NCBI GenBank assembly: GCA_964247135.1
Contig: CAXTTL010000024.1
Coordinates: 1-32,996, forward strand
Source of the DNA: an uncultured Deinococcales bacterium
GTDB taxonomy: Bacteria; Deinococcota; Deinococci; Deinococcales; JAAFIG01
DNA length: 32,996 nucleotides
Direction: 5' to 3'
Shown here: one piece after another, positions 1 through 32,996 of the stretch
How positions within the stretch are numbered: the stretch's first letter is position 1
Layout of the letters: every line of letters begins with the position of its first letter
Notes under the pieces: model-generated
What the model was told of the DNA's origin: nothing
Seen by the model: the letters and a program-made list of their open reading frames with translations, nothing else
The model's database searches: none
Position numbers and translations under genes: made by a program

Positions 1-856
1 CTTTGACCGCAGGTGTCACCGATTTGGCTCGAGAGGTCATGACCCCCAAACGACGGATTAAAGGGTCTGGAAGCGGAAAACTGATCACACCGTTGGGCAG
101 CGGATGCACCGCCAATGCAGGCATGATGCTAAATCCCAAACCATGATTGACCATCGAGACAACCACACCGTCATCACCGACGTTAAAGGCTGGCTCGAGT
201 TCTTGATTGATCTCATGAAGATGGGCTTGAAGTTGCTTGCCGCAAGAACTGAGATTGCGGATAAATGGCGTGGCACGAAGCTCCGTCCAACTTGGTGTAA
301 GGCTGCGTTTATCGTCTTTCCAGACCACAACGTATTCGTCTCGAGCAATTTCCCATTCGAGCAATTCTGGTGGGGCGGCTTGCATCAATTGTACAAGTCC
401 AATGTCGGCAGTGCCATCCAAAACACTGACCGGAATCAGTTCATCGCCACCGTCATAATCGAGCAATTCAAATTGAACTCCTGGATGCTCGAGTTGAAAA
501 TCCCGAATCACGCCTGGCAGCACGTGCGATCCCAAACTGCGAATCGTGGCAATTTTGAGGGTCACTTTCAAACCGTCCCGCTCGAGTTGCGCCTCTTGCT
601 CGAGGGCTTCGATGGCGCTTAAAGCATTTCTGGCATGACTGAGAATTCGCATTCCAAACGGCGTGGGTTTCGCACCTTGCCGTCCGCGCTCAAGCACCCG
701 TTTGCCAAGAATATGCTCGAGTTCGACAATGGCGTGCGAGAGCGTGGATTGCGATTGGTTTAACTCGAGCGCCGCCTCGGAATAACTGCCCGTCTCGCAG
801 ATTTTTAAGAGCGTTCTGAGTTGTGAAATGGTGACTCGAGCATCACTGAGAATCAT
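1..856 (-). CDS. LysR-family transcriptional regulator (3' end runs off the window)
   Basis: Manual translation from ATG 856: MILSDARVTISQLRTLLKICETGSYSEAALELNQSQSTLSHAIVELEHILGKRVLERGRQGAKPTPFG, a typical LysR helix-turn-helix. It is absent from the ORF track, consistent with no stop before base 1. Confidence 0.93.
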   Translation of the reverse strand, partial: MILSDARVTISQLRTLLKICETGSYSEAALELNQSQSTLSHAIVELEHILGKRVLERGRQGAKPTPFGMRILSHARNALSAIEALEQEAQLERDGLKVTLKIATIRSLGSHVLPGVIRDFQLEHPGVQFELLDYDGGDELIPVSVLDGTADIGLVQLMQAAPPELLEWEIARDEYVVVWKDDKRSLTPSWTELRATPFIRNLSSCGKQLQAHLHEINQELEPAFNVGDDGVVVSMVNHGLGFSIMPALAVHPLPNGVISFPLPDPLIRRLGVMTSRAKSVTPAVK

Positions 857-890
857 GGTTTCATCATTCAACAACAAGTTTAAAAATTCT

Positions 891-905
891 ATCGAATCCC
901 TGCAT
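891..905. promoter_or_regulatory. Possible LysR T-N11-A recognition box
   Basis: ATCGAATCCCTGCAT (T892-N11-A904) lies between the divergent LysR gene and ORF 989. The motif has low information content. Confidence 0.3.
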
Positions 906-988
906 ACATACCGCATTCTACCGCCCGAAAATCAATTGTTGTTCGCGCCGCTCGAGCCTAAACTTTATTCAAGAAAGCGAGGCACAAC

Positions 989-1216
989 ATGATTTCAGCA
1001 ACGCAGAACGTCTATCTCGAGGTGGTCGGTGAGGCAAATGAGGCGGCTTTCAAAAGCGCTTTTGGCAATCTTGAAGCTCAGGTTTTACCGTATGCCAGAC
1101 TCGGTGATTTTACGCTCCAGGTTTCAATTTGCGCGGATGCGATCAAACAAATGGTGTTTAAAGATGTGAAAGTGCAACTCGAGCAACTTGGTTTTACGGT
1201 GCTCGGGGCGCACTAA
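989..1216 (+). CDS. Small hypothetical protein, possible ferredoxin-like (HMA/ACT-type) fold without CxxC
   Basis: GAGG RBS upstream, TAAACT -10-like hexamer at 959-964, divergent from LysR; C-terminus LEQLGFTV resembles HMA-domain ends. Confidence 0.7.
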   Translation: MISATQNVYLEVVGEANEAAFKSAFGNLEAQVLPYARLGDFTLQVSICADAIKQMVFKDVKVQLEQLGFTVLGAH

Positions 1217-1250
1217 ATTTGGGGTTTCATCTGTTCTCAGTTTTGGCACG

Positions 1251-1256
1251 TAAACT
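1251..1256 (+). promoter_or_regulatory. -10 box of a probable leaderless promoter
   Basis: TAAACT followed by exactly 6 nt and then ATG 1263; no Shine-Dalgarno sequence. Confidence 0.6.
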
Positions 1257-1262
1257 ACAGCA

Positions 1263-1643
1263 ATGAAGTTTCGTCCCCGTCACTTGCGCCAACTCGAGCG
1301 TTTTATTCGCGCTCGGGTTGTGCCGTTGATGCTGGCGGTACTTGTTGCCTGGTTCGGCTCGAACGCGTTTCTGGAATCCGCTTCAATGCAAGTCATGCAC
1401 CATCATGCCTGCAATGCACTCTTGGCAAAAACCAATTCAGAACACCCGAACAGTCAAAATCAATTTCATGAACACTGCCAATTTTGTTTTGCACCTGCAC
1501 TTGCCTCTGGCGCTCCAAGCAAATTCAATCTTTCGCGTTTAACTGTTACCCAAACCTTAAAACTCGAGCCTCAACATCACCTGACTCACCATCGGGTTCA
1601 GTACAAAATTGCCGCTCCTCGAGCGCCACCAGTTCAAGTTTAA
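1263..1643 (+). CDS. DUF2946-type (CruR/CutF-like) leader protein with CxxC and C-terminal RAPP arrest motif
   Basis: N-terminal hydrophobic segment, His-rich stretch, HCQFC, terminal APRAPPVQV; directly upstream of copper genes. Confidence 0.82.
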   Translation: MKFRPRHLRQLERFIRARVVPLMLAVLVAWFGSNAFLESASMQVMHHHACNALLAKTNSEHPNSQNQFHEHCQFCFAPALASGAPSKFNLSRLTVTQTLKLEPQHHLTHHRVQYKIAAPRAPPVQV

Positions 1644-1693
1644 ACCATTTGAACTTCGGTTTTTGGCGTTCTGTCTCGAGGTTTTCTCGAGGA
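1616..1693 (+). promoter_or_regulatory. mRNA hairpin covering the RAPP codons and approaching the ycnI RBS
   Basis: AGTTCAA 1631-37 pairs with TTGAACT 1649-55; CGCCA 1624-28 with TGGCG 1664-68; TCCTCGAG 1616-23 with CTCGAGGA 1686-93. Confidence 0.6.
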
Positions 1694-1707
1694 TTTAAGG
1701 GGTTTTG

Positions 1708-2166
1708 ATGAAAAAATATTTTGTGGCATTGGCTGGTCTTTTGGCAACAACAATGGTTTCTGCGGTTTTGGCTCATGCCACCGTCAAATCCGACATGGGT
1801 TTATCGGAATCCAAGGCGGGATCGTATGAAACCTACCGACTGCAAGTCCCAACCGAAAAGCCCCTCGACACCACCGAGGTCAAATTGTTCGTGCCGCAAG
1901 GCTTAACGATCTCGACGTTTCAAGCGTTGCCTGGGTTTGATCGCAGCGTCGAAAAAAATGCGGACGGCATCATCACCACCGTCACTTGGAAGGGCAAAAT
2001 CGGTCAGCAAGAATTTCAACGGTTCTTGTTCAGTGCCAAAAACCCTGCCCAACCGACCACGCTCTTGTTTAAGGTGTACCAAACCTACAGCGATGGCAGC
2101 ATCGTGAAATGGGAAGACGAAGACCCCAAGGGTCAAACCCCAGCCTCTCGGGTCGAAATCAAGTAA
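1708..2166 (+). CDS. ycnI: YcnI/DUF1775 copper-binding exported protein
   Basis: Signal peptide ending VLA|H, then VPTE, VTWKG and VYQTYSDGSIVKW motifs; AAGGGG RBS. Confidence 0.88.
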   Translation: MKKYFVALAGLLATTMVSAVLAHATVKSDMGLSESKAGSYETYRLQVPTEKPLDTTEVKLFVPQGLTISTFQALPGFDRSVEKNADGIITTVTWKGKIGQQEFQRFLFSAKNPAQPTTLLFKVYQTYSDGSIVKWEDEDPKGQTPASRVEIK

Positions 2167-2606
2167 TGAACTCGAGATTTTTCATCGCAACCCTGGTCAG
2201 CTTTTTGCTGGCTGGGGTTGTGTTGGCGCATTCGTACCTCAGCAACAGTTCGATTTTGGCTGGTAGCATTCTGAAAATCATGCCAGACAAATTAACACTG
2301 GAGTTTTCTGAACCGCTCGAAGTTGGATTCTCGAGTTTTAAAGTCTACAAACTCGAGACGAAAAGCACGGACGGCGCGAACATAAAACTCGAGGCAGAGG
2401 CATTGGTGGCTCGGGTTTTGGCGCTCAAGAACGATCTGGCAAAACGTGCCGATGCTGGACTTGAAACCACCGCCAGCGAAGCGGCATTGGTCAAACTCAA
2501 ACTCAAAGCAAACCTTAAGTCTGGAATCTATGTGGTGATGTACCGCGTTTTAAGCGTGGACACGCACATCACCCAAGACTTTTTTACCTTCAGCATCACC
2601 AATTAA
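2166..2606 (+). CDS. copC: CopC-family copper-binding protein (paralog 1)
   Basis: ATG overlaps the ycnI stop (TAATG); signal peptide LA|HS, LEFSEP, GIYVVMYRVLSVDTH. Confidence 0.85.
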   Translation: MNSRFFIATLVSFLLAGVVLAHSYLSNSSILAGSILKIMPDKLTLEFSEPLEVGFSSFKVYKLETKSTDGANIKLEAEALVARVLALKNDLAKRADAGLETTASEAALVKLKLKANLKSGIYVVMYRVLSVDTHITQDFFTFSITN

Positions 2607-2617
2607 AAGGAGCAATC

Positions 2618-3058
2618 ATGAAAAAAACGTTCTTGTTCGTCCTCGCCGCCAGTCTCGCCCTTGTGGGTATCGCCTTCGCGCATTCCAAAGTCAAAAAATC
2701 CACACCCAAAGACGGTGAGATCATCAAAGTCATGCCCAAAGCCGTCAAGCTCGAGTTTGACGAGGGCGTGGTCAGCAGCCTGAGCACGTTTAAAGTCTAT
2801 AAACTCGAGACCAAATCCAAAGGCAGCGAGGCACTCGAGAAGGAAGCCGAAGCCTTGGCTACCAAACTGACCATGAAAAAAGACGATGCGAAGGCTCGAG
2901 CCGATTCTGGATTCAAGGGCGACGGTGACGAGACCACCAAATTTACGATCAACCTGAAATCGGGTTTGAAGCCAGGCGTTTACGTGGTGATGTGGCATTT
3001 GCTTGGTTCTGACACGCACACGGTTTCGGGCAATCTGTGGTTTCAATACAAGCCCTGA
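2618..3058 (+). CDS. copC: CopC-family copper-binding protein (paralog 2)
   Basis: AAGGAG RBS; AFA|HS, STPKDGE, LEFDE, PGVYVVMWHLLGSDTHTVSG. Confidence 0.88.
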   Translation: MKKTFLFVLAASLALVGIAFAHSKVKKSTPKDGEIIKVMPKAVKLEFDEGVVSSLSTFKVYKLETKSKGSEALEKEAEALATKLTMKKDDAKARADSGFKGDGDETTKFTINLKSGLKPGVYVVMWHLLGSDTHTVSGNLWFQYKP

Positions 3059-3101
3059 GACATTCCTCGAGAAATTTTAACGTTATGCTGAATTGGATTT
3101 G

Positions 3102-4307
3102 ATGAACAACGACTATCTGCCCTTAATGTTCCGCCTCGCGTTCTTTGTCGGGGCGGTCTGTTTGATCGGCTCGAGCACGTATCAGCGGTATCTCTCCCCT
3201 GCCCCACCCTCGAGATTGATGCGCCTGGTGCATCTGGCGGGGGCGCTGTTGCTGATCGTCGCCAGTTTGCTCGAGGTTGGCGTGACCGCGTATCGGGCAT
3301 TACTCGAGTTAAACCCATACTTGTACGGCGCGTACATGACCACCTCGAGGCACGGACGGGCGACCTTGGCTCGAGTCGCAATGGCGGCAGCGTTGTGGTG
3401 GGTGGGTTTGGTCGCGCAAAAAGAATGGTTTGAGTTTGGCAAGCTCGACGGGAAATTACTAGATCAAATCGCTCATGGTTTTCTGTGCGTCGGTGTGCTC
3501 ATCACCATCAGTTTCACCTCCCACGCGGGCGCTCGAGCCGAGGTGCTGCCGATTTTTGCCGATGTGATTCATCTGGCTGCCATGACCGCCTGGGTCAGTG
3601 CGGTTGCGTTCACGGCTTTTAACTTGCGCCCTAAAGCGCCACAAGACACTTTAAACTTGCTCGAGCGCGTCTCGAGCGTCGGGCTTGGCACGGTCATTGC
3701 CCTGACCTTGACGGGGCTTTACACGGGTTTGATTCGCCTGTGGGACCCAGAATTGCTGATCGAAACCCAATACGGGCAGGCTTTGGTGCTGAAATTGGCG
3801 GTGGTCGCCGTGATCGTGGCGCTGGCAGGGGTGAATCGTTTTGTGATGATGCCGCAGATGAAAGCCAAACCCAACAATGCCAACTTCACACGGTTTTGGG
3901 GCATTTTAAGGCTCGAGACGGCGTTGCTGGGATTTGTCATGCTCGCCTCCAGCAACCTGTCCACGATTTCGCCGCCAGAACGGGGCGTGCAACTGGCGGC
4001 AATCCAAACTTTCAGTCAACGCATTGCGCCTTGGACGTTGACGGGCACCGCCACACCAACCGTGATTGGCGGGGTCAACCTCGAGTTTGAGATCAAAGGC
4101 GACACTGGCTTTCAACTTTCGCCCGATGCCAGAATTGATGCCACGCTCGAGTCCACCAGCCACACCATGACGCCAGATGTCATGAAGGTTGAACGATCAA
4201 GTGATGGAAAATACCATGCCAGGGGTATTTTCGGCATGACGGGCGAGCATTTGGTGATTCTCAAATGGTCTGGAGCCAAAGCCGAAATCAGACTCGAGGC
4301 AAAATAG
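3102..4307 (+). CDS. copD: CopD-family copper transport membrane protein with C-terminal soluble (YtkA-like) domain
   Basis: About 8 TM segments with SHA, DVIHLAAMTAW and TQYGQALVLK motifs; C-terminal beta domain containing SHTM. Start could be 3093 (TTG) or 3102 (ATG). Confidence 0.87.
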   Translation: MNNDYLPLMFRLAFFVGAVCLIGSSTYQRYLSPAPPSRLMRLVHLAGALLLIVASLLEVGVTAYRALLELNPYLYGAYMTTSRHGRATLARVAMAAALWWVGLVAQKEWFEFGKLDGKLLDQIAHGFLCVGVLITISFTSHAGARAEVLPIFADVIHLAAMTAWVSAVAFTAFNLRPKAPQDTLNLLERVSSVGLGTVIALTLTGLYTGLIRLWDPELLIETQYGQALVLKLAVVAVIVALAGVNRFVMMPQMKAKPNNANFTRFWGILRLETALLGFVMLASSNLSTISPPERGVQLAAIQTFSQRIAPWTLTGTATPTVIGGVNLEFEIKGDTGFQLSPDARIDATLESTSHTMTPDVMKVERSSDGKYHARGIFGMTGEHLVILKWSGAKAEIRLEAK

Positions 4308-4382
4308 TGAAATTCGCCAACGATTCATCTTGCGATGACACGCTATTCTCAAGCTGAAGTTTGCCATCACAAAGGAGCTACC

Positions 4383-5195
4383 ATGAGCCGAATTCACCCA
4401 CTGTTGTTGGTTCTTCCCGCCGTCGCCACGTGCGCTGCGTTGTTGATTACACCCGTCTCGGGACAGCAAAACATCAATTTGACCGTCTTTGCCGCCTCGA
4501 GTTTGACGGATTCTTTCGCCGAAATCGGCAAGGCGTTCGATGCCAAAACGGGCGGCAAAACCAATTTTCAATTTGCAGGATCACAAGTCTTGCGCACCCA
4601 ACTCGAGAATGGCGCGAAAGCAGATGTTTACGCCAGCGCCAACAGTACGCAGTTTGACCCACTTGTAAAAGCTGGTTTGATCTCGAGCGGCATTGTTTTT
4701 ACCAAAAACCGTTTGATCGTGATTGTGCCAAAAAAGGGTGCGGCGAACGTCAAAACGCTGTCCGACCTTAGCAAACCTGGTGTCAAACTGGTGATTGCCG
4801 ACAAAACCGTTCCGGTTGGACAGTACACCCGTCAAATTCTCGAGGCGCTCGGAAAATCCAAATCTTACGGCGCGGATTACACGGCTCGAGTCCTCAAAAA
4901 CATCGTCTCGGAGGAAACAAACGTCCGTCAGGTGGCGCTTAAAGTGCAGTTGGGCGAGGCGGATGCCGGCGTGGTCTACACCACCGATGTCACCCCGACC
5001 CTCGCCCCGAGCGTGATTCAGATTGCCATTCCCGCCAGTTACAACGTGATCGCCAAATACCCGATTGGCGTTTTGAAAAGCTCGAGCAACATTGATGCCG
5101 CCAAAGCTTTCACCGATTTTGTGCTCTCGAGTGACGGGCAAAAGATTCTCGGCAAATGGGGTTTTTTGTCGGTCGGTGGCAACAAAGTACCGTAA
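4383..5195 (+). CDS. modA: Molybdate ABC transporter substrate-binding protein
   Basis: VFAASSL, FAGSQVLRTQLENGAKADVYASA, VPVGQY and GEADAGVVYTTD motifs; AAGGAG RBS before ATG 4383. Confidence 0.95.
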   Translation: MSRIHPLLLVLPAVATCAALLITPVSGQQNINLTVFAASSLTDSFAEIGKAFDAKTGGKTNFQFAGSQVLRTQLENGAKADVYASANSTQFDPLVKAGLISSGIVFTKNRLIVIVPKKGAANVKTLSDLSKPGVKLVIADKTVPVGQYTRQILEALGKSKSYGADYTARVLKNIVSEETNVRQVALKVQLGEADAGVVYTTDVTPTLAPSVIQIAIPASYNVIAKYPIGVLKSSSNIDAAKAFTDFVLSSDGQKILGKWGFLSVGGNKVP

Positions 5196-5259
5196 ATTCT
5201 GTGACCACTTTCAGACTTTGCGCTTCAAGCTCGAGCAATCAATGGCATGATAAACGGGC

Positions 5260-6069
5260 GTGAGTGCCAAGCAGCCAAAACCATCGGTCGCCAATCCCCT
5301 GCCCGTTCTGCCCATCGTGGCAAGTTTGGTGCTGATTGCATTTTTGTTGCTGCCAACCTTGGTGGTGCTCGAGCGTGGAGTGGGCGCGGGGTTTACTGGC
5401 GCGTGGCTCAACCCTGTGGTGCTCGAGGCGTTACGGGTCAGCTTGCTGACGACTGGCATCACCCTTGGCTTGACGGTGATTTTTGGAACGCCCGTCGCTT
5501 ACCTGTTGGCGCGTTATCGATTTGTCGGTCACACCCTGCTCGACACCCTGCTCGACCTGCCGATTGTGCTGCCGCCCGTGGTGGCTGGCGTGGGTCTGCT
5601 GCTGACCTTTGGGCGTCAAGGTTTGCTCGGTGCGCCGCTGGCGATGGCAGGGATTTCTTTGGCGTTCAGCCCCGCCGCCGTGGTGATGGCACAACTTTTT
5701 GCCAGCGCACCTTTTTTTATTCGGGCGGCAAAAGCCGGATTTATGGCGGTGGACCGTGACATCGAAGACGCAGCACGCATCGACGGGGCTTCCAACCTTC
5801 AAGTCTTTTGGTTTATCACCTGGAAGCTCTCGTTCGCTTTTTTGCTCGAGGGTTTGGTGCTGACCTGGGCGCGGGCTTTGGGCGAGTTTGGCGCGACCAT
5901 CTTGTTTGCAGGATCACTGATCGGCAGCACCCGCACGATCACCCTCTCGATTTACGCGGCGCTCGAGAGTGATCTCAACCCCGCGTTGGTCTTGTCGGCA
6001 GTGATGGTTTTTGTGGCTTTTGGACTGTTATTTGTGGTGCGGATGCTCACCAAAAATCGCAGCCATTGA
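5260..6069 (+). CDS. modB: Molybdate ABC transporter permease
   Basis: DLPIVLPPVVAG, EDAARIDGAS and WARALGEFGAT motifs. Confidence 0.94.
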   Translation: MSAKQPKPSVANPLPVLPIVASLVLIAFLLLPTLVVLERGVGAGFTGAWLNPVVLEALRVSLLTTGITLGLTVIFGTPVAYLLARYRFVGHTLLDTLLDLPIVLPPVVAGVGLLLTFGRQGLLGAPLAMAGISLAFSPAAVVMAQLFASAPFFIRAAKAGFMAVDRDIEDAARIDGASNLQVFWFITWKLSFAFLLEGLVLTWARALGEFGATILFAGSLIGSTRTITLSIYAALESDLNPALVLSAVMVFVAFGLLFVVRMLTKNRSH

Positions 6070-6090
6070 ATTCTCGAGGTCAAATGGTTT

Positions 6091-6468
6091 TTAAGCTTGC
6101 GCTTCTGGTTTTTGATCGTTCTCAACGGCGCTATCGGCGGCAAAATCGTTGGCTTGGATTTCGTCATTGCCCACCAAAATAGGCAGTTCGGTTGGGGCGG
6201 GCTGCAAGAGTTGCGCCAGCACGCTTTCGCGGTCGCGGATGGTCGCATGAACCCGCTCGAGTTCGCGCACAATTGGCTCCAAGGCGCTCGAGTCGTTGCG
6301 TCCAAAATAATAACTGCGCCCCAAGCGGGCGAACAACACGTCCCGTTCGCGGTTGAGGTTGAGAATATCCAAGCGCACCCGAGTCACCCGAGCGCCAAGT
6401 TCGCCCTTCTCTTTGGCGAATTCATAGCCTTTGGAAAGGTTCTTTTTTAAGTTGTCCAACAATCCCAT
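6091..6468 (-). CDS. Hypothetical coiled-coil protein
   Basis: AAGGAG RBS before ATG 6468 (MGLLDNLKK); helical pattern LFARLGRSYY. Confidence 0.75.
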   Translation of the reverse strand: MGLLDNLKKNLSKGYEFAKEKGELGARVTRVRLDILNLNRERDVLFARLGRSYYFGRNDSSALEPIVRELERVHATIRDRESVLAQLLQPAPTELPILVGNDEIQANDFAADSAVENDQKPEAQA

Positions 6469-6625
6469 TTGGGTTTCTCCTTGGGGTTTTGATGGCATCA
6501 AAAAATCCCATCACTATGCTACATGGTAGTGACTTACAAAAAACTAACAAACTGTTTGGCTCGAGTTTTAGAGGGTTTTATGGGGTCTATCGCAGGAGAA
6601 AGTTTTGAGGGTTTGAGTTGATTTG

Positions 6626-6885
6626 GCTATAAGCTGCAAGCCATAAGCTCTAAGGAACGGCGTTTTTGGCTTGCAGCTTGGAGCTTCTTCTTGATCCCAA
6701 GACGCACCTTCTCGACCCCAAAGATGCACCTTCTTGACCATAAAATGCACCTAACGGTCATGGTCGCTGACGGGCTTGGGTCGCTTCGGGCGGGATCGCT
6801 TGACCATTCCCGCTCCTTCTTGAACCTAAGCGTGCACCTTGCGGGCAGGTTCGCTCACGGGCATGGTCGCTTAAAGCTTATCGCC
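6626..6885. repeat. Inverted heptamer tandem-repeat element interrupted by nested micro-elements
   Basis: Left arm GCTATAA-GCTGCAA-GCCATAA-GCTCTAA; right arm GCTTGCA-GCTTGGA-G[insert]CTTAAA-GCTTATC; perfect 13-bp inverted repeat 6631-6643/6667-6679. Confidence 0.75.
6684..6869 (+). mobile_element. Five nested 36-39 nt hairpin micro-elements
   Basis: The region parses without leftover bases into five CTTCTYGA...CGG...TCG units, each with its own complementary stem; a near-identical copy lies at 28872-28907. Mobility is inferred. Confidence 0.75.
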
Positions 6886-6914
6886 CTGCTCGAGAAACCT
6901 ATCGATACAGGCTC

Positions 6915-8084
6915 TTAGACTTTCAACGCCATCACGGGCACAAGCATTTCGGCATTCGACCAGCCGCCGTGCGCCCCCAGCAAAGTCGAAGCGGTTTTGC
7001 GACCAGGGTAAGTCCAGTTGAATTGGATTCCGTCGTGCGCCACAGCGATCAAATCACCAACTCTGGTTCTAAATGTCTCGAGTTCGGGCTTGCCACCGAA
7101 CAAACCCGTGTTCCAAGCTTCAAGTGTCGTCATGGTTTGCGCATATGGTTTCAAATAATCTACCAGTTCCTCTATCGCCCCGTCTTGCACCCGAAAATAC
7201 CTCGAGAGACGCTCACCCGCCGGCGCACCGCGCAACATGCTGCGCAAGATTTTGTCGCGCTCGAGGTGCACCACTTTTTTCGGGTCTAAATCGCGTTGCC
7301 CATGATCGGCGGTCAGGATAAAAAGCGTTTTGCCGTCTTTGGGAAGCATTCTTAAAACCCGAGCCACGCACAAATCCAGCGCCGCCACCTCGTCGCTGGC
7401 GTGCTGGCTGCCAGGTCCGTGCTTGTGGCAAACCGTGTCGTAATCGGGGTAGTAGGCGCAAATGTACTGCGGCGCACCTTGTTTGGGGTAACTCGAGACG
7501 AGGCTGGGAATCGTGTTTGGGCTGAAGTACCCGCCCTGAAACGCGCCCTGCCAGTACCAATCGTTCAAGAACGAACCCTTGTATGCGGCGGGTTGCACGG
7601 CAAAACACTGCACGCCCAGTCGCTCGAGTCTTGCGGTCAGGCTGAGCTGCGTTTTTAAAAAATCTGGATTCTCGAGTTGCGTGGCAGTCTCGAGGTTGGC
7701 GAGCGCAATCATGTCCGTTACGGCGTTCACTTCCTCGAGCCAGAGCGTGTAACCGAGCCAACCCGTTTTGGCGGGTGGGGCTGCCATGTGAATGCTGGTC
7801 ACGGCGCTCATGGTGGTGCTCGGAAAAACGCTGGTGATCGTGGTGGACACCGTGTCTTGCTCGAGCAAGGCTTTGAGGTTTGGGGCATCGCCATCCGCCA
7901 TGTGCCGCTCGAGTTGCCCTTGCCCCAAACCATCGGCAATAAACAGCACCACGCGCTGAACGCCTTCAAACGGCAGTTGGTGCTTTAACGGCGCATAACC
8001 CGTGTTCAAACCAAAATGCGCGGCTATGCTCGAGGAGAGGTTCAGGATGCTGCCGCCGTCGTAGTCTGGTAAAACTTTAAGCAT
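6915..8084 (-). CDS. Alkaline-phosphatase superfamily / type I phosphodiesterase-nucleotide pyrophosphatase protein
   Basis: FIADGLG, SVFPSTT (Thr nucleophile), DTVCHKHG, TADHG and GAHGG motifs. Confidence 0.9.
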   Translation of the reverse strand: MLKVLPDYDGGSILNLSSSIAAHFGLNTGYAPLKHQLPFEGVQRVVLFIADGLGQGQLERHMADGDAPNLKALLEQDTVSTTITSVFPSTTMSAVTSIHMAAPPAKTGWLGYTLWLEEVNAVTDMIALANLETATQLENPDFLKTQLSLTARLERLGVQCFAVQPAAYKGSFLNDWYWQGAFQGGYFSPNTIPSLVSSYPKQGAPQYICAYYPDYDTVCHKHGPGSQHASDEVAALDLCVARVLRMLPKDGKTLFILTADHGQRDLDPKKVVHLERDKILRSMLRGAPAGERLSRYFRVQDGAIEELVDYLKPYAQTMTTLEAWNTGLFGGKPELETFRTRVGDLIAVAHDGIQFNWTYPGRKTASTLLGAHGGWSNAEMLVPVMALKV

Positions 8085-8138
8085 GAGCGCCTTTCCGAGA
8101 ATTGCAAAAGTGTACACCCAAGCCTGGGGTTTGGCGTC

Positions 8139-8981
8139 ATGAAGCTTAAAAACATCCTCTGGAACATAACAAAACGCCTCGCCTCGGCTGGCATTGCAAG
8201 TCCAGAATCCGATGCGTCTTGGTTACTCGAGGCGGTTTTGAACGTGAGTTACGGCGATTTGTTGTTGATGTCCGAAACAAAATTAACGAACGCCCAACTC
8301 GAGCAACTTGAGGGTTTTGCCTTGCGTCGTGAGGCTCGAGAACCCGTGCAATGGATCATCGGGTACACCGAGTTTTACGGATTGAAAATACAAACTCAGA
8401 TTGGGGTTTTGATCCCACGTCCAGAGACTGAAAGGTTGGTCGAATTGGTGCTCGAGAGACTGCCAAACATGCCAGTCAAGGTCGTGGACATCGGCACTGG
8501 CACGGGCGCAATCGCTTTGGCGTTAAAAGCCGAACGCCCAAACTTTGAGCTTCTGGCAACCGACATCAACCCAACCGCGCTCGAGTTGACCCGCCAGAAT
8601 GCAAGCAATTTAAAACTCGAGCTTGAAACCATGCAAACCTCGATTTTGGACGGCATTGATCTGATGTTTGACGCGATTGTTTCCAACCCGCCGTACTTGC
8701 CAGCGAGCGACGATGGAACGCTGGATATTGAAGTTCAACTCGAGCCAAGAGAAGCTCTTTTTGGCGGCGCTGACGGCTTAAAACTGGCTCGAGAGATTGT
8801 GATTGCTGCTCGAGATAAGCTTAAACCTGGCGGTTTGTTGGCGCTCGAACTTGACCCGCGAAACGCCGCAACACTGGCAAACGAACTCGAGCTTTCAGAT
8901 TGGCAAGACGTGAGGCTAGCGGCTGATTTGGTCGGGCGTGAACGATTTGTGTTGGCACGCCGTAAGCTAGGGCATGAATGA
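8139..8981 (+). CDS. prmC: Release factor glutamine methyltransferase
   Basis: REPVQWIIG, VLIPRPETE, DIGTGTGAIA and SNPPY motifs. Confidence 0.96.
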   Translation: MKLKNILWNITKRLASAGIASPESDASWLLEAVLNVSYGDLLLMSETKLTNAQLEQLEGFALRREAREPVQWIIGYTEFYGLKIQTQIGVLIPRPETERLVELVLERLPNMPVKVVDIGTGTGAIALALKAERPNFELLATDINPTALELTRQNASNLKLELETMQTSILDGIDLMFDAIVSNPPYLPASDDGTLDIEVQLEPREALFGGADGLKLAREIVIAARDKLKPGGLLALELDPRNAATLANELELSDWQDVRLAADLVGRERFVLARRKLGHE

Positions 8982-9420
8982 CTTACTGCCCGCAATTGCC
9001 CTTGATGTTGGCGAAGCCCGCATCGGTTTCGCCGCAAGCGATAGCCAGGGGCGCTTTGCCTTCCCAAAGGGCTATCACACCCGCAGCAAACTCGAGGTTG
9101 ACGTTCAAGCGATTCAAGATTTTCTCGAGGCTGAACACGCCAAAGCCGTGATTGTGGGTTTGCCGCTGCGCACCGACGGCGCAGATTCGCCGCAAACCCT
9201 GAAAGTCCGCAGTTTTGCGAGTGCCCTCGAGGCAGCCGGCTTAAACGTGATTTTGCAGGACGAACGCTTTAGCACCCGCATCGCCACACAATCCTTATTG
9301 GCGGGCAGCAGCCGCAAAAAACGTCAGGAAAAAGGACGCACCGACGAAGCCAGCGCGGTCAGCATTCTGGAAACCTGGCTCGAGAAACACCGCATTAAAA
9401 GTCATTTACCAAACCTTTAA
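8974..9420 (+). CDS. ruvX: YqgF/RuvX family pre-16S rRNA nuclease (Holliday junction resolvase-like)
   Basis: ALDVGEARIGFA, IVGLP and QDERFST motifs. Confidence 0.94.
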   Translation: MNDLLPAIALDVGEARIGFAASDSQGRFAFPKGYHTRSKLEVDVQAIQDFLEAEHAKAVIVGLPLRTDGADSPQTLKVRSFASALEAAGLNVILQDERFSTRIATQSLLAGSSRKKRQEKGRTDEASAVSILETWLEKHRIKSHLPNL

Positions 9421-9619
9421 GTTGTGATTTTTCACCCAGTGCAATCCGAGGCGCTCACGTAGCGTTACAGGATGTTCAAACATTGGGGCATTCAACCCGT
9501 TCAAATTCAAAGAAAGCAGTAAAATAACCTATGTCAGAACCTCGAGCTTTCAACCACCAACGTCTTTGCGCTTCTTCGCAAGCCGTTTCATGTTTTCGCA
9601 CCGTCAAGAAGGAGTCCCT

Positions 9620-11515
9620 GTGAAGCGTTTTCCTCCCGTCAACATCTGGTTGATTGTGCTGGCACTGATTATGGTTGGGGTTCTGATTTCGATCAACGTG
9701 CCACGCAGCAACGTTGATCCGATCAATTTTTCGGTTTTTATTGATTCGGTCAGCAAAAATGAAGTAAGGAGCGTCCACATCAACACCGAGGGCGCGAACG
9801 TGATGCTGAGCGGCGAAATGCAGGACGGTAAAAAATTCAGCACCGCCACCACGATCACCGACAACTGGAGCAGCCCGAGTTTCTTAAAGGACAAAGGCAT
9901 CAAAAATGTTGACGTGGACAACGGGCAAGGCATGAACTGGCTCAACATTGTCTTTAACCTGCTGCCAATCATTGCCACCGTCGGTCTGATGTGGTTTTTG
10001 TTGCGCGGGATGCGCGGCGGTCAAGACGGCGCGATGAGTTTTGCCAAATCCAAAGCTCGAATTGTGCCGGAAGGCGCTCCCAAAACCACCTTTAAAGACG
10101 TGGCGGGTTGCGACGAAGCCAAAGAGGAACTGACCGAGATCGTGGATTTTTTAAAAAACCCCGCCCGTTTTCACGACATCGGCGCGAGAATCCCTCACGG
10201 TTGCCTGCTGGTCGGACCTCCTGGAAGCGGCAAAACCTTGCTGGCAAAAGCCGTGGCAGGCGAGGCTCGAGTGCCATTCTTCACGATTTCGGGCAGTGAT
10301 TTTGTTGAAATGTTCGTCGGTGTCGGCGCGGCAAGGGTTCGTGATCTCTTCGAGCAAGCCCGCAAAGCCGCGCCCTGCATTGTTTTTATTGACGAGATCG
10401 ACGCCGTCGGTCGCAAGCGCGGCAGCGGACTCGGCGGCGGCAACGACGAACGCGAGCAAACCCTCAATCAATTGCTTGTGGAAATGGACGGCTTTGAAAC
10501 CAAACACGACATCATCATTCTGGCAGCCACCAACCGCCCAGACGTGCTCGACGCCGCGCTCTTGCGCCCAGGTCGCTTTGACCGTCAAACCGTGGTTGAC
10601 GCGCCCGACGTGAAGGGACGCGAGGAAATCTTGCGCGTTCACAGCCGCAAAAAGCCGCTCGAGGAAAACGTAGACCTCAAAGTGATTGCGCGTCGTACCC
10701 CAGGCATGGTCGGGGCTGACCTCGAGAATTTGTTGAACGAAGCCGCCTTGCTTGCTGCTCGAGGTGGACGCCGCAAGGTCAGTTTGCGCGACCTGGACGA
10801 AGCCGCAGACCGTGTGACGATGGGACCCGCCAGAAAGTCTCGAGTGATTAACGACGCCGACAAGCGCATCACGGCGTACCACGAGGTCGGTCACGCGCTG
10901 GCGGCAAACCTCTTGCCGATGGCAGATCGAGTTCATAAGTTAACAATCGTCCCTCGAGGCAACGCTGCTGGTTTTATGATGCCCATGCCAGGCGAGCAAA
11001 TGCACTACTCGAAAAAACGCTTACTTGACCGCATCGCCGTGGCGCTGGCGGGTCGTGCCGCCGAAGAACTCGAGTTTGGCGATGTCACCACGGGCGCTCA
11101 AAACGACTTTCAACAGGCGACCAACATCGCCCGCAAGATGGTCGCCGAATGGGGCATGAGCGACAACCTTGGGCACGTCGCGTTGGTCGAAGAGCAACAA
11201 AATTACTTGGGTTACGGCGGCGAAGTTCGCCATTACAGCGAAGAAACCGCCCGCATGATTGACTCTGAAGTCAAAGGCATCGTCGAGGAACAATTCACCC
11301 GCGTGCGCTTGCTGCTCGAGGAACACCGCGAAGACATGGATCGGGTCGTGCGCGAATTGTTAACCCGAGAAACTTTAAGCGGTGAGGATTTCCAAACGCT
11401 GCTCGAGGGTGGCGAACTGCCCGAAGATGAAACGCCGCGCCGCGAACCACCAAAGGAAAAACCAGAACCAGGGTTTATGCCGCCAACGGTATTGCCAAAA
11501 CCAGGACGGGCATAA
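9620..11515 (+). CDS. ftsH: ATP-dependent zinc metalloprotease FtsH
   Basis: Two TM segments, [23 protein letters not shown] and HEVGH motifs; AAGGAG RBS before GTG 9620. Confidence 0.98.
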
Positions 11516-11551
11516 AAACGTAGCCATGCGCCTTGCATAACAACAATTTTT

Positions 11552-11586
11552 GAACTGGAAGCTCGAGATGGGTTTCCAGTTTTTTG
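11552..11586 (+). terminator. Intrinsic terminator after ftsH
   Basis: AACTGGAAGCTC/GGGTTTCCAGTT stem followed by a T tract. Confidence 0.7.
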
Positions 11587-11600
11587 TTGTACATTGATTC

Positions 11601-12374
11601 ATGAAAAACCGTCTCGAGATCGCCAAAAACTGGTTGCCACGTTACACCGGAATGCCGCTCGAGGGTTTCGGCGATTACATTCTACTGACCAATTTCAGAA
11701 ATTACCTCGAGAATTTTGCCAGGCGTTTTGGTTGCGAAATTCACGGCGAGGGACGCCCGATGCAAGCCGCCACCAACAGCCACGGCTTGACCCTGATTAA
11801 TTTTGGCATCGGCAGCGCCAACGCCGCAACCATCATGGATTTGCTCTCGGCTCGAGAACCAAAAGGCGTGCTCTTCTTGGGCAAATGCGGCGGGTTGAAA
11901 GACTCCACCGAAATTGGAAATTTTATTCTGCCGATTGCCGCCATTCGCGGCGAAGGCACCAGCAACGATTACCTCCCGCCCGAAGTGCCAGCCCTGCCCA
12001 GTTTTAAACTGCACAAGTTCGTGTCAGACCGCATCGCGTCTCGAGGTTTGGATTACCGCACTGGGGTCATTTACACCACCAACCGCCGCTTGTGGGAACA
12101 CGACACCGCCTTTCTCGAGCGATTGCAAAAACTCACCTGCATTGGCATTGACATGGAAACCGCCACGATTTTTATCGTCGGACATCACAACCAGATTTCC
12201 AGGGGCGCGTTGCTGTTGGTGTCCGACGTGCCAACCACACCCGAGGGCATCAAAACCGAAGCTTCGGATTTTGTGGTCACGCAAAATTGGGCGGATGTTC
12301 ACCTCGAGATTGGGATTGAAGCCATGACCGAGATTGGAGAACGCGGGGAGAAGATCAAGCATTTCACGTATTGA
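11601..12374 (+). CDS. amn: AMP nucleosidase (short form, purine nucleoside phosphorylase family)
   Basis: NWLPRYTG, ILLTNF, NFGIGSANAAT, FLGKCGGL, IRGEGTSNDY and IDMETAT motifs. Confidence 0.93.
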   Translation: MKNRLEIAKNWLPRYTGMPLEGFGDYILLTNFRNYLENFARRFGCEIHGEGRPMQAATNSHGLTLINFGIGSANAATIMDLLSAREPKGVLFLGKCGGLKDSTEIGNFILPIAAIRGEGTSNDYLPPEVPALPSFKLHKFVSDRIASRGLDYRTGVIYTTNRRLWEHDTAFLERLQKLTCIGIDMETATIFIVGHHNQISRGALLLVSDVPTTPEGIKTEASDFVVTQNWADVHLEIGIEAMTEIGERGEKIKHFTY

Positions 12375-12405
12375 ATTTGATGCTCGAGAAATTGAGTTGC
12401 AGCAC

Positions 12406-12436
12406 AAAAAACTCGAGATGCCAAACGCATCTCGAG
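12406..12436 (-). terminator. Terminator hairpin between convergent amn and OMP genes
   Basis: CTCGAGATGC-caaac-GCATCTCGAG perfect 10-bp stem preceded by A6 (U tract on the minus strand). Confidence 0.7.
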
Positions 12437-12456
12437 CAAGAATTTATTGGGTTTGT

Positions 12457-13314
12457 TTAAGGGCGAAATTGAGCGCTGGTGACTCGAGGTGTTGGATTTT
12501 CGACAAAGCTGAGTTGTAAACCAATGGTAAAGTTGGCGTTGGTAGACGGAGTAGCAAACGAATTGCTGTATCCCGCAGAAAAACCAAGACCTAACGATGG
12601 TGTGAACGAGTAAACCAAACCAGTTCCTAAAGAATAACTACTGTTGGAAAGACCAACATTTGCGTACACTTGAAGTGGTGTAGCAACCAAGTAATTTACC
12701 CCACCGCTCAAACCATATGATAAAGAGGTGGACAAGTTACTGGACAAAGAAAGTCCACCATAAACTTGAAGGCTTTCTGTCGGATAAAAGTTTAAACCTA
12801 CGGCTCCATACAAGCCAAATCCGATACCCGCATTGGTGCCAAAACTAACCGAAAATTGACCTGCGCCAGAGACTTTTAATGTTCCAGTTGCCAAGTATTG
12901 AACGTCAACCCCAGCGTAAACGTCTGCTCCAATGCCCGAAGTTATTGGCGTGACATTCTGCGAATTGCTAACAGGGGCGACTAGAAAAACATCTGCTCCC
13001 ACTGGCAAATCAATTTTCAAATCTGCTGTTTTGTTAAGTCCGAACAAGTATTCCGCACCGATTCCAGCACTTAAGTATGAAAGGCTGTTTCCCGACGAAC
13101 TCGAAACATAGCCAAGGTTTAAAGCTGCATTTACGGTCAACAATGGCACAACTTCGAGGCTGTAACCCAAGCTGCCTCCAACTGAAAAGTACGATGGATT
13201 TCCTGGGGAAAGCGAGGTGGCTACTGAAGCGCTAAAGCCGTCAGCAGCAAGCGCGTTAGAACCAAAGGTTAGGGCTGCAAGGGCAACGAAAGATTTCAGA
13301 AGGTTTTTTGTCAT
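12457..13314 (-). CDS. Exported beta-barrel outer-membrane-type protein
   Basis: AAGGA RBS, signal peptide ending ALA|A, then alternating amphipathic G/S/Y/F-rich beta strands. Confidence 0.75.
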   Translation of the reverse strand: MTKNLLKSFVALAALTFGSNALAADGFSASVATSLSPGNPSYFSVGGSLGYSLEVVPLLTVNAALNLGYVSSSSGNSLSYLSAGIGAEYLFGLNKTADLKIDLPVGADVFLVAPVSNSQNVTPITSGIGADVYAGVDVQYLATGTLKVSGAGQFSVSFGTNAGIGFGLYGAVGLNFYPTESLQVYGGLSLSSNLSTSLSYGLSGGVNYLVATPLQVYANVGLSNSSYSLGTGLVYSFTPSLGLGFSAGYSNSFATPSTNANFTIGLQLSFVENPTPRVTSAQFRP

Positions 13315-13468
13315 GGTTTCCTTTATCGCTTGGTAAGAATGTAATGAGTATGCAATCACCAAGCGAGAGAGAATAACCCAGACTCCCCCGATAATCAAGT
13401 CAAAATTCCGCTTCTCGAGCTTCAAAATACAGTTTCAATACGAGTTTCTCGAGTTTGGCAAATCAAAA

Positions 13469-14470
13469 CTACAAATTCTCGAGCCTCACTGGTTGCCCAA
13501 TCCCCGCCGATTCGTAACACGTTAACGCGACCCGCAAGGCTTCAAACCCGTCTTTCCAGGTCACGCTGGGTTCTCGAGCCTCTTCAATGCTGGCAAAGAA
13601 TTCGGTCAGCATGGCACGGTTCGGGTCGCTGCCCCAACCGTGCCAGTTTGGGTTTCTCGAGCTTGGTTTGGTGCTGGTCACAGTCAAGTGTTGCGCAAAA
13701 GCATCCACCTCGAGCGACCCGCGTTCGCCCACGACCTCGAGTTTTAAATGACCCCAACGTGGGTACGTGATCGGGCGTGACCAACTGCAATCAATTCCGG
13801 CGAACATGCCATTCTCGAGTTTCAGGGTCACAATTCCGGCGGTGTCCACGTCCACGTCTGGGTAAAACGGATTGCTGACTTCGGCGTAGACCTCGAGGAT
13901 TTCGGTGTCAAAAATCCAGCGGTAAAGGTCGGTCAGGTGAACGGTGTGATCCATGACCGCGCCGCCACCAGCCAGTTCTCGGTCTGCAAACCAGGCGCGG
14001 TGGGCTTTGGGAATTTCGGAATGGTTGATGCCATTCATGCCGTAGACGCGTCCAAGATCGCCAGCTTGAATGCGTTCGCGCAAGATTTGAATACTCGGGT
14101 CAAAACGCATCGGGAAGGCGGTCATGAAATTCACGCCAGCGCCCGTCACGGCGTCGCGCATCGCCAGGGCATCCTCGAGCGTGACGGCAATCGGTTTTTC
14201 GCACAACACATGACAGCCCGCTCGAGCCGCCAGTTCGACGGCTTCGCGGCGCGTGGCGTTTTCGGTGCAGACGATCACGGCGTCCAGGTTTTGCTCGAGC
14301 AGCGTTTCGTGGCTGGGAAACCTGATGCTCGAGTATTGTTGTGACATTTGAAGCCCTCGGGCGTGGTCAGGGTCGGAGAATCCAACAACTTCGATGTTGG
14401 GCATGGAACGCAGCAAGCCGATGTACCCTTCGGCGTGAAGGTGCGCGAAACTCATGATGCCGACCCTCAT
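13469..14470 (-). CDS. Gfo/Idh/MocA family oxidoreductase
   Basis: HVLCEKPIA, AFPMRF and GGGAVMDHTVH motifs. Confidence 0.93.
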   Translation of the reverse strand: MRVGIMSFAHLHAEGYIGLLRSMPNIEVVGFSDPDHARGLQMSQQYSSIRFPSHETLLEQNLDAVIVCTENATRREAVELAARAGCHVLCEKPIAVTLEDALAMRDAVTGAGVNFMTAFPMRFDPSIQILRERIQAGDLGRVYGMNGINHSEIPKAHRAWFADRELAGGGAVMDHTVHLTDLYRWIFDTEILEVYAEVSNPFYPDVDVDTAGIVTLKLENGMFAGIDCSWSRPITYPRWGHLKLEVVGERGSLEVDAFAQHLTVTSTKPSSRNPNWHGWGSDPNRAMLTEFFASIEEAREPSVTWKDGFEALRVALTCYESAGIGQPVRLENL

Positions 14471-15453
14471 CAAATCCCTCCCAAATGCACAGCGCGACCT
14501 GTGACAAGGGATTCTCGAGCGGCGAGGGCGATTTCCAACGCCGCCAACGCGTCTTCGGGCGTGACACCGAACGGCGTGTTCGTTGTAATGGCGTGTTTGA
14601 AATGCTTGATTTGGGTGGTGTACGGGTCTTCGGTCAGCACCGAACTTGGAATTCCAACCGCGCCTGCATTTGTACCTTCAGACTCGAGGAAGTTTTTGAT
14701 GGTGCTCGAGTCGTCCGAATGCCATTCGATCAAACCTTGACTGCCTGCAATGTCCAGACCGGTGCGGAACGTACCTTTGGGATAAGCCCAACCCGCTTCA
14801 ATTTGCGCCATCGCGCCAGAGGCAAACCCGAGCGTCACCAGGGCGTAGTCTTGGCTCGAGTTTGGGTGTGAGGCTCGAGCGGAGGTGGCGTAAACCCGCG
14901 TGACTTTTCCGCCAAGCCACAGCGCGTAATCGAAATCGTGAACCATCAAATCCATGACCATGCCGCCAGATTTACTTTCATCTGAAAACCAAGTTGGACT
15001 TGGTGGATAACCGGCGCGTTTGAGGCGCAACACGCCCAGGTTGCCGAGTTGTCCGCTCGAGAAAATTTCCTGCGCGGCACGGTATTGTGGGAAGAACCGC
15101 ACGACTTGAGCGATGAACAACCTCACGTTCTGGCTAGAGCAAATTTCGATCATGGCTCGAGCATCCTCGAGGTTTAAAGCAATCGGTTTTTCGCAAATGA
15201 TATGCTTTCCCGCTCGAGCGGCAGCTTCGGTCATTTCGCGGTGCAAATGGGTTGGTGCACAAATGTCGAGCACATCCACCACCGCCAGCAAATCTTGCAA
15301 ACTCGAGAACGCTTGGGTGTCATGCGCTCGAGCGAAGGCTTGAGTCTGCCCGAGTTGCCCTGAGATCACACCAGAAAGCCGTACACCCGCCTGCTTCCAA
15401 GCTTTGGCGTGCATAAGCCCCATAGAACCAGTCCCGACCATTCCAACGCGCAC
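14470..15453 (-). CDS. Gfo/Idh/MocA family oxidoreductase
   Basis: VGTGSMG Rossmann motif, HIICEKPIA, SGGMVMDLMVHDFD; GGAGG RBS before GTG. Confidence 0.93.
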   Translation of the reverse strand: MRVGMVGTGSMGLMHAKAWKQAGVRLSGVISGQLGQTQAFARAHDTQAFSSLQDLLAVVDVLDICAPTHLHREMTEAAARAGKHIICEKPIALNLEDARAMIEICSSQNVRLFIAQVVRFFPQYRAAQEIFSSGQLGNLGVLRLKRAGYPPSPTWFSDESKSGGMVMDLMVHDFDYALWLGGKVTRVYATSARASHPNSSQDYALVTLGFASGAMAQIEAGWAYPKGTFRTGLDIAGSQGLIEWHSDDSSTIKNFLESEGTNAGAVGIPSSVLTEDPYTTQIKHFKHAITTNTPFGVTPEDALAALEIALAARESLVTGRAVHLGGI

Positions 15454-15565
15454 AATCCCTCCAAACGAACGTGAAGTTTTTTGATTTGCGTTTTCAGCAT
15501 ACCTCGAGATAGGCTGTTGGTCTCAACATTGCACGGGGCGCAATACGCCCACAAGGAGGCACGGG

Positions 15566-16828
15566 ATGAAGAAATCGGCAGCGGTTTTTCTACTACTCGC
15601 AGGTGGCGTGGCACTTGCGGGACTCGCGTTCGGTCAGGGCAAAACCAAGATCAGCATCGAATCTTGGCGCAACGACGACCTGAAAATCTGGCAAAACGAG
15701 ATTATTCCGGCGTTCAACAAGAAATACCCAGACATCGAAGTGACCTTTGCTCCAAGCGCTCCAGCCGAGTACAACAGTGCATTGGACGCCAAGTTGCAGG
15801 GTGGCAGCGCGGGCGATTTGATCACCTGCCGTCCGTTTGACAAGTCGCTCGAGTTGTACAACAAAGGCAACTTGGCGAGCCTGAACGACTTAAATGGCAT
15901 GGGCAACTTCTCGAGTGTCGCCAAAAGTGCTTGGCAAACCGACGATGGCAAGAATACCTTCTGTGTGCCAATGGCAAGCGTGATTCACGGCTTTATTTAC
16001 AACAAAGCGATCTTTGCTGAACTTGGCTTGAAAGAACCCAAGACCGAAGCCGAATTTTACAAACTCTTGAACACCATCAAGAAAAATGGCAAGTACGCGC
16101 CGCTGGTGATGGGCACAAAAGACCAATGGGAAAGCGCCACGGTTGGCTTTCAGAACATTGGACCCAATTACTGGCAAGGCGAAACGGGTCGTTTGGGTTT
16201 GATTGCAGGCAAAGCCAAGTACAACACTGGCGGTTTCTTGCGTACCTTCCAGGCGCTCTCAAAATGGGCACCGTACCTCGAGACCGGTTATCAGAGCGTT
16301 TCGTACCCAGATGCGCAAAACCTCTTCTCCTTGGGGCGCGGCGCAATTTACCCAAGCGGTTCGTGGGAAATCTCGGGCTTTAGGGCAAATGCCAAATTTG
16401 AATTGGGTGCGTTTAAGCCACCACTTCCAGCCGGTGCGAAAAAGTGCTACATCAGCGACCACACCGACATTGCCACGGGTTTGAACGCCAACAGCAAAAA
16501 CAAGGAATCTGCCAAGAAGTTCCTCGAGTGGATGACCACCCCAGAATTTGCCGAGATTTACGCCAACGCGCTGCCTGGATTCTTCTCGCTGTCCAAAGCC
16601 AAGATCAAGCTCAAAGACCCACTGGCACAAGAATTCGTTTCATGGCGCGATGATTGCGACAGCACGATTCGCTCAAGCTACCAGATTCTCTCACGCAATG
16701 AAAAACTCAACAACGAGAATGACCTCTGGGCTGCCAGTGCTGGTGTGCTAAACGGCACGCTCACGCCAAAAGCCGCCGCTGACATGGTGCAAAAGAATTT
16801 GGATGCCTGGTACAAACCCAAGAAGTAA
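15566..16828 (+). CDS. Carbohydrate ABC transporter substrate-binding protein (family 1)
   Basis: AAGGAGG RBS, signal peptide, FNKKYPDIEV, GFIYNKAIF and AKKFLEWM motifs. Confidence 0.93.
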   Translation: MKKSAAVFLLLAGGVALAGLAFGQGKTKISIESWRNDDLKIWQNEIIPAFNKKYPDIEVTFAPSAPAEYNSALDAKLQGGSAGDLITCRPFDKSLELYNKGNLASLNDLNGMGNFSSVAKSAWQTDDGKNTFCVPMASVIHGFIYNKAIFAELGLKEPKTEAEFYKLLNTIKKNGKYAPLVMGTKDQWESATVGFQNIGPNYWQGETGRLGLIAGKAKYNTGGFLRTFQALSKWAPYLETGYQSVSYPDAQNLFSLGRGAIYPSGSWEISGFRANAKFELGAFKPPLPAGAKKCYISDHTDIATGLNANSKNKESAKKFLEWMTTPEFAEIYANALPGFFSLSKAKIKLKDPLAQEFVSWRDDCDSTIRSSYQILSRNEKLNNENDLWAASAGVLNGTLTPKAAADMVQKNLDAWYKPKK

Positions 16829-16839
16829 TTGCTCTTTCT

Positions 16840-16884
16840 ACCCTCATCCCCAACCCTTCTCCCAACATTGGGAGAAGGGAGTTT
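16840..16884 (+). repeat. ~45-nt palindromic dispersed repeat, copy 1
   Basis: ACCCTCATCCCCAA-CCCTTCTCCCA-acat-TGGGAGAAGGG-AGTTT; related copies at 20033-20076 and 28756-28800. Confidence 0.85.
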
Positions 16885-16989
16885 AATTCGTACCTTGAGA
16901 GACGAGCATCATTGTGATTTCAGTCTTTCAAAGTTATTTTTGCCATTGGGAACACCACCAAATTGCAAACCGTTTCTCGAGGAAACAAT

Positions 16990-17907
16990 ATGACTGCCAA
17001 TCGCAGACGAAACCGAAGCCAGAAATTTCCAGTTCACATCCTGGTGTTTCTTCTGCCAGCCGTGCTGATATACACGGCATTTATGATTTTTCCAATGCTA
17101 GATAGTTTGCGTTTGTCGCTGTTCTCGAGCGACGCCAAAAACGTGGTGCATTGGGTGGGACTCGAAAATTACCGTGAATTGCTGACCGATCCGACCCTAT
17201 CAAATCGTTTGTGGGGCGCGTTGAAGAACAACCTCGTATTTTTTGTAATTCACATGTGCGTGCAAAATCCGGTGGGGTTACTGCTGGCGTATCTGCTCAG
17301 CCTGAAAATTCGGGGCAGTGTTGTGTACCGCACCCTCATTTTTACGCCAACCGTGCTTTCGGTGGTGATTGTGGGTTTTGCTTGGAAACTGATTCTCAGC
17401 CCACTGTGGGGTATCTCGAGCAACATTCCGATCTTGAATTTAATGAATTTGGGTGTGGAAAATTCGGCGCTCATCACGCTGTCGCTGATTTCGGTCTGGC
17501 AGTACGTCGGCATCCCGATGATGCTTTTTTTGGCATCCATCATCCGCATTCCCGAAGAGTTTCTCGAGGCGGCGCGGGTGGACGGCGCGAACGCTTGGAC
17601 GGTGTTCTGGAAGATTCAATTTCCGTTGTTGCTGCCGACGGCTGGCATTGTTGGGGTGCTGACCTTTGTTGGAAATTTTAATGCTTTTGATCTGGTCTAC
17701 AGCGCCCAGGGTGCACTGGCGGGTCCAAGTTTTTCGACGGATTTGCTGGGCACGTTTTTTTACCGCACGTTTTTTGGCTTTCAACTTCAGGGCGGCGACC
17801 CGTTCTTGGGGTCAGCGGTGGCGGGCATCATGCTGGTGATTATTTTGCTCGGTGTTTTGATTTACCTGTTCGGTTTTCAACGTCGAATCGAGAACGTGGA
17901 ATTATGA
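16990..17907 (+). CDS. Sugar ABC transporter permease
   Basis: WVGLENY and EAARVDGA (EAA loop) motifs; about 6 TM segments. Confidence 0.93.
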   Translation: MTANRRRNRSQKFPVHILVFLLPAVLIYTAFMIFPMLDSLRLSLFSSDAKNVVHWVGLENYRELLTDPTLSNRLWGALKNNLVFFVIHMCVQNPVGLLLAYLLSLKIRGSVVYRTLIFTPTVLSVVIVGFAWKLILSPLWGISSNIPILNLMNLGVENSALITLSLISVWQYVGIPMMLFLASIIRIPEEFLEAARVDGANAWTVFWKIQFPLLLPTAGIVGVLTFVGNFNAFDLVYSAQGALAGPSFSTDLLGTFFYRTFFGFQLQGGDPFLGSAVAGIMLVIILLGVLIYLFGFQRRIENVEL

Positions 17908-18740
17908 ACCCTCGAGCCAAAACTTTTTTCTCCCACGCCGGCGTTCATACGGTATTGCTGATTTACACTTTCATTGCCCTATTCCCAACGCTGTTGATCG
18001 TCATGAATTCAATGAAAGCCAGACTCTCAATTTTTGGTGCGCCACTCGAGCCACCGCTGCCTTCCACTTTTGATTTGGTCGGCTATCAAACTGTGTTCTC
18101 AAACGCCCATTTTGAACAGTATTTTCTGAATTCTTTGATTGTCACCATCATCTCACTGGTCTTGATTTTAGGCTCGAGCGCGATGGCTTCGTTCGCGCTG
18201 GCAGAGTACAATTTTCGCGGCAATCCACTGCTCGGTATTTACCTGGCGATTGGCATCATGGTTCCGATTCGGCTCGGCACGGTCAGTTTGCTGAAAATGA
18301 TGGTGGCGCTCGGCATCAACAACACCTTGTTCGCCCTGATTCTGGTGTATGTCGCCAGCGGCATTCCGCTGGCAATTTTTGTGCTGACTGCCTTTTTCAA
18401 GACCATTCCCAAAGAACTCAAAGATGCAGGGCGCATCGACGGCGCGAGCGAATACCGCGTCTTCTGGCTGGTGCTGCCCTTGGTGCGCCCAGCCCTCGGT
18501 ACAGTCGCTATTTTCAACATGATTCCAGTCTGGAACGACCTTTGGTTTCCACTGATTTTGGCGCCGCTCGAGTCCACCAAAACCGTGATTTTGGGCGCTC
18601 AGGTGTTTCTGGGGCAGTTCATCAGCGATTGGAACGCTGTACTTGCCGCGTTAACCTTGGCGGTGCTGCCAATTTTGATCTTGTACATCATCTTCTCGAG
18701 GCAGTTGATTCGAGGCTTGACGCAGGGCGCGGTCAAGTAA
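17904..18740 (+). CDS. Carbohydrate ABC transporter permease
   Basis: YFLNS, IPKELKDAGRIDGA and WNDLWFPLI motifs; ATGA overlap with the upstream gene. Confidence 0.94.
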   Translation: MNPRAKTFFSHAGVHTVLLIYTFIALFPTLLIVMNSMKARLSIFGAPLEPPLPSTFDLVGYQTVFSNAHFEQYFLNSLIVTIISLVLILGSSAMASFALAEYNFRGNPLLGIYLAIGIMVPIRLGTVSLLKMMVALGINNTLFALILVYVASGIPLAIFVLTAFFKTIPKELKDAGRIDGASEYRVFWLVLPLVRPALGTVAIFNMIPVWNDLWFPLILAPLESTKTVILGAQVFLGQFISDWNAVLAALTLAVLPILILYIIFSRQLIRGLTQGAVK

Positions 18741-18756
18741 ACTCGAGCTTCAAAAG

Positions 18757-19791
18757 TTAGCTTGGCAAGGTTGGGGTTTTGGCAGCAAAACGCTTGTACA
18801 ACCACATTGGACCTGCGATCAAACCGGTCAAAACAAACACCAGCAAGTAATCAATCGCCGGAATCCGAATGATCTCGTTGAGTTTGCCCAAACCGCGTCC
18901 GCTGTAAACATAGACCACCGCAGCGCAGTACACGCCAATCAGCGCAAAACGCGCGATTCTCGAGAGTCCAAGTCCGTACATTTGCGTAATGATGAAAATT
19001 CCGCCAAAGCCAAACAAGAACATGGACCACAAGCCCTTGCCTTGCATCACCGCGACCAATGTGCCGTGAATTAAAACCAAGAATTCTTGCACAAACGTCC
19101 AGTATTTGTTGGTGTGAATGCGGGTGAAAAACAAACTGCCTTGCAGCATCAAGAAAAACATGTAAAAAAAGCCGATCAAATGCCCTGGGGTGGCTTCCAT
19201 CGGGTGATACCAGAACGTGTAAATGGCTACCCAGGAAAAGAAATAACCGTGATATTTTCTGACAAAATCCACGGCATCTTTTGCCAGGGGCGCTTTGGCG
19301 CCAAAGAACAAACCTCGGCGCGGATTTTCCATGATTAAAACAAACACCAACAGCACGATCACACTGCCCTGACTCGAGAAAATGGAGACATCTTGCGCCA
19401 GTCCGTCGTACCAAACATGGGTTTGCAGCAAATGCAGCACAATAAACGCCGCGTTTGCGCCGAGCGCCCAAATGTTAATTGGGTGTAAGCCGTTGGTGTA
19501 CTTTTTGACCTTGGTTTGGGCGTAAAAAATAAGTCCCCACGAAACCAACTGATGCGCCAAGTACAAACCCCAAGCCGAGGCTCGAGAAACAAAAGTCGGG
19601 TCAATGAGTTTCCAGTAGTAATCCGCCGCACCCGTGTCTGGGGCATGGGGAACGCTGGAAAGTCGGTTGCCGAGCGCCCAGATCAGCGCTGTAAATGCTG
19701 TACTGAAAGCAATGCCCAACCACATGGCGCTACTGCTGGACAACGGCGAGGGCTTGTTCCCTCGAGCGACGGGTTGTTGGGTTGTTTGCAT
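18757..19791 (-). CDS. Hypothetical polytopic membrane protein, His/aromatic-rich
   Basis: About 9-10 hydrophobic segments; TATAAT on the minus strand at 19823-19828; start codon uncertain. Confidence 0.8.
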   Translation of the reverse strand: MQTTQQPVARGNKPSPLSSSSAMWLGIAFSTAFTALIWALGNRLSSVPHAPDTGAADYYWKLIDPTFVSRASAWGLYLAHQLVSWGLIFYAQTKVKKYTNGLHPINIWALGANAAFIVLHLLQTHVWYDGLAQDVSIFSSQGSVIVLLVFVLIMENPRRGLFFGAKAPLAKDAVDFVRKYHGYFFSWVAIYTFWYHPMEATPGHLIGFFYMFFLMLQGSLFFTRIHTNKYWTFVQEFLVLIHGTLVAVMQGKGLWSMFLFGFGGIFIITQMYGLGLSRIARFALIGVYCAAVVYVYSGRGLGKLNEIIRIPAIDYLLVFVLTGLIAGPMWLYKRFAAKTPTLPS

Positions 19792-20032
19792 GGTCTTATG
19801 TTGGTTGGTTTGAGTGGTTGGAATTATAGTTTGGGCTACAAAGTGACGAAGCCAGCAAAACACGGGTTAAAACACAAATGGGTGTGCCAAGTGATGCTCG
19901 AGGGAATGCCACAGTATTTCTTCGACTGCGTTGAATTTTGCCGATTCACCTTTTAAAGCTCGAGCATGTAGGGCGGTACTTTCATCCAAAAATCTTAAAC
20001 CAAAACCCAATCCCGCCACTCGAGACAGCAAC

Positions 20033-20076
20033 AAAACACCCTTCTCTCTCACGAGAGATGGGCTGGGGATGAGAGG
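20033..20076 (-). repeat. ~45-nt palindromic dispersed repeat, copy 2 (diverged)
   Basis: Reverse complement reads CCTCTCATCCCCAG-CCCATCTCTC-gtga-GAGAGAAGGG-TGTTTT. Confidence 0.75.
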
Positions 20077-20151
20077 AGAAAAAGCACTTGTCTCTCGATC
20101 TCTCAAGCACAAAAAGCTTTTTTCTACTCTCGAGAACGGATGCTCCTGACG

Positions 20152-21822
20152 TCAGCGAAACGCACTCGCCCAAATTTGAGGTCCTGACAGATCAAAGACC
20201 GCGATGGCGTTACCCGCAGCATCAAAGGCAACTTGGTATGCGGTCACGCTATTGCTGGATACATTGGAACCAATGTCTGAGACTTTTACCGTATCTCCCC
20301 AACCAGTGTCTGTCGTGTAGCGCTTCGCCATAAGACCCCCATTAAGACCCCACGTGGCGATGGCATTACCATTGGCATCAACGGCAATCCGAGGGTCAAA
20401 ACCCTTTTGGGAACTGACGGTCTGGAGTACTTGGGGGGTACCCCAACCTTGCCCGAGAGGGTTGGTGTTTGTCCATATTTCTATGGCAGATGTTGTTAAA
20501 TTCTCCTGTATCCAGACCGCGATGGCGTTGCCGCCCGCATCAAGGGCAACCCTGCCAGTGTAGCTTTGTTTCGCATTTTCGGTCTTGATCGGCTGGGCTG
20601 TTCCCCAGCCACCCGAGGGCGTGTAGCGATTTGCCCAGACGTGATACGTGCCTTGGTTGCCAACCACAACAGATTGATTCCAGACCGCCATGACGTTACC
20701 GCTGGCATCGGCTGAAATGTCGGGTGTGTTCGCCTCGGATAACTCGTTTTCGATGGGGAATGCCACGTCCCAACCCGAAGTGGGTCTGTAAATATTTGCC
20801 CAAATGCTGTCATCAAAACCCCAGACCCCTTCGGATTGTATCCAAACCACGTGGGCGTTGCCTTGTGAGTCCATTACCACTTTGGGATTGTTGGCGGTGC
20901 CCTTGTTGTTGGTTTCGATCAACTCGGGGGTTGCCCAGCCTGTGCTTGGCGAGTACGAGTTTGCCCAGATGTTGGCTCGAGTACCATCATTTTGCGCCCA
21001 AACCGCGACGGCGCTGCCGCTTGGACTCATGGCGATCACTTGGTTTACGGCGTTGCGAATGGGTTCGGAATCTATTTCCTGGGCTTGACTCCAGCCGCTC
21101 AAAGGGGTGTAGCGACTGGCGAAGATGTCGCTGCGTGCGCTTACAGCATCCGTTTGACCCCAGACCACAATGGCGTGACCCATCTGATCGAGGGCGACTT
21201 GGGGAGCGTTGCGGTATTTTGGAGTTTGGGTTTCTACCTGCTGGGCGGTCCCCCAACCGGTCCCTGGCGTGTAGCGGTTTGCCCAGATGTGAGATTCTGT
21301 CGCGGTTGATTCAACCCAGACCGCCACGGCATTGCCGTCCTTGTCCATCGCAATCTGGGGTCCTTGGTGGCTCAAAGAACTTTTGTCGTCGATCTGCTCG
21401 ATGTTCTGCCAGGTTCCATCACGGGTCGTAAAATTCCAACTCGAGCCGGCGAAGGAATTGCCCGCCAGGTCGGTCAGTCCAGTCCCCAGGGTTGCCGTAT
21501 AGCTGGTTCTCAGGTTGAGGGTGGGATGCTCGAGATTGATGACATTACCGTTAGCGATGGAGGTGATGGGAACGGTTTTGTTGTCCTTGAGTTGCTTCAG
21601 TGTGACGTTCACACCAACTGTGGCTGCTGAAAGTGCCTCACTGAAGGTTGCCGAAATTGGACTGGAAATATCCACCAATTTTGCATCCTGCAACGGAACA
21701 GTCGCGCTGAGCGTGGGGGCGGTGGTATCCGAACTCGAGCCACCTGTACCATTGCATCCGATTAAAACCGTAACCAAGAGACTTAACACTGTGGTTCGCG
21801 CAATTGTCGCCATTGTTTTCAT
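20152..21822 (-). CDS. Lipoprotein with Ig-like (Big_5-type) domain and ~49-aa repeats (probable beta-propeller)
   Basis: Lipobox LIGC; DTTAPT...ATFSE...LTDLAGN...WNFTT; recurring DxxGNAxAVW...WANRYTPxxGW units. Confidence 0.85.
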   Translation of the reverse strand: MKTMATIARTTVLSLLVTVLIGCNGTGGSSSDTTAPTLSATVPLQDAKLVDISSPISATFSEALSAATVGVNVTLKQLKDNKTVPITSIANGNVINLEHPTLNLRTSYTATLGTGLTDLAGNSFAGSSWNFTTRDGTWQNIEQIDDKSSLSHQGPQIAMDKDGNAVAVWVESTATESHIWANRYTPGTGWGTAQQVETQTPKYRNAPQVALDQMGHAIVVWGQTDAVSARSDIFASRYTPLSGWSQAQEIDSEPIRNAVNQVIAMSPSGSAVAVWAQNDGTRANIWANSYSPSTGWATPELIETNNKGTANNPKVVMDSQGNAHVVWIQSEGVWGFDDSIWANIYRPTSGWDVAFPIENELSEANTPDISADASGNVMAVWNQSVVVGNQGTYHVWANRYTPSGGWGTAQPIKTENAKQSYTGRVALDAGGNAIAVWIQENLTTSAIEIWTNTNPLGQGWGTPQVLQTVSSQKGFDPRIAVDANGNAIATWGLNGGLMAKRYTTDTGWGDTVKVSDIGSNVSSNSVTAYQVAFDAAGNAIAVFDLSGPQIWASAFR

Positions 21823-22070
21823 GCGTCACTCCAGTCTTTGGAAAACCTTAAAACCCAACACCTAAAATCGAACCCTTGACGAGCAATCTCATACCTTCAA
21901 ACCCTCGAGCGTCTCTCGAGCTTCTGAGTATCATGGCGCTGGGTTGGTCATATGCTGGTCACAAAAGGTGCTGCCCCGAGTTTGTGGTATCTAGCAAGTT
22001 GCTCGTCTTGGTCTTATGATTTCTCTGCGCGATCACCCAAACTTTCTATCGTCAGAAACTCGAGGTTGTC

Positions 22071-23015
22071 TTGACCACTCACCGACTGGAATTAAACCGC
22101 CGTAGCCTTCACGGGCATTTTTCATCTGCCCTTCAGCCCGTGCTCGAGATTGATGCTGGCGATAGCGTGGAATTTGATCTGCTCGATGCGCGGTGGTATT
22201 TGGAGCGTCCAAATCTGGATGGTTCTGGAAAAAAGTTTGAACCCATGAACGCCGCCCTGGATGCGGGTCATGCGTTGTGTGGTCCCGTTTTGGTGCGCGG
22301 CGCAAAACCTGGCATGGCGCTTGAGGTGCGGGTGGATGCCTTGACCCCTGGCGCTTGGGGTTGGCAGGCGGCGGGCGGTTGGCAAAGCGAGATCAACGAA
22401 CGGCTTGGGTTGACCCAAAACCGAGGCTTTTTTATTTGGGACATTGACCTGGTGGCTGGACTGGCGCGTTTGCCCTTGGGGGCGGCTGTGCCGCTGGCTC
22501 CGTTCCTCGGGGTGATGGGGGTTGCCCCCGCCGAGGCTGGGAACCATTCGACCAGTCCACCTCGAGTGGTGGGTGGCAATTTGGATTGCCGTGAGTTGGT
22601 GGTGGGCAGCACCCTATTTTTGCCGATAGAAGTTGAGGGTGCGTTGTTCTCGACGGGTGACGGTCATGCGGCGCAAGGTGACGGCGAAGCCTCCGGCACG
22701 GCGATTGAATGCCCGATGCGAGCCAAGTTAACATTCAGTCTGCACGATGACTTTGAGCTGAAAAACCCCTATGCACTGACCCCTGCGGGCGAGATCACGT
22801 TTGGTCTTCACGAAAACCTCTGGGAGGCGAGCGCTCAGGCACTCGAGGGGATGATGGCGATTTTGGTTCGTCGGCACGGGGTTTCTAGCGAAGAGGCGTT
22901 TGCACTGATCAGTGCGGCGGTGGATTTGCGGGTCACGCAGATTGCCAACGGGGTGAATGGCGTTCATGCGTTATTGCGACCTGGTGTCATTCGGTGGCGC
23001 GACGGCGAAAAATGA
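22071..23015 (+). CDS. Acetamidase/formamidase family protein
   Basis: GHALCGPV, PFLGVMGVAP, GGNLD and GDGHAAQGDGE motifs; GAGG RBS before TTG. Confidence 0.93.
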   Translation: MTTHRLELNRRSLHGHFSSALQPVLEIDAGDSVEFDLLDARWYLERPNLDGSGKKFEPMNAALDAGHALCGPVLVRGAKPGMALEVRVDALTPGAWGWQAAGGWQSEINERLGLTQNRGFFIWDIDLVAGLARLPLGAAVPLAPFLGVMGVAPAEAGNHSTSPPRVVGGNLDCRELVVGSTLFLPIEVEGALFSTGDGHAAQGDGEASGTAIECPMRAKLTFSLHDDFELKNPYALTPAGEITFGLHENLWEASAQALEGMMAILVRRHGVSSEEAFALISAAVDLRVTQIANGVNGVHALLRPGVIRWRDGEK

Positions 23016-23159
23016 TTTTAAAATTTGTGGTGAAACCCCTTGCAATGCGGCTTTTCACCCGTGATTCTCGAGATGCGCAGGACAACTTTATCTCATACTT
23101 GCAGCAATTAAACCTTTGCCGTTTGTGAAAAACACGTAAAAAACCCGTTATTCCTGCGC

Positions 23160-23165
23160 TATACT
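23160..23165 (+). promoter_or_regulatory. -10 box of a probable leaderless promoter
   Basis: TATACT, 6 nt, then ATG 23172; no SD sequence. Confidence 0.65.
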
Positions 23166-23171
23166 CGGGTT

Positions 23172-24926
23172 ATGACTCAGGCGAACGCCACTTCCGACAC
23201 GGAACTCGAGGCTTTGCTTGAGCAGTTTGATGCCCTGATTGACCGTCAACCAGTTGATGCCCTGGGGTTGGCACAATCGGCGCTTTCGTTGGTAAAGACC
23301 GAACTCGAGCGCGGCAAGGTGTTGGTGCGCCTGGGTTGGGCACAGCGGGTGCTCTCCAAACTTCATGACGCCGAACTCCATAACACCGAGGCGCTAGCGA
23401 TTTTTGAGCGTTTGAACGACCTCGAGCATCACAGTTTGGCGCTGATTTTGGCTGGAACGATTGATGTTTTCACGGGGCATCGTGAACGGGCGTACCGGCA
23501 TCTGATCTTGGCGCTCGAGCAAAGCCGCGCGATTGGGCACCGCTTGTACGAGGCGCGGGCGTGCAATGCCTTGGGGGCATTGTTTGATTGGTACAGCAAC
23601 CCCAGTGTGGCGCTCGAATATTTGCTCGAGGCATTGCGTTTGATGCGTGAATTGGATGAGGTGATGCTCGAGAACATGACCTTATCGAACATCGGCGCAA
23701 TTTATTTCCGTCAAGGCGAGTACCAGAAGGCGCTGGAGTGCTATCACGAGGCTTTGGAAAACTTGCGTGATTTGAACGCTGGCACTTTGGTGGGCATCAC
23801 ACAGCTCAATATTGCTGAGAGTTTGATCAAGTTGGATCGGGCGGCGGACGCCGAGGCACTCTTACATTTTGCGCTTTTTGATACGCGTGCCAGCAAGCAC
23901 GTGGCGGCAGAAGTTTTTGCCCTGCGGACTTTGGGCGTTGCACAATTGGCACAACACAAGCTCGAGGCTGCCTTTGAGCAGTTCCAAGCGGCGTTAACCC
24001 TGGCAAACGAACACGAATTGTTCGAGGAGGCAGGCTTGGCAAATTTGGGCTGTGGGCAGGTCTTGTTGGCGCTGGGACGCGATGCCCAAGCCCTTATTGC
24101 GCTGACCAATGCCTCGTCAAGCTTGCAAGAGAGCAGCGCCGAGAATCAACTCGAGTTGTACCAAGCCTTGGTGAAAACCTACGAGCGACTCGGTGATTTT
24201 AAGGCGGCGCTCACGGTACAACGTCAATTTTCGGCGCTTGAGGGTCAGTACCGTGAAACCAACTCGCAACGTTACGTGCAAAGTCTCATGCTGCGTTTTG
24301 AACTGGCGCAAATGAAACAACAAACAGCCGTGACGCTCGAGCGCAACCGCGATTTGCAAGTCCTGGTGCAAGAAAAAGAGCGCTTGAGCGCCGAACTCGA
24401 GCGCCTGAGTTTGCAAGACCCGCTGACGGGTTTGTTCAACCGCAGGTATTTGGATTTGCATTTTCCCGAGTTGCTCGAGGTCTTCGGGGCGCGTCAAAGC
24501 CAGGTGGCGGTCGCCATGATCGACATCGATTTTTTCAAAACCGTCAACGATCAGTTTTCGCATTTGATTGGCGATGCGGTCTTGCGCCAAATTGGCGCGT
24601 TGTTGCAGCAAAACCTGCGACCGAGCGACATTGCCACGCGTTACGGCGGCGAAGAATTTTTGATTATTTTTCCTGGCGCGACGCTGGACGTGGCACACCT
24701 GCGCTGCGAGCAACTGCGGGCGGAGATTGAGCAATTTGATTGGCAACGCATTCACGCGCAGTTGCGGGTCACCATCAGCATTGGCTTGGTGGTTTCTCAG
24801 CCTTTTGAGAGCGTTCTGCACGTGCTCTCTCGAGCCGATGAATTACTTTACGCGGCAAAAACGGCTGGGCGCAACCGTGTGATCTCGAGCACTGCAGCTT
24901 TGAACGCTGGCAGAAATTTGCATTAA
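23172..24926 (+). CDS. TPR-containing diguanylate cyclase
   Basis: TPR repeats, DPLTGLFNRR, DIDFFKTVND, RPSD I-site and RYGGEEF active site. Confidence 0.94.
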   Translation: MTQANATSDTELEALLEQFDALIDRQPVDALGLAQSALSLVKTELERGKVLVRLGWAQRVLSKLHDAELHNTEALAIFERLNDLEHHSLALILAGTIDVFTGHRERAYRHLILALEQSRAIGHRLYEARACNALGALFDWYSNPSVALEYLLEALRLMRELDEVMLENMTLSNIGAIYFRQGEYQKALECYHEALENLRDLNAGTLVGITQLNIAESLIKLDRAADAEALLHFALFDTRASKHVAAEVFALRTLGVAQLAQHKLEAAFEQFQAALTLANEHELFEEAGLANLGCGQVLLALGRDAQALIALTNASSSLQESSAENQLELYQALVKTYERLGDFKAALTVQRQFSALEGQYRETNSQRYVQSLMLRFELAQMKQQTAVTLERNRDLQVLVQEKERLSAELERLSLQDPLTGLFNRRYLDLHFPELLEVFGARQSQVAVAMIDIDFFKTVNDQFSHLIGDAVLRQIGALLQQNLRPSDIATRYGGEEFLIIFPGATLDVAHLRCEQLRAEIEQFDWQRIHAQLRVTISIGLVVSQPFESVLHVLSRADELLYAAKTAGRNRVISSTAALNAGRNLH

Positions 24927-27751
24927 ACGCCTCGCAATGCCGCCGCCAATTCGTGCTCCTCGAGCTTCAAGATCACGCCGTGGACCAAAAACGTGATCCG
25001 AACTTCGGGTGAAAGTTCTGGTTTGGCAAGTTTGATGGCTTCGCGGTACAGCGCCAGTTGACGGTGGTACGCCCGAACCCGTTGCGGCAGCGCCTCGTCT
25101 GGTACATCGTCGGTTTTGAAATCCTCGAGAATCCAAGTGCCATTTGGTTCTTGGTACAAACGGTCGATCAAGCCCTGCCAGGTCGTGCCGTTGCGAGAAA
25201 AAGCAAACGGCAATTCCGCAAAATCTTGCGGGCGCTCACTTCGGTCTGGATAGAGGGCATGGTATCTCGAGACAAGCCACCAGGCACGCTCGAGCATGGT
25301 TTGACGCTCCGAATCCGAGTACGGATGCAGGAGGTACTGGGCGGCAAGCACTTGCTGATGTCGAAGGTTGTGGGCTTCGAGGTTTTCGGCAATCGCATAA
25401 TGCGTCAATGTGCCGATCACACGGTCTGATTCTGGAATGCCCATAAATTCCGTCTCGAGCGCGGCGTTTGGGACTTCATCTGGGATTTCGGTGTCGAGTT
25501 CGCTGATGTCGGCAAGTTCTGGGTCAAGCGGTGTGCCACTGGCTTCTGGGGCTTTGCTTGGGGCGCGAACGCGGCGGGCGGGTCGGGCAAATCTGGCTTT
25601 GGCAAGATCAACATCGGCACTAAACCGAGGCTCGAGGATGATGGGCGCAGGCATTTCGGCGGTTTCAAAAACGTTGACCTCGTGGTGCAAAACTTCAATC
25701 CCTGGCATTCCGTCGGGTTTCTCGAGCAACTGTAATTTATTTAAAAGCGTATCCAGCCAAGCCCGAGGTTTGTTGGTGGTTGATCCAGTCATGATAAGAC
25801 GGTCTTTGGCGCGGGTCAGGGCAACGTACAAAAGTCGGTTGCTCTCCCCTTCCGAACGGCGTTTGAGGTGCTCGAGAATGCTGGCATACCGCGTGGCGGT
25901 CAAGCCTTTTTTGGCTCGGGCATTGGGCTTGAGGGCAACTTCACCGTCTGGGTGTACCACCAAATCTGGGCGTTGCGGGTTCTCGCCTCGAGCCAGGTCA
26001 AAGACTGCCGTCACCGGAAACTCGAGTCCCTTGCTGGAATGCACGGTCAAGAGTCGCACGGCGTCGCCCGCCTCGAGCGGTTCGTCGCTTTCGGCTTCAC
26101 TCAACCTGGCACGTTCGAGGAAGCTGAGGGCGGCTCGAGGGTCGCGTAAGCCCCGAGCGGCGAGTTGATAGAGCAGCCCGTCGAGGTTGGCGGTGGCTTG
26201 ACGGTTGACGGCGAGCACGCTGTAACCCAAGAAAACCCAGGCATCTTCGAGCAAAGTCACAGCATCTTTGGCGTCACGGACAATCTCGAGCAGTTCTCGC
26301 AGACGCAAAGTTTCGGGGGCGGATGATTTGCGCAAACCGATGCGAATGTCGTTTTCATTCCGCAAAATTTCCTCGAGATGTTGAAGCGGCAAGTCAATGC
26401 CTGGAATCCTCGAGAGTGCGGAGAGTGCAAACGCAAATTCTGGGGCATCGGGAGCAACGAGCCGCGCCCGCAGCAGCGTGATCGCGTCGCGGATTTCACG
26501 GCGGTCATAATATTTTTGTCCTGCCACCATCAGCATGGGCACAGCCTCGAGCGCCAGGGCAAGCTCGAGCGGCGGCAGGGATGTTCTCGAGCGCACGAGT
26601 ACAGCCATGTCGTGCCAGGGCGTGCCAGATCGGTTGAGTTCACACAATCTTCGCGCCAGAAAAGCAGCTTCGGCGTGGCGTCCAGCCTCGAGGCTGGCGG
26701 CTTGAAAAACGTGCAGTTCGACTCGAGGTTCAAAACCGTCTTCGGGTTTGATGCGCCCTGGTTTGACCTCGCTGGGCAAACCGATTTCGGAAAATTCTGG
26801 GAAGAGCTTCGCGGAGAGGCTTGAGTAAAACGCGCTGAGGGACACACCGTGCCTGTAGGTGGTGGTCAGTGGCGCGAGGGTTTTGGCGCGTTGATAGACG
26901 TCCAAAAAGGCATTCACGTCGGCGTCCCGAAAGGCGTAAATACTCTGCTTGGGATCACCGACCAGCAGCACGCGCTCGAGGTTTAAACTCTGAAAAATCT
27001 TGGCTTGCAACGGGTTGACATCCTGAAATTCATCGACCAGCAAGACCGAAACCCGAGACCTGACGCGCTCGAGCATGTTGGGATCGCAGAGCAATTCCAG
27101 GGTTCTCAGTTCGACATCGGTGGGCGCGAGCGCTCGAGATGCCAGCCGCGACAGGTACAAATTCAAACTGCTTTCAAAGGCTGCCAGCAACGACACCGTG
27201 AGCGCATCGGGTTGGATGCCATCCTCGAGATTTCCAGATCGAAACGGGGCGTAAACGCGTTTGTTGTGTAACGCCTCGAGTGCAGATAATGTACGTTCCC
27301 AACCGAGCGTTGCCAAGGCTTCACCGCCGGGCGCGTCGCGCAACGCCGCCTGTGCCAGGACGCTCGAGGCGGCGTCCCTGAACGTCTCGAGGGATTCGCT
27401 TTCGTCGAGGTTGCTGAATTCTGGGTCGAGGTTGAGCGCGGGAGCGTTTAAACGCAGCAACTCGCGGAAAAAACCGTGAATTGTCGTGATGCTGGCACTG
27501 CCAAGTTCACGCAACGCCACGCGGTACAACTCGAGGTTGGCGGGTTTAAAATTCAGATAACTGCCGTGCAGCACCACCTCGCGCAGACCGGCGCGAAGCC
27601 GTTCGCGCAAATCGATTGCCCCAACCCGAGTGAACGTCACCGCCGCAATCCGCCGAGCCGGTGTAAACCGCAACGCCATCAGGTACTCGAGCACCAAACT
27701 GGTGGTTTTACCCGTTCCAGCCGAAGCCGAACGTACCTCGAGGTTGGTCAT
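24923..27751 (-). CDS. addA: AddA-like UvrD helicase with RecB-type nuclease
   Basis: ASAGTGKT, VTFT, VDEFQD, VGDPKQSIYAFR, TVHSSKGLEF, LLYVALTRAK, and GLIDRL...EDFKT...QLALY; ATGA overlap with addB. Confidence 0.85.
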   Translation of the reverse strand: MTNLEVRSASAGTGKTTSLVLEYLMALRFTPARRIAAVTFTRVGAIDLRERLRAGLREVVLHGSYLNFKPANLELYRVALRELGSASITTIHGFFRELLRLNAPALNLDPEFSNLDESESLETFRDAASSVLAQAALRDAPGGEALATLGWERTLSALEALHNKRVYAPFRSGNLEDGIQPDALTVSLLAAFESSLNLYLSRLASRALAPTDVELRTLELLCDPNMLERVRSRVSVLLVDEFQDVNPLQAKIFQSLNLERVLLVGDPKQSIYAFRDADVNAFLDVYQRAKTLAPLTTTYRHGVSLSAFYSSLSAKLFPEFSEIGLPSEVKPGRIKPEDGFEPRVELHVFQAASLEAGRHAEAAFLARRLCELNRSGTPWHDMAVLVRSRTSLPPLELALALEAVPMLMVAGQKYYDRREIRDAITLLRARLVAPDAPEFAFALSALSRIPGIDLPLQHLEEILRNENDIRIGLRKSSAPETLRLRELLEIVRDAKDAVTLLEDAWVFLGYSVLAVNRQATANLDGLLYQLAARGLRDPRAALSFLERARLSEAESDEPLEAGDAVRLLTVHSSKGLEFPVTAVFDLARGENPQRPDLVVHPDGEVALKPNARAKKGLTATRYASILEHLKRRSEGESNRLLYVALTRAKDRLIMTGSTTNKPRAWLDTLLNKLQLLEKPDGMPGIEVLHHEVNVFETAEMPAPIILEPRFSADVDLAKARFARPARRVRAPSKAPEASGTPLDPELADISELDTEIPDEVPNAALETEFMGIPESDRVIGTLTHYAIAENLEAHNLRHQQVLAAQYLLHPYSDSERQTMLERAWWLVSRYHALYPDRSERPQDFAELPFAFSRNGTTWQGLIDRLYQEPNGTWILEDFKTDDVPDEALPQRVRAYHRQLALYREAIKLAKPELSPEVRITFLVHGVILKLEEHELAAALRGV

Positions 27752-30555
27752 ATCGCTTCCCGACACACATCGCGGTACGAACAATAACGGCAGTGAAAAC
27801 CGCTCGAGGCTGAAATACTGCCCTCTTGCAAGGTTTGATTGGCTTTTTCCAGGGCGGTCATGGATTGTGCCAGACGACGTTGCGCGTAAGGCTTATCAAA
27901 ACCCATCACGCGTTTCGGGGCGTGGTTCAAATCCCAAGCCCAAAGCACCACAGGCACGTTTTGCTCGAGCCAGTGGTTGGCGTACCACCATTCGCGGTGT
28001 CGGGTATCAGACATGTACTCGTCGTAAGCATCGTCGAGGTTTTTCACGACGCGGTACACCTCAACCATTCTGACCTTGCCGCTCGGGTCTTGCCGAATGC
28101 GCACCCCGTCCAGCACAAACTCGAGGTCGTCAATGATTGCGCGGTATCCGAGTTGAATGTCGCTGGCATCGGGACGGCTTGGCACATTTTCTTGCACCGT
28201 CTGCTCGAGTTGCGCCCTGAACTTCGGCGCGAGGTTTGCCAGCGTCGCGCGGTGCGCTTCGGGGGCGACCTCGGACAGATTCTTGCCCTTGTTCTGCCAC
28301 AAATTATTGCGTTGCGCCCTCGTCCAACCCTCGAGCAATTCACCAGAAACCAAACCCGCACCCCTGGCGGGCGCGGGAATCAAACCCTCCGCCCAAGCTT
28401 TGAGCGCACAGACCGCCACCCGCTCGAGTTCGGTGGCTTTGCGAGCCACCCGCACCGAAACTTGATGAACCGAATCTTGAGGCTGGTGAAGATTGGCATT
28501 GAGCGCCGCAAGCTCGAGCGGTGAAGCCGTTGGAAAAACCCGTTTTTGACCGTGCTGCTCGAGTTGCGACAATCTCGGATGCGGTCGGAGGCTCGAGCCT
28601 CGCTCTGCTCTGGCATACGACACGACCAGCAGTTCATCGGCTCGGGTGAAAGCATCATAAAGCTGGGAATCCTCGAGACCATTTAACCTGAACGGAAGTC
28701 GGGCTTCGGTGGTTTGAAGCTCGAGGGTTGGTTCGTCGAGGTCGAGGTCTTGTCCACCCTCATCCCCGACCCTTCTCCCCCCTAGGGAGAAGGGAGTTTT
28801 GGTTATTTCTTGTGTGGCTGAAATATTTTGATTTGATACCTCGAGATTTTCAATTTGATGTAGGGGCGAACCTTCTTGATTCCAAGACGCACCTTCGGGC
28901 GGAATCGCTTGTGTTCGCCCATCACCTCCATTCGGTATCTCGGGATTCCCAATTTCAAGATTTTCTTGCACGAGATTCATTGGAACCTCGAGATTTACCA
29001 GCAATTCCTCGAGTTTGCTGCGTTGTTCTTCTGGAACAAAAAAATCTTCGCCATCACCCGTTTTGTACGCGCCGTCGGTTGCGCCCATCACGAAACTGAT
29101 CTTAAAGCGCCTGCCGCTGGCTTCTTCGGCACTGAGTACCGCCACGCCGCGTCCAAGGTCTTCATGGGCGACGGTGACGCTGGCGAGCAGGCTTTGCACC
29201 CAGTCGGTGAAGACCGCACCTTCGACCTGGGCTTGGTTGCCGAGGATGCGGGCGGCTTCTCGGGCGATCACTTTGGCGGTGTCGCAAAAACTGGCGTCTT
29301 TGAAGTGACGCTCGAGCAGGGTTTCAAACCAGTGAATCAATTGCTCGCTCGAGGCGTGCTGCGGTGGTTGCGCAATCTGTTTGATACGCTCGAGGGCAGC
29401 GAGGGCGTTTGGATCGTCGCAGACCAGGGCGTAAGCGTCCAGTCCGGCGGCAATGCCGTTTTGCTCGAGTTTTTCTGCCAGCAGCAGGACATCGGGTTCG
29501 AGCGCGGCGAGGGTTCGCAGATCGCGGGCTGGGTAATCTCGGGCGGGGGCGCGGAGCAACGCCTCGAGTTGCCGCCCGTTGGGGGTCTCGAGGATTGAGC
29601 CGCTGGTTTCTGGGGCGATGGGCACGCCGTATTCGCGTCCCAATGCCTCGAGCACCCGAGCGATGGCGGGGTGCGGGATGATGATGCAAATGTCTTGACT
29701 CGGCGTGCCGTTTTGAAGGCGTTGTTTGATTTCGCGCAGCACCCCTCGAGCCTCCTCGACGGGGTTGGCGTAGGTCTCCAAACGCGTGATTTTGGGCATT
29801 CCAGCCCAGGGTTTGCCTTTGGCGTTCAAGTACCTGATTTTGGCGTTGAAGGCGGTAGCAATTTGCTCGAGTTCTGGTTTGCGAAGTGGGTGCGCCCAGG
29901 CTTCAGAATGCGTGTCGGGCAAGCCTGAGGGTAGGGTCACGAGGGTGCTTTTGGCGAGGCTGGCGAGGGCGCAGAATATCCGCAATTCGCTGGGGTTGAA
30001 ACTTCGGTAGCCGTCAACGATCAAATGCGCATTCAAGGCTTGCGGGTTGGTGGTTAAAAGTTGCGCGGTGCGAATCCGAACGTCGTCGAGGTCTTGCAAC
30101 ACGCCAAGCTCGAGTTCGGTTTGATAGGCGTGAAACACCTGAAACAAAATATGCTGGTACGCCTCTTCAGACCCGAGGGGCGCGACCAGGTTGCGTTTGA
30201 ATTCGGCGATAGCCCTGGCATAAAGCCTCGCCTCGCCAGGGTTGACGTTGCGTTTTAATATTTTCTCGAGCACCCGTGCCGTTAATGCCACGCGCCCAGG
30301 ATTCAGCACAATCGCGCGGTTTTCGCCCAGACGATCCAGCACGCGGTAGGCAATGTTTTGCAGGTTCGTGACTTCGACGCCCAAACTCGCACCCGCACTT
30401 GCCAGTCGCTCGAGCCAGCCTGAACGCTGCCCTGGCAGGGTCAGCACAATGACCCGCTCCCCCGCCGTCGCCAACTCGAGCGCCCGAGCGACGGCAGCGC
30501 CGGTTTTGCCGCTGGCGGCGGGTCCAGTCAAAAGTTGTGCGCTCGCCGTGGTCAC
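27748..30555 (-). CDS. addB: AddB-like partner subunit (inactive helicase fold, Fe-S cysteines, degenerate nuclease)
   Basis: N-terminal GPAASGKT, LYDAFTRA, Cys in VCALK plus terminal CRYCSYRDVC; translationally coupled to addA. Confidence 0.78.
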   Translation of the reverse strand: MTTASAQLLTGPAASGKTGAAVARALELATAGERVIVLTLPGQRSGWLERLASAGASLGVEVTNLQNIAYRVLDRLGENRAIVLNPGRVALTARVLEKILKRNVNPGEARLYARAIAEFKRNLVAPLGSEEAYQHILFQVFHAYQTELELGVLQDLDDVRIRTAQLLTTNPQALNAHLIVDGYRSFNPSELRIFCALASLAKSTLVTLPSGLPDTHSEAWAHPLRKPELEQIATAFNAKIRYLNAKGKPWAGMPKITRLETYANPVEEARGVLREIKQRLQNGTPSQDICIIIPHPAIARVLEALGREYGVPIAPETSGSILETPNGRQLEALLRAPARDYPARDLRTLAALEPDVLLLAEKLEQNGIAAGLDAYALVCDDPNALAALERIKQIAQPPQHASSEQLIHWFETLLERHFKDASFCDTAKVIAREAARILGNQAQVEGAVFTDWVQSLLASVTVAHEDLGRGVAVLSAEEASGRRFKISFVMGATDGAYKTGDGEDFFVPEEQRSKLEELLVNLEVPMNLVQENLEIGNPEIPNGGDGRTQAIPPEGASWNQEGSPLHQIENLEVSNQNISATQEITKTPFSLGGRRVGDEGGQDLDLDEPTLELQTTEARLPFRLNGLEDSQLYDAFTRADELLVVSYARAERGSSLRPHPRLSQLEQHGQKRVFPTASPLELAALNANLHQPQDSVHQVSVRVARKATELERVAVCALKAWAEGLIPAPARGAGLVSGELLEGWTRAQRNNLWQNKGKNLSEVAPEAHRATLANLAPKFRAQLEQTVQENVPSRPDASDIQLGYRAIIDDLEFVLDGVRIRQDPSGKVRMVEVYRVVKNLDDAYDEYMSDTRHREWWYANHWLEQNVPVVLWAWDLNHAPKRVMGFDKPYAQRRLAQSMTALEKANQTLQEGSISASSGFHCRYCSYRDVCREAI
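28756..28800 (+). repeat. ~45-nt palindromic dispersed repeat, copy 3, inside addB coding sequence
   Basis: ACCCTCATCCCCGA-CCCTTCTCCC-cccta-GGGAGAAGGG-AGTTTT; translated as KTPFSLGGRRVGDEG on the minus strand. Confidence 0.85.
28860..28920 (+). repeat. GTAG-type REP-like palindrome interrupted by a 36-nt micro-element (28872-28907), inside addB
   Basis: GTAG-GGGCGAAC[36 nt]CTTGT-GTTCGCCC; the insert matches the outer halves at 6687-6707 and 6784-6798 at 34/36 nt. Confidence 0.8.
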
Positions 30556-30561
30556 TGGCTT

Positions 30562-30570
30562 AGGCTATCA
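30562..30570 (-). promoter_or_regulatory. Extended -10 box of a probable leaderless addBA promoter
   Basis: Minus strand reads TGa-TAGCCT-aagcca-GTG(30555); the TG is part of the deaminase stop codon. Confidence 0.5.
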
Positions 30571-31056
30571 CTCCCAGAAATCGGCGTGAACGGCTGATGC
30601 CTCAATCTCGAGCGCGGGTCCGAGGATTTCGATGTTGCGTTGTCCTCGGGCGAGCACCTCGCGGCATTCGAGGTGCATGGTTGGATTCTCAGTGTTTGCG
30701 CCAGTCATCTCGTAGAGTTTGAATTCCGAAAGGGCGTAGACCAGCCGCCCCACGCCAGTCCAGTACATCGCCCCAGCGCACATCACGCAAGGTTCGCAAC
30801 TCGAGTACATGGTGCTGGTCGCCAAAATTTCGCTCGAGAATTGCTGGGATGCCAGACGCATTAAATTGGTTTCGGCATGACCGGTGGCGTCTTTGCTGGT
30901 GTTGACCGTGTTTTCGGCTTCGAGCAGCACAGTGCCATCGTGTGATACGAGGATTGCGCCGAAAGGATGGTTGCCGTTTTCCCTGGCGCGGCGCGAGACT
31001 TCGATGGCTTGATGCAAGAATTTCAGATCGGTTTCGGTCACAAGGGTATTATTCAT
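30568..31056 (-). CDS. Zn-dependent nucleoside/nucleobase deaminase (cytidine deaminase fold)
   Basis: PFGAIL, HAE and EPCVMC motifs. Confidence 0.92.
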   Translation of the reverse strand: MNNTLVTETDLKFLHQAIEVSRRARENGNHPFGAILVSHDGTVLLEAENTVNTSKDATGHAETNLMRLASQQFSSEILATSTMYSSCEPCVMCAGAMYWTGVGRLVYALSEFKLYEMTGANTENPTMHLECREVLARGQRNIEILGPALEIEASAVHADFWE

Positions 31057-31084
31057 GCTCGAGCGTCAAAAAGGTAGGTATGCC

Positions 31085-32215
31085 ATGCTTTCATCAGATC
31101 AACAACGTGTCCACCTTCAAAAAGCCGCGCTCGCGCTCGGCTTTGACGCGGCGGCTTGGGTTGGGGCACTTGTGCCAGCTCGGGACATTGGGACGTTTCA
31201 AACTTGGATTGATGCCGGAATGCACGCGGGCATGGATTACTTGCCGCGCAGCGTGGCGCGTCGCAGCGATTTAGGCTCGAGTTTTGCTGGCACAAAAAGC
31301 GTTTTGGTCCTGATGGTGTCGCACAACCACGCCGAACCAGAAAAACCGACTGGCGGAACCCGAGTCGGGCGGGTGGCGCGTTACGCCTGGAGTCGGGATT
31401 ATCACACGGCGTTACAACCATTTTTAAGTGAACTCGAGCGGGCGAGTTTGGGTTTGGGCATTCGGGCGAAAGCCTACGTCGATCACGGTTTGATGCTCGA
31501 GCGCAGCTTGGCATCACGGGCGGGTTTGGGCTGGCGCGGACGCTCGAGTCAGATCATCTCGCAAAGCTTGGGCGCACTCACCACGCTGGCGGTGTTGCTG
31601 ACCGACCTCGAGCCGCCAGAAGAAACCCTCGAGCATCCTGACCGTTGCGGGAAATGCACGGCTTGCGTACAAGATTGCCCGACCAATGCCATCACACCGA
31701 GTCGTTTTGTGGACTCGAGGCGTTGTTTGTCGTATTACACTATCGAACATCGCGGCAGCATTCCGCTCGGGTTTAGAGCCAGCCTGGGAAACCATTTGTT
31801 CGGTTGCGACGATTGCCTGGATGTTTGCCCCTGGACGAATCATGCGGGGCGCTTCTCGGGTTTGTTGACACCCGAACCCGAACTGGCGCACCCCGACCTC
31901 GAGCCTTTTTTTACGCTCTCGAGCAAGCAGTTTGAAAAGCGTTTTGCGGGTACGGCATTTTCCAGGGCGCGGCGCAAAGGCATGGCTCGCAATGCCGCGC
32001 TGGTGCTGGGCAATACCCGAGATTCAACACACGCCAATTTGCTCGAGCTTGGACTGAACGATCTTGGCGCTGAGGTACGTGAAAGTTGCGCCTGGGCATT
32101 GGGGCGATTCAAGCTCGAGCCTCGGGTTGAAACCGCCTTGACTCGGGCTTTGCAAGATTCAGATGTCAGGGTTGCCAGTACCGCTCGAGCAGCCCTCAAC
32201 GGCGAATTTCTGTAG
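31085..32215 (+). CDS. queG: tRNA epoxyqueuosine reductase
   Basis: ARYAWSRDYH, ERSLASRAGLGWRG, CGKCTACVQDCP, CLSYYTIE, GCDDCLDVCPW and C-terminal HEAT repeats; start 31085 preferred to avoid overlap with the divergent gene. Confidence 0.95.
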   Translation: MLSSDQQRVHLQKAALALGFDAAAWVGALVPARDIGTFQTWIDAGMHAGMDYLPRSVARRSDLGSSFAGTKSVLVLMVSHNHAEPEKPTGGTRVGRVARYAWSRDYHTALQPFLSELERASLGLGIRAKAYVDHGLMLERSLASRAGLGWRGRSSQIISQSLGALTTLAVLLTDLEPPEETLEHPDRCGKCTACVQDCPTNAITPSRFVDSRRCLSYYTIEHRGSIPLGFRASLGNHLFGCDDCLDVCPWTNHAGRFSGLLTPEPELAHPDLEPFFTLSSKQFEKRFAGTAFSRARRKGMARNAALVLGNTRDSTHANLLELGLNDLGAEVRESCAWALGRFKLEPRVETALTRALQDSDVRVASTARAALNGEFL

Positions 32216-32294
32216 CATTGCGATCTTTGTTTGAAGAAACTCACATCACACGGTTTAGAATGAAAGCACTCGAGGAGGGTTTCGAGCCTAAATT

Positions 32295-32996
32295 ATGTGG
32301 CGTTTTTTAATCATTTTGGTGTTCTTACTTGCCGCCGGAGCCGGATATTATTCGGGTCTGGTTACGGCTTCGTCTAAATTGGTCACGCCCGACGAGATCA
32401 ACACCGTCCAGATTCAGCAGCGCTCCTTGAAGGCGGTGGTCACGGTCTACGCCAAAATTCCGCCCGAACAGCGTCAACCTGGCGAGGACGAAGAAGCCAT
32501 CGGCACCGGTTTTTTTTACAAACCCAATCTGATCGTGACCAACTTTCATGTGGTGCAAGACGCCTTGAGTTGGCGAATTCAACTGTCTGATGGGCGTTCG
32601 TTCCCTGCCGAACTCGAGTCTATCGATCAGGGCATTGATATTGCGATTTTAAAAGTCACCAAGGTCACCGCGCCTGGGGTGTTGCAATTTGGCAATTCGC
32701 TCGATATTTTGTCGGGTCAAAAAGCCATTGCAATCGGTTCACCTTCGGGCAAGCGCAACAGCGTCTCGGTGGGCGTGGTGCGCAGCTTCGCCCGAATTTC
32801 TGAATTTCCCGACGAGACAGGCACGGAAATTCCAGAGATGCTTCTGACCGACGCGCAGATCAACGCAGGAAACTCTGGCGGTCCGTTGCTGGATTCCAAA
32901 GGCAACGTGATTGCCATCGTCGATGCGTTTTTGGATTCTGGTGTTGCCGCGACCGGCATTGGCTTGACCATTCCCTCCAACCTGGCAAAAGAATCG
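32295..32996 (+). CDS. HtrA/DegP-family (S1C) serine protease, partial
   Basis: Manual translation: MWRFLIILVFLLAAG...GTGFF...VTNFHVV...DIAILKV...INAGNSGGPLLD, giving a complete catalytic triad; runs off the window. Confidence 0.93.
   Translation, partial: MWRFLIILVFLLAAGAGYYSGLVTASSKLVTPDEINTVQIQQRSLKAVVTVYAKIPPEQRQPGEDEEAIGTGFFYKPNLIVTNFHVVQDALSWRIQLSDGRSFPAELESIDQGIDIAILKVTKVTAPGVLQFGNSLDILSGQKAIAIGSPSGKRNSVSVGVVRSFARISEFPDETGTEIPEMLLTDAQINAGNSGGPLLDSKGNVIAIVDAFLDSGVAATGIGLTIPSNLAKES

Follow-up and report, generated by a model that had tools for sequence, protein, structure and literature searches.

CTCGAG as a highly iterated palindrome in a family of Deinococcales

Why does a single six-base palindrome, CTCGAG, recur throughout this stretch of Deinococcales DNA, and what keeps it there? 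The window, by which we mean the whole stretch of 32,996 b that was analysed, contains 249 copies, against a mean of 6.67 (sd 2.66, maximum 15) in 100 dinucleotide-preserving shuffles, none of which attained the observed number. The first-pass annotation had counted 39 sites in the first 4.32 kb, in agreement with the exactly 39 sites listed up to position 4,298, and had put the over-representation at about 30-fold; with 249 sites against 6.7 expected, the excess is stronger still, about 37-fold, in DNA whose GC content is 0.49–0.58 per 2-kb bin.

1–32996, no strand: CTCGAG field, 249 sites, 7.5 per kb, a local sample of the genome-wide word

The excess is no artefact of one contig. Across the 386 contigs of the assembly (5.09 Mb in total) there are 33,925 sites, one per 150 b or 6.7 per kb; all 297 contigs of at least 5 kb carry 2.6–10.5 sites per kb, and just 2 of 1,473 5-kb windows have eight sites or fewer. 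CTCGAG is the commonest hexamer of the genome, with observed-to-expected ratios (O/E) of 24.8, 35.2 and 14.4 under Markov models of order 0, 1 and 2, while the runner-up palindrome reaches 2.1. Under a fourth-order model the genome-wide ratio falls to 1.24, but here the conditioning pentamers are themselves built from CTCGAG. The word is a bare hexamer and not part of a larger repeat unit: no excess of extended palindromic arms was found around it, and no flanking position contributes more than 0.07 bit of information across the genome, on which ground a dispersed repeat of the REP or MITE type was rejected.

Nor is the excess peculiar to one genome. In the family, 19 of 19 genomes sampled, independently assembled and one of them (G011) in a single contig, carry 4.3–6.8 sites per kb, and three other families of the order show the same enrichment in weaker form. 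As the top hexamer, with O/E of 25–35 and a family-wide distribution, CTCGAG does behave as the highly iterated palindrome (HIP) that had been proposed from the window. Among related lineages, the density ranges from 0.3 to 6.8 per kb: two large genera of the order show no enrichment, or even avoidance, in all of their sampled genomes (g9, n = 32; g7, n = 86), and in the one large genus with avoidance there are 26–1,010 sites per genome. We found no published description of CTCGAG hyper-abundance in Deinococcales in the literature.

The sites occupy all three reading frames and intergenic DNA, as had been noticed at the outset. The coding counts rest on a crude, genome-wide set of the 4,514 longest ORFs, in which 17,418 sites read CTC GAG, 4,556 read xCT CGA Gxx and 6,602 read xxC TCG AGx; the Leu-Glu frame thus holds 61% of coding sites. 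Across the genome, non-coding DNA is richer in the word than coding DNA (7.51 vs 6.52 per kb), with non-coding O/E of 33–37 (Markov orders 0–1), and the density peaks at 12.2 per kb in the first 30 b past ORF ends, the least constrained DNA. The accompanying claim that amino-acid usage cannot account for the word holds as well: shuffling synonymous codons within genes gives 4,016 sites and a dinucleotide-preserving shuffle of third positions 10,260, against 28,532 observed in ORFs, and all codon-aware shuffles undershoot the observed number, by 2.8–17-fold. Even when codon-pair counts are conditioned on, the analytic equivalent of shuffling with dicodons preserved, the off-frame sites remain 1.8–1.9-fold over expectation (4,544 vs 2,478 and 6,602 vs 3,525), so that this control does not refute the claim.

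The consequences reach the proteins. Leu-Glu pairs are written CTCGAG in 17,386 of 22,635 cases (76.8%), although CTC encodes 24.5% of all Leu residues and GAG 46.2% of all Glu residues; in the ORF translations the pair has an O/E of 2.39, against 1.02 for the reverse Glu-Leu, and the reverse codon pair GAG-CTC has 0 occurrences. Where the amino-acid context would allow the word synonymously, it is used in 77%, 44% and 46% of cases in the respective frames. The bias overrides codon preference and leaves the proteome with roughly 13,000 more Leu-Glu pairs than it would otherwise have.

How the sites come and go was studied in the one 33-kb window with up to six related genomes, the pooled comparisons being non-independent. 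CTCGAG was retained per terminal branch in 764 of 930 cases (0.822), against 0.658 for 77,109 control hexamer observations. Of 5,580 position-observations, 81 (1.45%) were losses by a single transition, compared with a rate of 5.56% for transitions in the background, and gain from transition neighbours was seen in 15 of 113 cases (13.3%); multi-step losses make up 75 of 166, and with them included the contrast is smaller, with a per-position change of ~5.2% in CTCGAG vs 9.0% in the background. Synonymous differences point in the same direction: they are 3–4.6-fold fewer within CTCGAG than elsewhere for the codons CTC, GAG and TCG, and 1.8-fold fewer for CGA. None of the 15 six-base indels relative to congeners equals CTCGAG, from which we conclude that the sites originate by substitution. 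Fifty-six positions carry the word in one taxon only and 72 lack it in one taxon only, and there are positions common to species that are ~15% diverged. Turnover is near equilibrium, with gain faster and loss slower than the background; the retention, together with the enrichment of 19 of 19 family genomes, bears out the earlier suggestion of a lineage-wide process that makes and preserves the word.

The sites also interfere with each other. The share of Leu-Glu pairs written CTCGAG is 0.16 at 6–8 b from another site, 0.45–0.46 at 9–14 b, 0.69 at 18–20 b and 0.85 at 76–250 b, and the pair correlation lies below 1 at distances under ~20 b in coding and ~15 b in non-coding DNA. Mutual exclusion of sites extends over about 20 b, and this suggests that the agent is a protein reading the palindrome and covering about that much DNA. 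The overall spacing is nearly geometric and barely more regular than random (CV 0.963 vs 1.016), and the analysis, which the length of the 386 contigs confines to distances well below the tens of kilobases at which Xu et al. (2018) describe periodicity for HIP1, found no helical or longer period. The window contains a few long stretches devoid of sites:

9547–10265, no strand: site-free stretch of ~720 b inside the FtsH gene
9566–11515, + strand: FtsH gene (TIGR01241, E 2.4e-242)
12489–13413, no strand: site-free stretch of ~925 b, the longest among the sites listed (up to 27,368), in ORF 12457–13425 (− strand)
20135–20975, no strand: site-free stretch of ~840 b in the 3' part of ORF 20152–21822 (− strand)

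The gap in the FtsH gene is consistent with protein constraint setting limits to the word. The gene at ORF 12457–13425 may be variable or of younger origin; no DNA of the relative G005 aligned to 12375–13459.

Our preferred reading, to which we assign a probability of roughly 0.45, is that CTCGAG is a HIP of this Deinococcales family and is kept close to saturation because fixation is biased towards this particular word, most likely by a molecular drive. Point substitutions, mostly transitions from neighbours one base off, would create copies, existing copies would be lost more slowly than the background, and gain and loss would balance with about one site in every 150 b. A word-reading protein spanning ~20 b would suppress a second site nearby, and the drive itself would consist of biased transmission of CTCGAG-bearing alleles, the bias arising in DNA uptake, in recombination or in the repair of heteroduplexes. 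We would prefer such a drive over function at each individual site, and it would parallel both the thinking on the spread of uptake sequences and current proposals for HIP1.

Uptake sequences are 9–12 b long, asymmetric and non-palindromic, and occur about once per kb, whereas CTCGAG is a 6-b palindrome with uninformative flanks and ~7 sites per kb, in a lineage with no known uptake preference. On the other hand, the USS/DUS of Pasteurellaceae and Neisseriaceae are, like CTCGAG, over-represented genome-wide in all frames, arise by substitution and are rarer in atypical genes. According to the accessible text of Findlay and Redfield (PMC2817400), uptake-sequence peptides are about twice as frequent, with no such rise in control peptides of reversed order, the same signature as that of Leu-Glu and Glu-Leu here, and spread by molecular drive is the view taken of these sequences. 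Drive by uptake alone predicts saturation at the scale of a DNA fragment and not of 20 b, which speaks against drive. ComEC and DprA were present in all five of the family genomes that were searched, a result that is permissive only, as both also match in non-competent control genomes. Thermus and Deinococcus are naturally transformable; if g9 and g7 are these two genera, as we infer from their size and number of species, they are transformable yet unenriched, and competence alone is not sufficient.

The alternative that survives best, possible but less probable than drive, is that the density itself is selected. CTCGAG would bind an abundant chromosomal protein, serving nucleoid organisation, segregation or self-DNA marking, for example, and a site every 100–200 b would be maintained while individual copies remain replaceable, giving the turnover. 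The ~20-b exclusion resembles the footprint of such a protein, inside which a second site adds nothing, but no candidate binding protein was found. Likewise, the sites are uniform over all contigs, yet their nearly geometric spacing lacks any helical or longer period, and the window tolerates site-free stretches of 700–900 b. Synonymous positions that are 1.8–4.6-fold better conserved than in the same codons elsewhere agree with selection, for which, together with a chromosomal role, Xu et al. argue in the case of HIP1 (accessible part of PMC5861425); against this, a range of 0.3–6.8 sites per kb among related lineages, with one genus avoiding the word, would be odd for a core chromosomal function. 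The divergence data cannot separate drive from selection for density.

More doubtful is methylation-linked repair, either as in Elhai's model of HIP1 or of the Dcm/Vsr type, in which a methyltransferase for CTCGAG or TCGA marks the word and repair converts the near-misses. Cyanobacterial high-frequency HIPs accompany a methyltransferase for that sequence (excerpts of PMC4390886), and HIP1 boosts transformation in a way that depends on methylation (portions of bioRxiv 2024.09.10.611283 and of PMC13756078). CTCGAG methyltransferases exist elsewhere, as an m5C enzyme in Halorubrum (PMC8112702) and as an orphan in Nocardia, where sites cluster at the replication origin (PMC4752239), whereas in the Deinococcales family they are everywhere; the accessible part of a 2026 preprint describes methylated CTCGAG and TCGA in one hot-spring host–virus group, whose phylum that part leaves unnamed. 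The link to such an enzyme raised by the first-pass annotation was, however, searched for without success. A look for raw long reads that would show methylation of the word gave 3 runs, stored as contigs, with 0.05–0.07 of the sampled words in each. Twelve methyltransferase homologues lie in this genome, which is 84% complete; their specificity is not readable from sequence, and none of those tested has a family-wide orthologue. Six adjoin a restriction-enzyme homologue of a family fitting an avoided palindrome, including one of the SacI family (GAGCTC, 0 sites in the genome), an Eco29kI homologue (CCGCGG, 11 sites) and homologues of NgoPII, MvaI/BcnI and the NotI family, and a close M.PvuII homologue is among these six methyltransferases (CAGCTG, 15 sites). 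Of the remaining six, four are type I-like, MmeI-like or of the very large N6 type; another is an N6_N4 copy left incomplete where contig C4 begins; and the last lies next to an unknown protein of 271 aa.

The single-contig family genome G011 has 0 PF01555, 1 PF00145 and 4 PF02384 matches, and the C5 methyltransferases, with 27–36% identity between genera, adjoin restriction enzymes. XhoI and PaeR7I target the same six bases, and restriction targets are normally avoided; a target of XhoI-type restriction-modification was rejected, as CTCGAG is enriched and the XhoI endonuclease family (PF04555), which 7 of 301 genomes contain, turned up in none of the 19 from this family. A methyltransferase that does adjoin an XhoI-family endonuclease, in genome G015, has no orthologue in the CTCGAG-rich family. 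In E. coli, CCWGG is enriched by Dcm methylation and Vsr short-patch repair, but the effect is small and the T/G product words are depleted. The proposed likeness would be a repair bias making a palindrome from near-misses; here, in contrast, the excess is 25–35-fold, no Vsr (PF03852) was found in this 84%-complete genome, and the one-off products CTTGAG and CTCAAG are undepleted genome-wide (O/E 1.17). With C5 enzymes also unconserved, repair of the Dcm/Vsr type was rejected. CpG transitions, moreover, are not rarer among the losses than the other transitions (27 vs 31 and 23).

Three genes in the window were considered as possible agents:

8139–8981, + strand: PrmC/HemK-type NPPY methyltransferase (motif scan; Pfam PrmC_N, MTS)
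24923–27784, − strand: AddA-like helicase-nuclease (TIGR02785 addA, E 2.9e-51)
27748–30555, − strand: AddB-like partner, a Chi-type candidate with AddA

The PrmC/HemK candidate was set aside, its kind acting on protein release factors and not on DNA. The AddA/AddB-like pair brings to mind Chi, likewise a short over-represented word marking self DNA; Chi words are asymmetric and strand-biased, and a palindrome lacks polarity. The AddB-like gene is present in 17 of 18 genomes of family f1, 90 of 96 of f2, 21 of 23 of f4 and 65 of 68 of f5, counts that include 31 of 32 of g9, a genus without the enrichment, and in 9 of 95 of f3, including G283 with its 109 CTCGAG sites; as its presence does not track the enrichment, the Chi-type reading was rejected.

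Finally, the idea that the word simply follows from composition or from the usage of codons or dipeptides, or stems from assembly or linkers, for which the majority share of the Leu-Glu frame and the near-absorption of the excess by the fourth-order model might be cited, has practically no chance of being right, refuted as it is by sites densest in non-coding DNA, the shortfall of every codon-aware shuffle, the missing GAG-CTC pair, the independently assembled family genomes and the positions common to diverged species.

To our knowledge, HIP1 has lacked an explanation since the 1990s, and every case known so far comes from cyanobacteria. Like CTCGAG, HIP1 (GCGATCGC) and the alternate cyanobacterial HIPs are short GC-rich palindromes of lineage-wide hyper-abundance (accessible parts of PMC4390886 and PMC5861425); like HIP1, CTCGAG is found in coding and non-coding DNA, is unexplained by codon use, is conserved above background and resides in genomes that otherwise avoid many palindromes. 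It differs in the word, the phylum and the clear short-range exclusion between sites, and in that no cognate methyltransferase was found here. The hexamer reaches 4,300–6,800 copies per Mb where HIP1 has 300–2,700, and its O/E of 25–35, against 55–228 for HIP1, exceeds a figure of 15.5 for the hexamer outlier (Elhai, excerpts of PMC4390886). CTCGAG is an independent, denser counterpart of HIP1 in Deinococcota. We suggest only tentatively, and would not be surprised to be wrong, that HIPs are no cyanobacterial peculiarity tied to orphan methyltransferases: a second phylum would have built one from a different word and without a recognisable cognate methyltransferase, rewriting its proteins on the way, and the 20-b exclusion would mark the stretch covered by a word-reading protein through which recombination, uptake or repair becomes biased.

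In practice, the word can serve as a strong signature of composition, both in binning and in assigning mobile elements or viruses to these hosts, and XhoI-type cloning or restriction is useless on this DNA; having no stop codon in any frame, CTCGAG also favours long spurious ORFs. It also shows to what extent a bias acting on sequence can work against selection acting on proteins, with Leu-Glu raised 2.4-fold and three quarters of the pairs written one way. As related lineages span the range from avoidance to one site per 150 b, this case in Deinococcota offers a natural comparison set for finding the agent. The sister lineages of graded enrichment seem to include cultured, moderately thermophilic genera, and if so, the 30-year-old question of the origin of HIPs would be testable at the bench.

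CTCGAG occurs 249 times in the window, against 6.67 ± 2.66 (maximum 15) in 100 dinucleotide-preserving shuffles, and the 39 sites that the first-pass annotation had counted in the first 4.3 kb were recovered exactly. The window is one entire contig (C24) of a 5.09-Mb assembly (386 contigs, GC 52.65%, completeness 84%), in which the word appears 33,925 times, once per 150 bases, and ranks first among all hexamers. Across the assembly the observed-to-expected ratio (O/E) is 24.8 when only base composition is considered, and Markov models of first and second order give 35.2 and 14.4; the value of 1.24 under a fourth-order model is conditioned on pentamers that are themselves mostly made of CTCGAG. 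All 297 contigs of at least 5 kb carry 2.6–10.5 sites/kb, and just 2 of 1,473 5-kb windows have eight sites or fewer.

The excess reflects neither codon nor amino-acid usage. With a crude in-house gene set, the 4,514 longest non-overlapping ORFs of at least 100 codons, the density was 6.52 sites/kb in coding and 7.51 in non-coding DNA, the non-coding O/E being 33–37 under Markov orders 0–1, 13.4 under order 2 and 2.9 under order 3. The ORFs contain 28,532 sites, compared with 4,016 expected when synonymous codons are shuffled within genes, 10,260 under a dinucleotide-preserving shuffle of third positions and 1,665 when codon order is shuffled. All three frames are used (CTC GAG, 17,418; xCT CGA Gxx, 4,556; xxC TCG AGx, 6,602), and the two off frames remain 1.8–1.9-fold over expectation when conditioned on codon-pair counts. 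Single-codon counts predict 1,070 copies of the codon pair CTC-GAG and 17,386 are present; in the opposite order, GAG-CTC, the pair is absent. CTCGAG is the spelling of 76.8% of Leu-Glu pairs, and the word fills 77%, 44% and 46%, by frame, of the amino-acid contexts that synonymously permit it. Protein sequences are altered too, with a dipeptide O/E in the ORF set of 2.39 for Leu-Glu and 1.63 for Ser-Ser as against 1.02 for Glu-Leu. Density rises twofold after stop codons, to 12.2 sites/kb in the first 30 bases past ORF ends; a spike at offset +2 (176 sites, where the baseline is about 26 per position and most neighbouring offsets have about 30–70) could be a genuine preference or an artefact of ORF calling.

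The object of this enrichment is the hexamer alone. Information at the flanking positions never exceeds 0.07 bit, and the most marked preferences there are for G at −1 (39%) and for A at −3 (37%); GCTCGAGC is no commoner than the product of its flank frequencies, and extended palindromes centred on CTCGAG show no excess over chance. A role as the centre of hairpin or terminator stems was rejected, the arm distribution past ORF ends being the genome-wide one. As many as 62% of TCGA tetramers fall inside CTCGAG, while TTCGAA (131) and GTCGAC (121) are scarce. One-off variants are near normal (O/E 0.5–1.7, except CTAGAG at 0.08), and the transition variants have the highest ratios among them, as expected of the decay products of an abundant word.

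Five congeners, each differing from the window and from the others by about 15% in a star-like tree, allowed the history of the sites to be followed. Projected onto the window they give three to six taxa per position in one 33-kb region, and in these pooled, non-independent comparisons CTCGAG reconstructed as ancestral survived the terminal branch 764 times out of 930 (0.822), compared with 0.658 for control hexamers (77,109 observations). The word was unique to one taxon at 56 positions and absent from one taxon only at 72, a rough balance of gain and loss. Among 166 losses, 91 were single-step and 75 multi-step; 81 of the single-step losses were transitions, of which positions 1/6 account for 31, positions 2/5 for 23 and the CpG for 27. 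Single-transition loss amounted to 1.45% per CTCGAG position, where the background has 5.56% transitions; with multi-step losses included the contrast is weaker, per-position change being about 5.2% in the word and 9.0% in the background. Conversion to CTCGAG affected 15 of 113 transition neighbours (13.3%) and 2 of 145 transversion neighbours. An origin of sites by insertion of the whole hexamer was rejected: none of the 15 six-base indels was CTCGAG, and the word has thus spread by substitution. Where an amino acid is conserved, its codon differs from the congeners less often inside the word:

Codons differing from congeners at conserved amino acids
CTC: 12.6% inside CTCGAG, 49.7% elsewhere
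GAG: 7.7% inside CTCGAG, 28.8% elsewhere
TCG: 6.8% inside CTCGAG, 31.5% elsewhere
CGA: 20.9% inside CTCGAG, 37.1% elsewhere

A fixation bias of this kind could be either a drive favouring CTCGAG or selection for site density, two causes that divergence data cannot separate.

The sites also exclude one another at short range. How often Leu-Glu pairs are spelled CTCGAG varies with how far away the next site lies:

Share of Leu-Glu spelled CTCGAG, by distance to the nearest other site
6–8 b: 0.16
9–14 b: 0.45–0.46
15–17 b: 0.57
18–20 b: 0.69
76–250 b: 0.84–0.86
over 500 b, in atypical genes: 0.54

Since the exclusion is seen at synonymous positions, protein constraint does not explain it. The pair correlation of sites is 0.14–0.54 below 18 b, about 0.8–0.9 up to 60 b and about 1.0–1.08 farther away, and in non-coding DNA the dip lies below about 15 b. 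Two sites cannot be 6 b apart, since GAGCTC would arise at their junction. Helical phasing was rejected, there being no peak at 10–11 b, and so was regular spacing, the distances being near geometric (CV 0.963, compared with 1.016 for random placement). Pairs 8 b apart are nearly absent (11 cases, where distances of 7 b and 9 b have 87 and 115), and genome-wide GAGNNCTC is scarce (383) beside GAGNCTC (1,723) and GAGNNNCTC (1,444); it may be a further avoided target. The 20-b exclusion suggests that some protein reads CTCGAG, and it matches a footprint better than a fragment-scale effect of DNA uptake. It therefore keeps alive a second explanation, that the word is a binding site whose density is selected, which we hold to be possible but less probable than the drive.

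Most other GC-rich six-base palindromes are avoided in the genome: GAGCTC occurs 0 times, GGGCCC 1, CGGCCG 3, AGGCCT 4, CGTACG 5, GGATCC 7, CCGCGG 11 and CAGCTG 15. The methyltransferase complement is consistent with these avoidances, with restriction-modification gene pairs of the SacI, PvuII-like, Eco29kI, NgoPII, MvaI/BcnI and NotI families (contigs C320, C36, C178, C14, C189 and C207). Methyltransferases were sought by family (PF00145, PF01555, PF02086, PF02384, PF07669), by an ORF scan for exocyclic-amino motifs, by orthologue searches and by pairwise comparisons; the 14 matches of the motif scan held nothing new beyond PrmC and an rRNA-type MTS protein.

Methyltransferases of the genome
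D12 methyltransferase, adjoining a SacI-family endonuclease
Close M.PvuII homologue (PDB 1boo, E 1.5e-149)
C5 methyltransferases, adjoining NgoPII-family and Eco29kI-family endonucleases
N6_N4 methyltransferases, adjoining MvaI/BcnI-family and NotI-family endonucleases
N6_N4 copy, incomplete because contig C4 starts within it
MmeI-like enzymes (two), HsdM-like enzyme (798 aa) and a further enzyme of 1,502 aa
466-aa SPPY methyltransferase, contig C4, with a 271-aa neighbour of no known identity

The PvuII-like enzyme has close matches (74–93% identity) in 2 of the 12 other genomes of the window's family (f1) plus a 48-residue contig-end fragment, the NotI-linked one in 2 of 12 plus a 43-residue fragment, and the SacI-linked D12 enzyme in 5 of 12; family members G008 and G010, where no D12 match was found, have more GAGCTC (568 and 161). 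The SPPY enzyme was sought in five genomes: one, a congener, has a pseudogene (G005:C76:182942-184300, L205; 89% identical, with two in-frame stops), and a second yielded a match of 25% identity. Between genera the C5 enzymes share 27–36% identity, and the 798-aa enzyme is 41% identical to its counterpart in a congener. None of the candidates tested as cognate methyltransferase is thus conserved across f1, as judged from a genome 84% complete. The XhoI endonuclease family was found in 7 of the 301 genomes searched across the order, none of them among the 19 of f1. Five genomes of family f4 carry it (G015, G028, G041, G097 and G105; loci L092 and L123); with 0.7–1.8 CTCGAG/kb they show no avoidance. 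Its neighbour in G015 is an N6_N4 methyltransferase resembling PDB 2zie (Thermus thermophilus); in f1 this methyltransferase is matched at motif level only. The methyltransferase link proposed by the first-pass annotation found no backing in these searches, and methylation-linked repair as the maker of the word, albeit the textbook expectation, is improbable given that no f1-conserved enzyme and, in this genome, no Vsr was found and that the losses carry no CpG signature. A search of public reads gave three runs, stored as contigs and holding 0.05–0.07 of the sampled words, which are uninformative on habitat and methylation.

A Chi-like role with AddAB was likewise rejected: the window's AddB-like gene occurs in f1, f2, f4 and f5 (including 31 of 32 genomes of genus g9) and in G283, which has 109 CTCGAG, and its presence fails to track the word. 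ComEC and DprA are present in all five f1 genomes searched, which is permissive only for a reading based on uptake. Separate from the word is a short dispersed hairpin-forming repeat, without CTCGAG, that has dozens of copies in each of the five congeners; its third copy in the window lies in frame within the AddB-like ORF, in a stretch (residues ~520–612) missing in other genera.

16836-16882: hairpin-forming repeat
20040-20078, other strand: hairpin-forming repeat
27748-30555, minus strand: AddB-like ORF
28756-28796: hairpin-forming repeat, within the AddB-like ORF

Across the 301 genomes surveyed, all 19 of f1 (five genera, including a single-contig chromosome) have 4.3–6.8 CTCGAG/kb; the survey includes one unpublished genome, G250, on which no conclusion depends. 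Family f2 is heterogeneous, from 0.3 to 2.8/kb. Within f5, genus g9 (32 genomes, ~2.2 Mb) has 1,455–2,803 sites, close to the reversed control GAGCTC, and genera g13 (26 genomes), g22 (4) and g24 (3) have 3,336–18,927 against 278–4,391 GAGCTC. Genus g7 of f3 (86 genomes) strongly avoids the word, with 26–1,010 sites per genome where about 1,200 per 3.5 Mb are estimated at high GC, and the XhoI-family endonuclease was found in none of the 95 f3 genomes; elsewhere in f3, G285 (g56) has 13,562 sites and G283 109. The intermediate genomes G285, G128, G168 and G147, in samples of 18–40 kb, show the same phenomenon as f1: 1.7–2.5 sites/kb in non-coding DNA, CTCGAG as the spelling of 47–78% of Leu-Glu (7–22% expected) and a Leu-Glu O/E of 1.2–1.7. 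A sample of G016 (g9) has no such signature in non-coding DNA, Leu-Glu spelling or Leu-Glu O/E, and 40 kb of G014 (g7) contain no CTCGAG. We infer that g7 is Deinococcus, g9 Thermus and g13 Meiothermus-like. Two small, plasmid-only samples agree weakly with the assignments of g9 and g13: plasmid pMESIL01 of Allomeiothermus silvanus has 63 sites in its first 50 kb (O/E 3.5, the leading palindrome), and pTT27 of Thermus thermophilus HB8 has an unremarkable 45 in its first 50 kb (O/E 1.7). Among the viral loci listed with three CTCGAG in about 100 b, preselected on that clustering itself and without host link, 18 of 80 have at least 3 sites/kb, all except one of these at GC 0.63–0.70. Contigs L234, L246, L243 and L235, GC-rich and viral, combine 3.3–4.9 CTCGAG/kb with 0–3 GAGCTC, as the bacterial lineages do; viral contigs rich in the one word and poor in the other are only a lead.

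The nearest known systems are HIP1 and the alternate HIPs of cyanobacteria. CTCGAG shows four to five of the seven listed defining features, and we file it as a HIP-type word. In the literature searched, no paper links it to iterated or over-represented palindromes or, in this sense, to Deinococcota, and the HIP papers searched do not contain the string "Deinococc"; motif tables of methylome surveys might list CTCGAG for Thermaceae.

Taken together, we put a drive favouring CTCGAG first among the readings, at a probability of roughly 45%, because sites turn over, because density varies by degrees among relatives and gives way to avoidance in one genus, and because gaps of as much as about 900 b between sites are tolerated. 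Two further reasons come from the literature: the proteome signature is that of DNA uptake sequences (PMC2817400), and recent HIP1 work points to transformation (PMC13756078; bioRxiv 2024.09.10.611283). Density peaks just past genes and is lower in atypical regions and in conserved genes, such as one with a 720-b gap:

9566-11515, plus strand: FtsH gene

All the results fit a word-specific fixation bias that would act on all DNA of the lineage and be limited by constraint.

Follow-up and report, generated by a model that had tools for sequence, protein, structure and literature searches.

Known copper-responsive arrest leaders and a probable new example

The closest described counterparts of the leader analyzed here are CruR (Bp2923) of Bordetella pertussis and CutF of Rhodobacter capsulatus. 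CruR is encoded by the first gene of a copper-acquisition operon and combines an export segment and a CxxC motif with the sequence RAPP three residues from the C-terminus; the CxxC-RAPP spacing is 45, is kept within 1-2 residues, and matters for function (PMC9426467). Arrest by CruR has been toeprinted, and CruR as well as all seven tested Streptomyces uORFs ending in RAPP or RGPP arrest in vitro (PMC12992588). In the case of CutF, copper promotes the stall, inducing a detoxifying oxidase (PMC9973294; bioRxiv 10.1101/2025.02.05.636593). CruR and CutF are built alike, yet copper acts on them in opposite directions. Related elements include SLIV_16130 and SLIV_18480 of Streptomyces lividans, which, like the leader described below, are small secretory ORFs with a C-terminal RAPP located before metal-homeostasis genes, but have other Cys/His arrangements or four transmembrane segments (PMC12992588). 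The predicted arrest chemistry of our leader is the same as that of ApdA/ApdP (PMC10951233) and of the Streptomyces RAPP/RGPP uORFs, although ApdA and ApdP are described as protein-localization monitors (PMC10951233).

Several elements of the present case have been reported. CruR homologs occur in Deinococcus, a supplementary table listing one protein of D. alpinitundrae, and YcnI and CopC are named among the genes downstream of CruR homologs (PMC9426467); RAPP/RGPP uORFs are enriched before YcnI-family genes (PMC12992588), in a paper whose main text contains no occurrence of the name Deinococcus. The leader is therefore less new than it was rated earlier, and the principle of a copper-sensing arrest leader is already published. 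A literature search, which covered few subscription journals, returned no experimental study of a deinococcotal leader. What is added here is the phylum-wide reach of these leaders, a covarying fold within one genus that would mask the Shine-Dalgarno (SD) sequence, and variation of the Cys ligands.

A DUF2946-like leader heads a copper operon

The window (the whole stretch of DNA analyzed, 32,996 nucleotides from an uncultured Deinococcales bacterium) encodes a leader at the head of a copper-homeostasis operon, with a -10 box just upstream and the genes ycnI-copC-copC-copD following. The features of the locus, all on the forward strand, are:

1251..1256 (+), -10 box TAAACT (TANNNT), 6 nt before the leader ATG (conserved gap, genome-wide peak)
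1263..1643 (+), leader ORF, 126 aa, DUF2946-like (CruR/CutF-type), from translation, homologs and codon substitution pattern
1317..1373 (+), residues 19-37, a hydrophobic segment preceded by a basic N-region (mean Kyte-Doolittle 1.98; helix in the AlphaFold model)
1390..1610 (+), C-rich, G-poor leader mRNA stretch, candidate Rho utilization region (base counts)
1467..1487 (+), HEHCQFC, a His-flanked CxxC (C72, C75) with invariant residues, putative Cu(I) site
1614..1703 (+), conserved mRNA fold (31 consensus pairs, 5 same-genus genomes)
1620..1631 (+), RAPP arrest motif, R120-A-P-P123, invariant, 3 codons before the stop
1708..2166 (+), ycnI (DUF1775), predicted exported Cu(II)-binding protein with His directly after the signal peptide (PF07987, E 3e-17; B. 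subtilis YcnI 7me6, E 3e-22)
2166..2606 (+), copC-1 (PF04234, E 1.5e-13)
2618..3058 (+), copC-2 (PF04234, E 5e-17; matches to solved CopC)
3102..4307 (+), copD with a C-terminal YtkA/FixH-like domain (PF05425, E 4e-17)

A preliminary description of this locus had proposed an ORF with a transmembrane or signal segment, several His/Cys motifs and an RAPP end, positioned 64 nt before ycnI; translation and coordinates agree with this proposal, and the operon order that it gave also holds, with the DUF1775, both CopC and the CopD matches all exceeding the Pfam cut-offs. The leader ends in PRAPPVQV, and 64 nt separate its stop (ending at 1643) from the ycnI ATG at 1708. Residues 19-37 are the best 19-residue hydrophobic window of the protein, which suggests a predicted signal peptide or signal anchor. 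The CxxC and RAPP motifs are 44 residues apart. The AlphaFold model, built on a 25-sequence alignment, consists of a single N-terminal helix (residues 5-45) with low confidence elsewhere (mean pLDDT 53). Judging from ApdA/ApdP and the toeprint of CruR, a stall at RAPP is predicted to hold codon 1626-1628 in the P site. RAPP is rare in the proteome, with 2 occurrences in 2830 long ORFs against an expectation of 11.7, and LAPP is depleted too (8 versus 20.7 in the same set).

The leader is a genuine coding frame because 24 further homologs were found (52-80% identity) and because, in the reading frame, it differs from four relatives by 26-33 synonymous codon changes, compared with 3-11 in the shifted frames. 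All five same-genus genomes carry it, and a phylum-profile search recovered a single copy in the window's own genome.

The C-terminal domain of the CopD protein scores 0.95 in the Atlas comparison to FixH/YtkA clusters and shows a weak Pfam YtkA match, below the cut-off, in 4/4 orthologs. The resulting CopD-YtkA architecture is that with which B. subtilis YcnJ ends. Like the B. subtilis ycnKJI system, the operon unites YcnI with CopC, CopD and a YtkA-like domain, but here CopC is separate and duplicated (PMC8424229, PMC13344008). A heme-copper oxidase subunit I is encoded in the genome, implying cellular copper demand. Genes resembling modA-modB of ABC transporters (4383-6069) follow copD on the same strand in the window, as they do at L001, L003 and L005, and may share the copper operon transcript.

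Conservation and family membership

Alignment of 25 leader homologs showed the blocks HEHC-FCFAP and AAPRAPP to be invariant, including H69, E70, H71, C72, F74 and C75. The other two His-rich motifs named in the preliminary description are present, MHHHAC at 1395-1412 and HHLTHH at 1575-1592, but fared differently from the CxxC. Within MHHHAC, H46 and H48 alone are invariant, with the Cys missing from 5 of the 25 homologs and shifted by three residues in another five. HHLTHH is not conserved at all among these homologs, so that we rule it out as a metal site and regard it as incidental. Across 26 phylum-wide leaders, the only invariant positions are Met1, C75, R120, P122 and P123.

An HMM check of the proposed DUF2946 assignment gave a divided answer. 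DUF2946 (PF11162) is the sole Pfam family that the leader matches, over model positions 13-117 of 117, with 20.4 bits (E 9e-4) against a gathering cut-off of 23.7 bits; since it falls short, we call the leader DUF2946-like rather than a formal member, whereas CruR belongs to DUF2946/PF11162. A protein 60% identical to the leader (P0024) passes with 26.6 bits. Among 28 leaders scanned, 6 pass the PF11162 cut-off, 13 match below it and 9 have no match. NCBIfam contains no family for the leader. A six-frame PF11162 search of the genome had no match and missed the leader ORF itself, and thus is unusable for counting paralogs. An HMM search of protein representatives with a narrow alignment yielded three matches, and a metagenome scan yielded one weak, partial locus (L049) that was left out of the analysis.

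A leaderless-type promoter

The TANNNT element lies at an identical 6-nt gap before the leader ATG in 6/6 aligned leader loci. Genome-wide, this element peaks at the same gap, with 202 of 2138 long ORFs compared to 8-64 at other gaps. A TANNNT motif with 6-7 bp spacing has been described for leaderless genes (PMC12340547), and the leader mRNA is predicted, from the promoter sequence, to be leaderless, in line with what had been proposed for this ORF. A sigma-70 scan and a terminator scan revealed nothing exceeding shuffled levels, and no intrinsic terminator was found in the scan of the region between the leader and ycnI.

The gene upstream of the leader differs between relatives. In the window, the leader is preceded by a 75-aa ORF without an assigned family (989-1216, +) and a divergent LysR gene (2-916, -); at L003 and L005, a different gene of about 200 aa takes the place of the small ORF, with the leader promoter region retained.

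Leaders and copper genes across Deinococcota

A phylum search for DUF1775 matched 103/364 genomes, from which we examined the 30 best-scoring loci, chosen by YcnI score and not by the presence of a leader. To count as a leader, an ORF had to encode R[AG]PP no more than 330 nt upstream of ycnI and, 40-44 residues before it, CxxC or CC. Such an ORF lies directly upstream of ycnI in 25 of the 30 loci, and in 21/26 outside the genus. CxxC is present in 22 of these 25 leaders and CC in 3, with Cys-to-R[AG]PP spacers of 40-44. The R[AG]PP and CxxC/CC pair is absent from all 375 control 330-nt windows (0/262 reverse-strand, 0/113 downstream). The synteny survey thus extends the proposed linkage between leader and copper genes to the phylum. 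In one of the five misses (L043, in genome G072), the two motifs stand in separate frames, and that of CxxC continues into ycnI without meeting a stop, which points to a frameshift in the leader or to an error of assembly.

A profile of the 26 leaders matches 144/364 phylum genomes (143 without G324). Falling below the Pfam cut-off, most of these leaders are probably under-annotated. The genes behind leaders away from ycnI were surveyed in 42 loci hand-picked among 150 listed of 188 matches, including L059 and L074, with a profile that was itself seeded with ycnI-linked leaders. The first gene after the leader encodes MbnP in 11 loci, an unnamed exported protein in 9 (counting L099, which was assigned by eye), CopC in 8, PCuAC in 7, PepSY_TM in 4, NosD in 2 and a ferric-reductase-like protein in 1; no multicopper oxidase, ATPase or RND pump was found in first position after these 42 hand-picked leaders.

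At L001, where ycnI and one copC are lacking, the leader and its intergenic region lie immediately in front of the remaining copC; the leader is thus tied to the operon head and not to YcnI. Elsewhere, the unnamed exported protein of about 150 aa replaces YcnI between the leader and copC, as at L090 (1699-2151, -) and also at L077, L080, L087, L091, L092, L099, L106, L074 and L013. This protein has a His right behind the predicted signal peptide and no Pfam match, and its Atlas neighbors are nameless except that one cluster is 12% YtkA. On these sequence features, it is a candidate new copper-binding family.

A conserved mRNA fold that may mask the ycnI Shine-Dalgarno sequence

The consensus fold of the leader-ycnI junction, derived from five same-genus genomes, pairs 1614-1619 with the SD region at 1698-1703 and the RAPP-to-stop codons at 1621-1639 with 1647-1671, and includes a separate hairpin at 1673-1694. 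In the five genomes, 154 of 155 cells are paired (99.4%), and five pairs show a compensatory change. The covariation score was reached by 0/500 shuffles, with the caveat that the genomes are five close relatives whose alignment also served to derive the structure. One of the compensatory changes is in the SD helix: three genomes have C-G at the variable pair, the window's genome has U-G and L001 has U-A, so that L001 keeps the SD pairing through U-A replacing C-G.

The effect of a stalled ribosome was modeled with its P site on the first Pro of RAPP. The modeled unmasking of the SD is 1.6-4.6 kcal/mol in four relatives, versus about 0.4-0.6 kcal/mol, and at most 1.5 when a longer context is modeled, for the sequence of the window, where the SD-opening cost worsens from 3.2 to 5.0 once upstream mRNA may re-pair. 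In a position scan of the four relatives, the opening cost drops mainly at P-site codons -6 to +2 around the Arg. We consider it rather more probable than its opposite that SD masking contributes to the switch within the genus. As a rule for all leaders of the phylum, masking is unsupported: unmasking of at least 1 kcal/mol was obtained for 22/60 other leaders versus 10/34 controls (Fisher p 0.51), and at 2 kcal/mol for 16/60 versus 3/34 (p 0.06).

The hairpin at 1673-1694 is a small one formed by CTCGAG. This sequence occurs in 33,925 copies in the whole genome (G000), 6.7 per kb, far beyond the expectation from base composition.

A C-rich, G-poor leader mRNA

The stretch 1390-1610 contains 66 C and 30 G in the window and 55-63 C and 36-41 G in five relatives. 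The C excess is thus present in 6/6 leader loci and is strongest in the window's genome. Over the last 180 nt of the leader, the C/G ratio is 2.24, a value reached by 23 of 18324 coding windows. The skew arises mostly from amino-acid content, given that 8% of synonymous recodings attain the ratio, whereas the depletion of G exceeds the synonymous expectation (0.4% of recodings). The genome encodes Rho, which may matter more than SD masking in the window's genome.

Other copper regulators

The preliminary description had noted that no copper repressor gene is adjacent, and that B. subtilis controls the corresponding genes with the repressor YcnK. The lack of an adjacent repressor is borne out. 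A CsoR-family gene is on another contig, beside copZ- and copA-like genes, with two CCCC..GGGG palindromes between them. A box of this shape, which follows the csoR locus of the genome and CsoR operators in general, was not seen in the window between 900 and 1720 in a local check, including the leader promoter; genome-wide, matches to the CsoR-box pattern are as numerous as in the control. A YcnK-type NosL domain was not found in the genome, which is 84% complete, by a search that detects NosL in B. subtilis; control here is predicted to be translational, unlike the repressor control of ycnKJI. For CueR, ten MerR-family matches were obtained, none above the cut-off and none on the leader's contig. 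The divergent LysR gene, one small ORF upstream of the leader, may be a regulator of the operon.

How the switch would work

The leader bears the hallmarks of copper-sensing stalling peptides and so is most likely another example of the described switch. Those predictions of the preliminary description that sequence analysis could check all held, which supports its interpretation. That it is an arrest leader acting in cis is very likely, and that copper is the signal is likely; that copper turns the operon off appears fairly likely. Taken together, we consider it reasonably probable that this is a cis-acting, copper-responsive arrest leader of CruR type in front of an uptake operon. Arrest, copper binding, cis action and the direction of the response are carried over from CruR by analogy; the leader's anatomy, conservation, synteny and conserved fold are observed.

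In this scheme, a leaderless-type promoter would feed an exported, mostly unstructured CxxC/RAPP peptide at the head of the operon. When copper is scarce, the ribosome translating the leader would stall at RAPP, cover about 1614-1643 and melt the junction fold, including its pairing with the ycnI SD. The stalled ribosome would also shield the C-rich mRNA from Rho, so that the uptake genes would be expressed. Copper binding to the nascent CxxC would free the stall, whereupon the fold would re-form and/or Rho would terminate transcription, turning the operon down.

The comparison with CruR is close. Besides the position in a copper operon, the export segment, CxxC and RAPP three residues from the C-terminus, the two leaders share the spacer (44 here, 45 in CruR), a dispensable or variable third Cys, a stretch of C excess in the 3' half and predicted poor folding. 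They differ in the host, which here belongs to Deinococcota; in the 5' end (a 45-nt 5' UTR in CruR versus a leaderless-type promoter); in the targets (a TonB receptor and PepSY_TM versus YcnI/CopC/CopD); and in the pairing of RAPP-proximal codons with the next SD, which is found in the leader here. The intergenic region is 162 nt in CruR and 64 nt here; this short gap is closer to the CutF-type range and counts against the CruR reading.

Direction of the response and alternative explanations

The preliminary description had assigned to this leader the same mechanism as in CruR and CutF. Given that these two act in opposite directions, one of them has to be chosen, and the CruR direction is favored. 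The first genes behind the 42 hand-picked leaders belong to acquisition or assembly families, with no oxidase, ATPase or RND pump, and a CsoR of their own serves the export genes at another locus, together with CsoR-like boxes that the leader promoter lacks. A copper-off direction is also supported by B. subtilis YcnJ, which sustains growth under copper starvation (PMC13344008).

The reverse polarity, as in CutF, would have copper bound during export prolong the stall, open the SD and switch the operon on, with CopC and YcnI serving as periplasmic copper buffers. The short 64-nt gap and the SD-masking fold fit the CutF/SecM architecture (PMC9973294), the hydrophobic export segment of the leader is conserved, and EF-P is encoded in the genome. 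CutF resembles our leader further in being exported, in the distance of about 45 residues that separates its Cys motif from a Pro-rich end, and in the predicted SD-masking fold of the next gene that a stalled ribosome would melt. Its Cys motif is CxxxC (PMC9973294), however, compared with CxxC and an exact RAPP here, both of CruR type, and it precedes a copper-induced detoxifying gene instead of YcnI/CopC/CopD; the combination of CxxC and exact RAPP before uptake-type genes predicts the direction opposite to that of CutF. The 42 hand-picked loci are likewise headed by acquisition and cuproprotein-assembly families, with no detoxifying oxidase or exporter first, and export is served by the separate csoR-copZ-copA locus. 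We therefore regard the CutF polarity as unlikely.

We also consider it improbable that the stall is real but answers to something other than copper, such as secretion, periplasmic thiol-disulfide state, another metal, or a constitutive coupling to the first exported gene. The earliest descriptions of RAPP peptides cast them as Sec/YidC monitors (PMC10951233), every first downstream product appears to be exported or membrane-bound, other metals have been suggested for some CutF-like proteins (PMC9973294), and some leaders have lost the first Cys (3/25 have CC; L085, L086 and L114 have a single Cys). At least one Cys is nevertheless retained at a fixed distance of 40-45 residues; 32 of the 42 first genes are copper-linked or PepSY_TM, and 9 more encode the unnamed protein ahead of copC. 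The response of CruR, moreover, is copper-specific and CxxC-dependent (PMC9426467). A conventional exported His/Cys protein that chaperones or buffers copper in trans, with RAPP incidental, would account for the several His clusters, the export segment and the location within a copper operon, but is highly improbable considering that no folded domain is predicted (mean pLDDT 53 on the 25-sequence alignment), that the His clusters are poorly conserved and RAPP/RGPP with its spacer is the conserved part, that the leader is always first in its cluster where examined, and that CruR fails to complement in trans.

With CruR and CutF responding oppositely to copper on a shared design, the CruR-type leaders favored here form a compact test case outside Proteobacteria for the direction of the switch. 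The assets of this clade include a short, moderately AU-rich intergenic region and a covarying fold. Natural variation adds SD helices with a single base-pair difference, a deletion of ycnI, and leaders whose ligands are CxxC, CC or one Cys.

Leader variants and a wider picture

A more far-reaching picture, which we offer tentatively and regard as somewhat doubtful, is that in much of Deinococcota copper acquisition might be controlled mainly by leaderless CxxC/RAPP arrest peptides and not by a YcnK-type repressor. Within the genus, the switch would then be a hybrid in which the CruR direction is read through a CutF/SecM-like SD-masking fold made of the arrest codons, with relatives trading SD masking against Rho, and a Deinococcus sub-clade with Cys-Cys-Met-Pro-Pro and RGPP would be one that Pfam DUF2946 misses.

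Leaders with vicinal cysteines form a sub-clade, with CxCC in L019, L020, L022 and L027 and CC only in L024, L039, L042 and L107. Most have CCMPP, exactly 40 residues before RGPP or RAPP, and they are located upstream of ycnI or mbnP. None of the seven scanned matches DUF2946, two weakly match DUF6153, and several are N-terminally truncated by start choice. Judging from the motif, this sub-clade possibly has a different metal site. In three further leaders (L085, L086 and L114), the first Cys is replaced (EHGPLC) upstream of PepSY_TM-PCuAC operons, and L104 and L111 have RGPP leaders with a spacer of 44-45 before nosD-like genes.

What the first reader, a model, noticed from the sequence alone, without database searches (positions are those of the whole stretch)
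6684..6869. Nested stack of 36-39 nt hairpin micro-elements that insert at CT dinucleotides
Seen: the region parses exactly into five nested copies of one element. The outer copy is ctt(6684-86)+cttgaccattcccgctc(6799-6815)+ctcacgggcatggtcg(6854-69). Inside it lies cttcttgatcccaagacgcac(6687-6707)...cttcgggcgggatcg(6784-98), which contains cttctcgaccccaaagatgcac(6708-29)...ctgacgggcttgggtcg(6767-83), which contains intact cttcttgaccataaaatgcacctaacggtcatggtcg(6730-66). A fifth copy, cttcttgaacctaagcgtgcaccttgcgggcaggttcg, is at 6816-53. Each left half pairs with its own right half through a different stem: GACCAT/ATGGTC twice, GATCCC/GGGATC, CGACCC/GGGTCG, GAACCT/AGGTTC, and GATTCC/GGAATC in the sixth copy at 28872. 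This is compensatory variation. An inner CT(N1-2)CG loop is conserved. All six copies begin with CT and are followed by CT, and removing them restores the host sequence. Known: E. coli TnpA-REP (RAYT, HUH family) cleaves ssDNA at CT; IS110-family IS621 uses a CT core and targets REPs; 21-27 nt SDR elements occur in Nostoc. Inference: a structure-defined, non-autonomous mobile element far smaller than typical MITEs that targets hairpins, including its own loop, and is mobilised by an enzyme encoded elsewhere.
Basis: partly seen in the sequence, partly recalled or inferred. Interest (0 to 1): 0.92.

Follow-up and report, generated by a model that had tools for sequence, protein, structure and literature searches.

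The report
Nested 37-base hairpin mobile micro-elements
A family of hairpin-forming DNA elements only 36-40 bases long has repeatedly inserted into other repeats and into its own loop in this bacterium and its relatives, which makes it one of the smallest mobile DNAs seen, and the enzyme that moves it is still unknown.

Summary
Window 6684-6869 parses exactly into five nested copies of one 36-39 nt hairpin element, and a sixth lies at 28872-28907.

It is a real family.
- At least 143 copies occur in this draft Deinococcales genome, against 0 in a reversed-genome control.
- It was found in 17 of the 18 other genomes of the same family-level lineage and in 0 of 42 genomes of four neighbouring families.
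- The stems covary.

It is mobile.
- Precise removal recreates an exact empty paralogous site for 77 of 137 copies, and for 0 of 137 under any 1-4 nt duplication model.
- Orthologous sites are filled in one species and empty in another.
- The target is [A/C][C/G]^CTTC. C follows the insertion point in 134 of 137 copies and CT in 106 of 137.
- Hosts include REP hairpin loops and the element's own loop.
- Copies within a cluster are always co-oriented.

The mobilising enzyme was not found. I infer, but have not shown, a single-strand HUH (RAYT-like) cut-and-join mechanism.

An IS110 element inserts at the same loop position, and its bridge-RNA guide matches each target in 8 of 8 copies. It parasitises the micro-element and is probably not what moves it.

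The closest known kind is the cyanobacterial small dispersed repeats (SDRs).

The parts
6684..6869 (+). Whole nest of five micro-element copies, all in the same orientation.
   Evidence: The ssDNA fold of the block gives nested hairpins at -32.2 kcal/mol, z -2.65.
6730..6766 (+). Innermost intact copy (GACCAT/ATGGTC stem), inserted in the loop of the 6708-6783 copy at GCAC^CT.
   Evidence: CM score 54.1 bits. ssDNA hairpin -4.3 kcal/mol.
6708..6783 (+). Second-level copy, in pieces 6708-6729 and 6767-6783, split by the 6730-6766 copy.
   Evidence: Recovered at level 1. After removal of the inner copy, the junction matches intact copies elsewhere (2 matches).
6687..6798 (+). Third-level copy (GATCCC/GGGATC stem), in pieces 6687-6707 and 6784-6798.
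   Evidence: Recovered at level 2. The junction after removal of the copy inside it (6708-6783) matches 6 places.
6684..6869 (+). Outermost copy, in pieces 6684-6686, 6799-6815 and 6854-6869. It is interrupted twice: in its 5' tail and in its loop.
   Evidence: Recovered at level 3. An intact relative of this variant lies in the same host repeat on contig C58.
6816..6853 (+). Intact copy (GAACCT/AGGTTC stem) in the loop of the outermost copy.
   Evidence: CM score 49.8 bits. ssDNA hairpin -8.8 kcal/mol.
6573..6919 (.). Lineage-specific 347-nt block that carries the nest. It is flanked by TTAGA at 6568-6572 and 6915-6919. The part outside the nest belongs to another dispersed repeat of about 120 nt.
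   Evidence: Absent from the orthologous site in all 5 same-genus genomes. Paralogs of the host repeat run uninterrupted across the nest's insertion point, for example on C248 and C53.
28872..28907 (+). Sixth copy (GATTCC/GGAATC stem).
   Evidence: CM score 52.9 bits. The orthologous REP site holds a GACCAT-type copy in G005 and G002, and both the REP and the element are missing in G004.
28860..28920 (+). REP-type hairpin with a GTAGGGG head that hosts the sixth copy at the 5' edge of its loop (pieces 28860-28871 and 28908-28920).
   Evidence: The empty form occurs 7 times in the genome. REP families with GTAGGG heads are abundant.
27748..30555 (-). AddB-like ORF of 935 aa that stays open through the REP and the sixth copy.
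   Evidence: Pfam ADDB_N scores 31.5 bits against a cut-off of 26.6.

Best explanation
These are copies of a lineage-specific, non-autonomous mobile DNA element of 36-40 nt.

Anatomy:
- a conserved unpaired 5' tail, CTTCTT;
- a 6-bp stem whose sequence differs between subfamilies but always pairs;
- an A-rich bulge;
- a short GC inner stem;
- a conserved loop, ACCT-N1-2-CGG.

Shown:
- The element is added to DNA as an exact block with no target duplication, immediately 5' of a C. The preferred target is [A/C][C/G]^CTTC, which mimics the element's own 5' end.
- It often lands in exposed loops of other palindromic repeats and in its own loop, which gives nests, or beside an existing copy, which gives tandems. 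Within a cluster the orientation is always the same.

Inferred:
- It moves as a folded single strand.
- A host-encoded HUH-type tyrosine enzyme of the RAYT / IS200 TnpA kind cuts next to the C at both ends and at the target, then rejoins the strands.
- I put about 0.4 on this enzyme class. About 0.85 applies to the element being a genuinely mobile micro-element.
For: Family and specificity:
- 143 copies against 0 in the reversed genome.
- CM hits in the window's own genome and 17 of 18 other genomes of the same family-level lineage, and in 0 of 42 genomes of four other families of the order.
- The titled public hits that pass the hairpin test are all Deinococcales or Deinococcota MAGs.

Structure: compensatory stems; at least 18 stem types.

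Precise insertion:
- 77 of 137 sites have an exact empty junction elsewhere with no duplication, and 0 of 137 do with 1-4 nt of duplication.
- Of 14 aligned orthologous pairs, 8 show the empty junction in this genome with at most 2 mismatches, and a ninth with 3.
- One REP site carries different subfamilies in different species.
- The whole nest postdates the split from 5 congeners.

Target: +1 C in 85 of 88 unique sites, +2 T in 63, +3 T in 44, +4 C in 40, and -1 C or G in 78.

Strand-specific targeting:
- 0 of 20 multi-copy clusters have mixed orientation.
- In the REP loop, both strands are used, each time 5' of a C.

Not an RNA-level feature: orientation relative to the upstream gene is 48 same and 47 opposite.

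HUH plausibility:
- E. coli TnpA-REP cuts ssDNA between the C and the T of CT and can transfer strands (PMC3479197 passages).
- RAYT-like genes occur in 17 of 19 genomes of the lineage.
Against: - No enzyme is tied to the element. Only 1 of 14 RAYT or IS200 loci has a copy nearby. No inverted pair of copies flanks a transposase-like ORF. The only IS200-type element has unrelated end hairpins.
- The element lacks the GTAG head that RAYT needs in E. coli.
- G011 has 4 RAYT-like hits but only 4 copies of the element.
- The association of orientation with local GC skew is weak (54 against 37 of 91 clusters, p = 0.03), unlike the strong lagging-strand bias reported for IS200/IS605.
- Loop targeting was not significant in a crude fold test.
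- 19 sites lie at the foot of a stem rather than in a loop.
- The genome is 84% complete in 386 contigs, so a mobiliser gene may simply be unassembled.
Confidence: 0.7

Rival explanations
1. The resident IS110-family bridge-RNA recombinase moves the micro-elements, using the same CT core at which it inserts itself.
For: - All 8 IS110 copies examined sit at GCAC^CT in a micro-element loop, the same bond used by nested copies, and are bounded by CT on both sides.
- In IS621, a 22-bp donor suffices when the bridge RNA is supplied in trans (PMC11208160 passage).
Against: - IS110 homologues were found in only 8 of 19 genomes of the lineage, while micro-elements were found in 18 of 19. G005, for example, is 92% complete in 80 contigs with 101 CM hits and no IS110. 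MAGs often lose IS copies, so this evidence is not decisive.
- The donor-loop guides match the IS ends (ACGGCTG-CT and CT-TGTAAG), not the micro-element ends.
- Micro-element targets share only about 4-6 nt, whereas bridge RNAs read 8-14 nt.
- A 37-bp double-stranded circle is physically implausible. This last point is my inference.
Confidence: 0.08
2. A conservative site-specific recombinase (tyrosine or serine type, possibly acting on folded single strands as integron integrases do on attC) recombines a CTTC core that the element's end junction shares with its targets.
For: - The target motif copies the element's own 5' end, so CT(TC) stands at both junctions with no net duplication.
- Tandem arrays would follow from integration beside an existing copy.
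- Recognition appears to be by structure plus a bulge, with a variable stem sequence.
Against: - No candidate gene is linked to the element.
- 31 of 137 sites lack CT after the element, and only C is near-universal. That is little identity for a crossover region.
- The element is too short to make a double-stranded circle.
Confidence: 0.1
3. The repeats are not mobile. They arose by local duplication or slippage, are assembly artefacts of short reads, or are kept as RNA structures such as terminators.
For: - The genomes are short-read MAGs, and the repeats are shorter than a read.
- Copies are more frequent between convergent genes (29 clusters) than between divergent genes (11 clusters).
Against: - Nested neighbours belong to different subfamilies, so they are not local duplicates.
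- The same behaviour appears in independent assemblies of many species.
- Filled and empty sites are exact, both between paralogs and between orthologs.
- There is no orientation bias relative to transcription (48 against 47).
- There is no Rfam match.
Confidence: 0.03

Closest known systems
Small dispersed repeats (SDR4-6, especially SDR5) of heterocyst-forming cyanobacteria (Elhai et al. 2008, Genome Res 18:1484)
   Same: Both are very small, non-coding, dispersed repeats that are inserted precisely at a defined position of another short repeat, and the mobilising mechanism is unknown for both. SDR5 is a 21-nt module inserted between the 3rd and 4th bases of HIP1, and its function was still called unknown in 2026 (passages in PMC4390886, PMC5861425 and PMC13756078). 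That SDRs form hairpins and nest inside one another is my recollection of the 2008 paper, which is not held.
   Different: - Different phylum (Deinococcota against Cyanobacteria).
- Longer (36-40 nt against 21-27 nt, the latter range recalled).
- Different target (^CTTC, in REP loops and its own loop, not the host's iterated palindrome).
- Sequence similarity could not be tested, because no SDR sequences were available to me.
REP / REPIN elements moved by RAYT (TnpA-REP) transposases
   Same: Both are imperfect hairpins of 20-40 nt with covarying stems, present in many copies, confined to a lineage, persistent over long times and sometimes inserted in frame in genes. RAYT cuts ssDNA at CT. This genome has GTAGGG-headed REPs and RAYT-like genes.
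   Different: - No GTAG, GTGG or CGTC-family head.
- Never arranged as inverted dimers (0 of 20 clusters mixed).
- Not regularly found flanking RAYT genes.
- It inserts into REP loops as a separate entity.
IS200/IS605 single-strand transposons and their miniature derivatives
   Same: Both lack a target duplication, are defined by hairpins rather than terminal inverted repeats, and have a short sequence-specific target.
   Different: - One hairpin instead of one at each end.
- The conserved target motif lies 3' of the insertion point instead of 5'.
- The resident IS200-type element has unrelated ends.
- No strong strand bias was seen.
Classical bacterial MITEs (Correia/NEMIS, RUP, ERIC, Nezha)
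   Same: Both are non-autonomous, dispersed, able to form hairpins and sometimes inserted within genes.
   Different: MITEs are 70-300 bp with 15-30 bp terminal inverted repeats (PMC3733652 passage). That they usually duplicate the target is my recollection. Here the element is 36-40 nt and no duplication is seen (0 of 137).
IS621 / ISPpu9-type IS110 elements that target REPs through a bridge RNA
   Same: This parallel applies to the IS found inside the micro-element loops: CT core, left-end non-coding RNA with two internal-loop stem-loops, guides matching target and donor, and a repeated palindrome as its safe harbour.
   Different: The target here is the micro-element loop, not a REP. The micro-element has in turn inserted into the IS's donor-binding loop in 6 of 8 copies.

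Membership tests
REP/REPIN-RAYT | Imperfect palindrome of 20-40 nt, present in many copies. | tested here: met
   36-40 nt, at least 143 copies, stems covary.
REP/REPIN-RAYT | Conserved GTAG or GTGG head 0-2 nt 5' of the stem; or a CGTC head with an 8-9 bp stem, a 4-5 nt loop and a CCA tail. | tested here: not met
   The head is CTTCTT in 118 of 141 parsed copies and CGTCTT in only 5. Stem, bulge and loop do not fit the CGTC families as described in PMC3733652 section 6.
REP/REPIN-RAYT | Copies flank a cognate single-copy RAYT gene. | tested here: not met
   No copy lies within 700 bp of the 4 Y1_Tnp hits in this genome. Only 1 CM hit occurs in 14 RAYT or IS200 loci of 7 genomes. The copy next to the C383 RAYT-like ORF sits inside a REP.
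REP/REPIN-RAYT | Frequent inverted dimers (REPIN/BIME). | tested here: not met
   0 of 20 multi-copy clusters contain both orientations.
SDR (Elhai 2008) | Mobile repeat under 40 nt, inserted precisely, with nesting. | tested here: met
   That SDRs nest is recalled, not read.
SDR (Elhai 2008) | Sequence or structure family SDR1-8; confined to Nostocaceae; SDR5 inserts in HIP1. | not testable with these tools
   The paper is not held. The taxon and target differ. The abundant CTCGAG palindrome of this genome is not the usual insertion site.
MITE | Terminal inverted repeats, target-site duplication, 70-300 bp. | tested here: not met
   No duplication in 0 of 137 sites. Length is 36-40 nt. Only a 6-bp subterminal stem is present.
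IS200/IS605-type single-strand element | No duplication; sub-terminal hairpin at each end; insertion 3' of a fixed tetra- or pentanucleotide; cognate TnpA with matching ends. | tested here: inconclusive
   The absence of duplication is met. There is a single hairpin only, the conserved motif lies 3' of the insertion point, and the resident IS200-type ends are unrelated.
IS200/IS605-type single-strand element | Orientation bias towards the lagging-strand template. | tested here: inconclusive
   Orientation against local GC skew is 54 against 37 of 91 clusters, Fisher p = 0.03, on draft contigs.
IS110 donor (mobilised by a bridge recombinase) | Element ends match the donor-binding loop of a bridge RNA, and the element co-occurs with the recombinase. 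| tested here: not met
   The guides match the IS ends only. The recombinase was found in 8 of 19 genomes and the element in 18 of 19.

The most novel reading that the evidence does not exclude
The element would be the smallest transposable unit with a defined target: a single 37-nt hairpin moved as single-stranded DNA by a dedicated, still unrecognised host-encoded enzyme, not a classical RAYT or IS transposase.

On the same reading, its hypervariable 1-2 nt loop position is kept diverse by an arms race with an IS110 element. That element's bridge-RNA guide must match this position in order to invade the loop.
Probability: 0.2. Interest if true: 0.85.

Novelty: new variant of a known kind. 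Interest (0 to 1): 0.62.

Why it matters
How very short palindromic repeats such as REPs and SDRs multiply has been an open question for decades. Their insertion events are rarely visible.

Here the events are unusually legible:
- exact boundaries;
- no duplication;
- a clear target motif;
- nests that record the order of insertion;
- hot-spot sites that turn over between species;
- many subfamilies marked by their stems.

That gives a concrete substrate (a 37-nt oligonucleotide) and a target (^CTTC in a loop) for biochemical tests with the few candidate enzymes.

The element also matters for annotation. Copies sit in frame inside real genes, such as an AddB-like nuclease gene and IS110 transposase genes, and they break short-read assemblies.

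Finally, the IS110 copies offer a natural series of bridge-RNA guides retargeted to variants of one loop.

Tried and rejected
- My first pattern search was mis-specified (gap too long) and found nothing. It was replaced by scripts.
- Rfam gave no match for the window, for the IS110 locus, or for 6550-6950. The only hit was mir-879 at E = 0.66, which is chance.
- Public runs: one run with a small share of the words, held as contigs only. Six fragmentary pieces were laid, with no joints, so this says nothing about current activity.
- IS200-type element on C249 as a parent: its end hairpins are unrelated.
- IS91-type Y2 transposase: no hit, but the control genomes were also silent, so this is uninformative.
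- Pairs of copies flanking a gene: none in inverted orientation around a transposase-like ORF.
- Larger insertions in micro-element loops of this genome: only the IS110. The same scan showed that my detector misses at least one subfamily, so 143 copies is a lower bound.
- Fold test of loop targeting: no enrichment by my crude criterion.
- CGTC-tagged REP super-family: considered because 5 copies start with CGTC, and rejected on architecture.
Elhai et al. 2008 is not held. Supplements were not consulted.
- Literature searches found no description of this element. One search returned 2 irrelevant papers. I ran no search specific to Deinococcales repeats. This does not prove that the element is unpublished.

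Full report

- Each of the five nest members, once its insert is removed, is a 36-39 nt sequence of one design. The sixth copy at 28872-28907 has the same design.
- The design is: CTTCTT tail, 6-nt stem arm, A-rich bulge, GC, ACCT-N1-2-CGG, GC, complementary arm, G.
- A script knew only the head motif, a loop motif and a requirement for 5 of 6 stem pairs. It found copies, excised them and rescanned. It rebuilt the same nest on its own at levels 0 to 3.
- In the whole 5.09-Mb draft genome (386 contigs) it found 147 hits. I judged 4 false by eye, which leaves 143: 127 at level 0 (131 hits before dropping the 4 false ones), 14 at level 1, and 1 each at levels 2 and 3. The reversed genome gave 0.
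- A later scan for orphan halves showed further copies of at least one subfamily that the detector misses, so 143 is a lower bound.

**2. Structure.**

- A covariance model built from 66 distinct copies recovered 93 copies in the sequences held.
- On that alignment, 90.1% of cells form standard pairs, against 77.1% in shuffles. There are 98 cells with changes on both sides against 34.3, reached by 0 of 500 shuffles. With the 3' partner slid, only 28-48% pair.
- The alignment was fitted to the model and the copies are related, so these figures lean towards the structure. Even so, 20 stem types in this genome and 18 in the relatives' loci all pair.
- As single-stranded DNA, the intact window copies fold at -4.3 to -8.8 kcal/mol, with z from -2.1 to -3.1. 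For the copy at 28872, the minimum-energy fold is a different small hairpin.
- The whole nest folds into nested hairpins at -32.2 kcal/mol, z -2.65.
- No Rfam family matches.

**3. Mobility.**

*Paralogous empty sites.* For each copy I joined the 10 nt on either side.
- 77 of 137 testable junctions occur exactly elsewhere in the genome, up to 45 times for REP hosts.
- Removing 1-4 further bases, which models a target duplication, gave 0 of 137.

*Orthologous sites.* I compared 15 sites in loci of other Deinococcales MAGs with this genome, and 14 could be aligned.
- In 8 of the 14, the relative's copy or copies are absent here and the empty junction is present with at most 2 mismatches. A ninth has 3 mismatches and a clean alignment.
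- One case has an outer copy shared by both species and an inner copy present in only one.

*The window's own copies.*
- At the REP site of the sixth copy, this genome has a GATTCC-stem copy. G005 and G002 have a GACCAT-stem copy at the same bond. G004 lacks both the REP and the element. That implies turnover or repeated use of a hot spot.
- The nest lies in a 347-nt block (6573-6919, flanked by TTAGA) that is absent from all five same-genus genomes. So the host repeat and five micro-element insertions accumulated after those species split.
- Paralogs of the host repeat are uninterrupted at the insertion point.

**4. Target and orientation.**

- The base after the element is C in 134 of 137 copies and the dinucleotide is CT in 106.
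- After full excision, 104 outermost host sites (88 unique) give this profile: -2 A or C in 71; -1 C or G in 78; +1 C in 85; +2 T in 63; +3 T in 44; +4 C in 40. The target is therefore [A/C][C/G]^CTTC, a mimic of the element's own 5' end.
- Because the element begins with C and is followed by C, the break could lie before or after that C.
- Hosts by my rough sorting are: own loop 29, REP hairpins with GTAGGG heads 25, a CTCATCCCCRACC^CTTCTC repeat 19, tandem neighbours 13, and other 51.
- In one REP family, the element is found in both orientations, each time 5' of a C of the loop on the strand concerned.
- Within clusters, orientation is never mixed: 0 of 20 multi-copy clusters among 111.
- Orientation shows no relation to the upstream gene (48 same, 47 opposite). 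It shows only a weak relation to local GC skew (54 against 37 of 91 clusters, p = 0.03).
- A crude test of whether sites fall in predicted hairpin loops gave 38 of 104, against 37% of 2000 random ^CT sites. The sites do lie in more stable local folds, with a mean of -13.3 against -10.3 kcal/mol. Loop targeting is therefore suggested by the REP and self-loop cases but is not shown in general.

**5. Distribution.**

- A scan of one genome per species for a loose pattern hit many records named Deinococcales or Deinococcota MAGs, several times each, plus single hits in unrelated taxa. That number of single hits is about what chance allows.
- Only the Deinococcales and Deinococcota hits passed the hairpin test, apart from 2 false ones.
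- The covariance model found the element in this genome and in 17 of 18 other genomes of the same family-level lineage (five genera). It found it in 0 of 42 genomes of four neighbouring families.
- Counts per genome saturate near 100-120 because only 110 candidates are scored. G011, a one-contig genome, has 4 and G015 has none.

**6. What moves it.** This was not resolved.

- The genome has four Y1_Tnp hits: one IS200-type TnpA, whose end hairpins are unrelated, and RAYT-like genes flanked by GTAGGG REPs.
- RAYT-like genes occur in 17 of 19 genomes of the lineage. But only 1 of 14 RAYT or IS200 loci has a micro-element nearby, and no inverted pair of copies brackets a transposase-like ORF.
- The published biochemistry of E. 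coli TnpA-REP makes an HUH single-strand mechanism the best fit to exact, duplication-free insertion next to a C. It cleaves ssDNA between the C and the T of CT, on either side of the hairpin, and transfers strands (passages of PMC3479197).
- The E. coli enzyme needs a GTAG guide, which this element lacks. I therefore give the HUH class about 0.4.

**7. The IS110 element.**

- The single IS110-family gene of this genome has the DEDD_Tnp_IS110 and Transposase_20 domains. It lies in an IS that interrupts a micro-element loop exactly at GCAC^CT, inside a REP.
- Seven further copies in seven other genomes do the same.
- The left-end non-coding region folds, by RNAalifold on eight copies, into two stem-loops with internal loops. 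11 of 39 pairs show compensatory change. This is the published bridge-RNA layout (PMC11208160 passages).
- In the first stem-loop, the 5' internal loop repeats the left half of the target (…GCAC + C).
- In the same stem-loop, the 3' internal loop is complementary to CT-N1-2-CGG of that copy's own right flank. This holds in 8 of 8 copies, although N1-2 differs among them (T, GA, AA, AT, TA).
- The second-loop guides match the IS's own ends.
- This IS is therefore a specialised parasite of the micro-element loop.
- It is unlikely to be the mobiliser. It was found in only 8 of 19 genomes. Its donor guides do not match the micro-element ends. And micro-element targets are too varied.
- Conversely, a micro-element has inserted into the 5' internal loop of the donor-binding stem-loop (GAACGG^CTGC) in 6 of 8 IS copies, from two different subfamilies. 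Two copies lack it.

**8. Comparison with known kinds.**

- *SDRs.* The nearest known kind is the small dispersed repeats of Nostocaceae. They are tiny repeats inserted precisely, and the function of SDR5 was still called unknown in 2026 (passages). I could not read the original paper, so nesting and hairpins in SDRs are recalled.
- *REPs.* The element is REP-like in size and evolution but fails the defining head, dimer and RAYT-flank tests.
- *Other kinds.* It is not a MITE, and it is not a clear IS200/IS605 derivative.
- *Verdict.* I rate it a new variant of a known kind: very small mobile palindromic repeats, here in a new phylum with a new target rule.

**9. Limits.**

- All genomes are short-read MAGs, and this one is 84% complete.
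- Kin are not independent.
- The one public run found gave only fragmentary contigs.
- Supplementary files were not seen.

Noticed in passing
L119 (G000:C51) 1264-2454; also L146-L150, L152, L153: An IS110-family element of about 1.16-1.27 kb always sits at GCAC^CT of a micro-element loop. Its putative bridge-RNA right-target guide is complementary to the variable loop bases of its own target in 8 of 8 copies from 8 genomes.
   Followed up: yes
L119 1375-1413 and the same place in L146, L147, L149, L152, L153: A micro-element copy, from two different subfamilies, lies inside the 5' internal loop of the IS110 donor-binding stem-loop. L148 and L150 lack it. IS copies that carry it are found at different genomic sites, so the IS seems to tolerate it.
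   Followed up: partly
Loop position between ACCT and CGG of every copy, e.g. window 6754-6755: This 1-2 nt position is hypervariable. There are 12 variants among 55 copies of one subfamily, while the flanking ACCT (53 of 55) and CGGGC (54 of 55) are nearly fixed. The cause is unknown. It is the position that the IS110 guide must match.
   Followed up: partly
Whole genome; in the window, e.g. 6560-6565 and 6889-6894: CTCGAG occurs 33,925 times (6.7 per kb), ten times more than the next palindromic hexamer. GAGCTC (0), GGGCCC (1) and CGGCCG (3) are almost absent. Loci of relatives also have 3.7-9.1 CTCGAG per kb. This resembles the highly iterated palindromes of cyanobacteria.
   Followed up: partly
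Window 27748-30555 (-): An AddB-like 935-aa ORF stays open through a REP, the sixth micro-element copy and another repeat. The inserted stretch varies between congeners.
   Followed up: partly
G000:C383 523-1215 (-): A RAYT-like ORF reads in frame through a REP plus a micro-element lying between its HUH and tyrosine motifs. Many RAYT homologues in the lineage match in two pieces. In-frame REP inserts at this place are described for RAYT subclass 2.4 (PMC6006769 passage).
   Followed up: partly
L146 (G001:C261) and L147 (G004:C171), inside the IS110 transposase ORF: 36-nt micro-element copies lie inside the recombinase coding sequence at two different places. The G001 frame stays open at 384 aa, while the G004 copy has two stops.
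   Followed up: no
Window 6573-6683 and 6870-6919: The DNA that hosts the nest is itself a lineage-specific insertion flanked by TTAGA. Part of it belongs to a dispersed repeat of about 120 nt with about 10 paralogs.
   Followed up: partly
G000:C6, C268, C79, C78 and others: A further subfamily, whose head is followed by GCTCGT and which ends in ACTCGCG, does not fit the 6-bp stem rule and was missed by my detector. It forms tandem arrays.
   Followed up: no

Follow-up and report, generated by a model that had tools for sequence, protein, structure and literature searches.

GTAG/CGTC REPs occur in frame inside genes, notably replication and repair genes such as UvrABCD, recBCD and PolA, as set out in the article text of Di Nocera, De Gregorio and Rocco (2013, BMC Genomics 14:522, PMC3733652). 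According to the same text (PMC3733652), replication and repair genes are often the only REP-tagged coding sequences of a genome, the intragenic REPs are linked to RAYT transposases, and loops or linkers were suggested as the sites of insertion. The DNA analyzed here, a stretch of 32,996 nucleotides from an uncultured Deinococcales bacterium (the window), contains a comparable case, as a short GTAG-headed palindrome lies in frame in a repair gene. The host gene differs, being AddB in an uncultured Deinococcales family, and a second, smaller element lies in the loop of the REP; moreover, several unrelated repeat families are located at one site, whose content differs between close relatives. 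The terms 'Deinococc', 'Thermus', 'AddA' and 'AddB' are absent from the article text (PMC3733652). Intragenic REPs in repair genes are thus already described (Di Nocera 2013, PMC3733652), and the most original part of the present locus is the loop-targeting micro-element family. The AddB loop itself illustrates a known phenomenon with unusual clarity, and it changes fast.

In the REPIN/RAYT systems outlined by Bertels and Rainey (2011, PMC3116915), GTAG REPs are present, many of them as inverted doublets, and RAYT genes have inverted REPs at their flanks. The genome under study also has RAYT genes flanked by inverted GTAG REPs; however, the REP in AddB stands singly and its loop holds a foreign hairpin, and no cognate RAYT for it was identified in the assembly (84 % complete). 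RPEs, in the account of a review (PMC10969869), are palindromic repeats of about 150 bp that are restricted to Rickettsia, lie in frame in many unrelated housekeeping genes, and are translated, presumably without disturbing the fold of the protein. Palindromic repeats in frame within a gene are the common trait, but the Deinococcales elements are 25 to 60 nt long and only one case (AddB) is clearly internal, as opposed to many RPE-bearing genes. An identity with the Rickettsia palindromic elements was rejected on the basis of the host and of the unit sizes (25, 36-40 and about 60 nt versus about 100-150 bp).

The cyanobacterial SDRs are reportedly (Elhai et al., in 2008) about 21-27 nt long and nested in each other and in larger hairpin repeats, and they are said to extend proteins occasionally without breaking the frame. 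The micro-element described below resembles them as a very small unit that is nested in other repeats and in itself (among 156 copies, 36 lie in the loop of another copy, 24 in the repeat P1 and 16 in other hairpins). It differs from the SDRs in lineage (Deinococcota), in its larger size (36-40 nt) and probably in sequence, and it is set apart by a clear single hairpin, covarying stem subfamilies and coexisting RAYT genes. By analogy, it is treated here as an element that works like an SDR and not as a member of that class. Full-text literature searches turned up no account of such elements in Deinococcales, nor any mention of abundant CTCGAG there.

The host gene and its genus-specific insert

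The features of the window are listed in Table 1. The host gene is an uninterrupted frame of 935 amino acids with an N-terminal SF1-like ATP-binding domain (Pfam ADDB_N, 31.5 bits; cut-off 26.6) and the Walker A motif GPAASGKT. When its AF2 model was compared with solved structures using Foldseek, the top match was B. subtilis AddB (3u44_B, E-value 1.5e-22), and the leading matches 3u44_B, 4ceh_B and 3u4q_B were all whole-chain matches with E-values of about 1e-22. The neighboring AddA-like frame matched UvrD-helicase (127 bits), UvrD_C (94.6 bits) and PDDEXK_1 (31.2 bits) in Pfam, and the protein thus combines a fold like that of solved AddB with adjacency to addA. The four cysteines C716, C922, C925 and C931 do not vary among 25 aligned sequences, and by analogy with B. 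subtilis AddB they may serve the iron-sulfur cluster of a C-terminal PD-(D/E)XK nuclease. The C-terminal region matched PDDEXK_1 with 17.4 bits, below the cut-off of 22, and sequence searches against solved structures gave matches (PcrA, AddB) confined to the N-terminal 200 residues. The Gram-positive equivalog TIGR02773 was rejected as an assignment (26 bits versus a cut-off of 903.7).

Table 1 Features of the AddB locus and related repeats in the window
Feature	Position	Strand	Evidence
AddA-like gene, directly downstream, overlapping the AddB stop region	24923..27784	-	Pfam
AddB-like gene hosting the insert	27748..30555	-	Open frame, Pfam, Foldseek, invariant Cys
Genus-specific insert, hypervariable loop predicted to be disordered (aa 521-618)	28702..28995	-	Alignment with 24 orthologs, pLDDT, dN/dS
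P1 repeat unit (5' extension, palindrome, tail)	28753..28812	+	BLAST and pattern census
P1 core, a perfect palindrome (10-bp arms, 5-nt loop)	28770..28794	.	Palindrome search
REP left part (GTAG head, 5' arm, start of the loop)	28860..28873	+	REP census
36-nt hairpin micro-element in the REP loop (GATTCC/GGAATC subfamily, read as AIPPEGASWNQ; phase ambiguous by 2-3 nt)	28874..28909	+
REP right part (remaining loop, 3' arm)	28910..28920	+	REP census
Second P1 unit	16837..16890	+	Pattern/BLAST census
Further micro-element copies, a three-level nest ('Russian doll') followed by another nested pair	6685..6870	+

The original prediction described an AddB insertion of about 95 amino acids containing three different DNA repeats, all in frame. 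This description holds, as the insert comprises about 98 amino acids and includes three genome-wide repeat families, every one in frame. The segment LEVPMNL...TEARLP is flanked by DFFVPEEQR (aa 504-512) on one side and LYDAFTRA (aa 632-639) on the other. The loop presumably separates motif-V-like and motif-VI-like segments (SF1 naming) of a degenerate helicase domain 2A. In the ortholog alignment, all 12 out-of-genus sequences have 2-4 amino acids at this position, and thus repeat-free orthologs do not carry a segment of similar length; the same stretch measures 41-148 amino acids in each of the 13 genus-level sequences. At the junction of the out-of-genus empty sites, neither a hairpin nor a target word was evident, and an Rfam scan of positions 28500-29200 with E-values up to 1 gave no match.

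When the gene was compared with its ortholog in the related genome G005, dN/dS was 0.095 for the part upstream of the insert and 0.101 for the downstream part. Because of these values, the possibility that addB is a pseudogene fails, and the substitution pattern indicates a functional gene under strong purifying selection outside the insert (dN/dS of 0.097 over 835 codons outside versus 0.63 over 93 codons inside). We infer that the insert is translated from the conservation downstream of it and the open frames in all alleles. A search of public reads matched one DNA run (0.05 share of words), with no RNA run among the matches. In the AF2 model, pLDDT was below 50 over residues 499-629 and no secondary structure was found in residues 521-629. 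The loop is thus predicted to be disordered, as had been expected, and this is to be read as a prediction because the model is of mediocre quality overall (mean pLDDT 69, pTM 0.43).

Repeat families within the insert

At the stringency used, the three repeat patterns were absent from all 100 shuffles of the window, except for the 12-mer GTAG head (13 of 100 shuffles). P1, the REP and the micro-element together account for about 121 of the 294 nt of the insert (41 %), and about 59 % of it matches no dispersed family. The claim that the segment is partly built from repeats therefore stands for these 121 nt, whereas the term 'low complexity' is loose for the rest.

In the case of P1, a palindrome had been placed at 28756-28800. 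It was located as exact 10-bp arms (28770-28779 and 28785-28794) within a larger unit of about 100 genomic copies (108 matches to the left-core pattern and 99 to the right-arm pattern, a few of which are chance matches), and similarity between the AddB copy and the others spans about 28754-28812. The unit is read from the minus strand as KTPFSLGGRRVGDEGG with flanking residues.

The GTAG palindrome proposed at 28860-28920 corresponds to GTAGGGGCGAAC...GTTCGCCC and belongs to a 25-nt REP family with 39 copies in this genome (G000). As in REPs generally, a short imperfect palindrome follows the conserved GTAG head, and the copies are dispersed and mostly extragenic, as judged from ORF spans and not from annotation. 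Thirty copies are empty (GTAGGGG[CT]GAACCTTGTGTTC[GA]CCC, that is, GTAGGGG[CT]GAAC-CTTGT-GTTC[GA]CCC), and nine, including the AddB copy, have at least one micro-element in the loop. The pattern was found in 17 of 18 genomes of the same family versus none of 12 genomes from other families of the order. Two RAYT genes are present in the genome, on contigs C136 and C1 (NCBIfam NF047646, 83.2 and 196.9 bits; cut-off 80), and both are flanked by inverted GTAG hairpins that belong to other GTAG REP types than that of AddB. In the 84 % complete assembly, no RAYT gene flanked by the AddB type of REP was found, nor was any enzyme linkable to the micro-element or P1. An IS200/IS605 TnpA on contig C249 was dropped as the obvious source of the micro-element because the surrounding 1.5 kb on either side contain neither micro-elements nor P1 or GTAG copies.

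The 36-nt micro-element was located within the REP loop, where it had been predicted. It has about 160 copies in the genome (156-168 by a strict pattern; a second pattern gave 158 matches versus 1 for the reversed control). It sits preferentially within other hairpins, either in the loop or in the stem, its own copies included; in addition to the nested contexts given above, 22 of the 156 copies form tandem arrays and 58 lie elsewhere. The stems covary across subfamilies, with 744 of 819 cells paired (mean 589 and maximum 619 in 500 shuffles). The pattern was present in 18 of 18 genomes of the same family, and each of the 12 genomes from other families of the order had three matches at most. 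With regard to the terminal inverted repeats and target-site duplication that mark MITEs, the micro-element forms a single hairpin, and when filled sites are compared with empty ones, 2-5 bases (CT, CTT or CTTCT) are ambiguous, which would fit a short duplication or target homology. Its length is 36-40 nt and is divisible by three in only 53 of 157 copies, and a design for in-frame insertion was rejected on this basis. Because the micro-element is not built in frame, the preservation of the AddB frame is best ascribed to selection on outcomes, in agreement with the original prediction that only frame-preserving insertions were kept.

Turnover of the loop among relatives

Among sequences that share 84-90 % identity outside the loop, the length and module content of the loop are hypervariable. 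In the REP loop, G000 has a micro-element of the GATTCC subfamily, and G005 and G002 have one of the GACCAT subfamily in the same loop; gene conversion, rather than excision and re-insertion, could account for this difference. The loop of G004/P0011 has neither REP nor micro-element and is 47 amino acids shorter, while P0007, P0009, P0010 and P0012 have a 13-amino-acid micro-element within the P1 peptide. The extra segment in the loops of G002 and G003 is itself a dispersed repeat, present at 23, 13, 11, 6 and 1 places in G002, G003, G001, G005 and G000, respectively. The basal sequences P0013-P0015, which do not have P1, already have 41-52 amino acids at the loop. One lineage has apparently lost modules, and the loop thus apparently also shrinks by deletion, although for some differences the direction (gain or loss) was read from a FastTree topology whose support is moderate (0.915 for the key clade and lower elsewhere).

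Among the 13 genus-level sequences, the AddB loop is the sole internal length-variable block of more than three alignment columns; the other length variation consists of a 3-column block near aa 267-269 and of differing N-terminal starts. Because of this, and because at least four repeat families were found in the loop across relatives, the proposal of a tolerant loop acting as a 'landing pad' fits the data. The orthologous empty, filled and differently filled alleles illustrate how, in a single genus, selfish hairpin DNA can extend a protein loop of about 3 residues to one of about 150 and leave an important repair enzyme functional. Such inserts also inflate and fragment MAG assemblies, as addB breaks at contig ends inside the loop in two of five relatives (G001 and G003), and they yield spurious 'low-complexity' protein segments.

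Explanations for the insert and other intragenic copies

The surface loop of AddB is very probably a permissive site which collects and sheds small mobile hairpin DNA elements that are translated as disordered peptide. A P1 unit and a 25-nt GTAG REP would have occupied the loop, and the 36-nt micro-element would then have inserted into the loop of the REP. The REPs, perhaps also the micro-elements, are probably moved by RAYT-type enzymes, and this mobilization by RAYT/Y1 (HUH) enzymes would take place on single-stranded DNA. Only insertions or combinations that kept the frame and brought no stop codons would have survived, and modules might be removed by deletions between repeated AATCTCGAG (N-L-E) words. 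The translated repeats would form a disordered peptide evolving nearly neutrally, with the other parts of AddB under strong purifying selection. The case adds an AddB example from the Deinococcota to the unexplained bias of intragenic REPs towards replication and repair genes. The covarying, loop-targeting micro-element, which occurs beside RAYT genes in the same genomes, is a tractable system for studying how the smallest bacterial mobile repeats move, a question of mechanism that was left open for the cyanobacterial SDRs.

A further proposal goes beyond this and is offered tentatively, as we consider it rather doubtful. The 36-40-nt hairpin might represent an ultra-small mobile class of its own that is active at present and confined to one uncultured Deinococcales family, homing to exposed CT-containing sites in the loops or stems of hairpins (REPs, P1 and its own copies) and moved on single-stranded DNA by RAYT/Y1 HUH enzymes. 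Its accumulation in AddB might then be no accident, as changes to this end-processing enzyme might alter the handling of hairpin or single-stranded DNA intermediates.

It is unlikely that AddB gained the loop under selection for a function, with the repeats co-opted as a flexible acidic tether, a partner-binding segment, or mRNA hairpins tuning the translation of AddB relative to AddA. At least 41 amino acids are kept in all 13 genus-level sequences, the insert folds more stably in the mRNA sense than shuffled sequences do (z = -3.4; 0 of 200 shuffles folded equally well), and REP tags in repair genes were speculated to alter activity in the article text of Di Nocera et al. (2013, PMC3733652). 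The stems of the REP and P1 also change in pairs between orthologs (e.g., GCGAAC/GTTCGC in G000 versus GCGATC/GATCGC in G005), but conversion by other copies can give the same result. The hypervariability of the loop, its dN/dS of 0.63 and its lack of predicted secondary structure argue against a selected function, as does the finding that the P1, REP and micro-element units lie overwhelmingly outside long ORFs.

It is very unlikely that the insert grew for the most part from CTCGAG-bounded words (N-L-E modules) that were duplicated locally or multiplied by slippage instead of by transposition, with the dispersed repeats as minor and later additions. A 19-nt direct repeat with CTCGAG is present four times in the insert and ENLE-type words recur in the encoded peptide, but the 19-nt copies are only 74 % alike. 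With 33,925 CTCGAG in the genome, sites for illegitimate recombination are numerous, and the part of the insert without a dispersed-family match is large. However, the edges of P1, the REP and the micro-element are exact and have empty-site counterparts elsewhere in the genome, and the extra segments of the relatives are likewise dispersed repeats. A chimeric assembly joining repeat copies into addB is extremely improbable: the MAG is fragmented (386 contigs) and two relatives have the contig breaks mentioned above, but the flanking codons are continuous, and the independent assemblies G002, G004 and G005 as well as ten metagenome proteins have homologous in-frame modules at the same position.

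A census of repeat copies inside long ORFs covered 363 matches to the repeat patterns. In 22 of them the distance to either end of an open frame of at least 250 codons was 40 codons or more, and these fell into 13 frames. Most of the 22 candidates precede the likely start codon, in sequence that is free of stops, and a candidate on contig C10 was discarded as a chance match to a short pattern. When the 13 frames were inspected, AddB was the sole clearly internal composite case in the genome; C14:39179-40408 and C46:328-1155 are possible further internal cases.

The AddB-like gene and its insert

The window lies within contig C24 of a genome of 5.09 Mb (386 contigs, G+C 52.6 %, estimated completeness 84 %). 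When the candidate AddB ORF was analyzed, ADDB_N (Pfam) exceeded its cut-off and the PD-(D/E)XK match was weak. Four cysteines were invariant across 25 aligned sequences, and the top structural matches of the AlphaFold2 model, which was moderate overall (mean pLDDT 69, pTM 0.43), were the AddB chains of B. subtilis AddAB (3u44_B, E 1.5e-22). The adjacent ORF encodes a UvrD-type helicase with a PD-(D/E)XK domain and is therefore AddA-like. The Pfam match, cysteines, structural matches and this neighbour identify the product as AddB-like.

Searching 5.8 billion proteins yielded 61 relatives, and 25 sequences were aligned (the query, 12 close and 12 selected more distant sequences). Between the equivalents of query residues 520 and 619, the 12 out-of-genus sequences contain 2-4 residues and the 13 genus-level sequences 41-148 (98 in the query). 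When 30 related genomes were searched in all six frames, matches from other genera of the same family stopped at about aa 519 and resumed at about aa 613-620, with nothing between. Among genus-level sequences, the loop is the sole internal length-variable block of more than 3 columns; otherwise, length varies in a block of 3 columns around aa 267-269 and at the N terminus, where the starts differ. Judged by these comparisons, the insert is real and genus-specific, and the loop expansion is restricted to the window's genus among the sequences compared. The span first proposed for it, 28700-28995, agrees with aa 521-618 (28702-28995). In other genera, inspection of the empty site found no target-marking property.

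The loop lies between FVMGATDG and LYDAFTRAD, which we take to be motif-V-like and motif-VI-like by comparison of the sequence with SF1 helicase motifs; in AddA, about 55 residues form a natural spacer at the corresponding position. Residues 499-629 had pLDDT values below 50 and residues 521-629 lacked secondary structure in the model, as expected of a disordered loop.

Against the ortholog of the same-genus relative G005, dN/dS was 0.097 outside the insert (835 aligned codons; N-terminal part 0.095, C-terminal part 0.101) and 0.63 inside it (93 aligned codons). The gene is functional. Equal constraint downstream, together with the open state of all alleles, argues that the insert is read through by ribosomes. 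Removal from the mRNA would leave the stop-free, in-frame state unneeded, which counts against it. The insert mRNA fold was stabler than shuffled sequences (z = -3.4; 0 of 200 shuffles equalled it).

Positions of the features discussed (C24 is the contig of the window)
Feature	Contig	Position	Strand	Remark
AddB-like ORF	C24	27748-30555	-	935 aa
AddA-like ORF	C24	24923-27784	-	next to AddB-like ORF
P1 copy in AddB	C24	~28754-28812		extent of resemblance to other copies
REP copy in AddB	C24	28860-28920		one of 9 loop-filled copies
CTCGAG words	C24	28718-28723, 28841-28846		examples
P1 palindrome copy	C24	16829-16890		AACAT loop variant, outside AddB gene
Nested micro-element array	C24	6685-6870	+
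Direct repeats	C24	20196-21354		period 156-168 nt
Tandem micro-element arrays	C6	near 21109-21220, 61345-61460
Tandem micro-element array	C102	13615-13740
Tandem micro-element sites	C263, C53
Candidate open frame	C14	39179-40408	-	micro-element well inside
Candidate open frame	C46	328-1155	+	micro-element well inside
Y1-transposase-like ORF (L032)	C5	5372-5548		truncated, 123 aa

Repeats in the loop and their history

The palindromic repeat P1 matched 108 times in the genome with its left-part pattern (CTCATCCCC.ACCC) and 99 times with its right-arm pattern, a few of these by chance. Features common to its copies are a 5' extension, a palindrome (10-bp arms, variable loop) and a T-rich tail; the AddB copy reads KTPFSLGGRRVGDEGG on the coding strand. 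A further palindrome copy is also present in the window (see table).

The 25-nt REP (GTAGGGG[CT]GAAC-CTTGT-GTTC[GA]CCC) has 39 copies, of which 30 are bare 25-mers and nine contain extra DNA in the loop. Filled REPs measure 61-63 nt and a double nest 97 nt. The empty loop is GAACCTTGTGTTC and the filled form GAACCT[36-40 nt]TGTGTTC, with 2-3 bases ambiguous. Several further GTAG REP families occur in the genome, many arranged as inverted doublets. In addition, the palindrome CTCGAG forms an in-frame N-L-E word bounding the AddB loop modules; counted over 5.09 Mb, it has 33,925 copies against an average of 1,243 for hexamers (about 27 times).

For about 59 % of the insert, the genome offers no matching dispersed family; this part includes 41-52 residues common to basal relatives without P1. 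Repeats of 19 nt inside the insert are 74 % alike, a hint of some local duplication. The original observation of repeats kept in frame within an AddB loop was confirmed, and its interpretation, a landing pad with the frame maintained by selection, was supported.

From DFF to TRAD, the loop-region DNA measures 411 nt in the genome under study (G000) and 390, 270 and 600 nt in its same-genus relatives G005, G004 and G002, respectively; every complete allele is an open frame. In two of five same-genus assemblies addB is split across contigs inside the loop (loci L003 of G001 and L004 of G003): repeats in the loop break short-read assemblies. P1 is present in proteins P0001 and P0004-P0012 of the AddB tree, which form one clade, and absent from the basal P0013-P0015. 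REP and micro-element occur together at the loop in G000, G005 and G002. The same REP loop holds different micro-element subfamilies, GATTCC/GGAATC in G000 and GACCAT/ATGGTC in G005 and G002, and the REP arms show paired changes (GCGAAC/GTTCGC in G000 versus GCGATC/GATCGC in G005). The P1 peptide of P0007, P0009, P0010 and P0012 contains an extra 13-residue segment, identified by position and sequence as a micro-element in P1. The G002 loop also includes a 121-nt stretch that recurs as a dispersed repeat across the related genomes (23 places in G002, 13 in G003, 11 in G001, 6 in G005 and 1 in G000).

The tree groups P0011, the G004 protein with a 51-residue loop, with the long-looped P0009 and P0010 (137-142 residues; support 0.915), and therefore a deletion is the more likely origin of its short loop. 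The deletion plausibly took place between two AATCTCGAG words bounding the 141 nt absent from G004.

The micro-element family

The micro-element (36-40 nt) consists, in order, of TCTTG, a 5' stem, an A-rich bulge, GCACCT, a loop, GGGC, a 3' stem and CGCT. Loose, strict and another pattern gave 168, 156 and 158 matches, respectively; the reversed control of the last gave 1. When 117 distinct micro-elements were compared, after exclusion of eight rows lacking a TCTTG-type head at the start or GCACCT, the outer 7-bp stem was paired in 744 of 819 cells (500 shuffles: mean 589, maximum 619). Five stem positions show several Watson-Crick pair types; subfamilies therefore differ by compensatory changes.

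Between CCCTTC and TCYC, some P1 copies contain a micro-element and others do not. Where micro-elements nest in each other, GCACCT immediately precedes the inner copy, which occupies the apical loop of its host element. Together with the empty and filled REPs, these sites are evidence that the micro-element is a discrete insertion. A 'Russian-doll' array in the window is nested three deep, followed by a second nested pair. Among the 156 strict copies, 36 lie in the loop of another copy, 24 in P1, 22 in tandem arrays, 16 in other hairpins (flanking complementarity of at least 6 bp) and 58 elsewhere. The tandem arrays are head-to-tail, with 3-4 units and a period of 36-39 nt. The window also contains direct repeats (one 37-nt word six times, one 62-nt word four times) that resemble a repeated protein domain and are unrelated to the hairpin families.

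Micro-element lengths are 36 nt (33 copies), 37 nt (71), 38 nt (18), 39 nt (20) and 40 nt (15). We rejected a design for in-frame insertion, as only 53 of 157 lengths are divisible by three. In five of six reading frames, 68-93 % of copies are stop-free.

Of the 30 relatives searched, 18 belong to the window's own family: all 18 contain the micro-element and 17 the REP. The other 12, from different families of the order, gave at most three micro-element matches each and no REP. Within this set of relatives, both elements are confined to the family of the window. This loop-targeting, covarying family is the part most worth follow-up.

Other genes, published systems and possible movers

Among 363 repeat-pattern matches in the genome, AddB alone provides a composite case that is clearly internal. 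Two candidate open frames contain a micro-element well inside (see table), in one of them within a linker rich in Lys, Thr and Pro that precedes a helix-hairpin-helix-like end.

A full-text literature search did not find P1, the REP or the micro-element of this genome described for Deinococcales. The small dispersed repeats (SDRs) reportedly described by Elhai et al. in 2008 are a comparison system. GTAG and CGTC REPs inside genes are described in the main text of Di Nocera et al. 2013 (PMC3733652), many of them in genes for replication and repair, recBCD among them, with encoded inserts of 20-82 residues; that text, which does not mention Deinococcus, Thermus or AddAB, also remarks that repair genes are often the sole REP-tagged genes of a genome. 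AddB as the lone clear case echoes this remark without explaining it. Rickettsia palindromic elements are in frame, as summarised by a MITE review (PMC10969869), and REPINs and RAYTs were described by Bertels and Rainey 2011 (PMC3116915). The AddB loop is a new, well-documented case of an already known phenomenon.

Four Y1-transposase matches were found in the genome. Two ORFs exceed the NCBIfam REP-associated tyrosine transposase (RAYT) cut-off of 80 (83.2 and 196.9 bits), and both are flanked by inverted GTAG hairpins, neither pair being of the AddB REP type. The REPs are probably mobilised by a RAYT. Because the micro-element favours hairpin loops, it would insert into single-stranded or extruded DNA, perhaps via the same kind of enzyme. 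The truncated Y1-transposase-like ORF L032 lacks the HUH stretch present in the C136 copy and contains another GTAG REP, GTAGGGGATGGTCTCAGACCATCCCC, in frame.
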